DNA from: Styela clava
Lineage: Eukaryota
Direction of reading: 5' to 3'
Assembly: GCF_964204865.1 (NCBI RefSeq)
Contig: NC_135250.1
Span: 26,412,001-26,476,000, forward strand
Length of the DNA stretch: 64,000 bases
Part shown: positions 1 to 64,000 of the stretch, piece by piece
How positions within the stretch are numbered: position 1 is the first letter of the stretch
Layout of the letters: each line of letters starts with the position of its first letter
Position numbers and translations under genes: made by a program
The notes under the pieces: model-generated
What the model was told of the DNA's origin: nothing
The model's database searches: none
Seen by the model: the letters and a program-made list of their open reading frames with translations, nothing else

Positions 1-1571
1 GGTGTGTGGTATATTGGTTGTGACCTTTTGTGCTTTTTTAACTAGTAAAATTGAGAGTGACAGGAGGTGGTAAAAGACATTTCATCCATACATAGCACGT
101 GTTAAACATAATACAAATATTATACACCTAAATCTGATCCATGCTGTCATTTTGTTATCTATCAAAGCGGTAATACGATTTCCCCCTCAGATTTTCGTGA
201 CCTTTTGACCCCTGGTGACCCCAGTTACACTCATATTATCCAAATAAACATTTGGGATAAAATAACATGCCAAGGCTAATAATTTGTGCAATGTGCAAGA
301 TTGTTTGAAAGAAAAACTACGAAGATAATGGACATTCAATTTTCCCTACCCCTGATTTATTGGTCGGAATGCATAGGCGTTACGCAAGATTTTAAATCCC
401 AATTTCTCGCTAATTGCCGGGTTTCAGAAATGGTAACCGAGGTTTTCTAAAAAGGGAAGTGACCCTCTCAAAACTCTTGCTCTAAATTTCGGGTACAAAC
501 TTTGCACACGGGATCGACCACAGCGGATGCATTATTCTGTGCATAGTCACTTCTGTGCTCGTTATAATGATTTACAAATATAATAGGAAATTATGCTTGG
601 CGTTACATTATTTCTATATGGGGATATCAAAAAATGGCAGGTGTATCTTACGCATTTAAAATTCCCATAAACGCGAATGTTTTTGCGTGCAAACAAAACG
701 ATGATGGAATTTCATGCACGTTATTCAGAACAATGAGATTTTCCGACTATTTTGGGCACCAACGGAAAAATATATGAAAGAGGAATAAAGAAAAAATTTC
801 CCCACTTCTATGAAAAAGTATTGTTTGTACTGTGAATCATGGAACGACGTATGATAAACATAGCATGTGAAATTTTCAATGTGTTTCAAATTATTGGCTG
901 GTAGTAACTTGAAATCGAGTTTATCCACAACCTGTCAACAAAAGAGTAGTGAGCAGTCACATTTTTAACTATTAACTCGAAGTCATATTTCCACTTCATG
1001 AAATTGCTTTTCACCGAGTTTCTATTTCGATAGTGCAGACTATATTTTCCCAAGTTTCATGTCAACCGACACTGATATATTCGTAGCACCAATCGTTTCT
1101 GCATATGGCTTTCTGAGTACCGTTTGAATTTTCTGACAAATTGTTGTTTTGTTCTGTTTTTCCCAGACAATGCTAAATTATCGATTTCGAATTTTTGTTG
1201 GAAGAATTTTCTGAATCGCTTTCGTTTCTATTTTTTCAAATTTTATATGAATCCTATGAGACACGATACTTCACCCACAATTTTATTTTTCATTTGTCAG
1301 AACAATTTCCAATTCAGAACATTTCTCATAATGTATAAAAAGAATTTATTCCGCCACGCTTATTCGCGGAAATTTTCAACAAACTTGCTGCTCAGTTTTG
1401 CTTAGGTGATGTTTGGTATTTGTATCACATTATGTGTTTTGCAAAGTCCCAGAGCGAAGAATATCGAAATGCGAACGCATATTTTCGATTATCTCTCATG
1501 TTTTTTTCTGCCTGACGTCGGGAATTGGTGGTGGAAAAAAACAAATATTATATGATCTGATCGCTTCATGG

Positions 1572-1918
1572 CGTATCATTCAAAATACTAGCCATAATCC
1601 CAATAATTTGAATCAAACTTCCGCATTGGGTACAAAGGTCAACAACACAGAACCTCTAGCCTAAATTAAACTCTCGTAGAATGGTAGAATAACAGAACCA
1701 AGTATAACACGTGTTATTGGTGTTATGGAAAACTTTCTGTATTTATTAGTGTACAATATTTCATGTATATATGGTGAATAAAATAAAATGTTGATTACTG
1801 ATTTCACTGCAAAACTAAAAGTACATGACGTATCATTCAAAATGATAGCCAAAATCACAATAATTTGAATTAAACTTCCACATTGGGTACAAAAGTCATC
1901 ACCACAGAACTCTAGTCT
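1572..1918. repeat. Diverged direct repeat, ~90-bp core, period ~257 bp
   Basis: CGTATCATTCAAAAT..AATAATTTGAAT..CATTGGGTACAAA at 1572 and 1829. Confidence 0.7.
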
Positions 1919-3139
1919 ATATAATATTTTTGTATATTTTTAGAATAAAAATAAGTGGTTCAACACGGGGTTTTTGATGATATGATAACTCTCATTGCAC
2001 GATTTTATCAGTCTTAATCCTTACGTTGATACGTGATTTACAACACGTGATTACGTTCGCGGCAAGGTAGCAGGAAGGTAACGGTTAAAATGAGCCTTTT
2101 TGGTAATTCACTGTACATGACAGTCTTAGGTTTGATTATTTGGAATTTCGAAAGCCCGTCGATGCAGCTCAATTGCATAATTTCAACTTTAAAGTAAACG
2201 AAAAGTAGTGCTGGGCATTGTTAATTAATAATGAATGTTTAGTACTTTTCGATTATTGCGCAATCACTAATTTTTCAATACGTTTTTTATTCTGTTTATA
2301 TCTTTAAGTTAGATTAAAAAAGTTAAATATTAAGTTATTGTCCCACTATTCTCTGTTTATATTCGGTTAGATTACATCGAACTTCTCACAATCTAGCCTA
2401 AGATAGTGGTAAAACAACAACGGGATAGTATTGAAAGTTCTCAAGGATTCGGGTATTTTACTACTTTCCATATCTGCGACTATTCGTTCTGATTCACAGC
2501 CCTGTTATGACATAGAACAAGAACTAGATATACAAGGGAAAACATTTTCAAATATCAATAGTTTGCAGTTTTTTTAAATTTTGTTTTGGTTGGCGTATTG
2601 AATCATTTCAGAAAAGTATTCACAGTAGAGTATTACAAAATTTAAAAGTTCATTTTTACATGATAAATTAGTAGATACGTTGTGGTAAGGCATGATGACA
2701 GGTTAGATTCCTAATTGAGATTTTTGAATCGCAAAGATGAATCTAGCACAATTCTAGCTATGCGATTATTATCTTTCTATGAAGATGTAGTAAAATTAGT
2801 CGTGAAACAGTTTTAAATTTGGAGTAGCGCTTTTCCTGTCAGCCAAAACGGTCTAATGAGTTCCCTCCATATATTTTGAAAACAATTTATAATTGCAGTT
2901 CAATTTATGATTTTGATTGTCCGTGGCAACTATGAGATTTTATGATCAGATGGATTTTACATATTTTGTTATCTTTACAAAATCACGAAGAAGTTTCAGC
3001 AGAAAGCATTTTATGTGCTTCCATCCTTATTCTTATCTTATTGAAAAGCATATTTATTTTTCCATCGTAAAATGCATTATTATGCCGTAGTATATAGACG
3101 TTAATATGTTCCTACTAAGACATTTTGTGGAAATACAAT

Positions 3140-6100
3140 ATGGATTTACGAGCTTTGACAATATTGTTTTTTGCGATCACGCATATTTCTTCAGGTTAAG
3201 GTACGTGTCTTAGTTTAATTACTTTTTGTAACATAGGAATACTTCTACTACTTGATGGCAGATTTTGCAATAATTGTTGGTCAGTTCAAAAATACTGATC
3301 ATTCAAACAGATGAGCCGTCGCACAAACCAGAAACCATTATCCGAATTTAAACTACGTGTTGGGTTAAGTTCAAATTTTGATATCGAGTTGCAGAGCCAA
3401 CATTAAGTGTAATCACAATTCTTATTTTTTTTTTTAAATCCTAGATGTTTATACTGATGGTAGTTCCAATTATTAAAATTATAGAAAGAATTGTCTCACC
3501 TGCCATGGTGATATCGTGGATATTTCGGGTAATTTTCCAATATTTTTCATTGTTTTCTGTTCTTATAACGTCACTGAATAACTCAGGTTAATAAAATGTT
3601 AGTACTTGTGATGTAATTTTTATTTGCGCCCCAGAAGTATGTGTACCAATATAGAGGGAACTAATTTTGTTTGCCTACTTTACATCAAGTTGTGTAAAAG
3701 GACTGAAACCTATGGGCATGGGGTATATTCACTTGGCTAACACAGACAATACCGAACTCGTAATAGAACTAAAATAAGTAAAATCGAAACAAAATTACGA
3801 CCTAACCATAACCGAACTCGTAATAGAACTAAAATAAGTAAAATCGAAACAAAATTACGACCTAACCATAACCTGGTACACACACTATAAGAGTACCGTT
3901 TTCTTTAACATTTCAATTACAGTCGTTGGAATGGATAGTTTGGTTACACACATCGGAAAACCTAAAAAATATATTTGATAAGTTTTCTTTGACATTAGAA
4001 GATAGAGTGATTTCGAACATTTTAAACTCAGAATTGATTTCACAAAATGATTATAGATTGTAGCTGACCACAAGTCAAAGACATTACTGTGATGTACTTT
4101 GACCAGAGTAGGACCTAATCAGACTGTCGTAATCCAACTATCATAGCAAGGCAAAACAAATCATTATTTATCGTTCCAACAAAACCAAATGAATTGAAAG
4201 AGCGATTTGAACATCAGTCGCAAATAGCAAGATAACAATACTTCACAAACTTTCTTTGTTATTTTAATTCGTACGCGACAATTTCTACATATATGTTGTA
4301 ATTTTGCAAGTCACTTCCCCAATGATAGGCATAAATAAATAGATATTTTCTTGAACATTACTTCCTATTTATAGAACCGTGGAAAAGCGAATGTATTGAT
4401 GGATTCAAACTTCTATTTTTCCACGAAACGAAAAATTACACTGAAGCCAAATCAGCTTGTGAATCTGCGGGAAGTTATCTCGTCAAAGTTGATAATCAAA
4501 AAATAACTGACGTGATAAACGATGTACTCAAGTGAGTTGCATTCACCGTTTACGAGAACAAAACATTTTATTTTTATAGTCAATTAATTTTTCTCCTCAA
4601 TAGTGCTATTTTTCATGTATTTTGGACTAAATCGGATCGGTGGATATATTCCAAAATACCGATATATTTGCTATATAGGACACGTTTTCATTTTAACGTG
4701 AGGTAGTTTACATAGGATTTGAATGAGACAATATATGATAACGCACATGCAAAACATTGATAAGAATAAGCTTCACTGTTTTATGTGGATATATCCTGCC
4801 AATTATTCAGAAAACTTGTGCTCTCTTATAGGTATTGCAAGAGCTTCCAGGACATATATTTGATCTTCGTGCCTTGTTCACGTGTACGATGTTAATTCAA
4901 ATCATATTTAAATTCCAAGCTATAGTTGGTCAATTTGCGTTTACACTTATTTTTCGTGTGATAATTATTTTAATTTCAACCTATTCAGAAACAATCTATT
5001 GAGAGAACAATTTTTCATTGGAGGGAACGACATAGCCAAAGACGGAGACTGGAAATGGCAGGACGGGACTGACGTAATAATGAGAGGAGGAGAAGGATAT
5101 CAAAACTGGTTAGTTATTAATAGATTTTTTAGGATTTTCAAACTTTCATGACGAATAAAGGTAATGGAGAAAAAGAACATCTCATGTCAAAATATCAAAA
5201 ATTTCATAGCCAATTATTAGCAACCTTTTTGTGACTATGTGTAATTATTGTTTATTAAGCTTTTTGTTTATTTCTTCTTTTTTAATTCAGGAGGTCCGGA
5301 GAACCAAATAGTGGAGGAGAGGGAAATGAGGATTGTTTGGTTGTTGGTCTGGAAGGCAATGATTGGGTAGATTATACATGCGAAAGAAGACTTTATTTTA
5401 TATGTCAAAAAGATGATGAAATATATCAGATATTGTAGTTCCTTCATACAATTTTCAAATATGAAAAGTCACCTTTTTGGTTTAATAATTCTATCAAATA
5501 TATACACCGAGTGCCGTTGTAAAAATATCTAGTGAAAAATAAGATTTCAAATGCCATAAAAAATAGAATTTCATACAATAATCATTGTTGTTATTTTTAA
5601 GATATTTATATTGTCGTTATGCACGTGGTATAACTTTAATAAAATCTAATCTTTGATGTACAATATCATTAAAACAGAGTTCCAGGGTCCTTTTCTGGAA
5701 ATTCAAAGTACAGGTCAAACTCAGATGACTTGTACTAAGACCAAGTGTAACAAGGGTACTAATGTTGAATGGTATACGAGTTTCGTGATACCAACAGATC
5801 CTAGCAATCGTGTTTATCAAACAAAGCAATCTGGATCAGCAATATTACATCTACAAAACGCAGATATATCTTATGCAGGGAACTACTCCTGTTGGTCTTG
5901 GGTTAACGGTGTTAAAAAGGGAAGAAATAAAATTGAATATGAAGGTAACATTGATATAAAATTGTTGGCTGTTTATTCCCGTTTTAATTGAAACTGGCTG
6001 ATTGAGATCTCATATTCTAAAGCCCTATGCACGAGACTTGTTCCATCACTCGGCTACAGTAACGATCAGCCCATACACGCAAATTTGTAAACTAGGACAT

Positions 6101-7055
6101 TTAGTAATCCCGTTGTATAAGGACCAGGTTAGGATTAGGCAATAATTTTATTCCCATTTTCCTTGATTTAGTTCTATTACGAGTTCGGGGACTGTCTCTG
6201 TTAGCCAAGTGAATACACCCCCTGACTATAGGTTTCAGTTCCTTCACACATTCTAATGTAAAATATTCGAACAAAATTTGTTACCTCCATATTAGTACAC
6301 ATTTATACTACTGGAGCGCCTTCTAATTGTCACTATTAATTAGTCTAATATAAATAATGACGTATGGAACGGAAGAAAAATAAACACACAAAGCTCACGA
6401 CAAAGTAGTATCAAATCTTTTACAATACCGGCAGTCTTCTTTATCAAAAAACTTCCTACTTAGCTGACCACCAGATCTCTGATATACGATCGTGAAATCG
6501 GCGCATGGTGCGCACTCTTTAATTTTGATGACGAAATCACATAAAACTTAAAGGTGGAAAAAAAAATTACAGAGCTCACGGAATTTTAATAGTAATAAAA
6601 AGTAATCGCCTTACAGCAAAAACAACATTTATTAACCACTCCAAATTTTAAAGCAATTGATCGAGTGATAAAGGAGAATGACAATTTTGTCACAAAAATA
6701 GCGACAAAGAAAAGAAGAATACAAGCAACATCCAGAATTTTCACAAAAAAAGTCCATGGGTCAACTTTGTGCTCAATGTCCACGCAGAAATCACGAAATG
6801 CGACTCATATTTTACTTTTGATGTATTCTATATCTTTTCTATCACAGAAAAGATTGTCAATTCCAATTAACCTTCAGACATTAAGCTTTCATTCATTTTT
6901 CAAGTAGTGCATCTTCCTTTACATTCGCTAACCAACTACATTATTTTATCAGTTGAGGGAACTCCAACAATTAACCATATTCCGAATTACACGTGCAACT
7001 CCAGTTTATTAATCTCGTGGGAACCTCACAAAAATGCAGTTGGATTTCCTCACAA
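3140..7055 (+). pseudogene. Truncated long-form paralog (copy 1): SP, CTL, Ig and half FN3; pseudogene, or possibly a secreted CTL-only lectin
   Basis: Exons 3140-3200, 4375-4531, 4989-5108, 5291-5412, 5678-5944, 6953-7055 are homologous to copy 3. Lesions: CAA>TAA at 3197-3199 at the end of the signal-peptide exon; donor GT>AT at 5413 (read-through stop 5436-5438); all downstream exons removed by a breakpoint at ~7712. Confidence 0.8.
3625..3885. repeat. Related MITE subfamily copy with an internal perfect 60-bp tandem duplication (3751-3810 = 3811-3870)
   Basis: Direct reading. Related copies at ~16057-16242, ~6120-6320, ~19635-19847 and ~54919-55120. Confidence 0.7.
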
Positions 7056-8290
7056 GTGAGATTATTTTAATGGTCCAATACTTACTATCCTCGTTATTTA
7101 CATTTGATCCGAGTCAATTTTTGTGCTTTTTTTGGAGCAAAATATTTTGGGCTTTAGTTTCAGTATTTTAGTAGATTGTCATAATCAAAGTCGCGACTTG
7201 AGATTACCTAACAAAATTATATGAGAAAGCGATTGCGTATAAAATGATATACGGGATATTCTGATTTTTCCTCTTTTAATTTCGCTTTTAACCGTTATTT
7301 CTTATGAGCAATGTAAACATGAATATGCGTATTTTAGGATGCGTCATTGACGTTTTTTCATAGTTTGGTCAGGTAATATTGTTTTTGTTTGTAGTTTTAA
7401 GTGAATGTATAACATTCGAAATATGACTTGGGCTTCCGGGTAACGATGAAGTTGTCTAATCTGATACCTTTATTGTTGTGTCTTATTTTGCAACCTTTCA
7501 TATTAAAGGAATATATAGCAATTTAGCAAAGTTTCTTTTGTTAAAATTGAAAGCGTAAAAATTTATTAGAAAAAATATAGCAGCAGAGCTCAAGCATTCT
7601 TGCCGATACCTTTCGACTCGTATTAAAAGAGTTAGTCAAACTTAATGGTAAGTTTCACAAGGTTGAAAAATTTGTTTTTAAATAAGGGACACCCTAAAGC
7701 CGTAGAATAGCATTAGAAAAAAAAGCAATAGAATAGCAACTTATAGCAGAGGGGTCATGCAATTAACGATGCATAGGCTAGAAAGTCTCATCGTTTAAAT
7801 AAGTTGGTTGCCGCCGATCTAAGTATAATCTCAATTATCGTGACGCACTTGTTTTGCCGAAGGCTGCCTTTGATCAAAATGCCTTTGAATAGTAGTAGGA
7901 TTGTGAGCTAAATATCATGATTTTTCTTACTCAATTTTTTTTCAAATCGATAAAAAACTAAAGCTCTACCTACCTCTGGCTTTTCTAGCTTCAATTTCAT
8001 TTTCCAGGATGTGTTGTTCGATGATATCGCTTTCGCAAAATATGTGTCAAAAAATCATCACTGTCTTTCTTTGATTGTCCGCAAACAGAATTCAAAATAT
8101 TATCAAAAATTTAGATGTATATCTCAATATTAAGTATAATTTTTTATAAAATAGGTTTATCAAATACTCTGATATCGCATGGTGGTCGCAAGATGATTGC
8201 GTATGCGAGATGATTGCGTATTTATTACACTTCACCAATGGCATGATTGCGCACTCAAGACATGGTCTGTTATTCCTGGATTCGCAATTC

Positions 8291-8526
8291 GGTGCTCCCG
8301 AAGTATGCAAACCAAGATGACGGACATCGGAACGTAACATGGGTAACAGGTTAGGGTTGGGCGATAATTTTTTCTCAATTTTCCCTATTTTAGTCCTATT
8401 ATCAGTTTGAAGACTAGCCAAGAGCCTTCCGTATTATTTATACCTAAAATTATGGCCTAACCCTAACTCAGTACACATATTACATTCCGATGTCCGCCAT
8501 CTTGGTTCGCATACTTCGAGAGCCCC
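8291..8526. mobile_element. MITE with long TIRs containing CAAGATGGCGG and GGTTAGGGTT (reference copy of an abundant family)
   Basis: TIR ends GGTGCTCCCGAAGTATG / CATACTTCGAGAGCCCC. 8-bp TSD CGCAATTC at 8283-8290 and 8527-8534. Empty site TTCGCAATTCTATAC at ~31322. Confidence 0.85.
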
Positions 8527-9583
8527 CGCAATTCTATACAAATGCCGTAGCCATATTTAACTAAAGAATAAAGCGATTTATATTCGGTTTTTAGAATTTT
8601 ATGGAAAGGAAAGTTGGTGGAAAGTCGTTATAATCCTTCTAGTGTGGTCATTTTAAAAATTTACCATTATAGCACAAATTGATGACACGTATATTCTGAC
8701 TCCTGACTATCGATCCATGAGGAAATTATCCATGAAGAAATTGTTATTCCGATCTATTGACACTACTCAATATTCATTCGTTTATGCCTGATTCACGTTT
8801 AATAAAAGGTCGATTTGCAATAAAGTTAAGCGACAATAGCGTATACGCATTTCCCGGTATTCTTGCTAACATATTTTGTTGATTTAATAGTATATGTAAC
8901 TCATAGAGTGAACTGTAGGTGAATAGATGAAAACAAAAGAATTTAACTCAGATTCACAGCCGCAAATAATATGGCACATGGGTAGTCAGAATAGAGTCAC
9001 GAGTTAAATTAATTTGAAACGTGGATTCCGATTTGTCAGTTTTTGTTTTGGTTGGCATATTGAATCATTTAAGAAAAAGTATTCACAGTTGCACAGAGTA
9101 TTGCCAATTTGAAGAGTTGTTTAATTTTTCACATGATAAATTAGTAAACACGTTGTGGTAGGGCATGTGGGCGTCTGCTACTTCCCTTAAATGAATTGAT
9201 GACAGGTTAGACTATCAATTTAGATTTTAGAATCGCATAGATGCAACTTGCACACATCTCGTTGTACGATTATTACCTTGTTACGAAGATGTAGTTAGAT
9301 TAGAAGGGAAACATTTTTTAAATTTTTGAGTAGTGCTTTTTCTGTCAGTCAAAACGATCTAATGAGTTTCTCCACATATTTCGTAAACAATTTATAATCG
9401 CTGCTTAATCTACGATTTAGATGCTAGTGGCACCTATGGGATTTTAAAATTGAATATATATTGACTGCATTTTTTACATATTTTGTTACTCTTTTATGTG
9501 CTTCTATCCTTCTATCATACGCTACAATGCATTTATAAGTCGTTAGGAATATTTAAGATTGAAACTCTTTATCGGAATACAAG

Positions 9584-9644
9584 ATGAATTTAGGAGACTT
9601 GGCGATTTTGTTTTTTTCGATCACGCATATATCTATAGGTCTAG
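9584..9644 (+). pseudogene. Orphan signal-peptide exon of a short-type paralog (copy 2)
   Basis: MNLGDLAILFFSITHISIGL + G|GTACGT. The exon and flanks (7748-10555) closely match 30791-36776, but homology stops at ~10555 and no CTL exons follow. Confidence 0.75.
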
Positions 9645-10190
9645 GTACGTATATTTTTTTAATTACTTTTCTACTACTCAATGAAAATTTTGGCAAAAAT
9701 AGTCAGTTTAAAGATACTAATCGAACGGATGAGCCGTCGAACAAATATTTCGTCCGTGAATACCGAAAACCATTATTCGAATTTAAACTACGTGTTGGGT
9801 TAAGTTTATCTTTTAATATCGATTAGCAGAGGCAACATTCAGTGTAATCACATTTCTTGTTTGTTTTAAATCGTAAATTTTTATACTGGTGGTAGTTCCA
9901 ATTATTAAAATTAAAACAAAATAGTTTTACCTGTCATGGTGATATCGTGATTATTTCGAATAAGTTTTCAATATTTGTTTATTGTTTTCTGTTCTTATCA
10001 CTGAATAACGCAGGTTAAAAAATGTTCTTACTTTTGATATAATGTTTTTTTTTAGTTTTTTAAATGGATTGAATAATTGGTTACAATCATTTTCCAAAAA
10101 ACCCAAAAAATATACTGCATATACTTTTCTTGGCAATAAGAGATATTGTAGTGTAAAACCTTGCTGTGGTGGCATAAGTTTACAACAATC

Positions 10191-10309
10191 TTGTAAACTG
10201 CTTGTCTGAGGAACTCTGATTTCGGTCAGACGAAACGCAAGCAGTTTACAACAATCTTGTAAACTGCTCGTCTGAGGAAGTCTGATTTTGGTCAGACGAA
10301 ACGTTACAG
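10191..10309 (+). ncRNA. Tandem minimal type-I hammerhead ribozyme motifs (Penelope/retrozyme-like), 66-bp unit
   Basis: Unit 2: CTGAGGA(10272-10278)-A-GTCTGA-ttttgg-TCAGAC-GAAA-CG-TT^ACAG, with a perfect 6-bp stem II and the palindromic ACGT mini stem III. Unit 1 (core at 10206) has a 15-bp stem I (TTGTAAACTGCTTGT/GCAAGCAGTTTACAA) but lacks the cleavage triplet. Confidence 0.65.
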
Positions 10310-10559
10310 AAATATATTTGTGTTAGTGTGCAGCAGGACTCTTGAATTGTAATAGTTTAGCTTGAAAAATAGGTTAATTAAAGAATTCGTTGGGATTGCA
10401 AAAAATTAGTTTGGGAACGAGACTTATCATTTTCCACTTTTGTAACACTTTAAATACTCTCCATAAAATGTAAGTTTGACCCGCCAGTTTGAGTGGGCAA
10501 ATTTTCTGGCACCTGGTCTAAAAACCTTGCCCACCTCTGAGCTAGTAGTAGGCTTTTGA

Positions 10560-12620
10560 TATTTGATCTTCTTGACTGTGTATTTAAATTAAAACTTATT
10601 CGAATTAAATTATTAAATAACAATGTTAATTCAAATACTTGAATCATAACTTGCGTAAGCAGTCCTTTTAATTTCATCACCAATATGTACAGATCGGCTT
10701 GTACGTTAAAATTGTCATTTCTATCATATCCCTGTACTATAGCCACGATTGATATAAACTTAGTCAAAAACTAGCCTTCAGACCGTTGAATTAAAGTTGA
10801 TATGCTGCTCTTTTTCTAATTATAAATTGAATTGCTACATTCAACTGAATACAACGAATAGGTATTTTTTTGCTAGATTAGACATATGACTTAATATATT
10901 AAGATTGATTCGGTGCACACTACTGTTTGTTTGGTTACAATTCTTAGCAAATTTATGGATGCATATATTTTTCTAACACCAAGTAGAAGAATTACCATCT
11001 GATTGTACTCATCTAATTGTATCTCTTATTCAATAAGACTTATTGTACTTATTGTCTTTTTATGATTATTGCCTAATACAACTATATTAGCGTAACGCTG
11101 CTAGCTCTAACTATTCCAGTCATCTCACTATGTATGGAAAAACAATTACATCTACCTATCTTAGATAGACAGTATGTAGAGAGATGAGGTAGACAGCAAC
11201 TAACAAATCTAATAATAATCATTGATTTCAACCTTATTTTAGGCCCGTCTGAGCCTTTTTTACACCTATTATAAAAAGTTATTACTGTTTGTTCAAACAT
11301 GCCAATAAAACCAATTTCCCAGAAATGTAAAATCGGCGGCGTTCTTTATTTTTATTGTCCTTCTTGAAAGATTATATACCCTTTTATTTCGACTCAATAA
11401 CAATACCTTTTTTATCACCCTTCTTGAATAATTATACCCTTTATTATTTCTACCTAATAACATGATATATGATCATTTTATATGTGATGTAATATATCAA
11501 GACCTTAACCCCCAAAGTACCTTCACGCCAATATAAACGCCATCAAACTGCTTTCTACATCGTCTAACGTTGCATCTGATATTGTTAGACTAATGGCTTG
11601 TTTCCTAGAATAAACATTCAACACCCACCAGTGTCGGTGTTCCACAACTGTGACTTGCTCACTGTTTTGATATCAATACACCTACATGAAAAATCATTTG
11701 AACTCTGTATTGTGAATTAGCTACCTAAGACAGTATTTTGATATGGGTTGAATATAGAAACCAGATGATTCATCATTTACTTTAGATTAAATTAGTCTAA
11801 CAAGGTTCAATCCAATAAGTTTAGATTGTTATTGAGACTAACTGTTGCTAATCGAATCAAAATTCGATTGAAAAATATCATGTAGCCTGGCATGAAATTG
11901 ATTTTGTCAAATCAACCATAACTTAAGTCAACCCTATTTGGTACTCCCGAAGAATGTGAACCAAGATGGTGGACACCGGAAGTAGTATGTGTACCAGGTT
12001 AAGGTTAGGTCATGTGTGTTACTTTTAATACCATTAAGGTTGAGGTATATAACCTGAGGTACTATCCAGATTGATCAGCTATCTTGACTCATCAAAATAG
12101 ACAATATCTTAGTAAGTCGACCTCTTCCTTGTATCTTTGGCCCTCACTGTGTCAACTTTAGTGTTGAAACAAGTAATTGACCACGTTTAATTTCTCTGCG
12201 GATGTACATGACCAAAGAGTATGTTTTCAAAACACACTGTTTTGCAACAAACAATTTCCTTTACACTATCTTTATTTATTACATTGGTATCATTTATTCT
12301 TGAACATCGAAAGTTCCCTCTCGTACAAGAAGTTGTTTTGTGCCTTATTACTCCCAATTTTTTTTTTCCAACGAGTTCTTTATACAACTTTGGTATGGAT
12401 ATTCAGCATTAGAGACTTGGAATTAATCAGAATTTGGATTTAGTTTTAAGGCTCTACAACTACAAATAACTAAGATCACCGCGCTATTTTAAATTTTATA
12501 CGTCTTTTCTTAATCAAACTAATGTCACTTAAGCAAAATAAAAATAAAAGTGAATATCTCACTCAGGTCCTTAAATCACTATGCATCGTCGTTAAACACA
12601 AATAATCTGCAATATAACAG
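10560..12620 (-). pseudogene. Highly decayed intronless NACHT (NLR-like) coding relic
   Basis: Across shifting frames, motif-like pieces appear in NACHT order and plausible spacing: RCIVI*GPE* (12590-12561, Walker A lead-in), VILVICSCRAL (~12479-12447), LLVREGTFDV (~12333-12304, Walker B-like), NILFGHVHP (~12226-12200), QLLVST (~12180-12162, sensor-1-like), EIGFIGMFEQTVITF (~11320-11273), FFH..LELAAL (~11145-11092, winged-helix-like). Many stops. Confidence 0.4.
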
Positions 12621-15549
12621 AAAGAATCTGGGTAAAAATTGTATTTAACATTTCCATTTAATTATATTCATAATTAATTAAGCAACCACAAATTAAAACA
12701 ATATTGTGAATCTTTTCCACTCTTCTGTGATAGTCGAAACCATCTAGTATAAGTGTTGAAATTAGGAGGAGTCGTTGGTCGTTTACTAGAGCAATAAATT
12801 GAAATATATTGTGATGTTATATATATATAAACATATATACAGTATATGTATATATATGTCATATTAATAAAGTAAGGTTGTAGTTAAACTCAAAAACAAA
12901 TAATTGTAACCTTTTTAAATCTTTCTGTCATGGCAGAAATGATCTTATATAAATGTTCGAAATAAAGGCAACAACGTGGCCCTCTATTATTCATTACTAC
13001 ATCTAGTGAGTAAAATTTGAATTCATGTAGAGTCAAGACTACGTCAAATATTGAATCAATACAATTTGAATCTTCATTTTGACCTATTCTGAACTTTTTG
13101 TCGTTCTATTTTGATGATCCACGATTTGTTTGCTTTCTGTATATGGGAAAAAAATTATATTTTCACTTTTAATACATGGGGTCCAAATTGCTATGTGACT
13201 TTCAGTACATACTATTTAGGATTTATCATTAAAAATTCATATCAATCATTGGTCTGTGCTCCGTTTGACAAAATATCAATATAAGGTACACGGTATAGTT
13301 TTAAATATAGCAAATTATACAAGTAATTAGCAATATAATTAGCAAATATAGCATGTGAATACAAAATATTAGGTTAACGGCCATCATTGCCATGTTACTT
13401 GTTTTGCTATACCTAAGAAAATGTCGTTTCACTAAGTCGATTAACCAAAAATATATACTGCAATGTTAAACATATATTTATGTATCATAAAGATATCATA
13501 GGAAAAGACACGAAGTCACGTGAAAAGCATTACGGAATAAGAAAATACATATATTGAGATGATTTCCCCATCAAACAATAAATCTTTTTTTTTTTTCAAA
13601 AACTGATGAGAAGGACGTAACATATATTATATATATACATATAAAATCAGACTGATTTATCATCAAGTTTTATTTTAAACAGCACATTCATGCATTGCCA
13701 CAAGATAAAATGATTTGTCGGTCGGTCGATTAGTTTCTAAATCTTATTAAGCTTTTCTATGGCTCGTTATAACTCCGATACTGACAACTATTATGTATAT
13801 ACGAATATAATAACATTTTATGGTATTCTTATGTCCCTTAATGTCAAAAATTATGAACTACCAATCGCTATATAGCTGCTACACTTGTTATATCATTGAT
13901 ACGTAAATGCTACATTTAATATTTTCTAACGAGAATCTAATATTTGATCTCAAGGGCTTCAATCCAAAAATGCAAAACTTGAAAAAATATATTGGAACAA
14001 TGGGGAAAATATATATTTATAATTTTTAACCATTTCTAAGTCTTCATTAAAATACTACGACGAATATGTGACAAAACGTTTCTTCGCCCCCTTTGTCTTG
14101 AACCTCTCTATCCATCACAACTGAGATAAAAACGATAATTCCGCAAAGTGCAATATTTCATAATTAACTGGGGAATGAAGAGAAAAATTCTGCCTTCATA
14201 AGTCTTTAGTGAGCAGTAAAAGTGTAAATATGGAATCAATTGACAAAAATGTTGGTGTGTTTCGTTACAACTGTGCATTCCGTATTGCAGGTACAGTGAG
14301 CAAATTTTGAGGTCTGAAATCACAAATGCTCAACGAATCGTAATTTCAGCATCAAATAAATTAGGCGATAAATATTCGATTTTTAAAATTCTGATGAAAT
14401 AAAACTTGCTGGATAGTCGTTTTAATCCCAGATGGACAAGGTACAGTGGGCCAAAAAAATGGATAAGACATTTGCCGGATCGCGTGTAATGTTCTGTCAT
14501 TTTACTTGGCTAACTGATCAATTATTGCGTAAATAGATTTTCGTATATCTGCTAGTGTGATCATTTCATAAATCTACCATTTTAACACAAATTGATGACA
14601 CATATGTTCTGACTACCTGACTGCCAATCCGCGTTATCCTGGCGGAAATTGTTACTCCGATATATTTACACTACTAAATCTTTATTTGCCCATGCTTGAT
14701 TCGATTCTAATAAAACTTCGATTTGAAAAAAAAATAAGCGACAATAGCGTATACGCATTTTCCGGTGTACTTGGTAATACATTCTGTTCATTTAATAGTA
14801 TATGTAACCCAGAGAGTGAACTATATGTGAATAGGTGGAAATAAGAGAATTTAACTCAGATTTAAAGCTACAAATAATAAGGCGCATGGAACGTCAGAAA
14901 AGAGTCACAAGTTAAATAAATCAGGATTGTGAAATCAGATTTGTCAGTTTTTCTAAATTTTGTTTTGGTCGGTCTGATGATTCTTTTCAGCAAGGTATTC
15001 AAAGTTGGAGTATTAACAATTTTTAGAGTTTAATTTCACATGATAAATTAATGGACACATTGTGGTGGGGCATTTCTGCTGCTTTAAATGTATTGATAAC
15101 AGGTTAGACTCATAATTGAGATTTTTGAATCGCATAGATGAATTCAGCACAATCTCGCTCTGCGATTATTACCTTGCTAAGAAGATATAATCTTATTAGA
15201 CGGGAAACGGTTTTAAATCTTGCAGTATTGCTTATCATGTCAGTAAAACGGTCTAATGAGTTCTCTCCGTATATTTTGAAAACAATTTATGATCGTTGTT
15301 TAATTTAGGATTTACCGAACTATAAAATTTTATGATCAAACTCATTTTTGTACATATTCAGCTACCTTTGACAAAATCACAAAGATGACCACAGCAGAGA
15401 AGAGCATTGTATGTGTGCCTTCATCCTATCTTATCAAAAATCAAATTTATTTTTTGCTATGCTAAATGCATTATTAGGTCGTTGTAGATTGACGTTGATA
15501 TGTTCCTACTATGAACATTTAAGATAGAAACATTTTGTGGAAATACAAG

Positions 15550-18500
15550 ATGAACTTGAGAGTTTTGGCAATATTGTTATACGCGATCACGCATGTTTCT
15601 TCAGGTCAAGGTACGTATTTTATTTTAATTATTTTTGTAACACTGATAACACTGATAAGAGGAATACTTCTACTACTTGATGGCAAATTTCGAAAAAATT
15701 GTCGGTCATTTATAAAAATTGCTCATTCGAGCGTATGAGTCGTCACATAAACATTTCCTCCGCGAATACCAGAAACTAGTATCCGAATCTAAACTACGTG
15801 TTGCGTTAGGATCATATTTTGATATGAGTTGCAGAGCCAACATTGAGTGTAATCACACTTTTGATTTGTTTTCAATCTTAAATGTTTATACTGGTGCTAG
15901 TTCCAATTATCAAAATTAAAAAAAAGAATTGTTTCATCTGCCATGGTGATTTTGTGATTATTTTGAGTAATTTTCCAATATTTATTGTTTTCTGTTCTTA
16001 TAACGTGAGTAAATAACTCCGATTAAAAAATGTTAGTATTTGTGATATATTGTTTTTGGCGCCAGAGAAGTGTGTGTACCAATATGGAGATAACTAACTT
16101 TGTTTGCCTACTTAACATCAAGTTGTGTAAAAGGCTAAAATCCATGGGCATGAGGTATAATCACCTAGCTAACACAGACAGTCCCGAACAGTCCGGGAAA
16201 ATCAAAATAAAATTTTGGCCTAACCCTAACCTGGTACACACACTACAAGAGTACCGTTTTCTTTAACATTTTAAGCACAGTCATTGGAATGGATAGTTTA
16301 GTTACAATCATTCTCGACACCTAAAAATATATTTGAAATGTTTTCCTTGGCATTAAGAGATAGAGTGATCTAAAACTTTGAACTCAGAGATAATTTCACA
16401 AAATGATTATAGATTCTTGCTTGACCACAAGTCAAAATTATTGACTTGTTGACGTTTCGTTTGAACAAAGCAGAACTTTATCAGACAGCCATATGTCAAT
16501 TATCATAGCAAAGCAAGACAAAACATTATTTATCGTTCCAACAAAACCAAATGAATTGAAAGAGCGATTTGAACATCAGTCGCAAATAGCAAGATAACAA
16601 TACTTCAAAAACTTTCTTTGTTATTTTAATTCGTACGCGACAATTTCTACATATATGTTGTAATTTTGCAAGTCACTTCCCCAATAATAGACATAAATGA
16701 ATAGATGTTTTCTTGAACATTACTTTCTATTTATAGAACCGTGGAGAAGCGAATGTATTGATGGATTCAAACTTCTATTTTTCCACGAAACGAAAAATTA
16801 CACTGAAGCAAAATCAGCTTGTGAATCTGCGGGAAGTTATCTCGTCAAAGTTGATAATCAAAAAATAACTGACGTGATAAATGATGTACTCAGGTGAGTT
16901 GCATTCACCGTTTACGAGAACAAAACATTTTATTTTTATAGTCAATTAATTCTTCTCCTCAATAGTGCTATTTTTCATGTATTTTGGACTAAATCGGATC
17001 GGTGGATATATTCCAAAATACCGATATATTTGCTATATAGGACACGTTTTCATTTTAACGTGAGGTAGTTACATAGGATTTGAATGAGCCGTGATATGAT
17101 AACGCACATGCAAAACATTGATAAGAATAAGCTCCACTGTTTTATGTGGATATATTCTGCCAATTATTCAGAAAACTTGTGCTCTCTTATAGGTATTGCA
17201 GGAGCTTTCAGGCCATATATTCCATCTTCGTGCCTTGTTCACGTGCACGATGTTAACTCAAATCATATTTAAATTCCAAGCTATAGTTGGTCAATTTGCG
17301 TTTACACTTATTTTTCGTGTAATAATTATTTTAATTTCAACCTATTCAGAAACAATCTATTCAGCGAAACATTTTTCACGGGAGGGAACGACATAGCTAA
17401 TGAAGGTGACTGGAAATGGCAGGACGATACTGACGTAATAAGGAGAGGAGAGGAAGGATATCAAAACTGGTTAGCTATCAACATATTCTCAAAGCTTTTT
17501 GAACTTCCATGCCAAATAAAATTATGGAGTAAAAAAATTGATATCAAAATACAAAAAATCTCTTAGCCAATTATTGGCAACCTCATTGTAGCTATGTGCA
17601 ACAAAACTTTGAGTTGTCAGTTCATCTTTTCTTTTTTTGATGCAGGGGGGCTACAGAACCAAACGCGGAAAATGAGGATTGTTTGGTTGTTGTTCAGGAT
17701 GATTTTGTTTGGAGAGATTATAAGTGCGAGGAAAAACGTAATTTTATTTGCCAAAAAGGTGATGAAATAGATCAGATGTCGTAGCTCCCTCATAAATCTT
17801 GTCGAATTTCACAAAAACAAATAATTTTATAACGAAAATATCTGGTTTTGTAGCACTAAAATAAAGTTATGATTCCCCAATATATAATATACACGATAAT
17901 TCATGTTTAGCATCAAATCATAATACAGAAGCTTTATATTATTTCTGCAAAACAACTAATAAGCCATAAGTACAGTAAAATTTATATACGAACCTCATGT
18001 ACCCTAGTATATGTTTTAGTTTGAAATATACCACCAGTTTTTAATATGAAAAGTCATCACCTCCTTGAATTGATAGTTCTATCAAATATATCAAGGGTGG
18101 CCAACCTGCTTTCGACCGCGATCGACTAAGTTCTTCAAATTAGCTCTCGTTCGACTAATCGGTAATAAAGGCATAAACAAAAATGTATGAATACTGGATA
18201 CGCAGATAACCGCACACACGCATACAAAAATTCCACAGCTTCCAATAAGCTCGGATCTGCCGGCGCATTCTCAGAGAAATTGCAACAAAAATTTCCCCTT
18301 TTAATTTTTTCATATTCCATTGAATTTGTTAATTTGATTATTTAATTGTACCCGGAGTAAATGTTTCATCATTTATTTTAAATTTATTCAAATCCTACAA
18401 TTCAGATCTAGGGCCTGTCTACTTTTTAGTCGTAAGTGTTTTCAATTCCAAAATAAACCTTGAAAAGTATCCATGTATTATCTAAAAAGCGAATAATGAA

Positions 18501-21500
18501 CATTTTCGAACCATAAATGTTACATGACTGCTTAAACTTCATTATCTAATTTACAATTAATTTAAATGTGATTCTGTGCTCGCTTGCAATTAGAAAAAAA
18601 GGGCATTCTGTTGCCACTGCTACCGTTTCGAATTAAATTTATCACACTACTCTTGGAGTGAGACAATAACTTTCGCACAGTGCAGAAATTATTGTAGAAT
18701 CGTTTGTCAAGGCACACAATATTCCGCAAGTTTATTTCTAAAACTTGGCAGTAGTGAAACTTTTGTTACGTGATATTATACTCCATTGGACTTGTCCATA
18801 CCCAATCAGGGTACTGCATGTGTATATCGTATTTTGCGCATGTACAGTACCATATTCTTCCTGTTTTAAAACACACAACAGGCACTGTATGAAACCGGTT
18901 CAAGGCAATTTTTTGGGGTATGTTATTAAATTTATTCAACGTCAGACGCGATCGACTACTCGAGACGTGGCGATCGACCGGTCGATCGCGATCAACGTGT
19001 TGGCCACTCATGAAATATATAAACCGACGGCCGCGGTGAAGGTACCTAGTGAGTGAGTTGATTTAAAATGCTACCCAAAAAAGAATTTTATGCAATATTC
19101 ATTGTTGGTATTTTTAGGTTATTTATATGGTCGTCATGCACGTGGTATAACTTCAATAAAATCTAATCTTTGATGTACAATATCATTAAAAACAGAGTTC
19201 CAGGGTCCTTTTCTGGAAATTCAAAGTACAGGTCAAACTCAGATGACTTGTACTAAGACCATGTGTAACAAGGGTACTAATGTTGAATGGTATACGAGTT
19301 TCGTGATACCAACAGATCCTAGCAAGCGTGTTTATCAAACAAAGCAATCTGGATCAGCAATATTACATCTACAAAACGCAGATATATCAGATGCAGGAAA
19401 CTACTTCTGTTGGTCTTGGGTTAACGGTGTTAAACAAGGAGGAAACAAAATTGAATATGAAGGTAACATTGATATAAAATTGTTGGCTGTTTATTCCCGT
19501 TTTAATTGAAACTGTCTGATTGAGATCTCATATTCTAAAGCCCTATGCAAGAGACATGTTCCATCACTCGGCTACAGTAGCGATCAGCTCATACACGCAG
19601 TTTCTAGACTAGGACATTTAGTAATCCCGTTGTATAAGTACCAGGTTAGGATTAAGCAATAATTTTATTCCCATTTTCCCTGATTTAGTTCTGTTACGAG
19701 TTCGGGGACTGTCTCTGTTAACCAAGTGAATACACCCGCTGACTATAGGTTTCAGTTCCTTCACACATCCTAATGTAAAATAATCGAACAAAATTTGTTA
19801 CCACTATATTGGTATATATACTACTACATATATACTACTGGAGCGCCAAACATTTTCAATTGTCACTATTGATTAGTCGAATATAAATAATGACGTACGA
19901 AACAGAAGAGCAATACCTACATATACATATAGACACAAAATTCACGACAAAGTAGTATCTCATCTTTTACAATACCGGCAGTCTTTCTTATCAAAATACT
20001 TCCTACTTAACTGACCAACGGATCTCTGATATACGATCGTCAAATCGGCGCATGGTGCGCTCTCTTTAATTTTGTTGACGAAATCACATAAAACTTCAAG
20101 GTTAAAAAAAAAAATAATAGAGCTCATGGATAATAAAAAGTAATCGCTTTACAGCAAAAACAACATTTATTAACCCTCCAAATTTTAAAGCAATTTATCG
20201 AGTGATAAAGAAGAATGACAATTTTGTCACATAAATAGCGACAAAAAAAAAGAAGAATACAAGCAACATCCAGAATTTTTACAAAAAAAGTCCATGGGTC
20301 AACTTTGTGCTCAATGTCCACGCAGAAATCACGAAATGCGACTCATATTTTACTTTCGATGTATTCTAGGTTTGTTCTATCACAGAAAAGATTGTCAATT
20401 CCAATTAACCTTCAGACATTAAGCTTTCATTCATTTTTCAAATAGTGCATCTTCCTTTACATTCGCTAACCAACTACATTATTTTATCAGTTGAGGGAAC
20501 TCCAACAATTAACCATATTCCGAATTACACGTGCAACTCCAGTTTGTTAATCTCGTGGGAACCTCACAAAAATGCAGTTGGATTTCCTCACAAGTGAGAT
20601 TATTTTAATGGTCCAATACTTACTATCCTTGTTATTTACATTTAATCTGGATCAATTTTTGTGCTTTTTTTCGAGCAAAATATTTTGGGCTTTAGTTTCA
20701 GTATTGTCATAATCAAAGTCGCGACTTGAGATTACCTAACAAAATTATATGTGAAAGCGATTGCGTATAAAATTATATACGGGATATTCAGATTTTTCCT
20801 CTTTTAATTTCGCTTTTAACAGTTATTTCTAATGAGCAATGTAAACATGAATATGCGTATTTTAGGATGCGTCATTGAAGTTTTTTCATAGTTTGGTCAG
20901 GTAATACTGTTTTTGTTTGTAGTTATATGTGAATGTATAACATTCGAAATAAGACTTTGATTTCCGGGTTACGATGAAGTTTTATAGTCTGATACCTTTA
21001 TTGTTTCGTATTATTTTGCAGCATTTCATAAGAAATTTACAGCAATTTAACAAAATTTTTCTTTGATAAAATCAGAGGCGTAAGAATTGATTAGAAAAAA
21101 TATAGCTGAAGCGTTCAAGCATTCTTGCCGATACCTTCCGACTCTTATTAAATGAGTGGTAATTAAGGTTGAAAAATTGTTTTGAAGCGAGGGACACCCT
21201 AGATCCGTAAAATAGCAAGTAATTGCTCGTTCGGACTATATCAGAAAAACGATAGTTTTTGAATAACTTATAATAATGTTCACTGTGTTCAATTTCGTGC
21301 TACTCTTTGATTTTTTTTTTTTTTAGAATTTCAACAAGATCATGGATTAATAAAGTAAAAACAAAATGGGTCACACCACTGAAACCCCAGCCACAGTCGA
21401 CATTGATAAATAATTTAGATTCCGATACAACATATAAACTACGTGTAAGAAATATTTATTTTGACCCTAAAAATAGCCGACCGAATTAGACTAGATTCGA

Positions 21501-24500
21501 CAATAACAAGTAAAAAATGACTCAACATATTTCCACAAATGTTGCACCGTGTGGTACAATGCAATTGGAAGTTGGCAGATAACCAAAGTGGCAAATTTTT
21601 TTGAAATACTAGAATTTGGGCCAAAACGGTTATTCTCAGAAAGCCCGCGGAGAAATATGAAAAAAAAACGTAAAAGCAATTGGATGTTGATGGACATTTT
21701 CATTTTCAACAACTAAAATATTTAAATTTTGATTTTTTTGATCTCAACAAAATAGTAATCCATAATTCCATATGTATCAAATCAGAAAATAAAATGTTTT
21801 TTGAAGTAAAAAAAATGATTTCGATATTTTACTCTAGAATATTATAATTTATGCACTAGGCAAAGTGTTAAAAAAGATTAATAATTTTTTTCAGATTAGA
21901 GCATGCTTATCAAAATTTGTGTGTCCAGAAATGATCAATAATCGTTTGCTTGCACGAACAATCGTAAAACCAGGAGGAAAAGCTTTAAGCGTAAAGTCAG
22001 CTTTCATTAAACAAAGTGAGGAAAATGAAACCTGCGTTATATCATGGGATATAGTTAATGAAGAAAGCATGGAATTGTATACAGTGGTAAGTCAATAATT
22101 CACCTCTATTGTTTATTTACTCTCTGTTTCGGTGCAACAAACGATTTATTTGTACATTAATACCCATATTCTAACATAGTTCAAAAATCAGCTTACGCTA
22201 AATTCAAAAATGTGTAAAGTGTAATTGTGAGGTATAAACGGAATCCACGTTAAACCTAGGTGTAAAAAATTGGTGATTTCAAATCATAATAATATCAATA
22301 CTCTTAAGAAATGCAGTACGACGCAATTATGACTAACCTTATTTTGAGGGATAAGTAATGAAATTTCAAAACAGATCTAAAATAAGATTATTTTGCAACA
22401 TATTGCTGAGGCATGAAATATGAAAATTTGCGAATTGAAAAATTATTAAGTATCTAAATTCTATGTAAAATGTAAAACAAAATATTATATAAGATTTTTT
22501 GTTCCATTAAAAATAACAAAAAAATAATTCTATCGAATATACAAATCTGTATGTGATACATCGATCATACTTCAGGAATTGGTTTTGAATTCCATTCTGG
22601 TCACAACGCGGTCTTCTGAAATACAAAATGTAGACTCAAACATATTAAATATGACATCAGCAACAGAGTATCAGTTTCAACCAAAGCCAAATCGGGAATA
22701 CTTTGCGTCCGTGGCAATCTTCAGTTGCGCCGGATCCAGTAAATCTTTGCGAGTGCATGGTGCATGTAGAGGAAGTTCGAAAGGTAAATAAAGTCGTTGT
22801 CGATTTCTATCTCTATTTCTGTGAATATGACTGTGTTTAGCGTATTGAATATACATTGAGTGTCTTATGATAGTCTTCTCGTGGAACTGCTATATAATAT
22901 TTCGATACCACGCAAAAATTCATTGTAATTTATAGCAAGAACCAGAAGTATTACCAGCAATCATAGTTAATTTCTATAAAAATGTAAATTAAGTTTATCT
23001 AGTTTTGTAAACGTACATTTAACTGGCAATCAAGTATATTACCATCCCAATATAATAAATAAAATATTTAAATATTTATTTGATGATAATTTTAGGCATT
23101 CCCGTAGCATGTGAACCAAGATGGCGGACACCTGAACATAGTATGTGTACCAGGTTAAGGTTTGGTCATAATTTTATTCCAATTTTCCTCATTTTAATTC
23201 TATAACGAGTTCGGGGCCCAGCCAAGTGACTCCCGTAGTAATTGTACCTGAAATTATGGTCTAACCATAACCTGGTACACAAACTAAGTTCCGGTGGCCG
23301 CCATCTTGGTTCACATACTACGGAAGTACCTAGTTTTCTATACAATATAGCCCCTTGTATTATTTATATTTATTCTCCTTGAACAAATTCTAGTCTTGGC
23401 AATTATTCACTTTCAGCTCCAACAATGGTTCATCCTCCTAAAATTGTTGGAGATTCAGGGATCAGCAAGAGTGGCGAAATAAATATTACGATACAAATGC
23501 CTTATGAAAGTAATGGTCTTATTAGGTGAGATCGAAAGTTTATCAAACAAAACAGCAATTCTCGAATATATGAAAACGAAGGTCACGAATCTCATACCCG
23601 TACGATAAGATCTGAGAGTATTGATTTTGCTGAAAAGAAATTGTCGTACACGCGTGACAGATTCAGAAAATATCGAATTTTCCAGTAAATCAAAATTAAA
23701 TAGCAAAACTTTGGTTGAAAAAATTGTCTTTTATATGACTGATAGCTTTTTGTTTGTTAACATAGAAATGGTACAACACAATTTACATGTAAAACACAAT
23801 GTTTTTTGCCTCCTCAATTATTTCAATCACTGATATTTTGTAGAAACAGCGCATTGCAGATCCGTTATGTTATCACATAGTCTAACCAAATTATCCCAAT
23901 CAGCCATTTTGGCCAGGATATCAGATTTTCGAGTTCTTGTATTCTGATGTTTCAGGTCATGTGATATACGACTATAAATTGCCAAATATCTTGAACTTTG
24001 ATTTTAATTGGGCCAACAAATTGGATTTGATATACTTTACTTTGCAGTTGCATATTCGTAAATGTTGACATGGACGTCTCTGAAACAAGCACTGAATTTA
24101 CAATGGATGATTTGATTACCTTCAACAGCACAGCGGATGGGGAAAAATACATCGCACTGGCAATTGAGGTTGCGAGGTAAATTTAAATGCAAAAATATTG
24201 CCACTTGATAGTCAACCATTTTACTTACCTGAGTTATTCATTCTTTTTAATGAAAAATTTCAATTTGATATCGGCAAATTGTGTCACAAATATTCATGAT
24301 GCCATTCTGAATTTATGTCTTTCAGTCACTACTTCGATTCCTATTCGATTTAAATTCATATCAGTGGCGCGCAATATGTTATATTTAAGTATATTCAGAA
24401 TTGCTTATCTTGTTCAGTAATAGAAAATTGGAACTTGGAATTCTTGAATTCCAACTTGAATTTTGTTTCCAGACAAATTAAAATTTTGACTCTAATGACT

Positions 24501-27120
24501 GATCCCAAGTATTTGTAAATAAAATCTCAATACACACTTCATGATCAGAGAAAATTAACCAAGCTCCTCTTCTAGATTGGGACTTTGTATCTCGGTTTAT
24601 GGTATACGCCAAGTTGGTCAAGAACAGTGCATAGGGATCGTTTTGTTAAATTGTTGCAGATGGGCTGATATTTGTTGCTGGCAATAATTCAGTGGCAGTG
24701 ACGTAACGTCAGACCAGCCGAACACCTTTACTACGAAGTTGCCGATCAGCTGCGATCTCACCGGTATATCAAGGCGGGGGACTTGATTTCGGTTAAATGA
24801 TGAAATGATGGCATTGCCCATTGGTATAGATAACCCACGAGAGATAAGGCACTTGATTAAATGTTCGAACAAGCTGATTATTCAATAGATTTGTGGAACT
24901 TTCGAATAAAGTAAATTGAATATAATTAAATTTTAGTATGAAAGAAAAGACTCTTAATGTTACACTCGGAGACGAGTCAGTAACTCAATGTGATATCGCA
25001 GGATTTGAAACGACACATGACGTGCCGATGGAAACCGATTTCTTATTCATCGGGACAAATAGGAAATTGAAGAAAGAAAATTCCCCAAGGTTCCTGGTGT
25101 AATATATATTATTTGACTTGATTTTGTCTGTGTTTCCATTTTATCCCAATATTCTAACCATTTTTCGTCCACAATGAATCTTTATTTCAAAACAATCAAC
25201 CCTCAAAATTTTGCGACATTTATTAATAGTTTAATTGCTTCATTTTTCCGCGTTTAGGTCAAAAGAACCACGAAATCTTTCTCGATCCAATGTATATATT
25301 TTTTTTACCTATTTCAAGCCGTAATCGCAGTTTTGTATTAATTGTGTTTTCAATATTATTAGAAGACTTTGTCAAAGCAGAAATAAAATTAAATTCAATG
25401 CGTATATATATATATTATGAAAATACTTGGAAACAACATTACAATAATTTTGTGGAATTTATGAAGGCGATGTTTTAGCAGAATCACTTGACTATGTTGG
25501 TGGGATTGGACAAACTTCAAAAAAATATGTGTAATAAGTTGGCATGCTATGAAATTACTTTTACTAGAAAATCTATATATTGTTCAAATAGCATGCCAAT
25601 AGGTCAGCACAGTAGTTGTCGTACCTATGAAATTTCAGGTAAATATAATAATACCATTGAGTAAAAATTATTAATTTTTATTCTAGCATTTCAATCGTTT
25701 CTGCAACGCCATCCGAAAAAGAGATTTACCTCAAACGAAGTTCGCAGATAACCTTGGGAACAGGTGACGTCACCGTTGTCAATTAGTTATGCCTTTTTTA
25801 CATCGAGTTGGAATACCTAAAATTACATTTGGAATTATTTATTCTTTTTTCTCGCCATTGGAAAAAAGTCGCTTTATATTACTATGTTTAATCAAGTCAA
25901 GATTGAGTTAGAAAAAATTTATCACAAATAGTTAGAAATTGAATATTTATTTTCCAATTTATATAGATGATTAGATAATAAAAGTTATATTTTGAATTTA
26001 TTCGAAAGCTTAAATTTGAATTTTTGTTCAGAAAAGAAATCTTTTACTTTCAACCTCCCGAGTTTTCTGATTGGTTTTATTATCCCACTGTTGTTCCTCG
26101 GAATCACTGGATGGATCATACGTAAACAGAAGCTCAAGATAGAGGAAATGGAACAAAACGAAGCCATAAAAATTCGTAACTACGAAACCATATCGGATCA
26201 AGGTAAAATGGAAATTACACTCTGCAAAATTTATGAACAGTATTGGGCTTGGTTTGTTAACTGCGAGACACTATTGAAATTACGGGTGCTCCAGAATTAG
26301 GTGCTCCAAGATGTCGCATAACCTGAACCCTAACCTGGTACACATACTATTTTCATGTTGTGCACCATCTTGGTTCACATACTTCAGGAGGTCCAAATGA
26401 TGATTGTGCATTAAAAAATTATCATAAACTATAGCACAGTCCTAGCGCAACGGGATTGAACAATCGGTGTTGGTTTCAATGCTAAAACACATATACATTA
26501 TATAAAAAAAATATATATATAAGCTGAAGTAGCTCTTCCAATAGTATTGATATAGATCAGTGTTTCTCAATCGTTTTTCCTTCGTGGCCCACTTTTGTTG
26601 CACATCAAATTCTGTGGCCCATTAACTTTCATATACAAAATAAAACTACAAAAGAAATGAAAATTTTGCTTCTCAAATATAAACCCTTCTAATTAACATT
26701 TAAAAGCAAAAACAGCATTATCATTCATTTAAATAAACATCGAATTAAAATAATTTATTATTAAGTTTAAAAACTTTCTAATAGATTTTCTGCCAACTTG
26801 AAAATATTTCCTATGCTCAGCAGAGGGTACTTTCCTCAACAACAAAGAACGGTCAAACTTAATAACGGTTAAACTTTAATACAGCTCAATGTATTGAAAG
26901 TACGTCCTACAAATAGTCAAACTAACCTAATAACTTGACAAATTGTGATTTTTAGTATATTTTTAGTAAATGTTTTTATTCCTCAGGAGCAACAACGTCC
27001 AACCATCAAACTGCCGAAACGGCATACGAAAATGTATTAGAAGAAAATGCTGGTTACGAACAACCACTTCCTTCAACAAGAGTTCGAGCCAACAATGAAA
27101 CCCTCTACGAAAATTATTGA
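15550..27120 (+). CDS. Type-I membrane receptor, long form (copy 3): SP - C-type lectin - Ig - FN3-like x2 - RPTP-like juxtamembrane domain - TM - Tyr-motif tail; 15 exons, 703 aa
   Basis: Phase-consistent GT-AG exons: 15550-15610, 16737-16893, 17350-17469, 17646-17758, 19196-19462, 20491-20593, 21327-21444, 21895-22086, 22576-22783, 23417-23525, 24048-24176, 24937-25089, 25687-25763, 26032-26202, 26987-27120. Sum 2112 nt with no internal stop. Motifs: CTL (AKSACES..GSYLV, FTGGND..WKWQD, EPN..EDC..WRDYKC..FICQK), Ig (C..VEW..LHLQN..DAGNYFC), FN3 (LISWEP..LDSDTTYKL), TM FLIGFIIPLLFLGITGWII, tail NYETI/TAYENV/GYEQP/LYENY. The donor at 25090 (GTTCCT) is weak but is required by phase and conserved in copy 6. 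Confidence 0.85.
18092..19012. mobile_element. Non-autonomous hAT element in the CTL-Ig intron of copy 3
   Basis: TIRs CAAGGGTGGCCAAC / GTTGGCCACTCATG. Perfect 8-bp TSD AAATATAT at 18084-18091 and 19013-19020. Empty site with a single AAATATAT in copy 1 (~5496). Confidence 0.9.
23095..23330. mobile_element. MITE, same family as 8291-8526
   Basis: Inverted CAAGATGGCGG..GTGTACCAGGTTA arms. Absent from the equivalent intron of copy 6. Confidence 0.75.
26285..26394. mobile_element. Internally deleted MITE, same family
   Basis: GGTGCTCC left end and CCATCTTGGTTCACATACTTCAGGAG right arm. Absent in copy 6. Confidence 0.6.
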
Positions 27121-28457
27121 GGCTTGATTGAGGTTTATTACATCAACTCACGGCCAATCTTTAACATAGGGTCGATCGATATGGTTCCACTTATGATCGT
27201 CGATTATTTTCATCATTGAATTATTTTTAATTTTATTGCCGGACTGGCAGTGACTAAGAAGATGCTATATATTAATAAAGTTTGATAACCACTGGTTAAA
27301 CTTACGGAAGGCTTCATTCATTGCTCCGCAACTTTAAAGAAGATGCTATATACTATATAAGCGGAGTTTTAAAAACGAATAAATATTTAAAAATGATTTA
27401 ACAAACTGTACTGAATAATAAACGCAATCTAATCATAACTTAGTGACAACAGTTAATCGACAGCTGGCAAAATTTTGTTGCAAAAAATAAAAGAGTAGTC
27501 GCGATTTTGGGGAAACAAGTTCAGACAAGGAACCCCCAAAAGTGGTGAATGTAATAATCTTTTTAAAGGAATACGAAACGAAGGTATTTTAACTGCTGAA
27601 TGATTGAAAGTATCCATAACTCTCTTCTTTTGAAATATATATTTAGAAAAATTATGAATTTAATTAATCGCTTTTATCAAATTAAATTTTGATAGTTATT
27701 GTGTCTTTTGTTGCTAATTCCATTGCAGTGTAAGTTATGAAAATGTTTAGTGATTTTGGCAAAGATACTGCCCACTATCGGTGGATGCGATTTTTAGATA
27801 AATCATACTTTTTATTTCATTGATTAAATCTATTACATGGCCAAAGAAGTACCTCATATTTGGTCTTATTTTTATTAAAAGAATTTATAAATTTGCTCTT
27901 AAATATGGACGGAAATTATCAGCTGGAATTGTTTCCTGATATAAATTGTTTCCAGGTATAATCAAGCTTAGAGGTGATTTGCTAAACGAGCAAATTGGCA
28001 TCAAATAATTTCCGTTTTCATTTAATTAAAAACTTTCTAATTAATATAAGTTGCTTGGAATATGTGGAGAAATAGACTATCGAGTGATGCCACTCCAATT
28101 TTAAGCAAATATTTTAGAATTTTAGATTTGAAAGCAAAAAACACAATAAGTGTCGAAATAGTAATTTTATATGTAATGTAAATGTGTATGTTTTTTCTTT
28201 TTTCTTGAAGCATAGAAATGTTATTTCAAATCATAAATCAAAAAGATCAATAAATTTGTAACCGAATCATGATTATAATTAAACAATGCTTTAGGCCTGG
28301 AGAAGTTAGTCCTGAGAGAATATTACAATTGCGCCTGCCTTCGATTAAATGGGAAATTTTTCATTTCATTCGTAAATATTCACATTCAAACATATTTATG
28401 GTTGAAATCACACAAAAAGAGCAAGACAGTGAGAATAGTGTTTTGTCAACAGCAACC

Positions 28458-28830
28458 TATTGGACACCCCGAAATGGACCTATTGGTCGTTTTGTTGAAG
28501 TATTGTTGTCACTTATCGATCTTGATCGGTAAGTATGTTAAAGAGTACTTGTCTGTTTGTCTGTTTATCTGTTAGATACAGGTGATCTGCTCCAAATTTT
28601 ATGTGCATTCACCATATCTCGGAGCAGAAGTCTATTGATTTTGGATAAATTATGTCGTTTAATTAGCGAGTTATTAATTAATTAGTGATGAAGAGATGTA
28701 GATTCTTGCAAAGCGAGAGAACGTGTATGACCTAGATTTTTGAGGCGAGAGCGCGCATGTGCTAAGTGTGTATTTGCCGCTAGATCGATGAGTCGGTGGT
28801 CTCTGATCTCTATTTCGTTTCTGTAGTTGT
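28458..28830. repeat. Dispersed repeat with GGACCTATTGG..GTTTTGTT start and (CTGT/GTT)n microsatellite (HINE/DINE-like); relatives at ~42950-43200 (inverted) and ~45166-45420
   Basis: Shared terminal motif and internal microsatellite among the three loci. The family assignment is by general resemblance only. Confidence 0.35.
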
Positions 28831-29432
28831 TGTGGAAAAAGAATTTTCTTCGTAACTGATGTGTTAATCAATTTCAAAAGTTTAGTAAAAAAAAGTGGGC
28901 CTTTGACCTCCTTGTCCATAAATGTGAAAATTGTACATTTCGTTCATGTATTACAAGCACTTGCTCTCTAACCACAATGGTTGTGATAGTAAATAGACTA
29001 CATCCAGACTCATCAAAAAAAAATCTACGAGATCTCTAAAAACGTTGCCCTCATCTAAATCCAACCGATGCGGAAATAATATCATTTATTTTTTCAATAT
29101 AAATGCTCATATAAATTATTTATTTATATTTAAATAAATATAGTTTTCAGGTCAAGAAGGCAAAAATAAAACAATTAAAATCGAAGTCGAAACGATGAAA
29201 GAGAAAAAAATTTAAATTTACAAATAAAGATTTACATAGCAATGTAATAAGATAAAAACCTATTTTTTCAGCACAATTTTTATGCCGCATTGTCTGCTTA
29301 TTTAATTAACGCAATAATCACTTCGACAGTATATCGAGCAGTATCGCATTTAGGACAAATTGCAGTTTGAGTGTTGTTTATAGACTTATGTAATATAAAC
29401 AAAAACAGTTGATTTCATCCGATCTCCTATAT

Positions 29433-29750
29433 CAGAAGTGGGCAAGGTTTTTAAACCAGAGGCCAAAAATTTTAACCACTCAGACTGGAGGGCCATGTAA
29501 GTGTGACGTAAAAAGTTACATTTTATGAACAATATGTACAGTGTTACAATGCAAAGGTGGAAAACAATAAGCCTCGTGCCAAAACTGAATTTAACCACAA
29601 TCACAACAAATTACTATTACAAATTACTGAGCTATTTTAGCTGAAACATCAAAATTTGATTTCAGTTTGGTTGTGGCAGCATCAGGCGGGCCAGATTAAA
29701 TTACCCAACGGGCAGGATTTGGCCCGCGGGCCGTACTTTGCCCGTGCCTG
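29433..29750. mobile_element. Old hAT-type MITE
   Basis: Ends CAGAAGTGGGCAA / TTGCCCGTGCCTG with GGCCCGCGGGCC subterminal motifs. TSD degenerate. Confidence 0.55.
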
Positions 29751-31349
29751 TTCAATAAAGTCTGTTTTTAAATGCAATAGTATCACAATTTTTGCATTGA
29801 ATGTTTCTGGGGAATTTGTTTAATATGAAAAGCTCATGGAACAATGTAATGATATAGGTAAAATCTTGTAAAAATTTGTCGATATATATCTTTCTCGACT
29901 TTAAATAGCGAATTACGTCTCGGCAATTTTATAATGAATCATACTCAAATACTGTTGAGCAAAAAGACATGGAATGATGAAATGTTTATCAGTAAACAAT
30001 CAATCTTATTAAATTCTTAGTGATTGAATTACGTATTTACGGTTCATAGGGAGACTGTTCATTCATTTGAAAGCTTGTTGACGCATATGGATGCTTGAGT
30101 CCGATTGGGCCTTTGAAGGCATTTGATGCAGTGGGTTGATGCAGTAGATGAGTTGTTCTGAGGTCTTGCTAGAGAAACAATTTGGAATTACAAATTCCAA
30201 GCACCAACATATGATATTTCTGATCTTTTTTAGAAATACCTCGCATTAATAATTTGAAGTGGTATTGCATAGAATTTAGTTAAAATGATAATTCTTAATG
30301 TTTAAAACTTTTATTTCGAGTACGAGCGTAGTTAGAATTTTTCAAATAAAAAATTATATCAATCATTGATTGGTCTGTGCTCCATGTGACAAAATACCAA
30401 TATTCCAAAAATAAGGTATTCAGTATAATGATAGAGATAGCAAATTATAAAAGCAATTAGCAATATATTTATCAAATCTAACATTTAAATACAAAAATAT
30501 TAAATTAACGACCACCATTGCCAAGTAACTAGTTTTGCAATACTTAAGAAAATGTCCATTCACTAAATCAATAAACTAAAAATATATATTGCAATATTAT
30601 ATAAATGAGTTCGTATATTTTGGAAAATTCTATCACTTTCACCGTAAGAACAAAGTACGCTTATCATACATTCACCAAACAGTTTTAACCGTAATAATGA
30701 TTTTATTTTTCTAAAAAAATGTCAATACCTGGACGAACTCGAAATCCTCATTACTACGTCATAACAAGTTAATTGTGGCGTCATAGCATCAGAGGGGTCA
30801 TGCAATTAACGAAGCTCAGGCTAGAAAGTCTCATCGTTTAAATAAGTTGGTTGCCGCCGATCTAAGTATAATCTCAATTATCGTGAAGCACTTGTTTTGC
30901 CGAAGGCTGCCTTTGATCAAATTGCCTTTGAATAGTAGTAGGATTGTGAGCTAAATTTCATGATTTATCTTACTCAATTTTTTTTTAAATTGATAAAAAC
31001 CTAAAACCCTACCTACCTCTGGCTCTCCTAGCTTCAATTTCATTTTCCAGGATGTGCCGTTCGATGATATCGCTTTCGCGAAATAGGTGTGAAAAAATCA
31101 TCACTGTCTTTCTTTGATTGTCCGCAAACAGAATTCAAAATATTATCAAAAGTTTAGATGTATATCTCAATATTGAGTATAATTTTTTATAAAATAGGTT
31201 TATCAAATACTCTGATATCGCATGGTGGTCAAGGTGATTGCGTATGCGAGATGATTGCGTATTTATTACACTTCACCAATGGCATGATTGCGCACTCAAG
31301 ACAAGGTCAGTTATTCCTGGATTCGCAATTCTATACAGATGCCGTAGCC

Positions 31350-34300
31350 CAGTGGCGGCGCGTGGTCATTTTGACAACCGGGGCAAGCTACTGCGGGACC
31401 AAGTCACCCCCATCTACGGGGACAGGATGAGCGCTGTAAGTTCTCCCATCATTTTATGAGTATAAAAACCATTCCATCGGTAACACCCAATCGGCAAAAG
31501 CGACAATTTTTAACGATAAGAAAGTGTCTTTAAAACCGGTCCATGTCAAGGGATTAATAAATATAGACATAGTTTATTTTGAAACCTCTTTCAAAAGGAA
31601 AGGCAATATTTACCCAGATAAATACAATGACATATTACCAGAAACTTCGGGAAAGCAGACAAAACCTAAAATAAGGTTTAAAACGTTACTATGAAGAAAG
31701 GAAAGTTAATGCAAAGATAAGAACATGCGTCGCTCACTCAAAGATATATATGCTGCTAGACTTCTACTGCTTGAACATATATGTAACACGCCGCGGTTTC
31801 TTGGAAGTAAAATGCTCAATAACGCGCTGATTAAAGTCCTGCATCCCAGAAATAATGTCTCTGTGAATGGATAAAACAGCCAAGGAATTTAATCTATCTT
31901 GCTGCATTGTGTTTTAATACGTTCAGATACGTTTTAATACGCTTCAGCGTGCTGAATGTTCGCTCTGCGTCGGCGGAAGAAATAGGCGTCGTCAAAATGA
32001 TGTCCAGAAATTTTGCAGACGCCGCAAAGAGTGGTATCTATGAGGAACCCATAAAGCGCGCAAGTTGATGTGATGTTCAAAAAAGTTTGATTGGTGTATA
32101 TACATCGCAATTCATTTTCCAATTTACCCACGTTTATCATGGGGTAAAATTTGGAGACAGTAGCCAACAAATGGATGGGAAATTGACGTGCAAATTTTGA
32201 AAAATTTTTGAGGTTCATCAAAGAGCACGCGGCAAGGTGTTCAGTGCGCAGACGATCGCCTATTTGATTCACCAGAATGTCACAGCAATCCTTTGCAGAC
32301 AAAATCAAACGCTGCGTTGTTTTCCCGCGGCGTAAAGAAGCACTCCATGTGTCGTCGTATTTTATTGTTTCCCGGATACGAGATACAGCATCGCAGAAGT
32401 CTGAAATACACGACTGCACAGACGCTCCATCCATTTGCCTTGACTGCAATGCGCCGTATAATACATCCACGTGATAGAATATTGTGGAGAAAAAAGCGAG
32501 AAATAATTAAAACTTACCATCTTCTAGCAGACGCTTTTAGACCTGCCGCCTCCCTCAAAGAGCGTTCGTCCCAAACCGGAGAGCTCTGAATGCCATTGAA
32601 ACACTCAATGAGCTCAGACCTAATTTCGGACACGCCCTGCACCACGCGTGATTGGAAGTTCCAACGTGTTGGTGCACAAGCTGGGAGACGGCGGCTACAT
32701 ATCTGGCGAAGGAGGTCAGAGCGCTTCGGCGAAACGGAAAAAAATGAAGAAAACCCCGAAACATTTGCAAAAAATATACGGACGAGAGGGGTATCAAGAC
32801 ACATATATTTAATAACGAGGTTAAATTGGTGTGCATAACAATGTAAAAAATAGGCATGAGGAAAATCTTCTTTTATATAAACTTGAACACCATGTTTCGA
32901 CCCACTCATGACTGCCGCGCCGTCATAAGTTTGAGCTATCAATTTTGACTTCGCGTTGTAAGGCTGTAACACTTCTTTCAGTACAGCCGATATCCCGCAA
33001 GCCGTGCGATCAACGATTGGTACAAAGCTGTGAAATCTCTCGGTAGGTTTACCATCTTTCACAAACCGAAATCACAGCCAGTTGGGAAACGCACGTGATG
33101 TCAGTTGTCTCGTCAGACTGAATCGAAAGGAACTGGCAATTCTCAATTTCCAGAGCCAAATGTTGTAAATAAATTTTATACATTGAGTCGAGCAAATCAT
33201 TTTGGATATCCTTAGATGTCCCTTTCGAAACAGTTGCGGCATCAAGATGTTCTCTCAATACTGTATCTAGGGATGCGGTGTATACCACCATATCCAAAAA
33301 TACCCCTCTATTAGAAGAGCCAGCCAGCCCGTTCATCGTGCCCACGGAGGGATAGCTCGCGACAACCAATGAACTTCAAAACATCTATCAATCGATCGAG
33401 AACATGGCGGTTTTTCTCGACGTTTTGGTTGTGCCGACGAATAGAAACCACGCGTCCTTCATCCAACTGTGCTGCAATATTAACATTTCCGAATGTTCGG
33501 TATTTTACTGCATTGTCCAGATGCTCCATAGAAGATTGATGATCCCTGGCACGCTCGGAAAGATGTTTAAGATCTCTAAAACCAAATTTACACCAACGTG
33601 AGTCACGGGCGGTAGCAAAAAGTAGGCAATAAAAACAAAAAAGTGCATTTTTGTCCTCGCTGTAACACAACCATTCGTGTTTTTCATACCAAGTTTCTGC
33701 GCAGAATGTACGCCGACGCTTTCCTCTGTCATGGGATTGTTCCATTGAACAATTTTTTGGTTGATAAGGCCCAAGACGTTGTTCCTCTAATTTTTGTTCC
33801 AGCGGCAGCTGCGAAAACGGAGTGCGAAGTAGTGCATCAACCTTATTCATTATGAGGTCTAAGGCTAAGAAATGCGAAGCCGGAAAGAAGTGAGGAGCTC
33901 AAAAGGAATGTGGAAAATCGAAAGCAAATGGACTAAAGGTCTCTAACTGATTTAAATAGCGAAACAAGCGACAAAAACGAAGGCGAGGAAACTATCAACT
34001 CTTCAAGCAACCAACGAACGAGAAGGAATGCGTGAATATGTCAACACGTTGTTGTAAGTAACGTCGGCATTGTGTCGTCATAATTTCGGGGCTAGCCCCG
34101 ATCGGCCCCGATGATTTAGTAAAGGAAACAGAAAACAAACGAGACAAACGCGGCGAGTGGAAGATAAAAGAGAGAATACGATATACAATGAGCAACCGGG
34201 GCAAAATCGGCGTCGCCCCGTCGACGTTCGGCGAAGGCTTTGCGAGCGAAAAATGAACCATATCGGGAAAATATGGCTAGTGTAGACAGTCTGTGCAACC

Positions 34301-34390
34301 GATATTGAGATATTTTTCGAATATTTTTTATTAGACCGAAAAAACAACCGGGGCATTGCCCCGGTTGGCCCTATTGACGCGCCGCCACTG
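31350..34390 (-). mobile_element. Full-length hAT DNA transposon, ZMYM1-like transposase type
   Basis: 14-bp TIRs CAGTGGCGGCGCGT. 8-bp TSD CCGTAGCC at 31342-31349; the right copy carries a 3-nt insertion (CCGgcgTAGCC). Empty paralogous site GCCGTAGCCATAT at ~8544. GC is visibly higher than in the flanks. Confidence 0.93.
31764..33850 (-). pseudogene. hAT transposase (TTF-type Zn finger, DUF4371-like, RNase-H core, C-terminal dimerisation region), frameshifted
   Basis: ORF pieces 33850-33311, 33369-33049, 33062-32514, 32470-31934 carry WLCYS..FCFYC, LRGHDE, SKDIQNDL, SIQSDETTD, AQTYDGAAVMSG, HCYAHQFNL, PTRWN and ..ERTFSTLKRIKTY, ending TAG at 31764. Several frameshifts and an internal TAA. 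Confidence 0.9.
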
Positions 34391-35251
34391 CCGGCGTAGC
34401 CATATTCAACTAAAGAATAAAGCGATTTATATTCGGTTTTTAGAATTTTATGGAAAGGAAAGTTGGTGGAAAGTCGTTATAATCCTTCTAGAGTGGTCAT
34501 TTTAAACATTTACCATTATAGCACAAATTGATGACACGTATATTCTGACTCCTGACTATCGATCCGCGTTATCCATGAGGAAATTGGTATTCCGATCTAT
34601 TGACACTACTCAATCTTCATTCGTTTATGCCTGATTCACGTTTAATAAAAGGTCGATTTGCAATAAAGTTAAGCGACAATAGCGTATACGCATTTCCCGG
34701 TATTCTTGCTAACATATTTTGTTAATTTAATAGTATATGTAAACCATAGAGTGAACTGTAGGTGAATAGATGAAAATAAAAGAATTTAACTCAGATTCAC
34801 AGCCGCAAATAATATGGCACATGGGTAGTCAGAATAGAGTCACGAGTTAAATCAATTAGAAACGTGGATTCCGATTTGTCAGTTTTTGTTTTGGTTGGCC
34901 TATTGAATCATTTCAGAAAAGTATTCACAGTTGCACAGAGTATTGCTAATTTGAAGAGTTGTTTAATTTTTCACATGATAAATTAGTAAACACGTTGTGG
35001 TAGGGCATGTGGGCGTCTGCTACTTCCCCTAAATGAATTGATGACAGGTTAGACTATCAATTTAGTTTTCAGAATCGCATAGATGCAACTTGCACAATTC
35101 TCGTTGTGCGATTATTACCTTGTTATGAAGATGTAGTTAGATTAGAAGGAAAACATTTTTTAAATTTTTGAGTAGTGCTTTTTCTGTCAGTCAAAACGGT
35201 CTAATGAGTTTCCTCCACATATTTTGAAAACAATATATAATCGCTGCTTAA

Positions 35252-35640
35252 CCTAATGACCGCTGGTGTTCCTGGGTCATTTTGACACCCCTTTTTTTAA
35301 TATTTCACCAACCAAAAATGCCAAAGACATCATTAATGTGTCTTTAAAAAGCTTATTTTCGTCGCTTTCCACTAAAACGCGCCTATATTACGTAGCGCAA
35401 ATGTGTATGGTAAGAAAAGAGAAATTTCAAAAAATTTCGAGAAAAAGTTTCTCACTTTTAACGCGGTGGTCGACACGTGATTGATATGCGAGAGAAAGAG
35501 TTTTCTTTTAGAAGAGCTTTACGTCACCTTCAAAATAAAACAAAAGTGGGATTTGTAAGTGAAGTGATATTCGTTTTATCGAAGAGCATTTGATCGCGTG
35601 CTGTCTGGTATCTTTGTTTGTTTATTATGAGCCGGAGAAC
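35252..35640. mobile_element. piggyBac-like end fragment inserted upstream of copy 4
   Basis: Starts TTAA|CCTAATGACCG..GGGTCATTTTGACACCC. Absent from the otherwise matching region upstream of copy 2 (~9408). No right end found. Confidence 0.45.
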
Positions 35641-36422
35641 GCTAGTGGCATCTATGGGATTTTAAAATTGAATATATATTGACTGCATTTTTTACATATT
35701 TTGTTACTCTTGAAGTGCATTTTATGTGCTTCTATCCTTCTATTCTTCTATCCTACGCTACAATGCATTCATAAGTCGTTAGGAATATTTAAGATTGAAA
35801 CTCTTTATCGGAATACAAGATGAATTTAGAAGATTTGGCGATTTTGTTTTTTGCGATCATGCATATATCTACAGGTCAAGGTACGTATATTATTTTAGTT
35901 ACCTTTCTACTACTCAATGAAAATTTTGGCAAAAATAGTCAGTTTAAAGATACTAATCGAACGGATGAGCCGTCGAACAAATATTTCGTCCGTGAATACC
36001 GAAAACCATTATTCGAATTTAAACTACGTGTTGGATTAAGTTTATCTTTTAATATCGATTAGCAGAGGCAACATTAAGTGTAATCACATTTCTTGTTTGT
36101 TTTAAATCGTAAATTTTTATACTGGTGGTAGTTCCAATTATTAAAATTAAAACAAAATAATTTTACCTGTCATGGTGATATCGTGATTATTTCGAATAAG
36201 TTTTCAATATTTGTTTATTGTTTTCTGTTCTTATCACTACATAACGCAAGTTAAAAAATGTTCTTACTTTTGATCTAATGTTTTTTTTAGTTTTTTAAAT
36301 GGAATGAATAATTTGGTTACAATCATTTTCCAAAAAACCCAAAAAATATACTGCATATACTTTCGTTGGCAATAAGAGATATGGCGAAAACCTTGCTGTG
36401 GTGGCATAAGTTTACAACAATC

Positions 36423-36527
36423 TTGTAAACTGCTTGTCTGAGGAACTCTGAGTTCGGTCAGACGAAACGCAAGCAGTTTACAACAATCTTGTAAACTGCT
36501 TGTCTGAGGAAGTCACGGAACGTTACA
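36423..36527 (+). ncRNA. Paralogous tandem hammerhead motif pair in intron 1 of copy 4 (second unit damaged)
   Basis: Same 66-bp repeat, with CTGAGGA cores at 36438 and 36504. Unit 2 has lost stem II (CTGAGGAAGTCACGGAACGTTACAG). Confidence 0.5.
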
Positions 36528-39500
36528 GAAATATATTTGTGTTAGTGTGCAGCAGGACTCTTGAATTGTAATAGTTTAGCTTGGAAAATAGGTTAATTAA
36601 AGAATTCGTTAGGATTGCAAAAAAATTAGTTTGGGAACGAGACTTATTGTTTTCAACTCTTGCTTTTGTAACACTTTAAATACTCTCCATAAAATGTAAC
36701 TTTGACTCGCCAGTTTGAGTGGACAAATTTTCTGGCACTTGGTCTAAAAACCTTGCCCACCTCTGAGCGAGTAGGCTGGGCAGTATTAAATTATCATTCG
36801 CGACGGGTTAATTGAAGATCTCAATTTCGAGCACCGTCATTTTCATAATATCCCTTGAAAATGTTAAGCAAAACAAAACTCAATCTTTTTTAATGCTCAT
36901 TAATAATGAGTATAAAATTAGTTGGGGCTGGACAAATAAACACCATTGGATATCACACTTTAGAGTAAATATCAACAATACTTGTTTTTAGTTAGTTGCT
37001 TTTGAGATTCATATTATAACTTGTTGAACACAATTTGTTGTGCTTTTTCTCAGTTCCATGGAAAACAAAATGCGTAGACCAGTATGAGCTGACTTTTTTC
37101 AATGACACCAAAAAAGATTACAAAGAAGCAAAAGCGGTTTGTGAATCAATGGGAGGATTCCTGGCAAAAGTTGATAATCAACGAATGACTGACGAAATTA
37201 ATGCAACTTTCAAGTGAGTAGATCTCTATGTGGTATTTGAATATAAAAGAGTCAAAAGTCAAAAAATAATGAAGATGATTGATTTATTAAACGTCTGTAA
37301 TCTTTTGTAAACCTTCATAAGTGAATAATTGTCATACAATCATTTTAAATGTCCCAATTTTCAATAGAATTTGCATTTAAGAATCCACAATACCGAGCAA
37401 TTATTCAATAACTATTTTTTTCTAGAATGCGCGCAGACAGATACAAATAGAATCATAATCAATCCAAATTGTTTCAAAAATCCTGAAAAATTAAAAAATC
37501 CTGATACTGATGTGATAATGAGAGGAGAAGCGGGATATCAAAACTGGTTAGTGATTAATCGTTTTGTGCAAGCTTGAAAATTTATTTTTATTTTTACTCT
37601 ATCTTCTACATGATTGAAATCCTATGAAACAAGTTAATTTATTACAAATTTAGTTATTTTAGTTGATGATATCATACATTTTATGCGTTAACGCGCAGCT
37701 AATTAAATTTAGCAATGAGTGAATTATTATAGCTCCAAATAATCTATATCTATTGTCAAAATGAAATACTTAATTTTATTTTATTACTGCATGCGCAATT
37801 GTACGTTTTTAGTTCCGAATTTGATCTTTAAAAAGTGAGGACCAAAACAAATCTCTTAAATTTTAATTGGCCTAAAAATTCTAGTTAATATTGTTCTAAA
37901 TATCTGTAGGAATTAGCAAAAAATAAATTACGAAGCAACTACAAACGAATATTTAGGAATTTACAAATATATAGAAAAGGTTTCTACGTCATATTCCATC
38001 TTTCGCAATAATTACAAACATTCACACTCCTTAAAAACAATTGAATTAAAGCGAAAAAAAACTTTAATTGGTTGATATTTAGTATCTTAAAATTAAGAAG
38101 CAATATCATATTATATTATATAAATGCAATATAATCTAACAATTATAAAATATGTGAACGAAACTGATCTTTTATTGATGCGAGGTAAAAACCAACACAC
38201 ATTATCTAAATTAAGCTTATTCCGTTGCAGGAAATCTAACCAACCAAACAGTTATGGTGGTGAAGAAGATAGTATGTTGGTAGGAAGACATACATACCAA
38301 TGGATGGACTCAAGTTGTAACGAGGAAATTTACTACATTTGCCAGAAAAGTAAGATGATCATCCAAACAGTGTTTAGAATTAAATTTTTGAATGAAACAC
38401 TCATGGGAGTATATGATCTCTTTTCCTAGTTTTGGTCCTTACTGCATGAATCAATCTATAATAATTACTTGCAATACGGACGGTTCGATAAACTGAACAA
38501 AACTGTATCGCAGAATCTTACGATTCCGTTGAATGGTTAAAGGAGAAACAAGAGTATTGATAACTAGTAACATTAGTGTGTATCAATTAACAGTGTCAGC
38601 ATCGTTGTATTTGAACAACTCTTACAGAACAGATTCTTGAAATTACAGTTGCAATTATGAAGTGAATTTTAATTGCAAAGTTGGAAAAATATTCGAATTT
38701 CGGTGATATTAGTTTGACTAAGACGAGAAGAGTAAAATTTGAAAAAGGGGCGGTGACCTTGGTTATTTGTAGTTAAATACAAAACTGAATGGATTTTTAA
38801 TAATGAATATCCACACCAAAGTTGTATGAATGACTTATTGTAACTGAATGTTAATATTGTCTATGTTGTAACTTTTACTTCATACTTACAAGGCCCGCTA
38901 GTCTGAATGGGCAAATTTTTTGGCCCCCGCTACAAAAACCTTGCCTATCTCTGATCTAGACCCATGCTAGAAATTATTCAAATAATGATATAGATAATGG
39001 AATCTAATTAATTGTTTCTCAGATTAAGGTTTTATTTAATATCGATAACTAAAATTGTAATTTTTTATTTCTTGTCTTCTACTAACAGAAAAAATTCAGT
39101 ATTTTACTAGCAATTTATCAATATTATTAGCCTGTTAAAGTTGAGGTTGATATTACTGAATAATTTGTAGCTACTGCTAATAATGTTAAATGTGAATAAC
39201 GTTAGAAACCTTATTCAATAATCTATTATACTACACTTCATGCACACGTAAAATCATGGATGCATTGTTTAATAATATTTTTTTTTTATTAATTTCAATT
39301 GTGGCAACTGTACTTTTTATGGTACCCTGAAAAATAATAATAAAGTGATATGGGATATTTAAACCCTATAATTACTTATTTACTATTAATTAGTGATGTG
39401 TAGGTAGTATTTGAATAAACCTATATTTTACGGTAGTGTCTTTTTATAAGGTAAAACATGTTTTTATTAGGAACTGTAACTAATCTCAACTGTCATTGAA

Positions 39501-39700
39501 TCATCGTATTTGATGAAACAAATTGTCAACGTAACAAACATCATTAATTGCGTCAATGTATGAACCAGAACCAAATCACGAGTTCTGGGCTTCGGTACAA
39601 AAATTGTATCGCAATAGTCCACCCATGAAAACTAATTGGTTCTTGCATTGGTAATTTAAAAAAGTAAGAGGAATATTGACTACCAGTTGCTAGGTAATTG

Positions 39701-39936
39701 GGCGTTCCAGTTGAATGCGAATCAAGATGGCGGACACCGGAACGTAGCATGTCTACCAGTTTAGGGTTGGGACATAATTTTATTCCAATTCTCCTTCATT
39801 TAGTTATAATACGATAAAGGTCTCTAGCAAACTGAATCCCGTATTATTTGTACCTGAAATTACGGCCCAACCCTAACCTGGTACACATACCACGTTCCGG
39901 TGACCGCCATCTTGGTTTGCATACTGCACGAGTGCT
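39701..39936. mobile_element. MITE, same family
   Basis: CAAGATGGCGGACACCGGAACGTAG and the inverted CCGCCATCTTG arm, with TTAGGGTT / AACCCTAACC. Confidence 0.75.
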
Positions 39937-41659
39937 GTACTTCCAGCTGAAATCTTTCATAACAAAGCTATTTTTACAATATAAACTGCAGCATTTACAA
40001 AAAGCAACAGATTCACTTAAATGAAAATTTTGCAGTGAAGAACTAACTGGAAATATTAGTAAAATCCTTTAGTATAGAAGCGTGATATACTTTGATTGCG
40101 TTCTCAACTTTTTATTTCACGTATATTTCAGAAAAAACATCGTTCAACTTTGACACTTTGAGTTTTGTGATCGGTTTCATTAGTCCTCTCCTGTTTCTTC
40201 TCATTTCAATAATGTGTATCATCCGACTGAAACAAAAGTTAAACAAATCGAAAGAGTAAGTTTGCACATTTAGGTAATCATTAATTTTGAGAGGTAAATT
40301 TAATTACGCAACATAGTAGCATAATACTTATTATTCATATCAAATCAAATTATATGAATAATGTAATTGTCAATGCAAATTGCTTTTAAGACTAGAACGA
40401 TTGCGTTTTTTATGTTGTTGTAGTAATTACACAGAAACTGTGTTATTCTCATTCCTAGATCTCCAATTGCAACGGACCATAACTACGAAACCATATCCAA
40501 TAAAGGTATGGAACATGCTGAAAATTTATCGACATTTTTTAAAAGATATGATATTTTATGCATTGATTTTTTTTAAATATTACCAATATATTAACACTAA
40601 ACTGTATTGATAAACTAATTATTTTGTTTAATTAAATTGATAGAATATAATACACGAACAAAATAATGATGTTGTACTCAAAAATGTAATGTGTTTTTAC
40701 CTCATCCTAATATTGGTTATATTATATTTTGACAGCACCAAATCCAAACCACCACTCTCAAATCTCGGGTTCAAATATTCTTCAAGAAACAGCTGGCTAC
40801 GAGCAACCACTTCCTTTAACAAGGATTCAAATCAATGTGGAATCAGCCTACGAACCGTACAATGCTTGAATTTGATATGAAGTTAATATACTGATTGTGC
40901 AAGAATTAATTAAAGTTTTGTCAATACCTATGTTCAACAACAACTCATTTTGATTTGAATAGATTTTCAGTTAAATTAGGGTTTAATTTCATTTTTTTAT
41001 GTAAATGTTTACTTATATATTATTTTAAACTTGCAATGAAATTTTATCAAAAAATCCATAATTTCCAAAATTGTTTCTTTCTTTTCAAAAAACAAATTTT
41101 TTGAAACACATCAAGTAAAGTAAAATAATTAATAACACGATAAAGAAAATAAATTACAATTTACATTTTTGATCAGCAAAAAAAATTTCCGATTCTAAAA
41201 ATGGGTGCACGCGTATTATCCGTATCAGGGCATTTTCCCATACAATCCTTAGGATAAAAACTAAAAAATATATGAATCTTAGAATATAGCAGTTAGGTCT
41301 CACGAAACAAATGAAAACACAAATTTAAATAAATTCATTTTGGTATATTATTTTCAAACATATTTATATATATGTGAATATTATTTTGAAAAAATCTCGA
41401 AATGCCTCTTCAAAGTACAGAAGGACCAACTTGAAATCTGTAAGCGTCAGCTGAATATTTTCGTCTTTTGGTTTGATTTTAACTGTAAATCTTTGTATTA
41501 GTTTGTTTATCATGAATACTTTATTACATAAAGTTGAGTTTTGTTATTATATTATGGTAATGTTATTATGGTTGCCTTAGTTGGGATTTAAAAGTGCTTG
41601 TCATTTCAACGAATGAGATCAATTGTTTTTATATGGTTATGCAGGTAAAAGATTTATGA

Positions 41660-41886
41660 TAACCCTGAAGTATGTGAACCAAGTTGGCAGACACCGGAAT
41701 GTAGTATATGTACCAGGTTTAGCCAAAATTTCAGGTACAAATACTACGAGAATCACTTGGCTATTCCCCGAACTCGTAGAAGAACTAAAATAAGAAGAAT
41801 TGGAATAAAAATATGGCCTACCCAACGCTGGTACATATACCACGTTCCAGTGTCTGCCATCTTGATTAACATACTTTTGGAGCGCT
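41660..41886. mobile_element. MITE, same family
   Basis: GAAGTATGTGAACCAAG left arm and GCCATCTTG..CATACTTTTGGAGCGC right arm. Confidence 0.7.
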
Positions 41887-44742
41887 GGTTTAGTATTGAG
41901 CTAAAGTTCAAGAAAATATTGGCTTGGTTCGTCATGCATTATTATTTCATAACATTTGTGTAGGAAGTTCAATACGAGTTATGACATGACTATTTGTACT
42001 AAAATAATCGTTCAGGTTTGGGCTATTGGTTAGATGCCGTTAGTGACAATTTTCATTGACGTAATTGAAGTACTCAGTAGGTATATCCGTTCATAATCAA
42101 ATGTAATACGAGACGAAAAGTTATTTCAATAGATTACCTTATACCAGGGATGGCGAACCTTTTTCAATGAATGGGTCAAAAATTATATTTTTATCGCGGA
42201 GCAGAAGAGAGTGGGTCACAGATATTTAATTAAAGTTTGTATCTATAAGAAACTTCTGAAACAAATCTTATAAGCTTGTGTTGGTGTTGGTGTAGTTTTG
42301 GGCTTCACTTATGCAGCACTTCTAGCAGGGACTTCTTATGGCACTCGATTTTATGAAATTAGAGTACGAAAAAACGCATATAAATTACCAAAAACGTTTA
42401 GAATGATAAAGAAAAATATTTTACGGTTCCAAAAAGTTTGGAGGGAATTCCACTGTGATAGTGTTATATTTTTCGATCAGATACTTCCCCATTGTTATTT
42501 CAGGTTTTTATTTCGAGTCTGAATGATTTTTTTTTCAACGGTATTGCAGGAGAGGAAACGTAGTAGCATCTAGTTCTCGTATAACCCCTAAACCAGTCTG
42601 CAGATGCGCTTCCGAAAAAGACAAAATGTTGCGAGAAATTAAAAAACCAATTGCATTTTATGACATAAACGATATCAGAGCCAATAGCTGAAAAACGGCG
42701 GTGCAGACATGCGTCAAAGATTAGGAGTTTTGAAAATTACCAAACCGACCCAGAAATTAGTAATTTGAATATGAGCGATCGCAGCCCTGACTGCCCACCT
42801 GACGGTACATTATAATAGTTTAGTTATTGTTAAATTAATTTAAGGTCGGTTTCATCAATTTTGAGTACTGATATGATAGCATTTTTTTTTTTTTTTTTGC
42901 GTTGGCGGGTTACGAATAAAACTCGGAGCATTAACAGTACGTAAAGTGGTGGCTTATTTTGATGACATCATAGCTCACAAAAAAAGAATCCCATGAGGCT
43001 CACAGAAATATTTGAAATTAATAAAAGTAATAGCCTTCTAGAAAAAATTCCATCTTTAACCACTGAAAATTTCAAAGCAATTGGTCCTGTAATCAAAGAG
43101 AAAATCACTTTTTAATAACGATGAAATTCTGTGTCAAAGAACAAGAACAACAACAACATAATAATAAAACAATCCATAGGTCCACTCACGTGTCCATTAA
43201 CAGAAACTCATTTTGAAAAGCTAAAGATTATATGTTTAATATAACAAACCATTTAAAATAAAAACACATATTTAATTTTTGAATGACATAGTCAGATAGG
43301 TGTTGGGAATGACATATGAAAAAATTATTGTGCGAATCCCAGCAGAACGATTTGCGGTAATATACTATACCAAATCCCAAATTATGTAGCGATTGGTGGG
43401 TTTGCGATTAATGTTGGTACCTTTTCGTTGCAATAGCATTTGCATAAAAATACTGATCAAATTGCTCACAAAAATTTCCATCATATTTTTCGCCATTTAT
43501 CTTTGAGTAAAGCTGAATATTTTACGCGGTGCCAAGTTTTTACAATAAACAGTGTCTCACCAACGTTATATCCCTGTAATGTTACGATTGTCCCACGTGT
43601 GTCCGTGACATATTCGTCGTAAAATGCCTAGTAAATTCGTACAACAGAATTGATCATCATGAAAAAATAAACACATTCGAGGAATGGGATTAATTATACG
43701 ATGGTACATAAATTCTAAGTGCATGCGGCTATTTGTACCATATGCTGACCAGGGCAAAATAACATTTTGAGTACATTGAGAATTCAGAATTCTAGGTTAA
43801 TTAACGCGTTTCATATTTCAACACTCAAATACGTAATAACGATCAACAAACGATATAAATATCAACTATCCAAATATTTTGATGCACCCACCGGATTTCG
43901 AGATGATACACGAATTCACATTTTATGCGACAAATAATCTCGATTACGTATTGGTTTGTGCATGTGAGCGTTTGAGGATTGCAAAATTAGTAATTATAAA
44001 GATTGTTAGTCTATTTCATTGAATCAGGTTAGAATTAGGGACTTTCAATACAAACAAAATAGCGCGAAGTTTTGTTGATTTGAAATTCCCGTAGGAAAAG
44101 ATTGCGAACATATGTTATTTTTGTTCCTTATATATATCAAATATGAAAATATAGAATATTATCCTGTGATTAAACTTGTATAATAATATACGCTTATGGT
44201 TAGGTTGTTGAGAATGACTAAATCTGTGAAACAATCGAGGATTGTAAGTAGAACATTACAACAAATCTAGTTTTGTATGATATGTATAATAACATAATAA
44301 TGAAGATAAAAAGAAATAAGTCTTAGATCACGACTGGTCATATGATAACTACTACCATTGTGATATTTAAAACTAACACAATTTATATTTCCGATGTATC
44401 AGAAATAAAGCATCTATTGTAAATATGTTCTTTATAGCAAATTTAAGAGTTTATACCATAAAAGATTTTGAGCTGCTTCAACTGCTTAGCTATTCGTGTA
44501 TCGTTGGAAAGACACTCTTCGACTGAGGTTCAGCAAATCTAACACATTAAGATTAAAAATTGCTTTGTAATAACATTGTTTCTACATTTCATCTTCAAAT
44601 GCATTTCCCAGTGTAATAACGCAATTAATACATATTTTTGAGCTTGTTTCCTTTTTTTACTAATCATATCGTCTAGTTGTTGAAGTTTACAGATTTAACA
44701 ATAACTTATTTTTCAAGATTTTTAGAGTTTACAACTTGACAG

Positions 44743-46344
44743 AACCATTTCAAGAAATGCGTCGGTGAGTTCGAACTTTTATTTTTCACCGATACCAAAA
44801 GAACTTGCAAAGAGGCAAAGATGTCTGCGAAAATCTCTGAGGATACTTGGCAAAAGTCGATAATCAAAAAATGGCCGATGTCATTAACACAACAATTGAG
44901 TGAGTTGATTACGATTTACTTGAATTTAATTCAATTAATATTTGTTACCCAACTTTTCTTGAAGCGAAGCCCTGTATCCTGAAGTGAATGTGAAATATAC
45001 TTGAGAAAACAGTCGCAAGTAACCTCTGGTTAGTGATATTAATAAAACTCTAGAAATTGAATAACAATATTTCTGGGTGATAGTCCCAGTCCCATGCTCA
45101 TCAGTTTAAATAAATTTGACTAGGAAGTATATTCATTCCTACATACCGACATGCGTATTGTATATTATTGAACACACAATGAACCTTTGGGCCGTTTTGT
45201 TATATGGTGGTTGTTGTTGTTGTTGTTGGTTTTCTACTTGTTGTTTTTATAGTTGATATGGAAATTTCGCTTTGGTTATTAGGTACTGGACCAATTAATC
45301 TAAAAATGTCAGTGATTAAAGATTGTTATTGTTGCTGGAAGGCAATTACTTTTATATATTTGTTTAATTTCTGACTTATTTTGTGATTTATTCATCAAAA
45401 TTAAACATTGCGCACAGTTTGGTTAATTTGCAATTGCATTACATCAATCTGGTGGTCTGTGAATTGGGGAATATTTTGATACCGATACGGTGAAAGATTG
45501 TATACCAAGCGTTGTTCTTTTGTTTTACGTCATCTAATGTGAACTCGGGGTTTTATCAGGTAGGCTCAGCAGTCAAAAAGGAATTAACCTTGTTTTTTTC
45601 TTACTACAATCGACCCTTTTTCAGACCGATTCATTGCCGGGCTCCAGTTCCGTTTCGGTTATTGTCCATACGTACGAAATGTTAACATTTGGGAATAATT
45701 TTTAATTTCATTCCTGAATGAATTTTGTAATAGAACCAAAGGTCTTACTTAATCTGAATAACTTATATTTTAGAATCAATTTTGAAAGAAATTCCAACTA
45801 CATCGGAGGGAACGATATTGCCAAAGAAAAGGGTTTGGAAATGGCAGGACGGTACCGAAGTGACAATGATTGGAGAAGAAGGATATCAAAACTGGTTCTT
45901 CTTTCAAGGTTTATTTATTTGATGATATATTTCTATTAATATTCACATTTTTTTGTGTACCACCGTAGTATGTGCACCAAGATGGCGGGCACTGTCACCG
46001 CCCTAAATAAAAAGAAATCACAAGACCCAAAAAAGTTAACATGTTTCTGTTTGCTATAATGTTGTGCTTTTTTCTCATACGCACCGAAAGACTTGGCATA
46101 CTTCAAACAGTTTTCTCATAAATTTTTTGGAAGTTCAGTAAGTAGTTTGTGCGTTTGGAACAAGATATGTTAAACCTGCGACATGGTATATATATAATAT
46201 ATTTCAACTAGTTTCTATTTTCTTCAAGAAAATTCAATCAACCAAAGGACAGAGGCGACGAAGACTGTTTACTGGTTTGAAGAGAATCATATCAATGGGT
46301 TGAAAGCAGTTGTGACGAAAAGTTGAAATACATATTCCAGATGG
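44743..46344 (+). pseudogene. C-type lectin domain pseudogene (copy 5), three exons
   Basis: Exon relics 44743-44899, 45774-45894, ~46229-46344 are homologous to the CTL exons (KCVGEFELLFF..GYLAKVDNQK; YIGGNDIAKE..WQDGT..GYQNW; QPK..EDCLLV*..WVESSC). They carry frameshifts and in-frame TGA stops. Confidence 0.8.
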
Positions 46345-48810
46345 GTAAGTTGAATATATAACTATACCTCACCTATAATGAGATCAAATTACGTTCGATT
46401 GACGTTTTAATTATTGATATATTCTCATATATTTGCATAAGAATGTATATTTTAATTTGAACTAAATTTAATGAGTTTTTAGGATTTTTATCAATAAATA
46501 CAAATTATTATAAAAAGACGAAAGCTTTTAAAACTCTACGTTTTAATATTACAGCAAATCAAATAACCTCTGCAACTCAAGCTTACTAAAATTATGAAAG
46601 CCTCATGTCGAAGCATTTAGATTTCCTCACAAGTATTTTTAATTTTAACTAAACTTTACAAGATTTTAAATAACATTGCTGGTAGCATATATTGTATTGT
46701 ATTTTGAGCAGGATTGATGTAACCACCCTATCTGAAGAGACGAATAAAGAAATTTGAATTAACCCATTGCCTGAGAAGGAACAATCAACTGCAATTCATG
46801 ACTTGGCACTGTGCTGAATATAAAGTAAAAGTGAGGAATTCATATACTTGACCTCAAACAACCAATTGTTTTGATCAAATGCTTTTAATTTGCAAGGAAA
46901 AAAACTAGACTTAAAATGAAAATAGTTGACATGCATGCTGCCTATGCAAAAATGTTGATTTATTTTTATTAAATCATCACATTTTAATCAAATCAAAGTT
47001 TTGAATATTGATGCCAGTTGGAAAATCTTACAAACTTTAAAATCATTTTAAGTTTGAATTAGATAAAAATTAAACCTAAAAATCATATTAAATACATCGA
47101 TTATTTAGATAACAGCATGTTGGACTGAGTCTGAATGTAAATCTAATTCATCTGTCAGCAAAAAGTAGGTCCTGCAAGTAAAAACAATAATTCAACCGCT
47201 GATTAACAATCAAACTTTGTCACAAATTAACAATCAAACTTTGTCTCAAGAGGATCCATAAAGATCAAGTATAATGTAGCCCTCAAGATGAATCAATCAT
47301 GTGATCTGAAATATATTTTATAATAATATTTTATAATTTGCTGCATTTTATATTTGCGTCCGAAACAAATGTCTTACCTATGTCTGGTATATTTTCATAA
47401 TTGTGATCGATGGTTTACCTATGAAACAACCTAATATAAATTATACTCAGTTATTTCAAGAAATTGTGCTGAAAAAATAGGTTTCTATTTCATCCGTGTA
47501 TATGTATTTCTTTATTTGTATCCAAATTTGTTTCCCTTTCATCCTTGATTTTACAGAAATTTTTGTTAGTTTTATTTTTGCCTTCAGGTTCTGACAACTA
47601 TATTTATTTAGATATAAATAAATAACCAATATGAGTATTTATATTGGAAAAAATGAAATTATTTCCGCATCGGTTCGATTTAGATAAGGGCATTGTTTTT
47701 AGAGAACTATCATATTGTTCTATATCTCTAAAAACTAACAAATACACATTACATATACATATAGACCTACATTACATATAAAATTACTTTTCGTCAAAAG
47801 TATTTCGACAATAATTCTCTCTTTTGCATTCAAATCTAAAACTTAAAATAGTTTCTTGAAAAAAGTAATGGCTAAACTAGATTTTTCATCATTCTACATA
47901 TTCCAAACAAGTTAGATTGGTGCAGAATGTCTTTAATCAAATGAATAGGGAAATTATTTGATTCCAATTGCTCGTTTAGTACGTCACCTCTAAGCTCGAA
48001 TATAACTATCAGGAAATTATTCCAGCCAATGATTTCCGCCAATTTTCAAAAGTAAATTAATAAATTCATTCAATAAATATAAGACCGAAAGTACTTCATC
48101 GACCATGTAATAGATATAACTTTACCAATGACCTAAAATTTTGCATTTTTGTAAATGAATTTGACCAAAAATCACATCCACCCTAAGTGGACAGTATATG
48201 ATCAAAATATCTTTGGCCCAAAATCAGTAAAACTTGTTTTACACTGCACTAGAAATAACTAAGAAAAACACAAGAATTATTATGGGAAGTTTGATGAATT
48301 GTTCTTGATGTTGTTGATATTGTTAAATCATTTCAAGCAGTCAGTAGTTAAAACAAGGTATTTCGTTGAAAAATATTAAAAAAATTAAAAGATTTTTTTT
48401 TATTTTTGGGGCTTCCGTGTTTAAACTTGTTCCCCCAAATTGACGACGACTCGTCTATTTGTTGCTGCAAAATTTGGCCATTTGTCGACTAACTGTTGTC
48501 ATTATGTTATGTTTAGATCGCGCATATATTTCAGTACAGTTTGTTACTTCATGTTCAAATAAATATTTATTCCTCAGAAACCAATCGGCATATTGATCAA
48601 TTATATTAAATGATTAACAATATATATTATGATGACGTGCTTTGTTACGTCCAAAATAGGTTAAAATTCCGCTTATATAGTTGACTCCATCTTCCTTATC
48701 ACGGCTAGTCCGGTAATAAAATTAAAATTATTTTTACGATACAAATAGACGATCAGGCTTTTAATGCAAAGTTAAAAATTGGCTGTGAGTTCTTGTGTGA
48801 TAATACTCAA

Positions 48811-51800
48811 TCAAGCCCTGTAATTTTCGTAGAAGGTTTCCTTGTTGGCTTGAACACTTGTTGAAGGAAGTGGATGTTCATAACCAGCCATTTCTTCTAA
48901 TACATTTTCGTATGTCGTTCCGGCAGTTTGATGGGTGGAAGTGGTTGCTGAAGATTAATAACATTCTACTAGGGATGGACACTTCAAATATAATATTCGA
49001 ATCGATTCGAATAGTAGATTATTCGAATCGTTTCAGAGCAGAATTTTGAATCGTTGCCATCTTTTTCTTACTTTCCGCCAATGGTGGAGTTCAATTACCA
49101 ATTTTTTATTGTATACATATTTTCTCAATGCCATTCGGACATATGAATTTATGTAGTGAGCGTTTTTTATACTTTGTGAACGCTCCGCAGTTGATCTTAG
49201 GTATGTATTTCATGTTTTCAGTAATTCATTTGTTGTCAGGACCAATTACAATAAAAAAGTCTCATACATTTACATATCTCCCATTGACTCTCAAGTATAC
49301 GAAATTCGATTTGATTCGAAAATAATATTCGATTCGATTCTGAAATCACCAGGTATCCGAAATGCCCAGCTCTACATTCTACTAATACTATAAGCAGAAA
49401 AGTGTGACTTTATACTTGTGTCAGGGTATTAGGTTACTTTGACTATTTGTAGTACTTTTAATACATTGAGTTGTACAATTATAATTCATGCGCAAACAAG
49501 CATGTTGTTTTACAATTGAATCTAAAAATTCAATGAAGGTATTTTGTATTTTGATTGTTCTTTGTTGGTCGAATAACTGTTCAAAGAGCTATTTCAGCTA
49601 GTTTCTGTTTTTTTTTTAGCATTGATATCAACACTGATTGTTCAACTCCGTTGCGTTACGATGGTGTTACAGTTCGTGATAAGCATGCAAACTGCAATTT
49701 TTTAATGTACATTTATATTTTCGATTAATTAGGCAGTTAAAAACCAAGCCCAACACTGCTCATAATTATTGAATAGTGTAATTACAATTTTACCTTGATC
49801 CGATATGGTTTCGTAGTTATGAATTTTTATGGCTTCGTTTTGTTCCATTTCCTCTATCTTGAGCTTAAGTTTACGTATGATCCATCCAGTGATTCCGAGG
49901 AACAACAGAGGGATAATGAAACCAATCACAAAACTCGGGAAGTTGAAAGTAAAAGATTTCTTTTCTGAACAAAAATTCAAATTTAAGCTTTCGAATAAAT
50001 TCAAAATATAACTTTTATTATCTAATCATCTATATTAATCGGAAAATAAATAGGTTATTTCTAGCTATTTGTGATAGAGTTTGTCTAACTCAAGCCTGAC
50101 TTGATCGAATATTGTAATACAAAATGACTTTTACTCCATCGACGATTAAATGACTAATAATTGCGAAAAATATTATTAATTTAACTATAACTGACGACTA
50201 TGAATTCACCTTTTCCCAACGTTATCCGCAAACTTCTTTTGAAGTAAATCTCTTTTTCGGATGGTGTTGCAGAAACGATCGAAATGCTAGAATAAAAGTT
50301 AATAACTTTTACGAAATAGTATTATCATATTTTTGTTATTTTTACATGAAATTCCATAAGTACTGCAAATATTGTATTGGCATGCTATTTGAACATTAAA
50401 TAGATTTTCCAGTAGAAAGTAATTTCATAGTATACAAACATATTGGACATATTTTTTTAAAGTTTTCCTCATTTTAAACAAGTTCGATACAAGACACTAA
50501 CCGAGTCAAGTAATCTGACTGAAACATCGCCTTCATCAATTATACAAAATTATTGTAATATTATTTACATGTTTTTCCATAAAACATATGGGCATCAAAT
50601 TAAGTTATTTCTGCTTTCACAAAGTCCTTTAATCATATTAAAATCACAATTAATATAATACTGCAATTATGGCTTGAATTGCGTAAAATATATACATGGG
50701 TTAAGGAAAAATTTGCGATTCTTTTGATCTTAACGCAGAAAAATGAAGCTATCAAATAACTTATAAATATCGCAAGATTTTGCGGATCGATTGTGTCGAA
50801 ATATAGATTTATTGTAGACGAAAAATGATTCGGATCTTGGGATAAAATGGCAACACAGACAAAATCAAGTCAAATAATATATATTAAACCCAGAACCTGG
50901 GGAAATTTTCTTTATTTAACTTCCGATTTGTCCCGATGAATAAAAAGTCGGTTTCCATAGCCACATCTGACGCTTCAAATCCTGCGATGTCACATTGAGT
51001 TACTGACTCGTCTCCGAGTGTAACGTTTACAGTCTTTTTTTTTATGCTAAAATATAATTATATAATATTTACCCTGACACCCTGTGATACCCTTTGCCGA
51101 TATCAAATTGAAATTATTCATCGAAAAGCATAAATAACTCAGGTAAGCAAAATGGTGGACTATCATGTGGCAATATTTTTGCATTAAATTTACTTCGCAA
51201 CTTGATTTGCCATGGCAATGTATTTTTTCCCATCCGCTGTGCTGTTGAAAGTAATCAAATCATCCATTGTAAATTCAGTGCTTGTTTCAAAACCGTCCTT
51301 GTCAACAAGTACGAATATGCAACTGCAAAGCAAAGTGTATCAATCCTAATTTGTCTATCATACTTAAACCCCAAGTTAGAGATTTGCTTTCATATGTCGA
51401 AATTAACCAATTATATTTGACACTTTATTGTCGTCTATCACATGATCCGGAACTTCAAAATTCAGGAACTCTTAGAAAATCAAATATTTCGGTCAAAATG
51501 GCTGATTGAGATAGTTTGGTTAGTGAACAATATGTGATAACATCTGTAATGCGCTGTCCTTACAAAAGATCATTGATTAAAATAATTGAGCAGACAAAAC
51601 AGACTGTGTTGTACATGTTCATTGTGTTGTACCAATTCTATATTAACGAATAAAAAGCTTAGACCTATGAAACCCAATATTTCAACCAAAGCCTTGCTAT
51701 TTAATTTTGATTTATTGGAAAATTTTCTTTTTTCTGAACCTGCCATGCGTGTACGCCATTTTTTTTTTCAGCAAAATCGATACTCTCAGATCTTATCGTT

Positions 51801-54800
51801 GGGGTACAGGATGCATGGACATATTTTCCAAAAATTGGAGTATTACTATATTGTTTAATAAGCTTAAGACCTCACCTAATAAGACCATTACTTTCATAAG
51901 GCATTTGTATCGTAATATTTATTTCGCCACTCTTGCTGATCCCTGAATCTCCAACAATTTTGGGAGGATGAACCATTGTTGGAGCTGAAAGTGAACTATC
52001 ATTAAAAACCTATTTTAAATAATTGTTTTGTGATAGTGGAATAATTGTATAATATTGTGATGGTAGTATACTTGCTTGCAAGTTAATTTTACGTTTACAA
52101 AACTAGACGAACTTCATTTACATTGATATAGAACTGAATCATGATTGCTTGTAGGACTTCTAGTTGTCGCTATAAATTACAATGAATTAATGTGTTGTGT
52201 CGAAATATTGTATGGCAGTTTTACGAGAAGGCTATCAGAAGACACTCAATGTATATTCAACACGCTAAACGCACTCATATCCACAGAAATAGAGAGAGGA
52301 AACGGTAACGACTTTAATTACCTTTTGAAGTTCCACTACATGAACCACGCACTCTCAAAGATTTACTTGATCCAGCACAACTGAATATCATAACGGACGC
52401 AGAGTACTCTCGATTTGGCTTTGGTTGAAAGTGATACTCACTTGCTGATGTCATGTTTGATACGTTTGAGTCTACCTTTTGTATTTGAGAAGACCGCGAT
52501 GTGACCAGAGTTGAGTTCAAAACCAATTCCTGAAAAATGATCGATGTATTACAAGCCTTGGATATTCGATAATATTATTCTTTTGTTCTTTTAAAAGTCT
52601 TCTTACTATTTCGTTTTACATTTTACATATAATTTATATGCTCGACGTTTTTTCAATTTATCATGTTTCAAGCTTCATCAATGTTCTGCGAAGTGATCAT
52701 ATTTTAGATCTGTTTCGAGCCCCCCCCCCCCCCCCCAAAAAAAATCAGTTTGTCATACTTGCGTCGCACTGCATTTCCCAAGAGTACCGATATTATTATG
52801 ATTTGAAATCACCAGTTTATTATACCTAGGTTGAACTCACAATTACTCTATACACACTTTTGTATTTAACGTAAGCCTATTTCTGAACTCTGTTAGAATA
52901 GTGGTTTATGCAATTTAAATAGTTCGTTTTCGTACCAAAACAGAGAGTAAATAAATAATAAAGGTGAATTATTGACTTACCACGGTATACAATTCTATGC
53001 TTTCTTCATTATCTATATCCCATGATATAATACAGGTTTCATTTTCTTCAATTTGTTTAAAGAAAGCTGATTTTGCGCTTAGAGCTTTTCCTCCTGTTTT
53101 TATGATTGATCGTGCGTACGTGCCGGACTCCAATTCTGTACACGCATCTTTTGATAAGCATGCTTCAATCTGAAAGAAAGAATATTCTTATTTTATCACT
53201 TCTCTAAATGCATAAATCATTATTTACAAGAGTATAGCAATACATAAGAGTGTTATAATATTTTAAAAACGTTTTATTTTCTGATTTGACACATATAAAT
53301 ATATATTTCTTGAAAATTATTTAGTTGAGACCACAAAAATCAAAATTTCAAAATTTTAGTAGTTGAAAATGAAAATGTCTTTCAATATGCAATTGCTTTT
53401 ACGTTTTTTTCATATATTTTGCTGGTTTCTGAGAACAACTGTTTTGCCCCTAATTCTACTAATTCAGAAAAATTTGCCACTCGGGTTTTCTGCTAAACTT
53501 GCCAATTGCATTATACCACAAGGTGCTACATTTGTGTTCATATATTAGGTCACTTCTTTTCTTGATAATGAAGAATCTAGTCTAATTTGGTCGGCTATTT
53601 CTTACCCATATTGTATAAGTTGTATCCGAATCTAAATTACTTATCAATGTCGACTGTGTCAGCGGTTTCAGCGGTGAAACCCATTTTCTTTCTCCCTTAA
53701 GCAATGGTCCTAGTACTGAAATTCTGAGAAAATAAATAATGCTCAAAAAGTAACACGAAATTATAGAAAGGGAACAAGATATAAGTTATTCCAAAACTGT
53801 AGTTTTTCTTGTCTTAATTTGAACAAGCAATTGCTATACTACGGCTCTATGGTGTCTCTTGCTTCAAAACAAAATTTTAAACCTCGGGAAAACTACCATT
53901 AAAAATAGAAAGGTATTGGCAAGAATGGTAAAGCGCTGCTGCTATATTTTTCCTAATCAATTCTTACGCTTCTGATTTTATCAAAAAAAATGAATGTGAA
54001 ATATGAAAGGTTGCAAATTATGACACAACAATACAGGTATCAGATAAGATAACTTCATTGTCACCCAGAAGCCTAATTCATATTACGGATGATATACAGT
54101 CATCCATGACTACAACCAAAACAAAACAATATTACCTAACTAAACTATGAAAACACGTCAATAACATAGGCTATCTTAACGTCACATAAAAATTGGATTG
54201 CTCATAAGAAATAACGGTAAAAAGCGGAATTAAAAAAAAATCAAAATATACTTTCGCTCACAAATTGACTCAGATAAAATGTAGATGACGAGGATAGTAA
54301 GCTCACCTATGAGGAAATCCAACTGCATTTTTGTGAGGTTCCCACGAGATCAACAAATTGGAGTTGCAAGCGTATTTCTGAATATGATTAATTGTTGGAG
54401 TCCCATCAACTGATAAATTTATGCGGTTAGTTAGCAAACGTAGTGGAATATTTTCAAACTGAATAAAAGCTTAATGTCTGAAGGTCAATTGGAATCTTTC
54501 CTGTGATGGAATAGATTTAGAATACATAAAAAGTGGGATATGAGCCGCATTTCGATTTCTGCGTCAACATTAAACACAAGTGTGAGTGGTTAATGAATGT
54601 TGCTATTTCTGTAAGGTGATTACTTTTTATTACTATAAAAATTTCCGTGAGCTCTATAATTTTTTTCTCATTTTTAAGTTTTACGTGATTTCGTCATCAA
54701 AATTTGAGATTGCGCACCATGCGGCGATTCCACCACCGTGTTTCAGAGATCTTGTGGTCAGAGGGAAGTTTTTTGATAAGGAAGACTGCCGGTATTTTTA

Positions 54801-57800
54801 AAGTTTGATACTACTATTTCATGAACTTTGTGTCTATATGTATATGTACTTTTTGCTCTTCTGTTTCGTACGTCATTATTTATATTCGACTAATCTATAG
54901 AGACAATTAGGAATGTTTAGCGCCCTAGTAGTATATATGTGTACCAATATGGAGGTAACAAGTTTTGTTCGATTATTTTACATTAGTTTGTGTGAAGGAA
55001 CTGAATTCTAGGAGCAGGGGGTGTATTCACTTGGCTAACAGAAACAGTCCCCGAACTCGTAATAGAACTAAATCAAGTAAAATAAGAATAAAATTATGGC
55101 CTAATCCTAACCTGGTACTTATCCAACGGGATTACTAAATGTCCTAGTCTAGAAATTACGTGTATATATGAGATAATCGCTACTGTAGCCGAGTAACGGA
55201 ACATGTCTCGTGCATAGGGCTTTAGAATATAAAATCCCAATCAGCCAGTTTCAATTGAAACGGGAATAAACATGAGCCAACAATTTTAATTCAAGGTTAC
55301 CTTCATAATTAATTTTATTTTCTCCATTTTTAACCCAAGACCAACAGGAGTAGTTCCCTGCATATGATATATCTGCGTTTTGTAGATGTAATATTGCTGA
55401 TCCAGATTGCTTTGTTTGATAAACACGCTTGCTAGGATCTGTTGGTATCACGGAACTCGCATAATACCATTCAACATTAGTACCCGGGTTACACCTGGTC
55501 TTAGCACAAGTCATTTGATTTTGACCTGTACTTTGTATTTCCAGATAAGGACCTTGGAACTCTGTTTTAAAAGATATTCTACATCAAAATTGGATTTTAT
55601 TAAATTTATATCACATGCCTGGCTATCACAAGAATATCACAAAATTTACTAACAATGATTATTGTATAATATTCTTGTTTGTATAATGTTTAAAAATAAT
55701 CTACTCATTATAGACTTTTACCATAATTTACTGCAATTATAGGTTACTGTTTGTTTGTATACATTAATCATTTTATATACTAATTATTGGAGAACTGTTC
55801 TTTGATTTTTTTGCTGTACAATTTGGTGTTTTTGTGTAAAGAAACTACAATAAAATTGTATGAGATAATTACAATATCTGGTATATTTCATCACCTTTTT
55901 GGCAAATATAATTGAGTCTTTCCTCGCACGTATAATCTACCCAAAAAGAGTTTCTCAGACCAACAACCAAACAATTCTCAATTCCCGTTCCATGACTGTT
56001 TGGTTCTGTAGCCCCCCTGCATCAGAAAATGAAGAGATGGACTGACAACTCAATAAATGATTTTTGCACATAGTTACAATGAGGTTGCCAATAATTGGCT
56101 AAGAGATTTGTTACTCGTTTATTTGTCATAGAAGTTGAAAAATCTATAAATTTTTTGACAGCTAACCAGTTTTGATATCCTTTCTCTCCTCTCATTATGA
56201 CGTCAGTCCCATCCTGCCATTCCCAATCATCTTCTTTAGCTATGGCGTTGCCTCCAATAAAGAATTTGTCGTTAAATTGATCGATTCTGAATAGGTTGAA
56301 AATTAAAATAATTATTACAGGAAAAATAAGTGTAAACGAATTTTTTTTAATATGATTTAAATTAACTTCGTGCACATGAACAAGGCATGGGGCTCAAATA
56401 TGGGTCAGGAAGCTCTTGTAATGGTATCTGTAACGCAAGTTGGCTAAATATTTGGCAATATCCACGTAAATCAGTGCAGCATATTTCATATCAATGTTTT
56501 AAATCATCCCTACGAACAAGTATTTACAGAATTGAACAGACTCAACATATTTAAATCAATTGTGCGTTACCATATATTGTCGTCCCACTTACATGATTTC
56601 ATACTCGCATTCTAATATTTGAAATGAATTGCGTGGACTATATACCGAATATTCCGGTATTTGAAATATATCCACCGATCCGGTTAAGTCCAAAGTACAT
56701 AAAAAATAGCGCTATTAATGGGATAAAATTAAAGTTTATATTATCCTTGATAAAATAAAATGTTATTTTCTCGTAAACTGTATATGCAACTTACTTGAGT
56801 ACTGGATTTATAACGTCGGTTATTTTTTGATTATCAACTTTGGCGAGATAACCCCCCGCAGATTCACAAGCTGATTTTGCTTCAGTGTAATTTTTCTTTT
56901 CTTTGAAAAACAGAAGTTTGAATCCATCAACACATTCGCTTTTCCACGGCTCTATAAATCGGAAGTAATGTCTGAGAAAACACTTTTTCACTTATGCCCA
57001 ATATTGGAGAAGATGACTTTCAAAATTACAATAGACAGTATATGTAGAAATTGTCGTACAATAATTCAAATAACAAAGAAAGATTTTCAAGTCTTGTTAT
57101 CTTGTTATTTGCGACTGATGTACGAATCGCTATTCAACTATGCAAGGATTGTGTAATATTTGCCATAATATGCAGAACGAGGCAACTATTGTTTATTGGT
57201 TAATTTGTTTTCTGATTTTTCTCTATTTGCCTTGTTATGGTAGTTGGATTATGGTTGGCTGATTAAGTCCTACTTTGGTCAAACGGAACATCACAGTAAA
57301 TATCTTTGACTTGTGGTCAGCAAGACTCTACAATCATTTTGTGAAATATATTCTGAGTTCAGTGTTTTAGATCTTTTATTGCCGAGGAAAGCATATCCAA
57401 TAAATTTTAAAGATTTTTCGAAGATGATTGTAACTAAAATATTTATTCCAACGACTATGTTTGAAAAGTTGAAAAAAAACACTATATCACAAGTACTAAA
57501 ATTTTGTACACCTGAGGTATTTAGTGGTAATAGAAAACAATAAATATTGAAAAAATACTCGAAATAATCACGATATCACCATGACAGGTAACACAATTTT
57601 GTTTTAATCTTAATATTTGCAACTAGCACCAGTATAAACATTTAAGATTTGAAACATATGAGAAATGTGAAAACACTTAATGTTGGCTCTGAAATTTGAT
57701 ATCAAAATATGAACTTAATCCAACACGTAGTAGCCTAAAAATTCGGATAATGATTTTCTGATATACACAGAGGAAATTTTTGTGGGACGGATTATCCATT

Positions 57801-57979
57801 CGAATGATCAATATTTTTCATCCAATAGACAATTTTTGCAAAATTTGCCTTCAAGTAGTAGAAGTATTCCGAAGTTATCAGTGTTACACAAAGTAATTGA
57901 ATAAAGTTAGACGCTTACCTTGACCTGAAGAAATATGCGTAATCGCGAAAAACAAAATTGTCAAAGCTGGTAAATTCAT
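48811..57979 (-). CDS. Type-I membrane receptor, long form (copy 6), inverted paralog of copy 3; 15 exons, 703 aa
   Basis: Exons (high-low): 57979-57919, 56951-56795, 56286-56167, 56016-55895, 55561-55301, 54409-54307, 53723-53606, 53169-52981, 52529-52322, 51984-51876, 51322-51194, 51046-50897, 50286-50210, 49964-49794, 48947-48811. Sum 2112 nt, open frame, same intron positions and phases as copy 3. CTL has EPN..ENC..WVD. Tail NYETI/TTYENV/GYEHP/FYENY. Confidence 0.85.
48970..49374. mobile_element. hAT MITE in the last intron of copy 6
   Basis: Ends TAGGGATGGACA / TGCCCAGCTCTA, subterminal (TTCGA)n repeats, perfect 8-bp TSD CATTCTAC at 48962-48969 and 49375-49382. Confidence 0.85.
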
Positions 57980-60391
57980 CTTGTATTGCCACAAAATGTT
58001 TTTTTCTTAAATGTTCATAGTATGAACATATTAACGTTAATCTAAAACGACTTAATAATGCATTTTAGCATAGGAAATTTTTTTTATTAATATTAAATAG
58101 GATAGAAGCACATAAAATCATCTCTGCTGTGATCGTCAAAGGTAACAAAATATGTAAAAAATGTATTTAATCATAAAATCTTATAGTTGCCACGGACAAT
58201 CAAAATCATAGATTGAACTGCAATTATTAACTGTTTTTAAAATATATGAACTAACTCATTAGACCGTTGCGGCTGACATGAAAAGCACTACACCAAAATT
58301 TAAAACTTTTCCCCGTCTAATCTAACTACATCTTCGTAGCCAGGTAATAATCGCACAGCGAGAATTGTGCTAAATTCATCTATGCGATTCAAAAATCTCA
58401 ATCAAAAGTCTAACCTGTTATTAATTCATTTGAAGAAACCAGCAGACATGCCCTACTACAACATGTTCACTAATTTACCATGTGAAATTAAACTCCTAAA
58501 ATTGGTAATAATGCAACTGTGAATACTTTTCTGAAATGATTCAATAGGCCGACAAAAGCAAAATTTAGAAAAACTGAAAAATCTCAATCCGCAGTCCTGA
58601 TAATATGTGCCTTATTATTTGTGGCTGTGAATCTGAGTTAAATTCTCTTTATTTCTATCTATTGACAGATATTTCACTCTCTGGTTTGTATATACTATTA
58701 AATGAACAGAAAATATTAGCAAGGATACCGAGAAATACGTATACGTGTCGCTTAACTTCATTGCAAATCGACCTTTTATCAAAAGTGAATCAGGCATAAA
58801 CGAATGAAGATTGAGTAGTGTCAATAGTTCAGAATAACAATTTCCGCCTGGATAACGCGTATTGGTAGTCAGGTAGTCAGAATATATGTGTCATCACTTT
58901 GCGTTGAAAGTGTAGAATTTTGAAATGATCACACTAGCAAGTATGCAAAAACCTATTTACGTAATAATTGAGCAGTTAGCCCAGTTAAATGACAGAACAT
59001 CACACGTGATGTAACTTGTCTATCGTGGATTATGACGACTCAGCACCAATTCTCATTTCATTGAAGATTGTATGCATTTCCACGCATTGTGAATTTCCAT
59101 ATTTATTTTATGGAAGTGGAAATCTGACTCGGATGAAAAAACGACGGCATCTGTATAGAATTGCGAATCCATGAATAACAATTGACCATGTCTTGAGTGC
59201 GCAATCATGCCATTTGTGAAGTGTAATACATGACCGCCTACGTAATCATCTCGACCGCCATGCAATACCAGAGTATTTGATAAACTATTTTACAGAAAAC
59301 CATACTTAATATTGAGATATATATGCACAATTTTGGATAATATTTTGAATTCTGATGCGGACCATCAAAGAAAGGCAGTGCCAATTTGTTTGACACCCTT
59401 TTCGCAAAAACGATTGATGCAGTACAGGTTACGTAGTTGTTCGATTACAATTCTTAGTTCAAGATGTATTATTCATGCAGCTTTTTGGGAATATATATTT
59501 GTATATGTTTCTATTTCACCAAGCCAAGAAAATACTGGTATATTGGTACTGGTTTATTGGTAGCCTCAAAAAAATATTGCATATTGCCTTATTATGGTTA
59601 CCGCTCCATACAACTGTGTTTTTTATTCGTATGGCATTACTCTTGGAACTGACAATCATAATAATAATATTCAATGAATTTAAAAGCAGTTTTGATGCAG
59701 CGGAAAATCGACGGCGGAACTCCATCTTTGAAGTACCGTCCCATCAAAAATAGTTATATACCGAATGGCAAAATTATATTTTTGAATAATATCGGGCAAT
59801 GTTATAAATCAAGATCCACTTCAGCATTTTCCAACATTCTTTTATTCAACTGAAGGCGCTTAATCACGATTACATCTAGTAGATTTGTTTTCTAGAATAA
59901 GTCGACAATACCCACTGTATACAAATTACGGTATCGAATTGACTTTGACGTTATCCATGTTTTCACGACAATAAACCTACATTATAATTTTTATGAACCT
60001 CAATCAGCTACCAATGAATAAGTGAATCTTGGTAGAACATAGGAATCAAAGCAATAAGTGTTCTTAACTTCGAAGGTTTGTCCAAAAATGGTTCGTTTAT
60101 CAAATGTTGTATTGAAAACAGCATGATTGTCGAATGTGAGTTTGAAAACTTCCTCCGATGAATAAATCAACGACCGCTGTAACTAATTTTAACGTCTGTG
60201 AACTTTCTGATATAATTTTATTGGCTCAGCTCATCAAAGCCTCAGTAAATAGCGTGAACTACTTGTTACATTGAACAGAATAACAATTATACGTCTGGGA
60301 GTAGTTATAAACACACGTGCTATTACAATATCTTAATGTTTTCTTCGTTTTTTTCTAGCTTGACCCATCAATCAAAGTTAATACTTTGGAA

Positions 60392-61434
60392 CAGTGTTTC
60401 TTAACCTGGGTTCGATCGAACCCCTGGGGTTCGGTGGAGGTGTTCGACGAAAGTCCTCTGAAACCGTTGCATATTAGGAAACTTTTCTATCATCTCGCCT
60501 ACTAAATATGCAAAAATACCTATAGTTCATCTCAGATATCAAACTTACACGTCCAACAATTATTAAATTAACGTTGCTGTGTGTATAGCTTCGCTCAAAT
60601 ATAAGTTTTAGTGGACCTGTCGGTGTTACGCCTTAGATTCCAGTACATTTTATCGAGAACTCAAATCTTCACAGATGTCGTATGCTTGGGTGTGTGTACT
60701 TATCTGTGATATCTATAATATGGCTTTCAAATATCTTAGGTTTGTAAGACAAACAAAGGTGTTTTAAGCTGAATATATGCGTGACCCTTATTCATATTCT
60801 ACCCTACTAATAAAATTTAACTAAGTTTTACGGATAAATCGAAGATAAGCAGTAATTGTACATAAATGAACGCAAAATCAAAGCGTGTTCGAATTTCACT
60901 AAGTGATAAATTTTGCGACGAGCAATACTTCATTGCAGAGCTTTGCCCGAAATTATCATGATCCATTCAGGACAGCCTTCATCTGGTGCCGAGTCATATC
61001 CTATCTCTATTTCCGTAAAAAAAAAAAAATTGAAAACGCTTTTATCCGCATTTCAACCCAGTTAGAAGTTTGAGGACAAACGATTTAAACTACCAACGTT
61101 TATGAGACATATTATCATCTTTCGGATTTTCAAAGTTGCTATTTTTTTTTATCAGTTTTTCGCCTTTTCACCCGCATAACTTATACAACAAAAAAATATC
61201 TGCCTTTCCTGTCACCAACACTATTGTGACAAAACAATGGCTACTTCCACATGGTTATTGATATCTAATATTTTATCACAATGTTCATTTTCTATAACCT
61301 TGCAAGAAATTAGCTTACCCTTCATAAAGGTAGGGTTTGGCACCTAATTTCAACCGTTCAGTACGATGGGGTTCGACGGGAGCTTGCAAAATAGCGCAGG
61401 GGTTCGGCAGGCTCACAATGGTTAAGAACCACTG
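60392..61434. mobile_element. Charlie-like hAT non-autonomous element
   Basis: TIRs CAGTGTTTCTTAACC / GGTTAAGAACCACTG, subterminal GGGTTCG repeats, TSD CTTTGGAA / CTTTAGAA. Confidence 0.85.
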
Positions 61435-61851
61435 CTTTAGAAGGTGAAACACGTCATTGCATTTTTGACATTCATTGATTTAACTCATATTTTAGAAACA
61501 GGCAATTCACAACCATTATTTTACAGCACGCATACATGGCCAGGGCGTATGTTTTAAACAAATTATTTATGATAAAAAACACATCTCTATTACAGCATCT
61601 GTTTTCTATTGAGAACAAATCGGGTTTTCTGCTCCTTTCACCTCATTAAGATTTGCGCTTTACTTAAAAAGGATAAAATATTTTATTTGAAGTTTATGAC
61701 ATAGGATGTTGCTACCTTTGAAAGAATTGTGACTATCACTTACTTAATGTTCGGGACTTTCATTTTGAGTGCGCGCCTATTTAAGATTCCATTGAACCCT
61801 ATTTGTGCGTGCGGCCTTTGACGAATTATTAATATTTTGAAATTTGTTATA

Positions 61852-63108
61852 CAGGGTGTCCATAGAGGCTTTTTACAATTCAAAAATTATTTTAAAGTGA
61901 AATGATGAGGTATCGTACTGAGGGTTGTTTTATGTTAATCGACATTTGATAAAATTTTTATTGACAGTAGAATTTATTGTTTCAGATAAAATTTCTTAGT
62001 TAGAATGTCTTATGTTCAATGATTGAAGAATATGAACCAAACTCCCATAAAATGTCTACTTCTCAATAAAATTGTGTATTGTGTATTCTGGTTCATTGAG
62101 ACAAAATCACATGTTGAGTTCCTGCAAAACTACAGACTTAAGTATGGAAAGAGACCCACCATCACGTTTATGGCATAAGAAATTTATGGGGACAAGGAGA
62201 GTATTCGATACGATACGATAAGGGCGATCAAAAATATCCGAAGAAAACGTCGAGCGTGTAACGCAAGCCTTTTAGCGTTCTACTATGAATTCCATCCATA
62301 CCGCTGCCAGACTATTGAAACTACAACGTTCAACAGTGTACAAAGCCCTATAAAAGAATTCAAGAATTTGCACGCTGCAAAGAGTTTCTGAGAATGAAGC
62401 ATTCCTAAAGCGAATCTGTTTCAGTGGTGAGGCAAATTTTCATGTTTCTGGAAAGTTAAATAAACACAATGTAAGAATTTCGGGATCGGAATCCCCCATG
62501 CGAGTAGAGAACGCCAGCGAGTCCAAAAGTTAATGTTTGATGTGGAATCATGTGCAATGGAATAATTTGGCATTTTTTTAACAAGGCAACCATCAACCTT
62601 TCAACCTACCACTATATACCAACAAGATGGTGCACCACTACACTGGGGACTGCATGTTCGTGAATTTCTCAACGAAACTTTTCCCGACCGATGGATCAGA
62701 AGGGATGGGCCGATTCCATGACCACCACGTTTACCAGACATCACTCCCTGGGCTTCTTTCTTTGGGGTTACGTAAAATATATTGTGTATCGAGCAAAAGT
62801 ACGGTACATGACAAACCTAAAACAAAGAATTCCCAATGCCATTGCCATCGTTGATAAGCTATGCTACAACGAACATGGCAGGAAATTGAGTACCGTCTAG
62901 ATGTGCTTTGTGCAACTAAAGGTGCCCGTATAGAAGTGTATTAAATAAGGTAGTGATATTTTTAAGTAAACGTTTATAAGTGTATTAAATGAGTCAATAA
63001 AAACTTTATGAAATACTGATCAACATAAAACAACCCTCATTGCGATATCTCATCATTTCACTTTGTAATAATAATTTTTAATTGTAAAAAGACTTCATTT
63101 GCACCCTG
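61852..63108 (+). mobile_element. Decayed Tc1/mariner-superfamily transposon (DUF4817-type N-terminus)
   Basis: TA|CAGGGTG... and ...CACCCTG ends with ~100-bp imperfect TIRs. Transposase relics: WFIETKS, CFSGEANFHVSGKLNKHNVRI, QQDGAP, WIRRDGPIP*PPRLPDITP..FFLWGYVK. Many stops and frameshifts. Confidence 0.85.
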
Positions 63109-63582
63109 AATATCGATAATCTGCTTCATATCCCACAAAAGACACACACGGAAAAATATTTATGGATTTTAATTTAATGGTAGTTACAAATATTGAAGTC
63201 CCAAAACAAGTAATTGGAAAATTATTGCAAAATTATATATGTAAGTGGTACATTAATAAAGATATTATTATAAAACAATAAATTACAAAAGCACATATAT
63301 TATCCCAATAACGAATCGGAATCAATATCACATTATTGTCCTTCAAACAGATATGAATGATTTAACCGTTATTTCACATATAAATCCAAGATAATTTCGG
63401 GTTGCAATGAACAATTGGTTTGTACATAATATGTACGGTCGTTTCACGCATTATCTACTTAGCATTACACCACCAAAACTATAGTTTCGCATCTTGAAGT
63501 GAAAGATTTAGTCATACGTTGACGATTTCACAGCATATATAAACGGACATTAATTAAAATGTGAATTATATAATCCATTTTA

Positions 63583-63780
63583 TTTAGAGCTGATTTCCAG
63601 CAAAGATTTTACGAACACAAATAAAATTTCATTAATGTTTACCCATTTAAAAAACATAAAAATTATTAAAATAAAAATTATTAAAATACATATATCGCCT
63701 TTTCATTTTTCATAATGTCTTTCTTGAATTTTATTTTAAAGCTGATTTCCAGCAAAGAGATTACGAACACAAATAAAATT
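63583..63780. repeat. Direct repeat, ~45-bp core, period ~152 bp
   Basis: AGCTGATTTCCAGCAAAGA..TTACGAACACAAATAAAATT occurs twice. Confidence 0.7.
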
Positions 63781-64000
63781 GTAATAACTTCAAACTCTTT
63801 TGAAAAAACATGCGCAATATATTTATTAAATTATATATTTTTCCTAATTATTTTTTTATGTTTTACATAGACTGTGTCTCTTGAAATATACGAACCCCCA
63901 AACTTTGACCGTCATAAAAAACTAACATTTAATAGAATAATATTGGGCGCGTTTAGAATTGTCGTTATCAGCAGCATGGTGAACTATATGAGAGAGCGCA

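Follow-up and report, generated by a model that had tools for sequence, protein, structure and literature searches.

The stretch of the Styela clava genome analysed in this work, a window of 64,000 nucleotides (G000:C1:26412001-26476000), contains six paralogous receptor units, A to F, and all six that an initial annotation of this DNA had placed within ~55 kb were located at the same coordinates (Table 1). Two of the units are intact (B and C), one is doubtful (D) and three are dead (A, E and F), which agrees with the pseudogenes and gene birth-and-death described in that annotation. With four of its six units decayed or doubtful, the window is a divergent, partly decayed branch of a larger receptor family, and turnover within it has proceeded through duplication, gene conversion and transposon insertion.

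Table 1. Receptor units, their exons and domains, and associated features in the window.
Feature	Position	Strand	Remarks
Copy A, pseudogene, exons 1-6 only	3140..7055	+	3140-3200, 4375-4531, 4989-5108, 5291-5412, 5678-5944, 6953-7055
Nonsense codon, copy A codon 20, CAA>TAA	3197..3199	+	CAA in B, C and D
Lost exon 4 splice donor, copy A	5413..5414	+	AT, against GT in B and C
Unit F, solo exon 1 (signal peptide)	9584..9644	+	ATG and GT donor intact
Copy B (LOC120335085), intact, 703 aa, 15 exons	15550..27120	+	Spliced translation identical to P0001 / XP_077971861.1
B exons 1-8	15550-15610, 16737-16893, 17350-17469, 17646-17758, 19196-19462, 20491-20593, 21327-21444, 21895-22086	+	
B exons 9-15	22576-22783, 23417-23525, 24048-24176, 24937-25089, 25687-25763, 26032-26202, 26987-27120	+	
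C-type lectin domain (CTLD) of B, exons 2-4	16737..17758	+	Lectin_C 69.9 bits, P0001 aa 39-150
Ig-domain exon of B	19196..19462	+	I-set E 7e-5, Ig_3 E 2e-4, both below gathering
Stalk of B, exons 6-13	20491..25763	+	Two FN3-like domains and a membrane-proximal beta-sandwich region, aa 240-603
Transmembrane (TM) exon of B	26032..26202	+	Hydrophobic stretch FLIGFIIPLLFLGITGWII; AF2 helix 611-655; juxtamembrane NYETI tyrosine
Tail exon of B	26987..27120	+	TAYENV (YxN, ITSM-like), GYEQPLP (YxxP), C-terminal LYENY, then stop
hAT-like DNA transposon	31350..34390	-	Perfect 14-bp terminal inverted repeats; DUF4371, E 5e-4
Copy D, short form, 7 AG/GT exons	35820..40869	+	246-aa ORF
D exons	35820-35880, 37054-37213, 37451-37546, 38231-38349, 40132-40255, 40459-40505, 40736-40869	+	
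Copy E, pseudogene fragments	44743..46633	+	Lectin exons and FN3 scrap
E exon 2-like	44743-44899	+	2 stops
E exon 3-like	45785-45894	+	10 nt short (frameshift), AG acceptor lost
E exon 4-like; E FN3 scrap	46230-46352; 46559-46633	+	
Copy C, intact paralog, 703 aa, 15 exons	48811..57979	-	Projected from B exons
C exons 1-8	57979-57919, 56951-56795, 56286-56167, 56016-55895, 55561-55301, 54409-54307, 53723-53606, 53169-52981	-	
C exons 9-15	52529-52322, 51984-51876, 51322-51194, 51046-50897, 50286-50210, 49964-49794, 48947-48811	-	

The two long forms previously called intact are so in every respect that we checked: B and C each carry 28 canonical (AG/GT) splice sites, splicing the exons of B returns XP_077971861.1, and the product of C has its sole stop codon at the end of an open frame. 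Older RefSeq models of both genes are chimeric or mis-spliced, that of C (P0063) reading through intron 3 and skipping exon 4, and the older RefSeq model P0005 includes a paralog that this assembly lacks. The dN/dS estimates, family tree and ORF check were based on our spliced models of C and D, and database searches used exons or database proteins. The five exonic indels that separate B from C are each a multiple of three, and with a dN of 0.114 and a dS of 0.235 (dN/dS 0.48, Fisher p 2.6e-7) both genes are under purifying selection.

These values, together with the pattern of divergence along the genes, do not sustain the earlier description of the cluster as diversifying. At nonsynonymous sites, exon 4 (CTL) and exon 7 (FN3) have diverged more than the remainder of the gene (p about 1e-4); however, the omega of 1.7 for exon 4 lacks significance (p 0.56) and the introns on either side have diverged to the same extent, leaving positive selection on this exon unproven, and across the whole family few parts are as well conserved as the CTLD. 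Divergence between A and B is mosaic, with a divergent block that takes in exon 4 and both its flanking introns (3 and 4), and since the introns are affected likewise, the pattern fits and points to gene conversion as its source. When a donor for the odd exon 4 of B was sought in the genome, it matched only C (79%) and A (73%).

Among the remaining units, copy A had been proposed to encode a truncated or secreted form, but its stop at codon 20 and lost exon 4 donor identify it as a pseudogene, whose homology to B stops at 7712. Copy D had been read as a short CTL-(Ig)-TM form, of which the short ORF with a TM segment stands, whereas an Ig exon is lacking and the CTLD is partial or damaged: the product consists of a signal peptide, a partial CTLD, a TM segment and a tail, Ig and FN3 exons being absent. 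Exon 3 of D has a weak acceptor, and the CTLD lacks the WIGL-type core and has a Ser in place of the EDC cysteine. Copy D is most closely related to P0073. No further family exons were found downstream of unit F, ahead of B, and F itself sits within a segmental duplication of 93-95% identity, in which 7747-10548 matches 30790-31331 plus 34395-36774 (9423-10548 against 35641-36774 at 93%). The second copy of this duplication is interrupted by the hAT-like transposon, whose transposase reading frame is broken into four pieces. An Rfam scan of the whole window at the gathering threshold returned 0 matches, and a hammerhead noted earlier at 10177-10309 is unsupported at that threshold.

The intact products are predicted type I proteins in which a signal peptide is followed by a CTLD, an Ig domain, an FN3-type stalk, a TM segment and a tail, a domain order that upholds the topology first proposed, in which an Ig/FN3 stalk bears the CTLD at its N-terminal end. 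Domain and structure searches gave a clear Lectin_C match, Ig matches below gathering and coarse AF2/Foldseek FN3 folds. For the CTLD, the product of B (P0001) reaches 69.9 bits against a Pfam cut-off of 22.6, and Lectin_C matches all 14 rows of a family alignment (A1), in which tail-type models make up 12 rows and versions of a phosphatase gene the other two. Foldseek likens the domain to the CRDs of SRCL and aggrecan (TMt 0.77-0.81), and among PDB profiles the nearest are the PLA2R (E 3e-21), MRC2, CLEC4F and collectin CRDs. A complete Ca2+-dependent carbohydrate site (EPN/QPD, Glu and WND) was not found: EPN and the following E are kept in A, B and C, while WND has become WRD in B and WVD in A and C, and in other family members QPN is paired with W[IV]D. 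As the WND asparagine is replaced, lectin activity is uncertain.

Ig families match 13 of the 14 aligned rows. In searches with family proteins or exons, I-set and Ig_3 give E 7e-5 to 3e-3, always under their Pfam gathering scores; the Ig core motif SDAGNYFC is visible, and AF2 confidence is low at aa 153-255. In the stalk, fn3 is recognised in 11 of the 14 rows (best E 1e-4). With 29.9 bits P0005 exceeds the cut-off of 25, and the Pfam gathering scan of P0001 gave no fn3 match. The AF2 model of P0001 built from the 14-row alignment is poor (mean pLDDT 57) and served for coarse fold matching only; at that level, the predicted fold of aa 240-600 resembles tandem FN3 arrays (Foldseek probability 1.0), among them those of RPTP sigma/delta/mu, CD45 and neogenin. 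A lead from ESM for the stalk (Fn3_PTPRU / Dep-1 fourth FN3, score 0.91) was set aside, as Pfam did not confirm the Fn3_PTPRU assignment, and an NCBIfam search gave nothing useful.

The cytoplasmic tails are acidic, about 70 aa long and carry four conserved tyrosines each. The initial annotation had described them as tyrosine-motif tails without an enzyme, and this is borne out: no PTP or other enzyme exon was found in the window, the cytoplasmic part of a neighbouring receptor phosphatase (P0060) gave no tblastn match to it, and Pfam Y_phosphatase was not found in P0001. Across the genome there are about 47 matches to the tail exon of B, and the tail module is kept in at least 14 proteins, with 1-3 repeats in each and a YxN motif in nearly all. 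The further designation of these tails as ITSM holds for one TxYxxV motif each in B (TAYENV) and C (TTYENV) but not for the family, in which YxN is widespread: TxYxxV is absent from D and from 14 other tail-type members checked, most other members having PSYSNV, itself a YxN motif, at this position. Neither an ITIM nor an ITAM was found in B, C or D, nor any K, R, D or E in their TM segments, and the tails of B and C are of the same type, all of which speaks against the paired receptors that had been suggested.

On the same chromosome, 20-120 kb upstream, lie three tandem exon sets (C1:26290512-26392085) of receptor protein tyrosine phosphatases (RPTPs), namely LOC120335088 and two tandem copies, represented by the uncharacterised RefSeq models P0060 and P0015, with the architecture CTLD-Ig-FN3-TM-PTP D1-D2. 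Here we report that the whole ectodomain of the window receptors is, on the basis of alignment, homologous to that of these three RPTP alpha/epsilon-like genes. The ectodomain of B (aa 7-608) is 42% identical to aa 6-612 of P0060 (E 5e-157), the RPTP ectodomain shares 58-62% identity with those of the tail-type proteins of the main cluster, with the CTLD alone reaching 74-83%, and the RPTP genes share the exon pattern of the window genes. The PTP part is nearest to RPTP alpha/epsilon D1-D2 (E 9e-125). The window genes differ in their TM segment, which is unrelated to that of the RPTPs, and in carrying the ~70-aa tyrosine tail where the RPTPs bear two PTP domains; the C-termini are alike (LYENY in B, LYSNY in the neighbouring RPTP). 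No alternative tail exons through which one gene could yield both forms were found in the RPTP genes. The family tree is unrooted, and the order in which tail-type and RPTP-type genes arose can thus not be read from it. The shared RPTP ectodomain does not appear in the initial annotation of these receptors.

In the S. clava genome the family amounts to at least 35-40 loci, all annotated as 'uncharacterized' and found in this species only. Word-seeded searches with P0001 and the P0064 tail and a family-profile search found no homologs outside S. clava, and the Ig exon, searched exhaustively with HMMER against 1.84 billion representatives, returned four S. clava proteins and otherwise generic multi-Ig proteins. 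In agreement with the lineage-specific family proposed earlier, the family thus appears to be restricted to Styela in the databases searched, which may lack other styelid proteomes. A literature search by gene identifiers returned no mention of the window or family loci, and searches on lectin-bearing RPTPs and on BsCLT returned nothing on this Styela family.

Taken together, we consider it somewhat probable that the window represents a sub-cluster of Styela-restricted type I receptors, phosphatase-less paralogs of RPTPs, with proposed phosphotyrosine-docking tails. In such a scheme the head would bind an extracellular ligand, whether glycan or protein given the incomplete canonical Ca/sugar site, a Src-type kinase would phosphorylate the tail tyrosines, and these would then dock SH2 adaptors, with Grb2-type adaptors possibly favoured at YxN and those of the Crk/Nck type at YxxP. 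The same pathway might be countered or modulated by the phosphatase paralogs, whose heads are similar. Phosphorylation and SH2 docking of the tail are predicted here from short motifs, and short tyrosine motifs are frequent by chance. The two kinds of receptor have CTLDs that are 74-83% identical and end alike in LYxNY, and there is a slim prospect that they form an opposing pair for one ligand, one head type being wired to an RPTP alpha-like phosphatase in some genes and to an amplifiable docking tail in others, as a paired logic independent of vertebrate ITIM/ITAM and serving innate or self/non-self recognition.

Other readings of these genes have to be weighed against the docking-tail interpretation. 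A modest chance attaches to a non-immune role, either in adhesion or developmental recognition (tunic, epithelial, neural or metamorphosis) or as ligand-competing decoys or heterodimer partners that regulate the lectin-tipped phosphatases, in which case the tail tyrosines would matter little. The Ig/FN3 stalk is indeed like that of adhesion-type RPTPs, neogenin and contactins, the close CTLD identity between RPTP and tail-type members suggests a shared, possibly endogenous ligand, and the canonical sugar site is incomplete. However, the tail tyrosines and their flanks are kept among paralogs with only ~40% identical ectodomains, and in some members the tail module has been tandemly amplified to 2-3 copies, which argues that the tail matters; at least 35-40 copies would also be unusual for a developmental adhesion molecule. 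That the cluster is decaying and non-functional, its intact-looking models being annotation artefacts, is very hard to credit: four broken or doubtful units and the faulty older RefSeq models of B and C would be in keeping with it, but at a dS of 0.235 both genes retain 15 exons, all 28 splice sites and 703 open codons, with a constrained dN/dS and exonic indels solely in multiples of three.

Quite improbable, in our estimation, is the proposal that these are paired activating and inhibitory innate immune receptors (KIR/LILR or NK-lectin-like) with SLAM-like ITSM signalling and rapidly diversifying heads. A tandem cluster with birth and death, the fit of TAYENV and TTYENV to TxYxxV, the excess nonsynonymous divergence in exons 4 and 7 and, genome-wide, one head type joined to a phosphatase or a tyrosine tail are all features that it would lead one to expect. 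Against it, B and C share an identical tail type, ITIM, ITAM and charged TM residues are missing from B, C and D, and the ITSM-like motif is missing in the 14 other tail-type members checked; nor do the heads behave as rapidly diversifying, with the overall dN/dS at 0.48, the exon 4 omega non-significant, the divergent block between A and B taking in introns 3 and 4, and the CTLD so well conserved in the family.

Innate recognition receptors have been poorly catalogued in tunicates, the sister group of vertebrates. The family described here, at present well defined at the level of its genes, combines a lectin head and an RPTP-type stalk in phosphatase-bearing and phosphatase-less versions. If both versions read the same ligand, they would offer a simple natural system for the cooperation of phosphatase and docking receptors and would constitute a candidate lineage-specific recognition system.

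A related combination of domains is found in BsCLT of Botryllus schlosseri, described as a CTLD and Ig protein (Pancer et al. 1997, cited in PMC5465252). By its description it is, like the window receptors, a styelid ascidian protein that joins a CTLD to Ig; the FN3 stalk and tyrosine tail of the window genes are not noted for BsCLT. KIR, LILR, Ly49/NKG2, SIRP and SLAM are, like the window genes, clustered multigene families with pseudogenes and tyrosine-motif tails, but the window genes are without the ITIM/activating pairs and charged TM residue of the KIR/LILR/Ly49/SIRP pairs, and unlike in SLAM receptors an ITSM is not conserved among members. In addition, the type I CTLD head found here contrasts with the type II topology of NK lectins and with the Ig-only KIR, LILR and SLAM receptors. 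Tails that dock through YxN and YxxP motifs occur in LAT, NTAL, PAG and, as a C-terminal YxN, in RPTP alpha; those of the LAT/NTAL/PAG type are, as in the window genes, short and enzyme-less, with several tyrosines in acidic context including YxN(V), although these vertebrate adaptors have no sequence homology to the window genes and are almost without an ectodomain, and docking is a prediction for the receptors described here. To our knowledge, the joining of CTLD, Ig domain and FN3 RPTP-type stalk occurs in none of the vertebrate type I CTLD receptors named here, namely selectins, layilin, the CD93/thrombomodulin group and the mannose-receptor family, which share with the window genes a type I topology and an extracellular or N-terminal CTLD.

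The main new result is that the lectin receptors of the window and a group of receptor tyrosine phosphatases (RPTPs) have their ectodomain in common. The longest exon of the window, an Ig exon at 19174-19506, was used as an exhaustive HMMER query and returned P0001 (703 aa, 98% identity), the product of copy B, which is named at source as XP_077971861.1, 'uncharacterized protein LOC120335085 [Styela clava]'. Another S. clava protein recovered by the same search, of 1231/1306 aa (P0015/P0060, two versions of LOC120335088), has Lectin_C, Ig and fn3 domains followed by two PTP domains. Residues 7-608 of P0001 align with residues 6-612 of P0060 at 42% identity (E 5e-157), while the TM and tail of the two proteins give no alignment. 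A tblastn search of the 142 kb upstream of the window recovered three RPTP exon sets lying 20-120 kb from it. No PTP exon was found in the window, and no exon for the tyrosine-bearing tail of the phosphatase-less ('tail-type') members was found in the RPTP genes.

The window itself, which spans G000:C1:26412001-26476000, is AT-rich eukaryotic DNA (~32% GC), in which an ORF scan found no long ORFs, an Rfam scan of its whole length found no RNA families at the gathering threshold (including at 10177-10309), and self-comparison revealed several paralogous blocks. The six-paralog cluster (units A-F) described in the initial annotation is confirmed by gene models for B, C and D and by the remains of A, E and F. 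A search for AG/GT sites yielded one 15-exon set for copy B, whose spliced translation equals P0001 at every residue. Copy C likewise keeps 15 AG/GT exons, with length differences from B of +9, -6, -3, -3 and -3 nt plus two additional terminal codons, and encodes exactly 703 aa without an internal stop; the report of two intact 703-aa long forms was therefore correct. In the older RefSeq model P0063 (709 aa), C is read through intron 3 and a sound CTL exon 4 is left out. This older-assembly allele differs from C (48811-57979) at 9 aa over ~640 comparable residues, and a 1-nt difference shifts its last 8 codons with loss of the terminal YENY motif; these differences represent either polymorphism or sequencing error. 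P0005 (XP_039258519.1), an older LOC120335085 model, fuses ~500 aa of another paralog to copy B exons 9-12. The Ig exon of this other paralog is 60-66% identical to those of A, B and C. For the ~500-aa part, the present assembly offers nothing closer than 55-66% at the Ig exon, and no stretch of any match exceeds 89%. Either the assemblies vary here in structure or copy number, or an old mis-assembly is involved.

Coordinates of features in and around the window (unprefixed positions are window positions; C1 is contig NC_135250.1 of the S. clava assembly, G000)
Feature	Position	Strand	Remarks
Copy B	15550-27120	+	15 exons with AG/GT sites; product P0001
Copy C	57979-48811	-	15/15 exons with AG/GT sites, by projection of B exons
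Unit F, solo exon 1	9584-9644		Between A and B; ATG and splice donor kept
hAT-like DNA transposon	31350-34390		Interrupts second copy of segmental duplication
Three tandem complete CTL-Ig-FN3-TM-PTP-PTP exon sets	C1:26290512-26392085	-	tblastn; first is LOC120335088/P0060
Tail-type gene P0073 (LOC144425647), 546 aa	G000:C1:26476314-26486424 (loci L014-L015)	-	Just downstream of window

The remaining units are reduced or broken. Copy A, proposed to be a truncated or secreted form, is truncated to exons 1-6; a secreted isoform was rejected, as a CAA>TAA nonsense change at codon 20 (3197-3199) and loss of the exon 4 donor (GT>AT) mark it as a pseudogene. Copy E is a pseudogene as well: it contains stops, its frame is shifted by -10 nt, and an acceptor is missing. 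In copy D, proposed as a short CTL-(Ig)-TM form, seven AG/GT exons can be spliced into a 246-aa ORF comprising a signal peptide, a partial CTLD, a TM and a tail; this copy has no Ig or FN3 exons. Unrelated sequence behind a weak, purine-rich acceptor has taken the place of the WIGL-type core in the 5' half of its exon 3, and its EDC cysteine is replaced by Ser. A recent segmental duplication (7747-10548, matching 30790-31331 plus 34395-36774 at 93-95% identity) carried the 5' end of D (exon 1 and part of intron 1) between A and B, and thereby accounts for the solo exon 1 of unit F. The hAT-like element has perfect 14-bp terminal inverted repeats (CAGTGGCGGCGCGT), a GC content of 43% against the 32% background, and a transposase frame that survives as four separate ORFs and weakly matches DUF4371.

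P0001 matches Pfam Lectin_C at 69.9 bits, and the family profile matches the CRDs of PLA2R, MRC2, CLEC4F and collectins. The Ig exon matches I-set and Ig_3 below gathering (E 7e-5 to 3e-3); in a 14-row alignment, made up of 12 models of the tail type and the phosphatase gene in two versions, 13 rows match Ig and 11 match fn3. In Foldseek comparisons based on a poor AF2 model (pLDDT 57), the head aligns to CRDs (TMt ~0.8) and residues 240-600 resemble the tandem FN3 arrays of neogenin, contactins, RPTP sigma/delta/mu and CD45. An ESM-Atlas look-up of residues 448-603 points to RPTP membrane-proximal FN3 families (0.91), a lead only, for which Pfam gave no confirmation. The protein has a type I topology: the signal peptide is N-terminal and the TM lies at ~613-632. 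The sugar site is incomplete: A, B and C all keep EPN, but their WND motif has lost its asparagine (to WRD in B and to WVD in A and C).

The initial annotation had viewed the cluster as a candidate system of diversifying paired immune receptors with ITSM tails, a reading backed by none of the tests run. B and C are under purifying selection, as indicated by their omega of 0.48 (dN 0.114, dS 0.235; Fisher p 2.6e-7), with dS close to the intron K of ~0.25. Nonsynonymous divergence of CTL exon 4 and FN3 exon 7 exceeds that of the rest of the gene (p ~1e-4), and exon 4 reaches an omega of 1.7 that is not significant (p 0.56). A and B diverge in a mosaic pattern: exon 2 with intron 2 by 3%, the stretch from intron 3 through exon 4 to intron 4 by 22-26%, and the sequence from exon 5 on by 1-7%. 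Because the divergent block takes in introns, exon-limited diversification was rejected as its source, and the block points instead to gene-conversion tracts. A genome search found no other paralog able to donate B's exon 4. Exon 10 of B (23417-23525) differs from that of C (51984-51876) at 1 of 109 nt between flanking introns that are ~20% different, probably through a short gene-conversion tract between these inverted copies. Over the family as a whole, few parts are as well conserved as the CTLD (60-71% mean pairwise identity); between the RPTP and the main cluster, CTLDs are 74-83% identical and the proximal stalk 38-42%.

Nor do the tails support the paired-receptor and ITSM parts of this reading. 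TxYxxV, the ITSM pattern, is confined to B (TAYENV) and C (TTYENV), ITIM-like SAY[ED]QL occurs in three family members, all outside the window, and neither an ITAM in the family tails nor a charged residue in the TM segments was found. The motif scan placed YxN in nearly all members and YxxP in most, within a consensus of HNYETI ... PSYSNVLQETAGYEQ[AP]LP ... VESAYE[QST][PY] whose second half is repeated 1-3 times. In the main cluster (C1 25.2-25.65 Mb), many of P0064-P0069 and P0074-P0075 carry two or three tandem copies of the tail module SSSNVLQETAGYEQALP..TKQTQVESAYEQP, with up to 8 tail tyrosines.

Ig-exon and tail-exon matches define at least 35-40 family loci, mostly at C1 24.85-25.65 Mb and otherwise at 26.29-26.49 Mb and on C2, C3 and C4, and the TM-tail module was found only in this family. 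Homologs outside S. clava were not found, a weak negative given that the databases may lack other styelids. Copy D has its closest relative in P0073, whose ectodomain is shorter; the tail exon of P0073 recurs ~1 kb downstream, at C1:26476314-26476445, as a 91%-identical second copy. The window is a divergent, partly decayed branch of the lectin-Ig-FN3 receptor family. In an ML tree of ectodomains B and C occupy a long branch and the RPTP is sister to tail-type P0027 within the family; since this tree is unrooted, it does not give the direction of change, whether phosphatase loss or gain.

The RPTP catalytic part is closest to D1-D2 of RPTP alpha and epsilon (E 9e-125 and 6e-117), and a C-type lectin head is not known from any described receptor phosphatase. 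LYSNY at the end of the RPTP aligns with the C-terminal YxN by which RPTP alpha binds Grb2/Src, and B ends in LYENY, the common LYxNY being too short as proof of homology. The best-supported reading is of a Styela-restricted family of lectin-Ig-FN3 receptors that lack a phosphatase, probably signal by phosphotyrosine docking and are paralogous to lectin-tipped enzymes of the RPTP alpha/epsilon type.

Follow-up and report, generated by a model that had tools for sequence, protein, structure and literature searches.

The window, a stretch of 64,000 nucleotides of the Styela clava genome, contains a short tandem repeat within a cluster encoding C-type lectin and Ig receptors. The question raised by this locus is whether the tandem represents a pair of hammerhead ribozymes, forming a very small retrozyme-like insert that could cut the pre-mRNA of a lectin gene, as the original prediction proposed, or has another origin. 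The evidence presented below makes it very probable that the insert is a short, 5′-truncated and locally inverted copy of the pseudo-LTR (pLTR) of a Penelope-like element (PLE), with the hammerhead as a likely decaying passenger that does not cut host RNA.

Anatomy of the tandem and its hammerhead motif

Tandem Repeats Finder delineated a 66-bp tandem at 10177–10303 (1.9 copies, 95% matches), with CUGAGGA cores beginning at 10206 in unit 1 and at 10272 in unit 2, in agreement with the predicted repeat and core. The interval originally assigned to it (10177..10309) encloses the tandem but falls short of the full insert, which runs on to 10349 and measures 173 bp (10177–10349). A minimal type-I hammerhead motif was located at 10268..10309 on the forward strand, and its anatomy agrees with the min-HHR as described in PMC4209133. 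Stem I pairs 10268–10271 with 10306–10309 and includes a C-A mismatch at the third pair, C3 is at 10272, an extra A follows A9, and stem II (10280–10297) is composed of 6 bp. Downstream of it are GAAA, the palindrome ACGU at 10301–10304 without a loop, and a GUU site ending with U17 at 10305; the cut is predicted after U10305. For unit 2, the proposed anatomy, i.e., a minimal type-I hammerhead of the PLE kind with palindromic stem III and this cut position, was therefore borne out. All the core boxes (CUGANGA and GAAA) and the NUH-type site are present in unit 2, which keeps every core nucleotide, as are the unpaired base before G10.1, the G10.1-C11.1 pair and the long stem II; its positions 15.2–16.2 are palindromic, without a stable stem III in the monomer.

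The set of boxes and site is incomplete in unit 1 and in unit 2 of the paralogous insert described below. Unit 1 reads GAAACG followed directly by CAAG and has no U16.1-H17 cleavage site, and a C at position 10.1 (10214) results in C10.1-C11.1 in place of the G-C pair. Positions are given in hammerhead numbering, and the G10.1-C11.1 pair is important for activity; it was found to be G-C in 20 of the 21 motifs aligned, all except unit 1. The tandem therefore does not hold the two hammerheads originally envisaged. The proposed 15-bp stem I was also rejected, as the 15-bp helix (10191–10205 with 10237–10251) surrounds the site-less unit 1 and has a probability of 0.002. Across the family, stem I at the GUU site has 4 bp (UUGU/ACAG, seen in 48 of the 65 cores of the census described below), a length that fits the 4–5 bp of min-HHRs, whereas unit 2 shows two contiguous pairs, then C-A, then U-G, resulting from T>C at 10269; the same UCGU strand was seen in 1 of the 65 other cores. 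Taking UUA as the site instead was discarded on sequence grounds, since the first pair of stem I would then be U facing C. H17 is U in the family of the insert and C in a second family of the same genome.

The hammerhead motif is not a chance occurrence. The min-HHR descriptor matched once in the window and in none of 100 shuffles, the strict hammerhead pattern gave 314 genome matches compared to 0 in the control, and the loose pattern gave 1030 compared to 13. A scan with hammerhead models had been suggested originally; the descriptor result supports the motif, but the Rfam scan of the window yielded 0 matches at gathering score, and at E ≤ 10 the region 9800–10700 gave 10 weak matches, none of them to a hammerhead family. 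The motif stands despite the Rfam result, being established by the genome counts and the PLE context. Compensatory changes among the genomic copies, which the prediction had also pointed to, were observed. In an alignment of 21 motifs from two families of this one genome, with rows hand-picked to be distinct, 88.5% of 252 cells were paired as compared to 72.9% after shuffling, and 6 of 12 pairs changed on both sides; nearly all these two-sided changes separate the two families, which makes the count about one event per pair, and the register of stem II across the families depends on the alignment.

Origin of the insert from a Penelope-like element family

A genome search with the locus, in which 40 of 1638 candidates were scored, returned dispersed copies, many of them as head-to-head pairs, and the sequence common to them extends from about 10257 to 10349. 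Over 93 nt, the window piece was 98.9% identical to a 588-bp non-autonomous unit, which occurs in tandem and inverted arrays, and 92.5% identical to pLTRs flanking intact RT and GIY-YIG frames. Judged by these identities, the insert is a PLE pLTR nearest to a non-autonomous subfamily, with the 588-bp unit as its closest relative. The search for an adjacent Penelope RT, proposed originally, was successful, as the pLTR family flanks RT and GIY-YIG frames. Two cores 3943 bp apart flank a broken RT and GIY-YIG region, and a protein search of the genome gave 151 matches, several of them in open frames of 940–977 aa. At loci L092, L093, L096, and L097, a frame of 940 to 977 aa is placed between hammerheads in direct repeat. 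The architecture is that of a single frame with RT followed by a C-terminal GIY-YIG; the 960-aa frame of L092 (Pfam RVT_1, E = 1.5e-9; GIY-YIG, E = 4.1e-5) contains the CX4CX2C linker CNRKACTTC between RT and EN as well as the CCHH residues. The hammerhead repeat together with the ORF start matches the opening 336 nt of the 588-bp unit at 82% identity. An ORF-bearing member of exactly the subfamily of the insert was not found among 30 loci of the 151 protein matches.

The frame resembles those of Neptune/Nematis-type EN+ PLEs (PMC8557442, PMC3846280) in the single RT and C-terminal GIY-YIG frame, the CX4CX2C linker and the CCHH residues, and a Zn-finger-like CX2-5CxxC linker between RT and EN is described as a Neptune/Nematis feature (PMC8557442). 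By its linker and domain order, the element is a candidate member of one of these clades. At least three related PLE subfamilies with frames of 940–977 aa flanked by hammerhead repeats were observed (L092:2417-5296, L093, L096, and L097; G000 C6, C18, C8, and C5), and the near-identical copies of these frame-bearing subfamilies suggest recent activity. The second minimal-hammerhead family (L114–L124) has UGCC/GGCA as stem I and a GUC site, and it adjoins GIY-YIG fragments from another Penelope-like group (L120, L122). Pieces of a further retroelement-like frame with a zinc-binding C-terminal region are present near family copies (L057:804-1316, L058:6442-8535), and a 387-aa lysine/threonine-rich repetitive open frame directly follows a Penelope-like RT fragment (L095:7435-8595).

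The whole insertion (10177..10349, forward strand) could be decomposed into pLTR pieces only, namely, four pieces and two single C junction bases, with three substitutions in total relative to the family; by these identities, its composition from PLE pLTR is considered established. With leader positions counted from C3 of the hammerhead core, the order is inverted leader (-19 to -7), C, forward piece (-15 to GAAACG), inverted leader (-19 to -2), C, and forward piece (-15 to +44). The inverted pieces, at 10177..10189 and 10238..10255 on the reverse strand, are reverse complements of the leader with 0 mismatches to the family. The first forward piece (10191..10237, forward strand) comprises the leader and a core ending before the U16.1-H17 site, with G10.1>C at 10214. 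The second (10257..10349, forward strand) comprises the leader, the complete minimal core and 44 nt of pLTR past the cleavage site, with the T>C at 10269 as its one mismatch, and its 3′ end falls within the commonest 3′-end cluster of the family. Both units share the same CAATC/TTGTAAA junction. The alternative hairpin of the original prediction, GCAGTTTACAA/TTGTAAACTGC, does form, with computed pair probabilities of ∼0.99, and its 5′ arm is the second inverted piece. As the insert splits into inverted and forward pLTR pieces, the hairpin is the inverted 5′ pLTR leader at a head-to-head inversion junction and not a part of a ribozyme. The proposal that it acts as a switch was not sustained, since such an inverted leader is found upstream of 10 of the 65 cores sampled elsewhere in the genome.

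Copy ends were recorded for 65 cores from 60 loci (L134–L193), which are 60 of 100 listed strict-match places on contigs 1–4, a sample that leaves out the window itself and most known places, including the long arrays and ORF-adjacent copies. The 5′ ends were located 13–24 nt upstream of the core in 26 cores (18 of them at 18–21 nt), <13 nt in 17 and at least 60 nt in 12; some of the 17 belong to sister subfamilies with other leaders. The 3′ ends were located 40–60 nt past the cleavage site in 30 of the 65 cores and 155–175 nt past it in 10. The family was found to include 5′-truncated, tandem and inverted insertions with preferred 3′ ends, and the window copy (-15/-19, +44, inverted) is a typical short form of it. 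The sister subfamilies carry a pyrimidine run and AG at about -17, where the subfamily of the insert has TG, and TAGTT near -17 in these subfamilies is presumably initiator-like. The clustered 5′ ends may represent the RNA 5′ end or a splice acceptor.

This is in agreement with reports on the PLE class, in which head-to-head inversions with palindromic junctions, 5′ truncation and a tail are described as standard (PMC8557442, PMC3846280). Neptune/Nematis-type insertions are likewise described with partial tandems, inverted 5′-truncated copies with a palindromic junction and two preferred 3′ ends. They differ in having a 30–40-bp tail, whereas the 3′-end clusters are ∼115 nt apart here; a target-site duplication, variable in the EN+ class, was not evident at the insert. 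The Poseidon element of Anolis (PAc) is comparable in its pLTR hammerhead, clustered internal ends and AT-rich flanks, and its reverse transcription was reported to start internally on uncleaved RNA (PMC11167929). The copies in both cases extend across the cleavage site, which would make uncleaved RNA the template. PAc, however, belongs to a different clade and its ORF starts inside the ribozyme, whereas the first Met of the 960-aa frame is roughly 230 nt downstream of the core.

We infer that the insert arose by internal priming with fold-back, underwent one duplication and is inactive. In the order of events proposed for the tandem, the element protein would have nicked AT-rich DNA, and reverse transcription would have begun inside the RNA, ∼44 nt past the ribozyme. 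The uncleaved RNA would have been copied through the ribozyme to 15–19 nt upstream of the core, where a fold-back or template switch would have generated the inverted arm. A second switch in the course of insertion, or later 66-bp slippage, could have doubled the block. The region would then have been duplicated (10177 and 36409), with damaging changes acquired by each copy. The native motif would serve to process the RNA of the element itself, in a dimer-dependent and probably protein-assisted manner.

The two head-to-tail units, with a CUGAGGA core in each, could also be read as a mini-retrozyme of 66–69 nt replicating as a tiny circle. Non-LTR retrozymes resemble the tandem in having a type-I hammerhead in tandem repeats (PMC7229834; bioRxiv 10.64898/2026.07.22.740005) and were proposed to derive from PLE pLTRs (bioRxiv 10.64898/2026.07.22.740005), and tandem arrays with periods of 588, 360, and ∼1890 bp do exist in the family. 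However, a single cleavage site makes monomer release impossible, and retrozymes are defined by two or more units in a row, with a complete hammerhead in each (bioRxiv 10.64898/2026.07.22.740005), whereas unit 1 is site-less. The reported monomers of 150–450 bp (PMC7229834) far exceed the period of 66, the motif is minimal and not canonical, and there are only about two copies. Of the 1638 candidates, 40 were scored, and in these the full tandem occurred nowhere but here and at the segmental paralog; the unit is explained by the inversion junction. A mini-retrozyme is hence regarded as extremely improbable, and the idea of a very small retrozyme-like insert was set aside in favor of the truncated pLTR copy. 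The 588-bp and 360-bp units of the family resemble non-autonomous PLE derivatives. The units at L023 (588 bp), L055 (360 bp), L054 (∼1890 bp), and L056 (two cores 120 bp apart) are non-autonomous with a complete minimal hammerhead each and are better retrozyme candidates than the 66-bp unit.

The host lectin cluster and the paralogous insert

Tandem and inverted segmental duplications of a C-type lectin and Ig receptor gene, with 70–95% identity, occupy 2562–30000 and 47000–59000 of the window. Among the five copies of the signal-peptide exon (3505, 9936, 15943, 36172, and 57582 on the minus strand), the 3505 copy alone is open and in phase; the other four show TGA at codon 5 along with further frame or donor changes. 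The exon upstream of the insert (9936..10013, forward strand) is such a broken signal-peptide exon of a lectin-Ig receptor paralog, being 78 nt long, phase 0, and frameshifted, as compared to 82 nt and phase 1 in the open paralog. The predicted location in intron 1 holds insofar as an exon is present upstream, but with its TGA codon and its phase the term applies only loosely. It was correctly foreseen that the host copy survives only as exon 1; it is a 5′ remnant, and between exon 9936 and 16736 no lectin exon similarity was found that could represent downstream exons of its own. Broken signal exons were also observed where the downstream lectin and Ig exons look intact (16736 onward; 56952 onward, minus strand). 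No GT donor is left in the copy at 15943, and the donor at 9936 could in principle splice to 16736.

Directly after the insert is an older dispersed repeat (10352..10545, strand unassigned; ∼70–77% identity to other copies). The repeat is also present at 29424–29612 and 38837–38959, with 1053 first-look candidates in the genome, and its terminal motif looks like the end of a DNA-transposon MITE, which may be hAT-like. At 3751–3873, a perfect 60-bp tandem duplication was seen inside a very abundant short repeat in an intron. An empty site was sought among the paralogs and none was found, the other paralogs being without the whole neighboring block.

Contigs from four sequencing runs, three of them presumed to be RNA, were compared with 2000–12700 only; neither cleavage ends nor circles are visible in such contigs. 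In one contig from a presumed RNA run, four downstream exons are joined, belonging to the copy at 3505–7055 or a close paralog. The exon at 9936 was covered by none of the listed contigs, to which no evidential weight is given. The cover on 10211–10567, with loose ends at 10257 and 10347–10349, corresponds to family copies elsewhere and is therefore uninformative on this locus. DNA contigs spanning the tandem were not found among those listed.

A paralogous copy of the tandem insert was identified at 36409..36568 (forward strand) in a duplicated lectin gene. Its unit 1 carries the same G10.1>C, and its unit 2 has lost stem II through a 13-nt deletion, along with GAAA>GGAA. The same tandem at 10177 and 36409 implies that it predates the duplication, and an assembly artifact is unlikely because the two loci carry the tandem with different changes. 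Both the hammerhead units and the host exon are hence visibly damaged. The two inserts differ by 3 substitutions in 160 positions as compared to 20/572 and 10/199 in the flanks; these counts are too small to be read as constraint, and the changes hit the motif. Neither is the lower divergence a positive proof of neutral decay, despite the 13-nt deletion removing stem II.

The placement downstream of the signal-peptide exon in two lectin paralogs, with the insert of the 36172 copy lying before the lectin exon at 37056, could suggest an exapted regulatory switch like that of mammalian Clec2, with the hairpin gating cleavage. The likeness consists of a hammerhead core within a C-type lectin locus. 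The Clec2 hammerhead of mammals, however, is described as discontinuous (bipartite), located in the 3′ UTR and cleaving in vitro (PMC6765202), whereas the present motif is a contiguous piece of a high-copy transposon, downstream of a broken first exon and 5′ of the lectin exons. The insert is absent at this position from the other three paralogs, including the only one with an open signal exon, both copies are damaged, and hairpins of this type are seen again at unrelated loci. An intronic landing calls for no special cause when at least 314 copies are dispersed in the genome. The analogy with Clec2 drawn originally was hence not upheld, and such a switch is considered exceedingly unlikely as compared to a passenger pLTR copy.

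Probable lack of cleavage and significance of the family

The monomer cannot close stem III. The only option in cis is unit 1 as enzyme and unit 2 as substrate. A chimeric ribozyme of this kind, with the unit 1 enzyme strand acting on the unit 2 GUU site through a 3-bp stem III and a 4-bp stem I, would cut read-through RNA or pre-mRNA, perhaps with the help of the element protein. On paper, the two units can pair in this way (unit 1 UUGU with unit 2 ACAG, ACG with CGU), and the insert lies in the sense orientation relative to the lectin cluster. PLE hammerheads are considered to work as dimers (PMC4209133; PMC6765202), and one is reported to be protein-assisted (PMC11167929). Against this, C10.1-C11.1 of unit 1 replaces the otherwise conserved G-C pair, the constrained ensemble is 16.1 kcal/mol above the free one with stem I pairs at a probability of <1e-5, stem II of unit 2 is lost in the paralog, and the host exon is already broken. 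Chimeric cleavage in cis is hence considered very unlikely.

Two-molecule forms of the window fragments cost 17.2, 18.2, and 21.0 kcal/mol, and those with native family leaders cost 14.4 and 8.6 kcal/mol. Overall, the active folds of the window are computed to lie 16–21 kcal/mol above the best fold, a direction that fits inactivity; this is weak evidence because the native family motifs are also disfavored. Dimer cleavage of small PLE hammerheads is the subject of a paper by Lunse et al. For min-HHRs, no cleavage as monomers and low cleavage as dimers are reported (PMC4209133), and one PLE hammerhead needed the protein of its element and was dispensable for insertion in vitro (PMC11167929). 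With all its core nucleotides kept, unit 2 may retain residual cleavage in trans with another family RNA. Cutting of the lectin pre-mRNA by the insert appears unlikely.

The features of the window motif match those listed for the min-HHR of metazoan PLE pLTRs by Cervera and de la Pena (2014; PMC4209133), with the differences that H17 is U in the family and that in the window copy two units are scrambled, one of them without a site. Hence, the locus represents a minimal PLE hammerhead of an already known kind in a truncated, inverted insertion, and it is probably inactive. The family may already appear in the supplementary motif alignments of that work.

It is scarcely credible that the accidental tandem is a working cis double hammerhead switched on by the element protein, such that host lectin pre-mRNA is cut by active PLEs, which may have contributed to silencing the paralogs. 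If this were true, the dispersed pLTR stubs would be protein-inducible RNA cut sites across the transcriptome, and a stub cutting host RNA with the element protein would amount to a new route by which a transposon affects host transcripts. On the preferred reading of a truncated pLTR copy, the locus itself matters little, being one of hundreds of pLTR stubs of an active-looking PLE family. The family, with its intact frames, 588-bp non-autonomous unit and sharply clustered ends, is a natural record of how reverse transcription starts and ends, and it is useful for asking why PLEs keep a barely cleaving ribozyme.

What the first reader, a model, noticed from the sequence alone, without database searches (positions are those of the whole stretch)
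23417..27120. Receptor-tyrosine-phosphatase-type stalk with the phosphatase domain replaced by a phospho-Tyr docking tail
Seen: exons 10-13 encode I.I.MPYESNGLISCIFVNV..KYIALAI..VTLGDESVTQC..GTNRKL..ISIVSAT. Established: this follows the juxtamembrane FN3-like domain pattern of R2B/R3 RPTPs (NGPIxxYxVxV..YIAA..FxxGD..C..YxNxxL..). Yet the ORF stops about 70 aa after the TM. Inference: the family arose from an RPTP ectodomain that lost its catalytic domain and now recruits SH2 proteins or acts as a decoy or co-receptor.
Basis: partly seen in the sequence, partly recalled or inferred. Interest (0 to 1): 0.72.

Follow-up and report, generated by a model that had tools for sequence, protein, structure and literature searches.

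The report
Sea-squirt phosphatase receptors with swapped tails
This sea-squirt surface receptor has the same outer part as neighbouring receptor phosphatase genes but ends in a short tyrosine-rich tail instead of the enzyme, and relatives have been recombined this way more than once, so the cluster likely works as matched on/off sensors.

Summary
Confirmed and extended. The exons belong to a spliced 15-exon Styela clava gene (703 aa): signal, C-type lectin, Ig, two FN3, stalk, TM, and a 71-aa tail with five Tyr. An RNA-type contig runs through the stop into the 3' UTR. The predicted stalk fold (pLDDT 88.5) best matches PTPRM FN4 (Z 13.3). Nine genes on the same contig join the same ectodomain, with the same stalk introns where checked, to intact D1+D2 phosphatases; one is 42% identical to this protein over 615 aa. 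About 50 copies of the tail-type TM exon are interleaved with them. Tail-type stalks are not one clade (AU p 5e-39), and six genes keep a fossil exon of the tail donor in the junction intron, so the tail was swapped in. For this gene itself, swap versus ancient truncation is unresolved, and it has no close phosphatase twin. It is not an R2B or R3 member. Phosphatase-less RPTP stalks are known (uroplakins, CionaNocat); six paper searches found no phosphatase-versus-docking-tail receptor array. The scan earlier noted variable Tyr tails in a Styela cluster on other DNA, without the phosphatase link. Signalling is untested.

The parts
15550..15610 (+). Exon 1, signal peptide (gene g2 = P0001)
16737..17758 (+). 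Exons 2-4 (16737-16893, 17350-17469, 17646-17758): C-type lectin domain, with an EPN motif
   Evidence: Pfam Lectin_C E 3.6e-19 on P0001; boundaries
19196..19462 (+). Exon 5, Ig domain
   Evidence: Pfam I-set E 4.4e-5
20491..22783 (+). Exons 6-9 (20491-20593, 21327-21444, 21895-22086, 22576-22783): two FN3-type domains
   Evidence: Pfam fn3 on paralogs P0003, P0013, not on P0001 itself; the count of two is inferred from length and exon layout
23417..23525 (+). Exon 10, stalk part 1 (phase 1 in, phase 2 out)
24048..24176 (+). Exon 11, stalk part 2 (phase 2/2), first invariant Cys
   Evidence: covered by RNA-type contigs
24937..25089 (+). Exon 12, stalk part 3 (phase 2/2), LGD..C and NRKL motifs; no furin motif
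25687..25763 (+). Exon 13, stalk part 4 (phase 2/1); the following intron is the swap point in relatives
26032..26202 (+). Exon 14, TM helix plus first Tyr motif (YETI); phase 1/1
26987..27120 (+). Exon 15 coding part: Tyr motifs TAYENV, YEQP, YENY; stop
27121..27383 (+). 3' UTR covered without a splice; AATAAA at 27274 and 27378
   Evidence: contig X1#5
48809..57979 (-). Paralog g4, same 15-exon layout (close to P0002); low end approximate
35820..40870 (+). Paralog g3: lectin joined directly to TM + Tyr tail; TM exon ends in phase 2 and a small extra exon follows; lectin exon 3 looks altered
3140..7056 (+). Partial duplicate g1 (exons 1-6 only)

Best explanation
The gene encodes a lectin-Ig-FN3 surface receptor whose whole ectodomain is shared with neighbouring receptor tyrosine phosphatase genes but whose membrane and inner part is a short five-tyrosine tail, and it likely signals by having those tyrosines phosphorylated and binding SH2 proteins, as the non-catalytic arm of a mixed phosphatase/docking-tail receptor array. 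Shown: gene structure, splicing to a stop, stalk fold, shared ectodomain, interleaved clustering, at least two and probably three separate pairings of an RPTP-type stalk with the same TM+tail block, and a fossil donor exon marking one of them. Inferred: the RPTP is the older form; recombination in phase-1 introns moves the block; ligand binding at the lectin/Ig tip clusters the receptor; a Src-type kinase phosphorylates the tail; YxN, YxxP and TxYxxV motifs recruit Grb2-, Crk/Nck- and SHP2-type SH2 proteins (motif preferences recalled); phosphatase sisters with near-identical tips damp the same signal.
For: Spliced contigs from two studies cover exons 11-15, and one runs 263 nt past the stop. 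AF2 stalk model pLDDT 88.5; Foldseek's 3 matches at E<=0.001 are all PTPRM FN3-4; VIA Z 13.3, rmsd 2.1 A, 117 aligned, next row 9.1. Nine C1 genes carry lectin-Ig-FN3-stalk then D1+D2, with WPD and HCSAG(A/S)GRTG in 9 of 9 D1 domains; P0001 vs P0046: 259/615 identical, E 5e-157. Stalk intron phases 1|2|2|2|1 were read in full in two RPTP genes, and exon-13 phases in 8. Stalk tree: 27 tail-type rows need 3 changes; monophyly rejected, p-AU 5.3e-39. Nine tail genes with a group-A RPTP stalk have TM+tails that fall with stalk-less genes (95/84); 6 of the 9 hold an exon-9 remnant in intron 13 with a 5-residue gap found in 12 of 13 stalk-less genes and in 0 of 33 stalk-bearing genes whose hit covers the place. 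Each RPTP's best tail-type match is 71-97% per exon over exons 2-6, and the 9 RPTPs need 7 changes on the tip tree (72 of 500 shuffles as low). Clavelina RPTPs carry the stalk (P0028, P0033).
Against: This gene has no close phosphatase twin: best RPTP identity is 33-71% per exon, and intron 13 shows no donor remnant. In 2 of 20 tail-type TM exons tested (g3 and C1:26.478 Mb) the exon ends in phase 2, as in 8 of 8 RPTP TM exons, so the block may itself be an old truncated RPTP end. No canonical ITIM or ITAM in P0001. No sequence-profile link to vertebrate RPTP stalks. Two of the 4 runs laid showed no clear exon pieces, and RNA status of the runs is a guess. Several cluster members have stops or lack exons. 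No data on co-expression, ligand or phosphorylation.
Confidence: 0.68

Rival explanations
1. The tail block is an old truncation of an RPTP: the TM and juxtamembrane exons were kept, D1 and D2 were lost, and the block later spread by recombination. This gene would then descend from simple catalytic loss, as proposed for uroplakins.
For: Phase-2 TM donor in g3 and the 26.478 Mb gene; RPTP juxtamembrane regions already hold YxN-type tyrosines, e.g. P0025 ESAYENV, P0020, P0029, P0038; g2/g4 have the most divergent TM+tail; precedent in PMC5242461 (sections read).
Against: TM, tail and joint profiles score no RPTP above locally shuffled controls (best RPTP 7.0 bits, shuffles up to 12.2). It cannot explain group A alone, where a donor fossil is present. 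It differs from the best explanation only in the block's origin.
Confidence: 0.35
2. The tail-type proteins are decoys or adhesion molecules: they compete for the ligand of the phosphatase receptors or dimerise with them, and the tyrosines serve mainly as endocytosis or sorting signals.
For: YETI and YENV fit YxxPhi sorting motifs (recalled); near-identical tips in several PTP/tail pairs; no ITIM or ITAM.
Against: Tyr repeats are expanded to 9-10 Tyr in several paralogs; the motifs sit in acidic contexts and include YxN and YxxP; unrelated Tyr-rich tails follow the same stalk at other loci. This gene lacks a close PTP partner to decoy.
Confidence: 0.2
3. The tail-type receptor is the older form, and PTP modules were captured onto its ectodomain.
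For: Tail-type genes outnumber PTP genes on C1 (about 50 TM exons against 9); tips are exchanged freely, so tips may move either way.
Against: The stalk fold is the RPTP membrane-proximal domain; it sits on RPTPs in Clavelina and at other Styela loci; group A tail stalks lie inside an RPTP group and keep its furin motif (9 of 9); one stalk intron matches the Styela R3-type gene in place and phase.
Confidence: 0.07
4. Annotation or assembly artefact: the gene splices on to distant PTP exons, or the array is mis-assembled.
For: Some copies are near-identical; an older model of this locus (P0003) differs at both ends; contigs drop rare isoforms.
Against: Spliced contigs reach the stop and UTR; no PTP exon in the window (best E 0.52) and only E>=0.025 in the next 30 kb; the nearest PTP exons are upstream on the opposite strand.
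Confidence: 0.04

Closest known systems
R2B RPTPs (PTPRM/K/T/U), FN4 domain, PDB 8A16; PMC9800333 (passages read)
   Same: Stalk fold (Z 13.3, rmsd 2.1 A over 117 aa); N-terminal module + Ig + FN3 array; sister genes have tandem D1+D2 and a furin motif in the stalk.
   Different: Lectin in place of MAM; fewer FN3; this gene has no PTP domain and no furin motif; different Cys pair; the Styela R2B-like gene has stalk phases 1|0|0|1 against 1|2|2|2|1 here.
Uroplakins UPK2/3 and CionaNocat, from R3/PTPRQ; PMC5242461 (parts 1-3 of 5 read)
   Same: RPTP long juxtamembrane FN3-like domain kept, PTP domain absent, short tail with phosphorylatable Tyr; Cys after the LG motif; a phase-2 intron ten residues after the N of the NGPL-type motif.
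   Different: No C4/CNGPL; full intron pattern differs; the parent has D1+D2, not one PTP; lectin and Ig tips; about 50 copies interleaved with catalytic sisters; swap shown in relatives; weaker structural match to uroplakin (Z 7.6, rmsd 3.9).
Botryllus fester co-receptors (FcoR); PMC12582321 (abstract and section 13 read)
   Same: Ascidian clustered, recombining receptor family with multi-Tyr tails, YxxI/L/V motifs and signalling-motif switching.
   Different: FcoR use Ig-like and sushi domains and ITIM/hemITAM; no PTP sisters are mentioned in the parts read. Homology was not tested.
Vertebrate paired receptors (KIR, Siglec, SIRP, LILR; recalled)
   Same: Clustered genes, similar ectodomains homogenised by recombination, different signalling ends.
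   Different: There the inhibitory arm recruits a phosphatase through ITIMs; here one arm is itself the phosphatase. Opposed function is untested here.
R4/R2A/R1 tandem PTP domains (RPTP alpha, epsilon, sigma, LAR, CD45)
   Same: Best PDB sequence matches to the sister RPTP P0046: alpha E 8.7e-125, epsilon 5.5e-117, sigma 5.4e-116, LAR 1.4e-111, CD45 3.2e-101.
   Different: Ectodomains are unlike these subtypes; no tree with vertebrate PTPs was built, so subtype is unassigned.

Membership tests
R2B RPTP | MAM + Ig + four FN3 ectodomain (PMC9800333) | tested here: not met
   Lectin_C, not MAM
R2B RPTP | Membrane-proximal FN4-type fold | tested here: met
   Top hit in Foldseek and VIA, on a predicted model
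R2B RPTP | Furin site in the membrane-proximal domain | tested here: not met
   No RxR/KR motif in this gene or its 16 closest tail-type relatives; present in 7 of 8 C1 RPTP stalks tested
R2B RPTP | Tandem intracellular PTP domains | tested here: not met
   71-aa tail, stop, UTR; met only in sister genes
R3 RPTP / UPK2/3 | C3X(n)C4NGPL signature (PMC5242461) | tested here: not met
   Cys after LGD present, C4 absent, NRKL; the Styela R3-type gene has CNGPL
R3 RPTP / UPK2/3 | Intron phases 1,1,2,1,2 around the domain and TM | tested here: not met
   1,2,2,2,1,1 here; 1,2,2,2,1,2 in RPTP sisters
R3 RPTP / UPK2/3 | Phase-2 intron after the NGPL-type motif | tested here: met
   Same place and phase as in the Styela R3-type gene at C1:23.67 Mb; one gene compared
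R3 RPTP / UPK2/3 | FN3-only ectodomain, single PTP domain | tested here: not met
   Lectin and Ig present; sisters have two PTP domains
Pfam PTP_tm (PF18861) / Fn3_PTPRU (PF23144) | Score over the curated cut-off | tested here: not met
   No hit on P0001-3 at E<=10, on 34 relatives at E<=0.01, or on the family's exons in genome searches (exon-wise, low sensitivity)
Ascidian lectin-Ig-FN3 D1+D2 RPTP radiation (defined here) | Same ectodomain, exon layout and invariant stalk Cys pair | tested here: met
Paired receptors | Clustered genes, similar ectodomains, different signalling ends | tested here: met
   for the family; this gene's own best PTP match is only 33-71% per exon
Paired receptors | Recombination between members | tested here: met
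   Discordant stalk, tip and tail trees; donor fossil
Paired receptors | Shared ligand, co-expression and opposed signalling | not testable with these tools
   Needs single-cell and biochemical data
ITIM/ITAM immunoreceptor | Canonical ITIM, ITAM or hemITAM | tested here: not met
   P0001 fits only the TxYxxV (ITSM) pattern, YxN twice and YxxP (patterns partly from PMC12582321, partly recalled)

The most novel reading that the evidence does not exclude
Styela has a large, fast-recombining immune or self-recognition receptor system in which one pool of lectin-Ig tips is dealt out between intact receptor phosphatases (off switch) and phospho-tyrosine docking tails (on switch): paired receptors whose inhibitory arm is the enzyme itself.
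Probability: 0.35. Interest if true: 0.85.

Novelty: new variant of a known kind. Interest (0 to 1): 0.68.

Why it matters
It catches in one genome the step that had only been inferred for uroplakins: an RPTP ectodomain parted from its enzyme, with parent genes and a recombination fossil still in place. It also offers a concrete candidate for a germline-encoded recognition system in a solitary ascidian, built on a logic different from ITIM/ITAM pairing. Matched PTP/tail pairs with 80-90% identical tips make the balance of kinase docking against phosphatase directly testable, and give orphan RPTP-type ectodomains a natural reporter for finding ligands.

Tried and rejected
Single-exon Pfam scans found lectin and Ig only. 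Sequence and profile searches of the PDB with the stalk gave nothing under E 0.8. Full-length AF2 on a 9-row alignment failed, pLDDT 31.6, and was not used. The word-indexed protein search with the C-terminal half returned only 3 Styela proteins. No RNA holder was on record; runs were laid as guessed RNA, and runs X9 and X11 gave no clear exon pieces. The alternative exon-12 donor at 25098 was rejected. Homology of the TM+tail block to RPTP TM, juxtamembrane or C-terminal tails was not detected. Atlas hits all scored under 0.9 and are leads only. Paper searches for this family found nothing relevant (0, 2, 2, 0, 0, 0 papers; the listed ones judged from listing only). Exon phases of vertebrate R2B genes could not be had from papers, so Styela's own R2B-like gene was used. 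Supplements of the papers were not opened; S1 File of PMC5242461 holds the CionaNocat sequences, which were not compared. The stalk tree left out 8 genes with incomplete exon hits (1 PTP, 7 tail). Exon laying covered 21850-28400 only, so exons 1-7 have no read support here.
Full report
Observation. The coordinates cover exons 10-15 of a 15-exon plus-strand gene (15550-27120). All introns are GT-AG and the model has one open frame. A database search with the Ig exon returned the same protein at 100% identity, P0001, 703 aa, named as an uncharacterized Styela clava protein. Pfam gives a C-type lectin (E 3.6e-19) and a weak Ig match; FN3 hits appear on paralogs. The TM is followed by 71 residues with five Tyr.

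The transcript ends there. Of 4 runs laid on 21850-28400, two from different studies gave spliced contigs. X1 contig 5 (761 nt) covers exon 12, 77 unplaced letters equal to exon 13, exon 14, and exon 15 on to 27383, 263 nt past the stop. X10 contig 8 covers exons 11-15. AATAAA lies at 27274 and 27378. The runs are only guessed to be RNA, but the contigs skip the introns. No PTP exon is found in the window (best E 0.52). Rare isoforms are not excluded.

The stalk is an RPTP membrane-proximal domain by fold, not by sequence profile. Pfam and PDB sequence searches were blank. A stalk profile found 36 proteins at E<=0.001 among 1.84 billion. Of 34 new ones, 11 carry PTP domains. Of the 30 looked up, 24 are Styela, 2 Clavelina, 1 Ciona and 3 unnamed; none is vertebrate. 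A 28-row alignment shows two invariant Cys, a likely family-specific disulfide, and gave an AF2 model at pLDDT 88.5. Foldseek's 3 matches at E<=0.001 are all human PTPRM FN3-4. VIA-align against 48,161 chains ranks the same chain first, residues 585-723, Z 13.3, rmsd 2.1 A over 117 residues; the next row is 9.1 and uroplakin is 7.6. PMC9800333 (passages) places the furin loop and a disulfide of FN4 in that range.

The parents are next door. A genome search for PTP domains listed many RPTP-type loci, several directly downstream of stalk-like exons. Mapping 850 kb at C1:24.79-25.64 Mb and 224 kb around the window shows nine genes with lectin-Ig-FN3-stalk followed by D1 and D2; the nearest begins about 20 kb before the window on the minus strand. 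All 9 D1 domains keep WPD and the HCSAG(A/S)GRTG loop. P0001 and the RPTP P0046 share 259 of 615 residues from signal peptide to stalk end, and nothing after it. Stalk introns have the same positions and phases, 1|2|2|2|1, in the two RPTP genes read in full. The PTP domains are closest to RPTP alpha, epsilon, sigma and LAR by PDB search. Styela has separate R2B-like and R3-like genes: the first has stalk phases 1|0|0|1; the second has CNGPL and shares with our stalk a phase-2 intron at the same codon. The family is therefore neither R2B nor R3, and its stalk leans to R3 by that intron and one Cys.

The tail is a movable block. The TM exon has 51 matches at E<=1, the last of them doubtful. It follows exon 13 in most genes, exon 9 in stalk-less genes, and exon 4 in g3 of this window; these donors are phase 1 where read. 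On a 54-row stalk tree the 27 tail-type rows fall in three places: nine beside four RPTPs of the 24.8-25.2 Mb group, one on C18 sister to the 26.3 Mb RPTPs, and 17 that include this gene (8 incomplete genes left out). Holding them together is rejected, p-AU 5.3e-39. The nine group-A genes have TM+tails that fall with stalk-less genes (95/84). Six of them hold a piece of exon 9 in intron 13, two with stops. All six pieces carry a 5-residue gap seen in 12 of 13 stalk-less genes and in none of 33 stalk-bearing genes whose hit covers the place. That is the footprint of a recombination that put a stalk-less gene's 3' end behind an RPTP ectodomain. All nine keep the RPTP furin motif.

Tips are shared across the two kinds. 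For exons 2-6 each RPTP has a tail-type match of 71-97% per exon. On the 47-row tip tree (quick method) the 9 RPTPs need 7 changes, no fewer than chance gives (72 of 500 shuffles), with two PTP/tail sister pairs at support 100. This is the pattern of paired receptors (comparison recalled).

Limits for this gene. g2 and g4 form a long branch in all three trees. Their best RPTP match is 33-74% per exon, and g2's intron 13 has no donor remnant. The TM exon ends in phase 2 in 8 of 8 RPTPs and in phase 1 in 18 of 20 tail genes, but in phase 2 in g3 and one other. RPTP juxtamembrane regions already hold YxN tyrosines, although profiles of the block score no RPTP above shuffled controls. The block may thus be an old truncated RPTP end that later spread. 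For g2 itself, swap and truncation are not told apart.

Mechanism (inferred). Ligand at the lectin/Ig tip would cluster the receptor and a Src-type kinase would phosphorylate the tail. YENV and YENY fit Grb2, YEQP fits Crk/Nck, and TAYENV fits the ITSM pattern for SHP2 or SAP-type adaptors (preferences recalled). PTP sisters engaged by the same surface would remove these phosphates. No canonical ITIM or ITAM is present, so the sign of the signal is open. A decoy or sorting role is the main functional rival.

What is known. PMC5242461 (parts 1-3 of 5 read) derives uroplakins UPK2/3 from a PTPRQ-like gene by domain loss and reports Ciona R3-like proteins without a PTP domain, so a catalytic-less RPTP stalk is not new. 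PMC5336234 (passages) gives the R3 intron code. PMC12582321 (abstract and section 13) describes Botryllus FcoR receptors with multi-Tyr tails and motif switching. PMC10815196 (passages) added nothing. Six searches found no description of a lectin-RPTP expansion or of PTP/tail arrays in ascidians; the library lacks most subscription journals, and supplements were not opened.

Verdict. Real, expressed, and well supported as to origin: a new variant of known kinds (catalytic-less RPTP derivative; paired-receptor array). Function is untested. Interest 0.68.

Noticed in passing
window 17759-17785 (+): If intron 4 is retained, the frame closes after a few codons and gives a secreted lectin-only protein; the same short read-through appears in g4.
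   Followed up: no
window 31900-34300 (-): GC-richer insert with broken frames that look like a hAT-type transposase (motif recalled).
   Followed up: no
window 44700-46640 (+): Decayed family copy with stops in lectin exons.
   Followed up: partly
window 9041-10144 (+): Lone copy of exon 1 with upstream sequence, about 93-96% like the region before g3.
   Followed up: no
window 24048-25089, run X10 contig 8: 13 differences in exon 11 and 18 in exon 12 but only 3-4 in each of exons 13-15; only 4 of 17 listed variants match g4, so a divergent allele or an unassembled paralog.
   Followed up: partly
P0004, P0006, P0008, P0010 (C1:25.3-25.64 Mb): Tails hold a 32-residue repeat in variable copy number, up to 10 Tyr.
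   Followed up: partly
P0017, P0019, P0021, P0022, P0027, P0032, P0041: Other Styela proteins join related stalks to different TM and Tyr-rich tails, some fitting ITIM or ITAM patterns, often sister to an RPTP on the stalk tree: possible further independent losses. Gene models not checked.
   Followed up: partly
P0016, P0049: RPTP models with the stalk repeated two or three times in the ectodomain.
   Followed up: no
G000 C1, C2, C3, C10: 154 PTP-domain exon matches point to a large RPTP expansion in this genome.
   Followed up: partly
Atlas rows for P0002 and P0007: Leads under 0.9: chordate clusters of 724-750 aa with lectin + FN3 named RPTP H/eta with no PTP family listed, and a cnidarian SRCR + Fn3_PTPRU cluster of 834 aa.
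   Followed up: no
G000:C1:25.367, 25.434, 25.450, 25.530, 25.575, 25.619 Mb (+): Six headless copies (exon 11 to tail), some with stops, inverted relative to neighbours.
   Followed up: no
P0003: Older model of this locus with different lectin/Ig exons (65% in Ig) and no TM, which suggests haplotype difference or mis-annotation.
   Followed up: no
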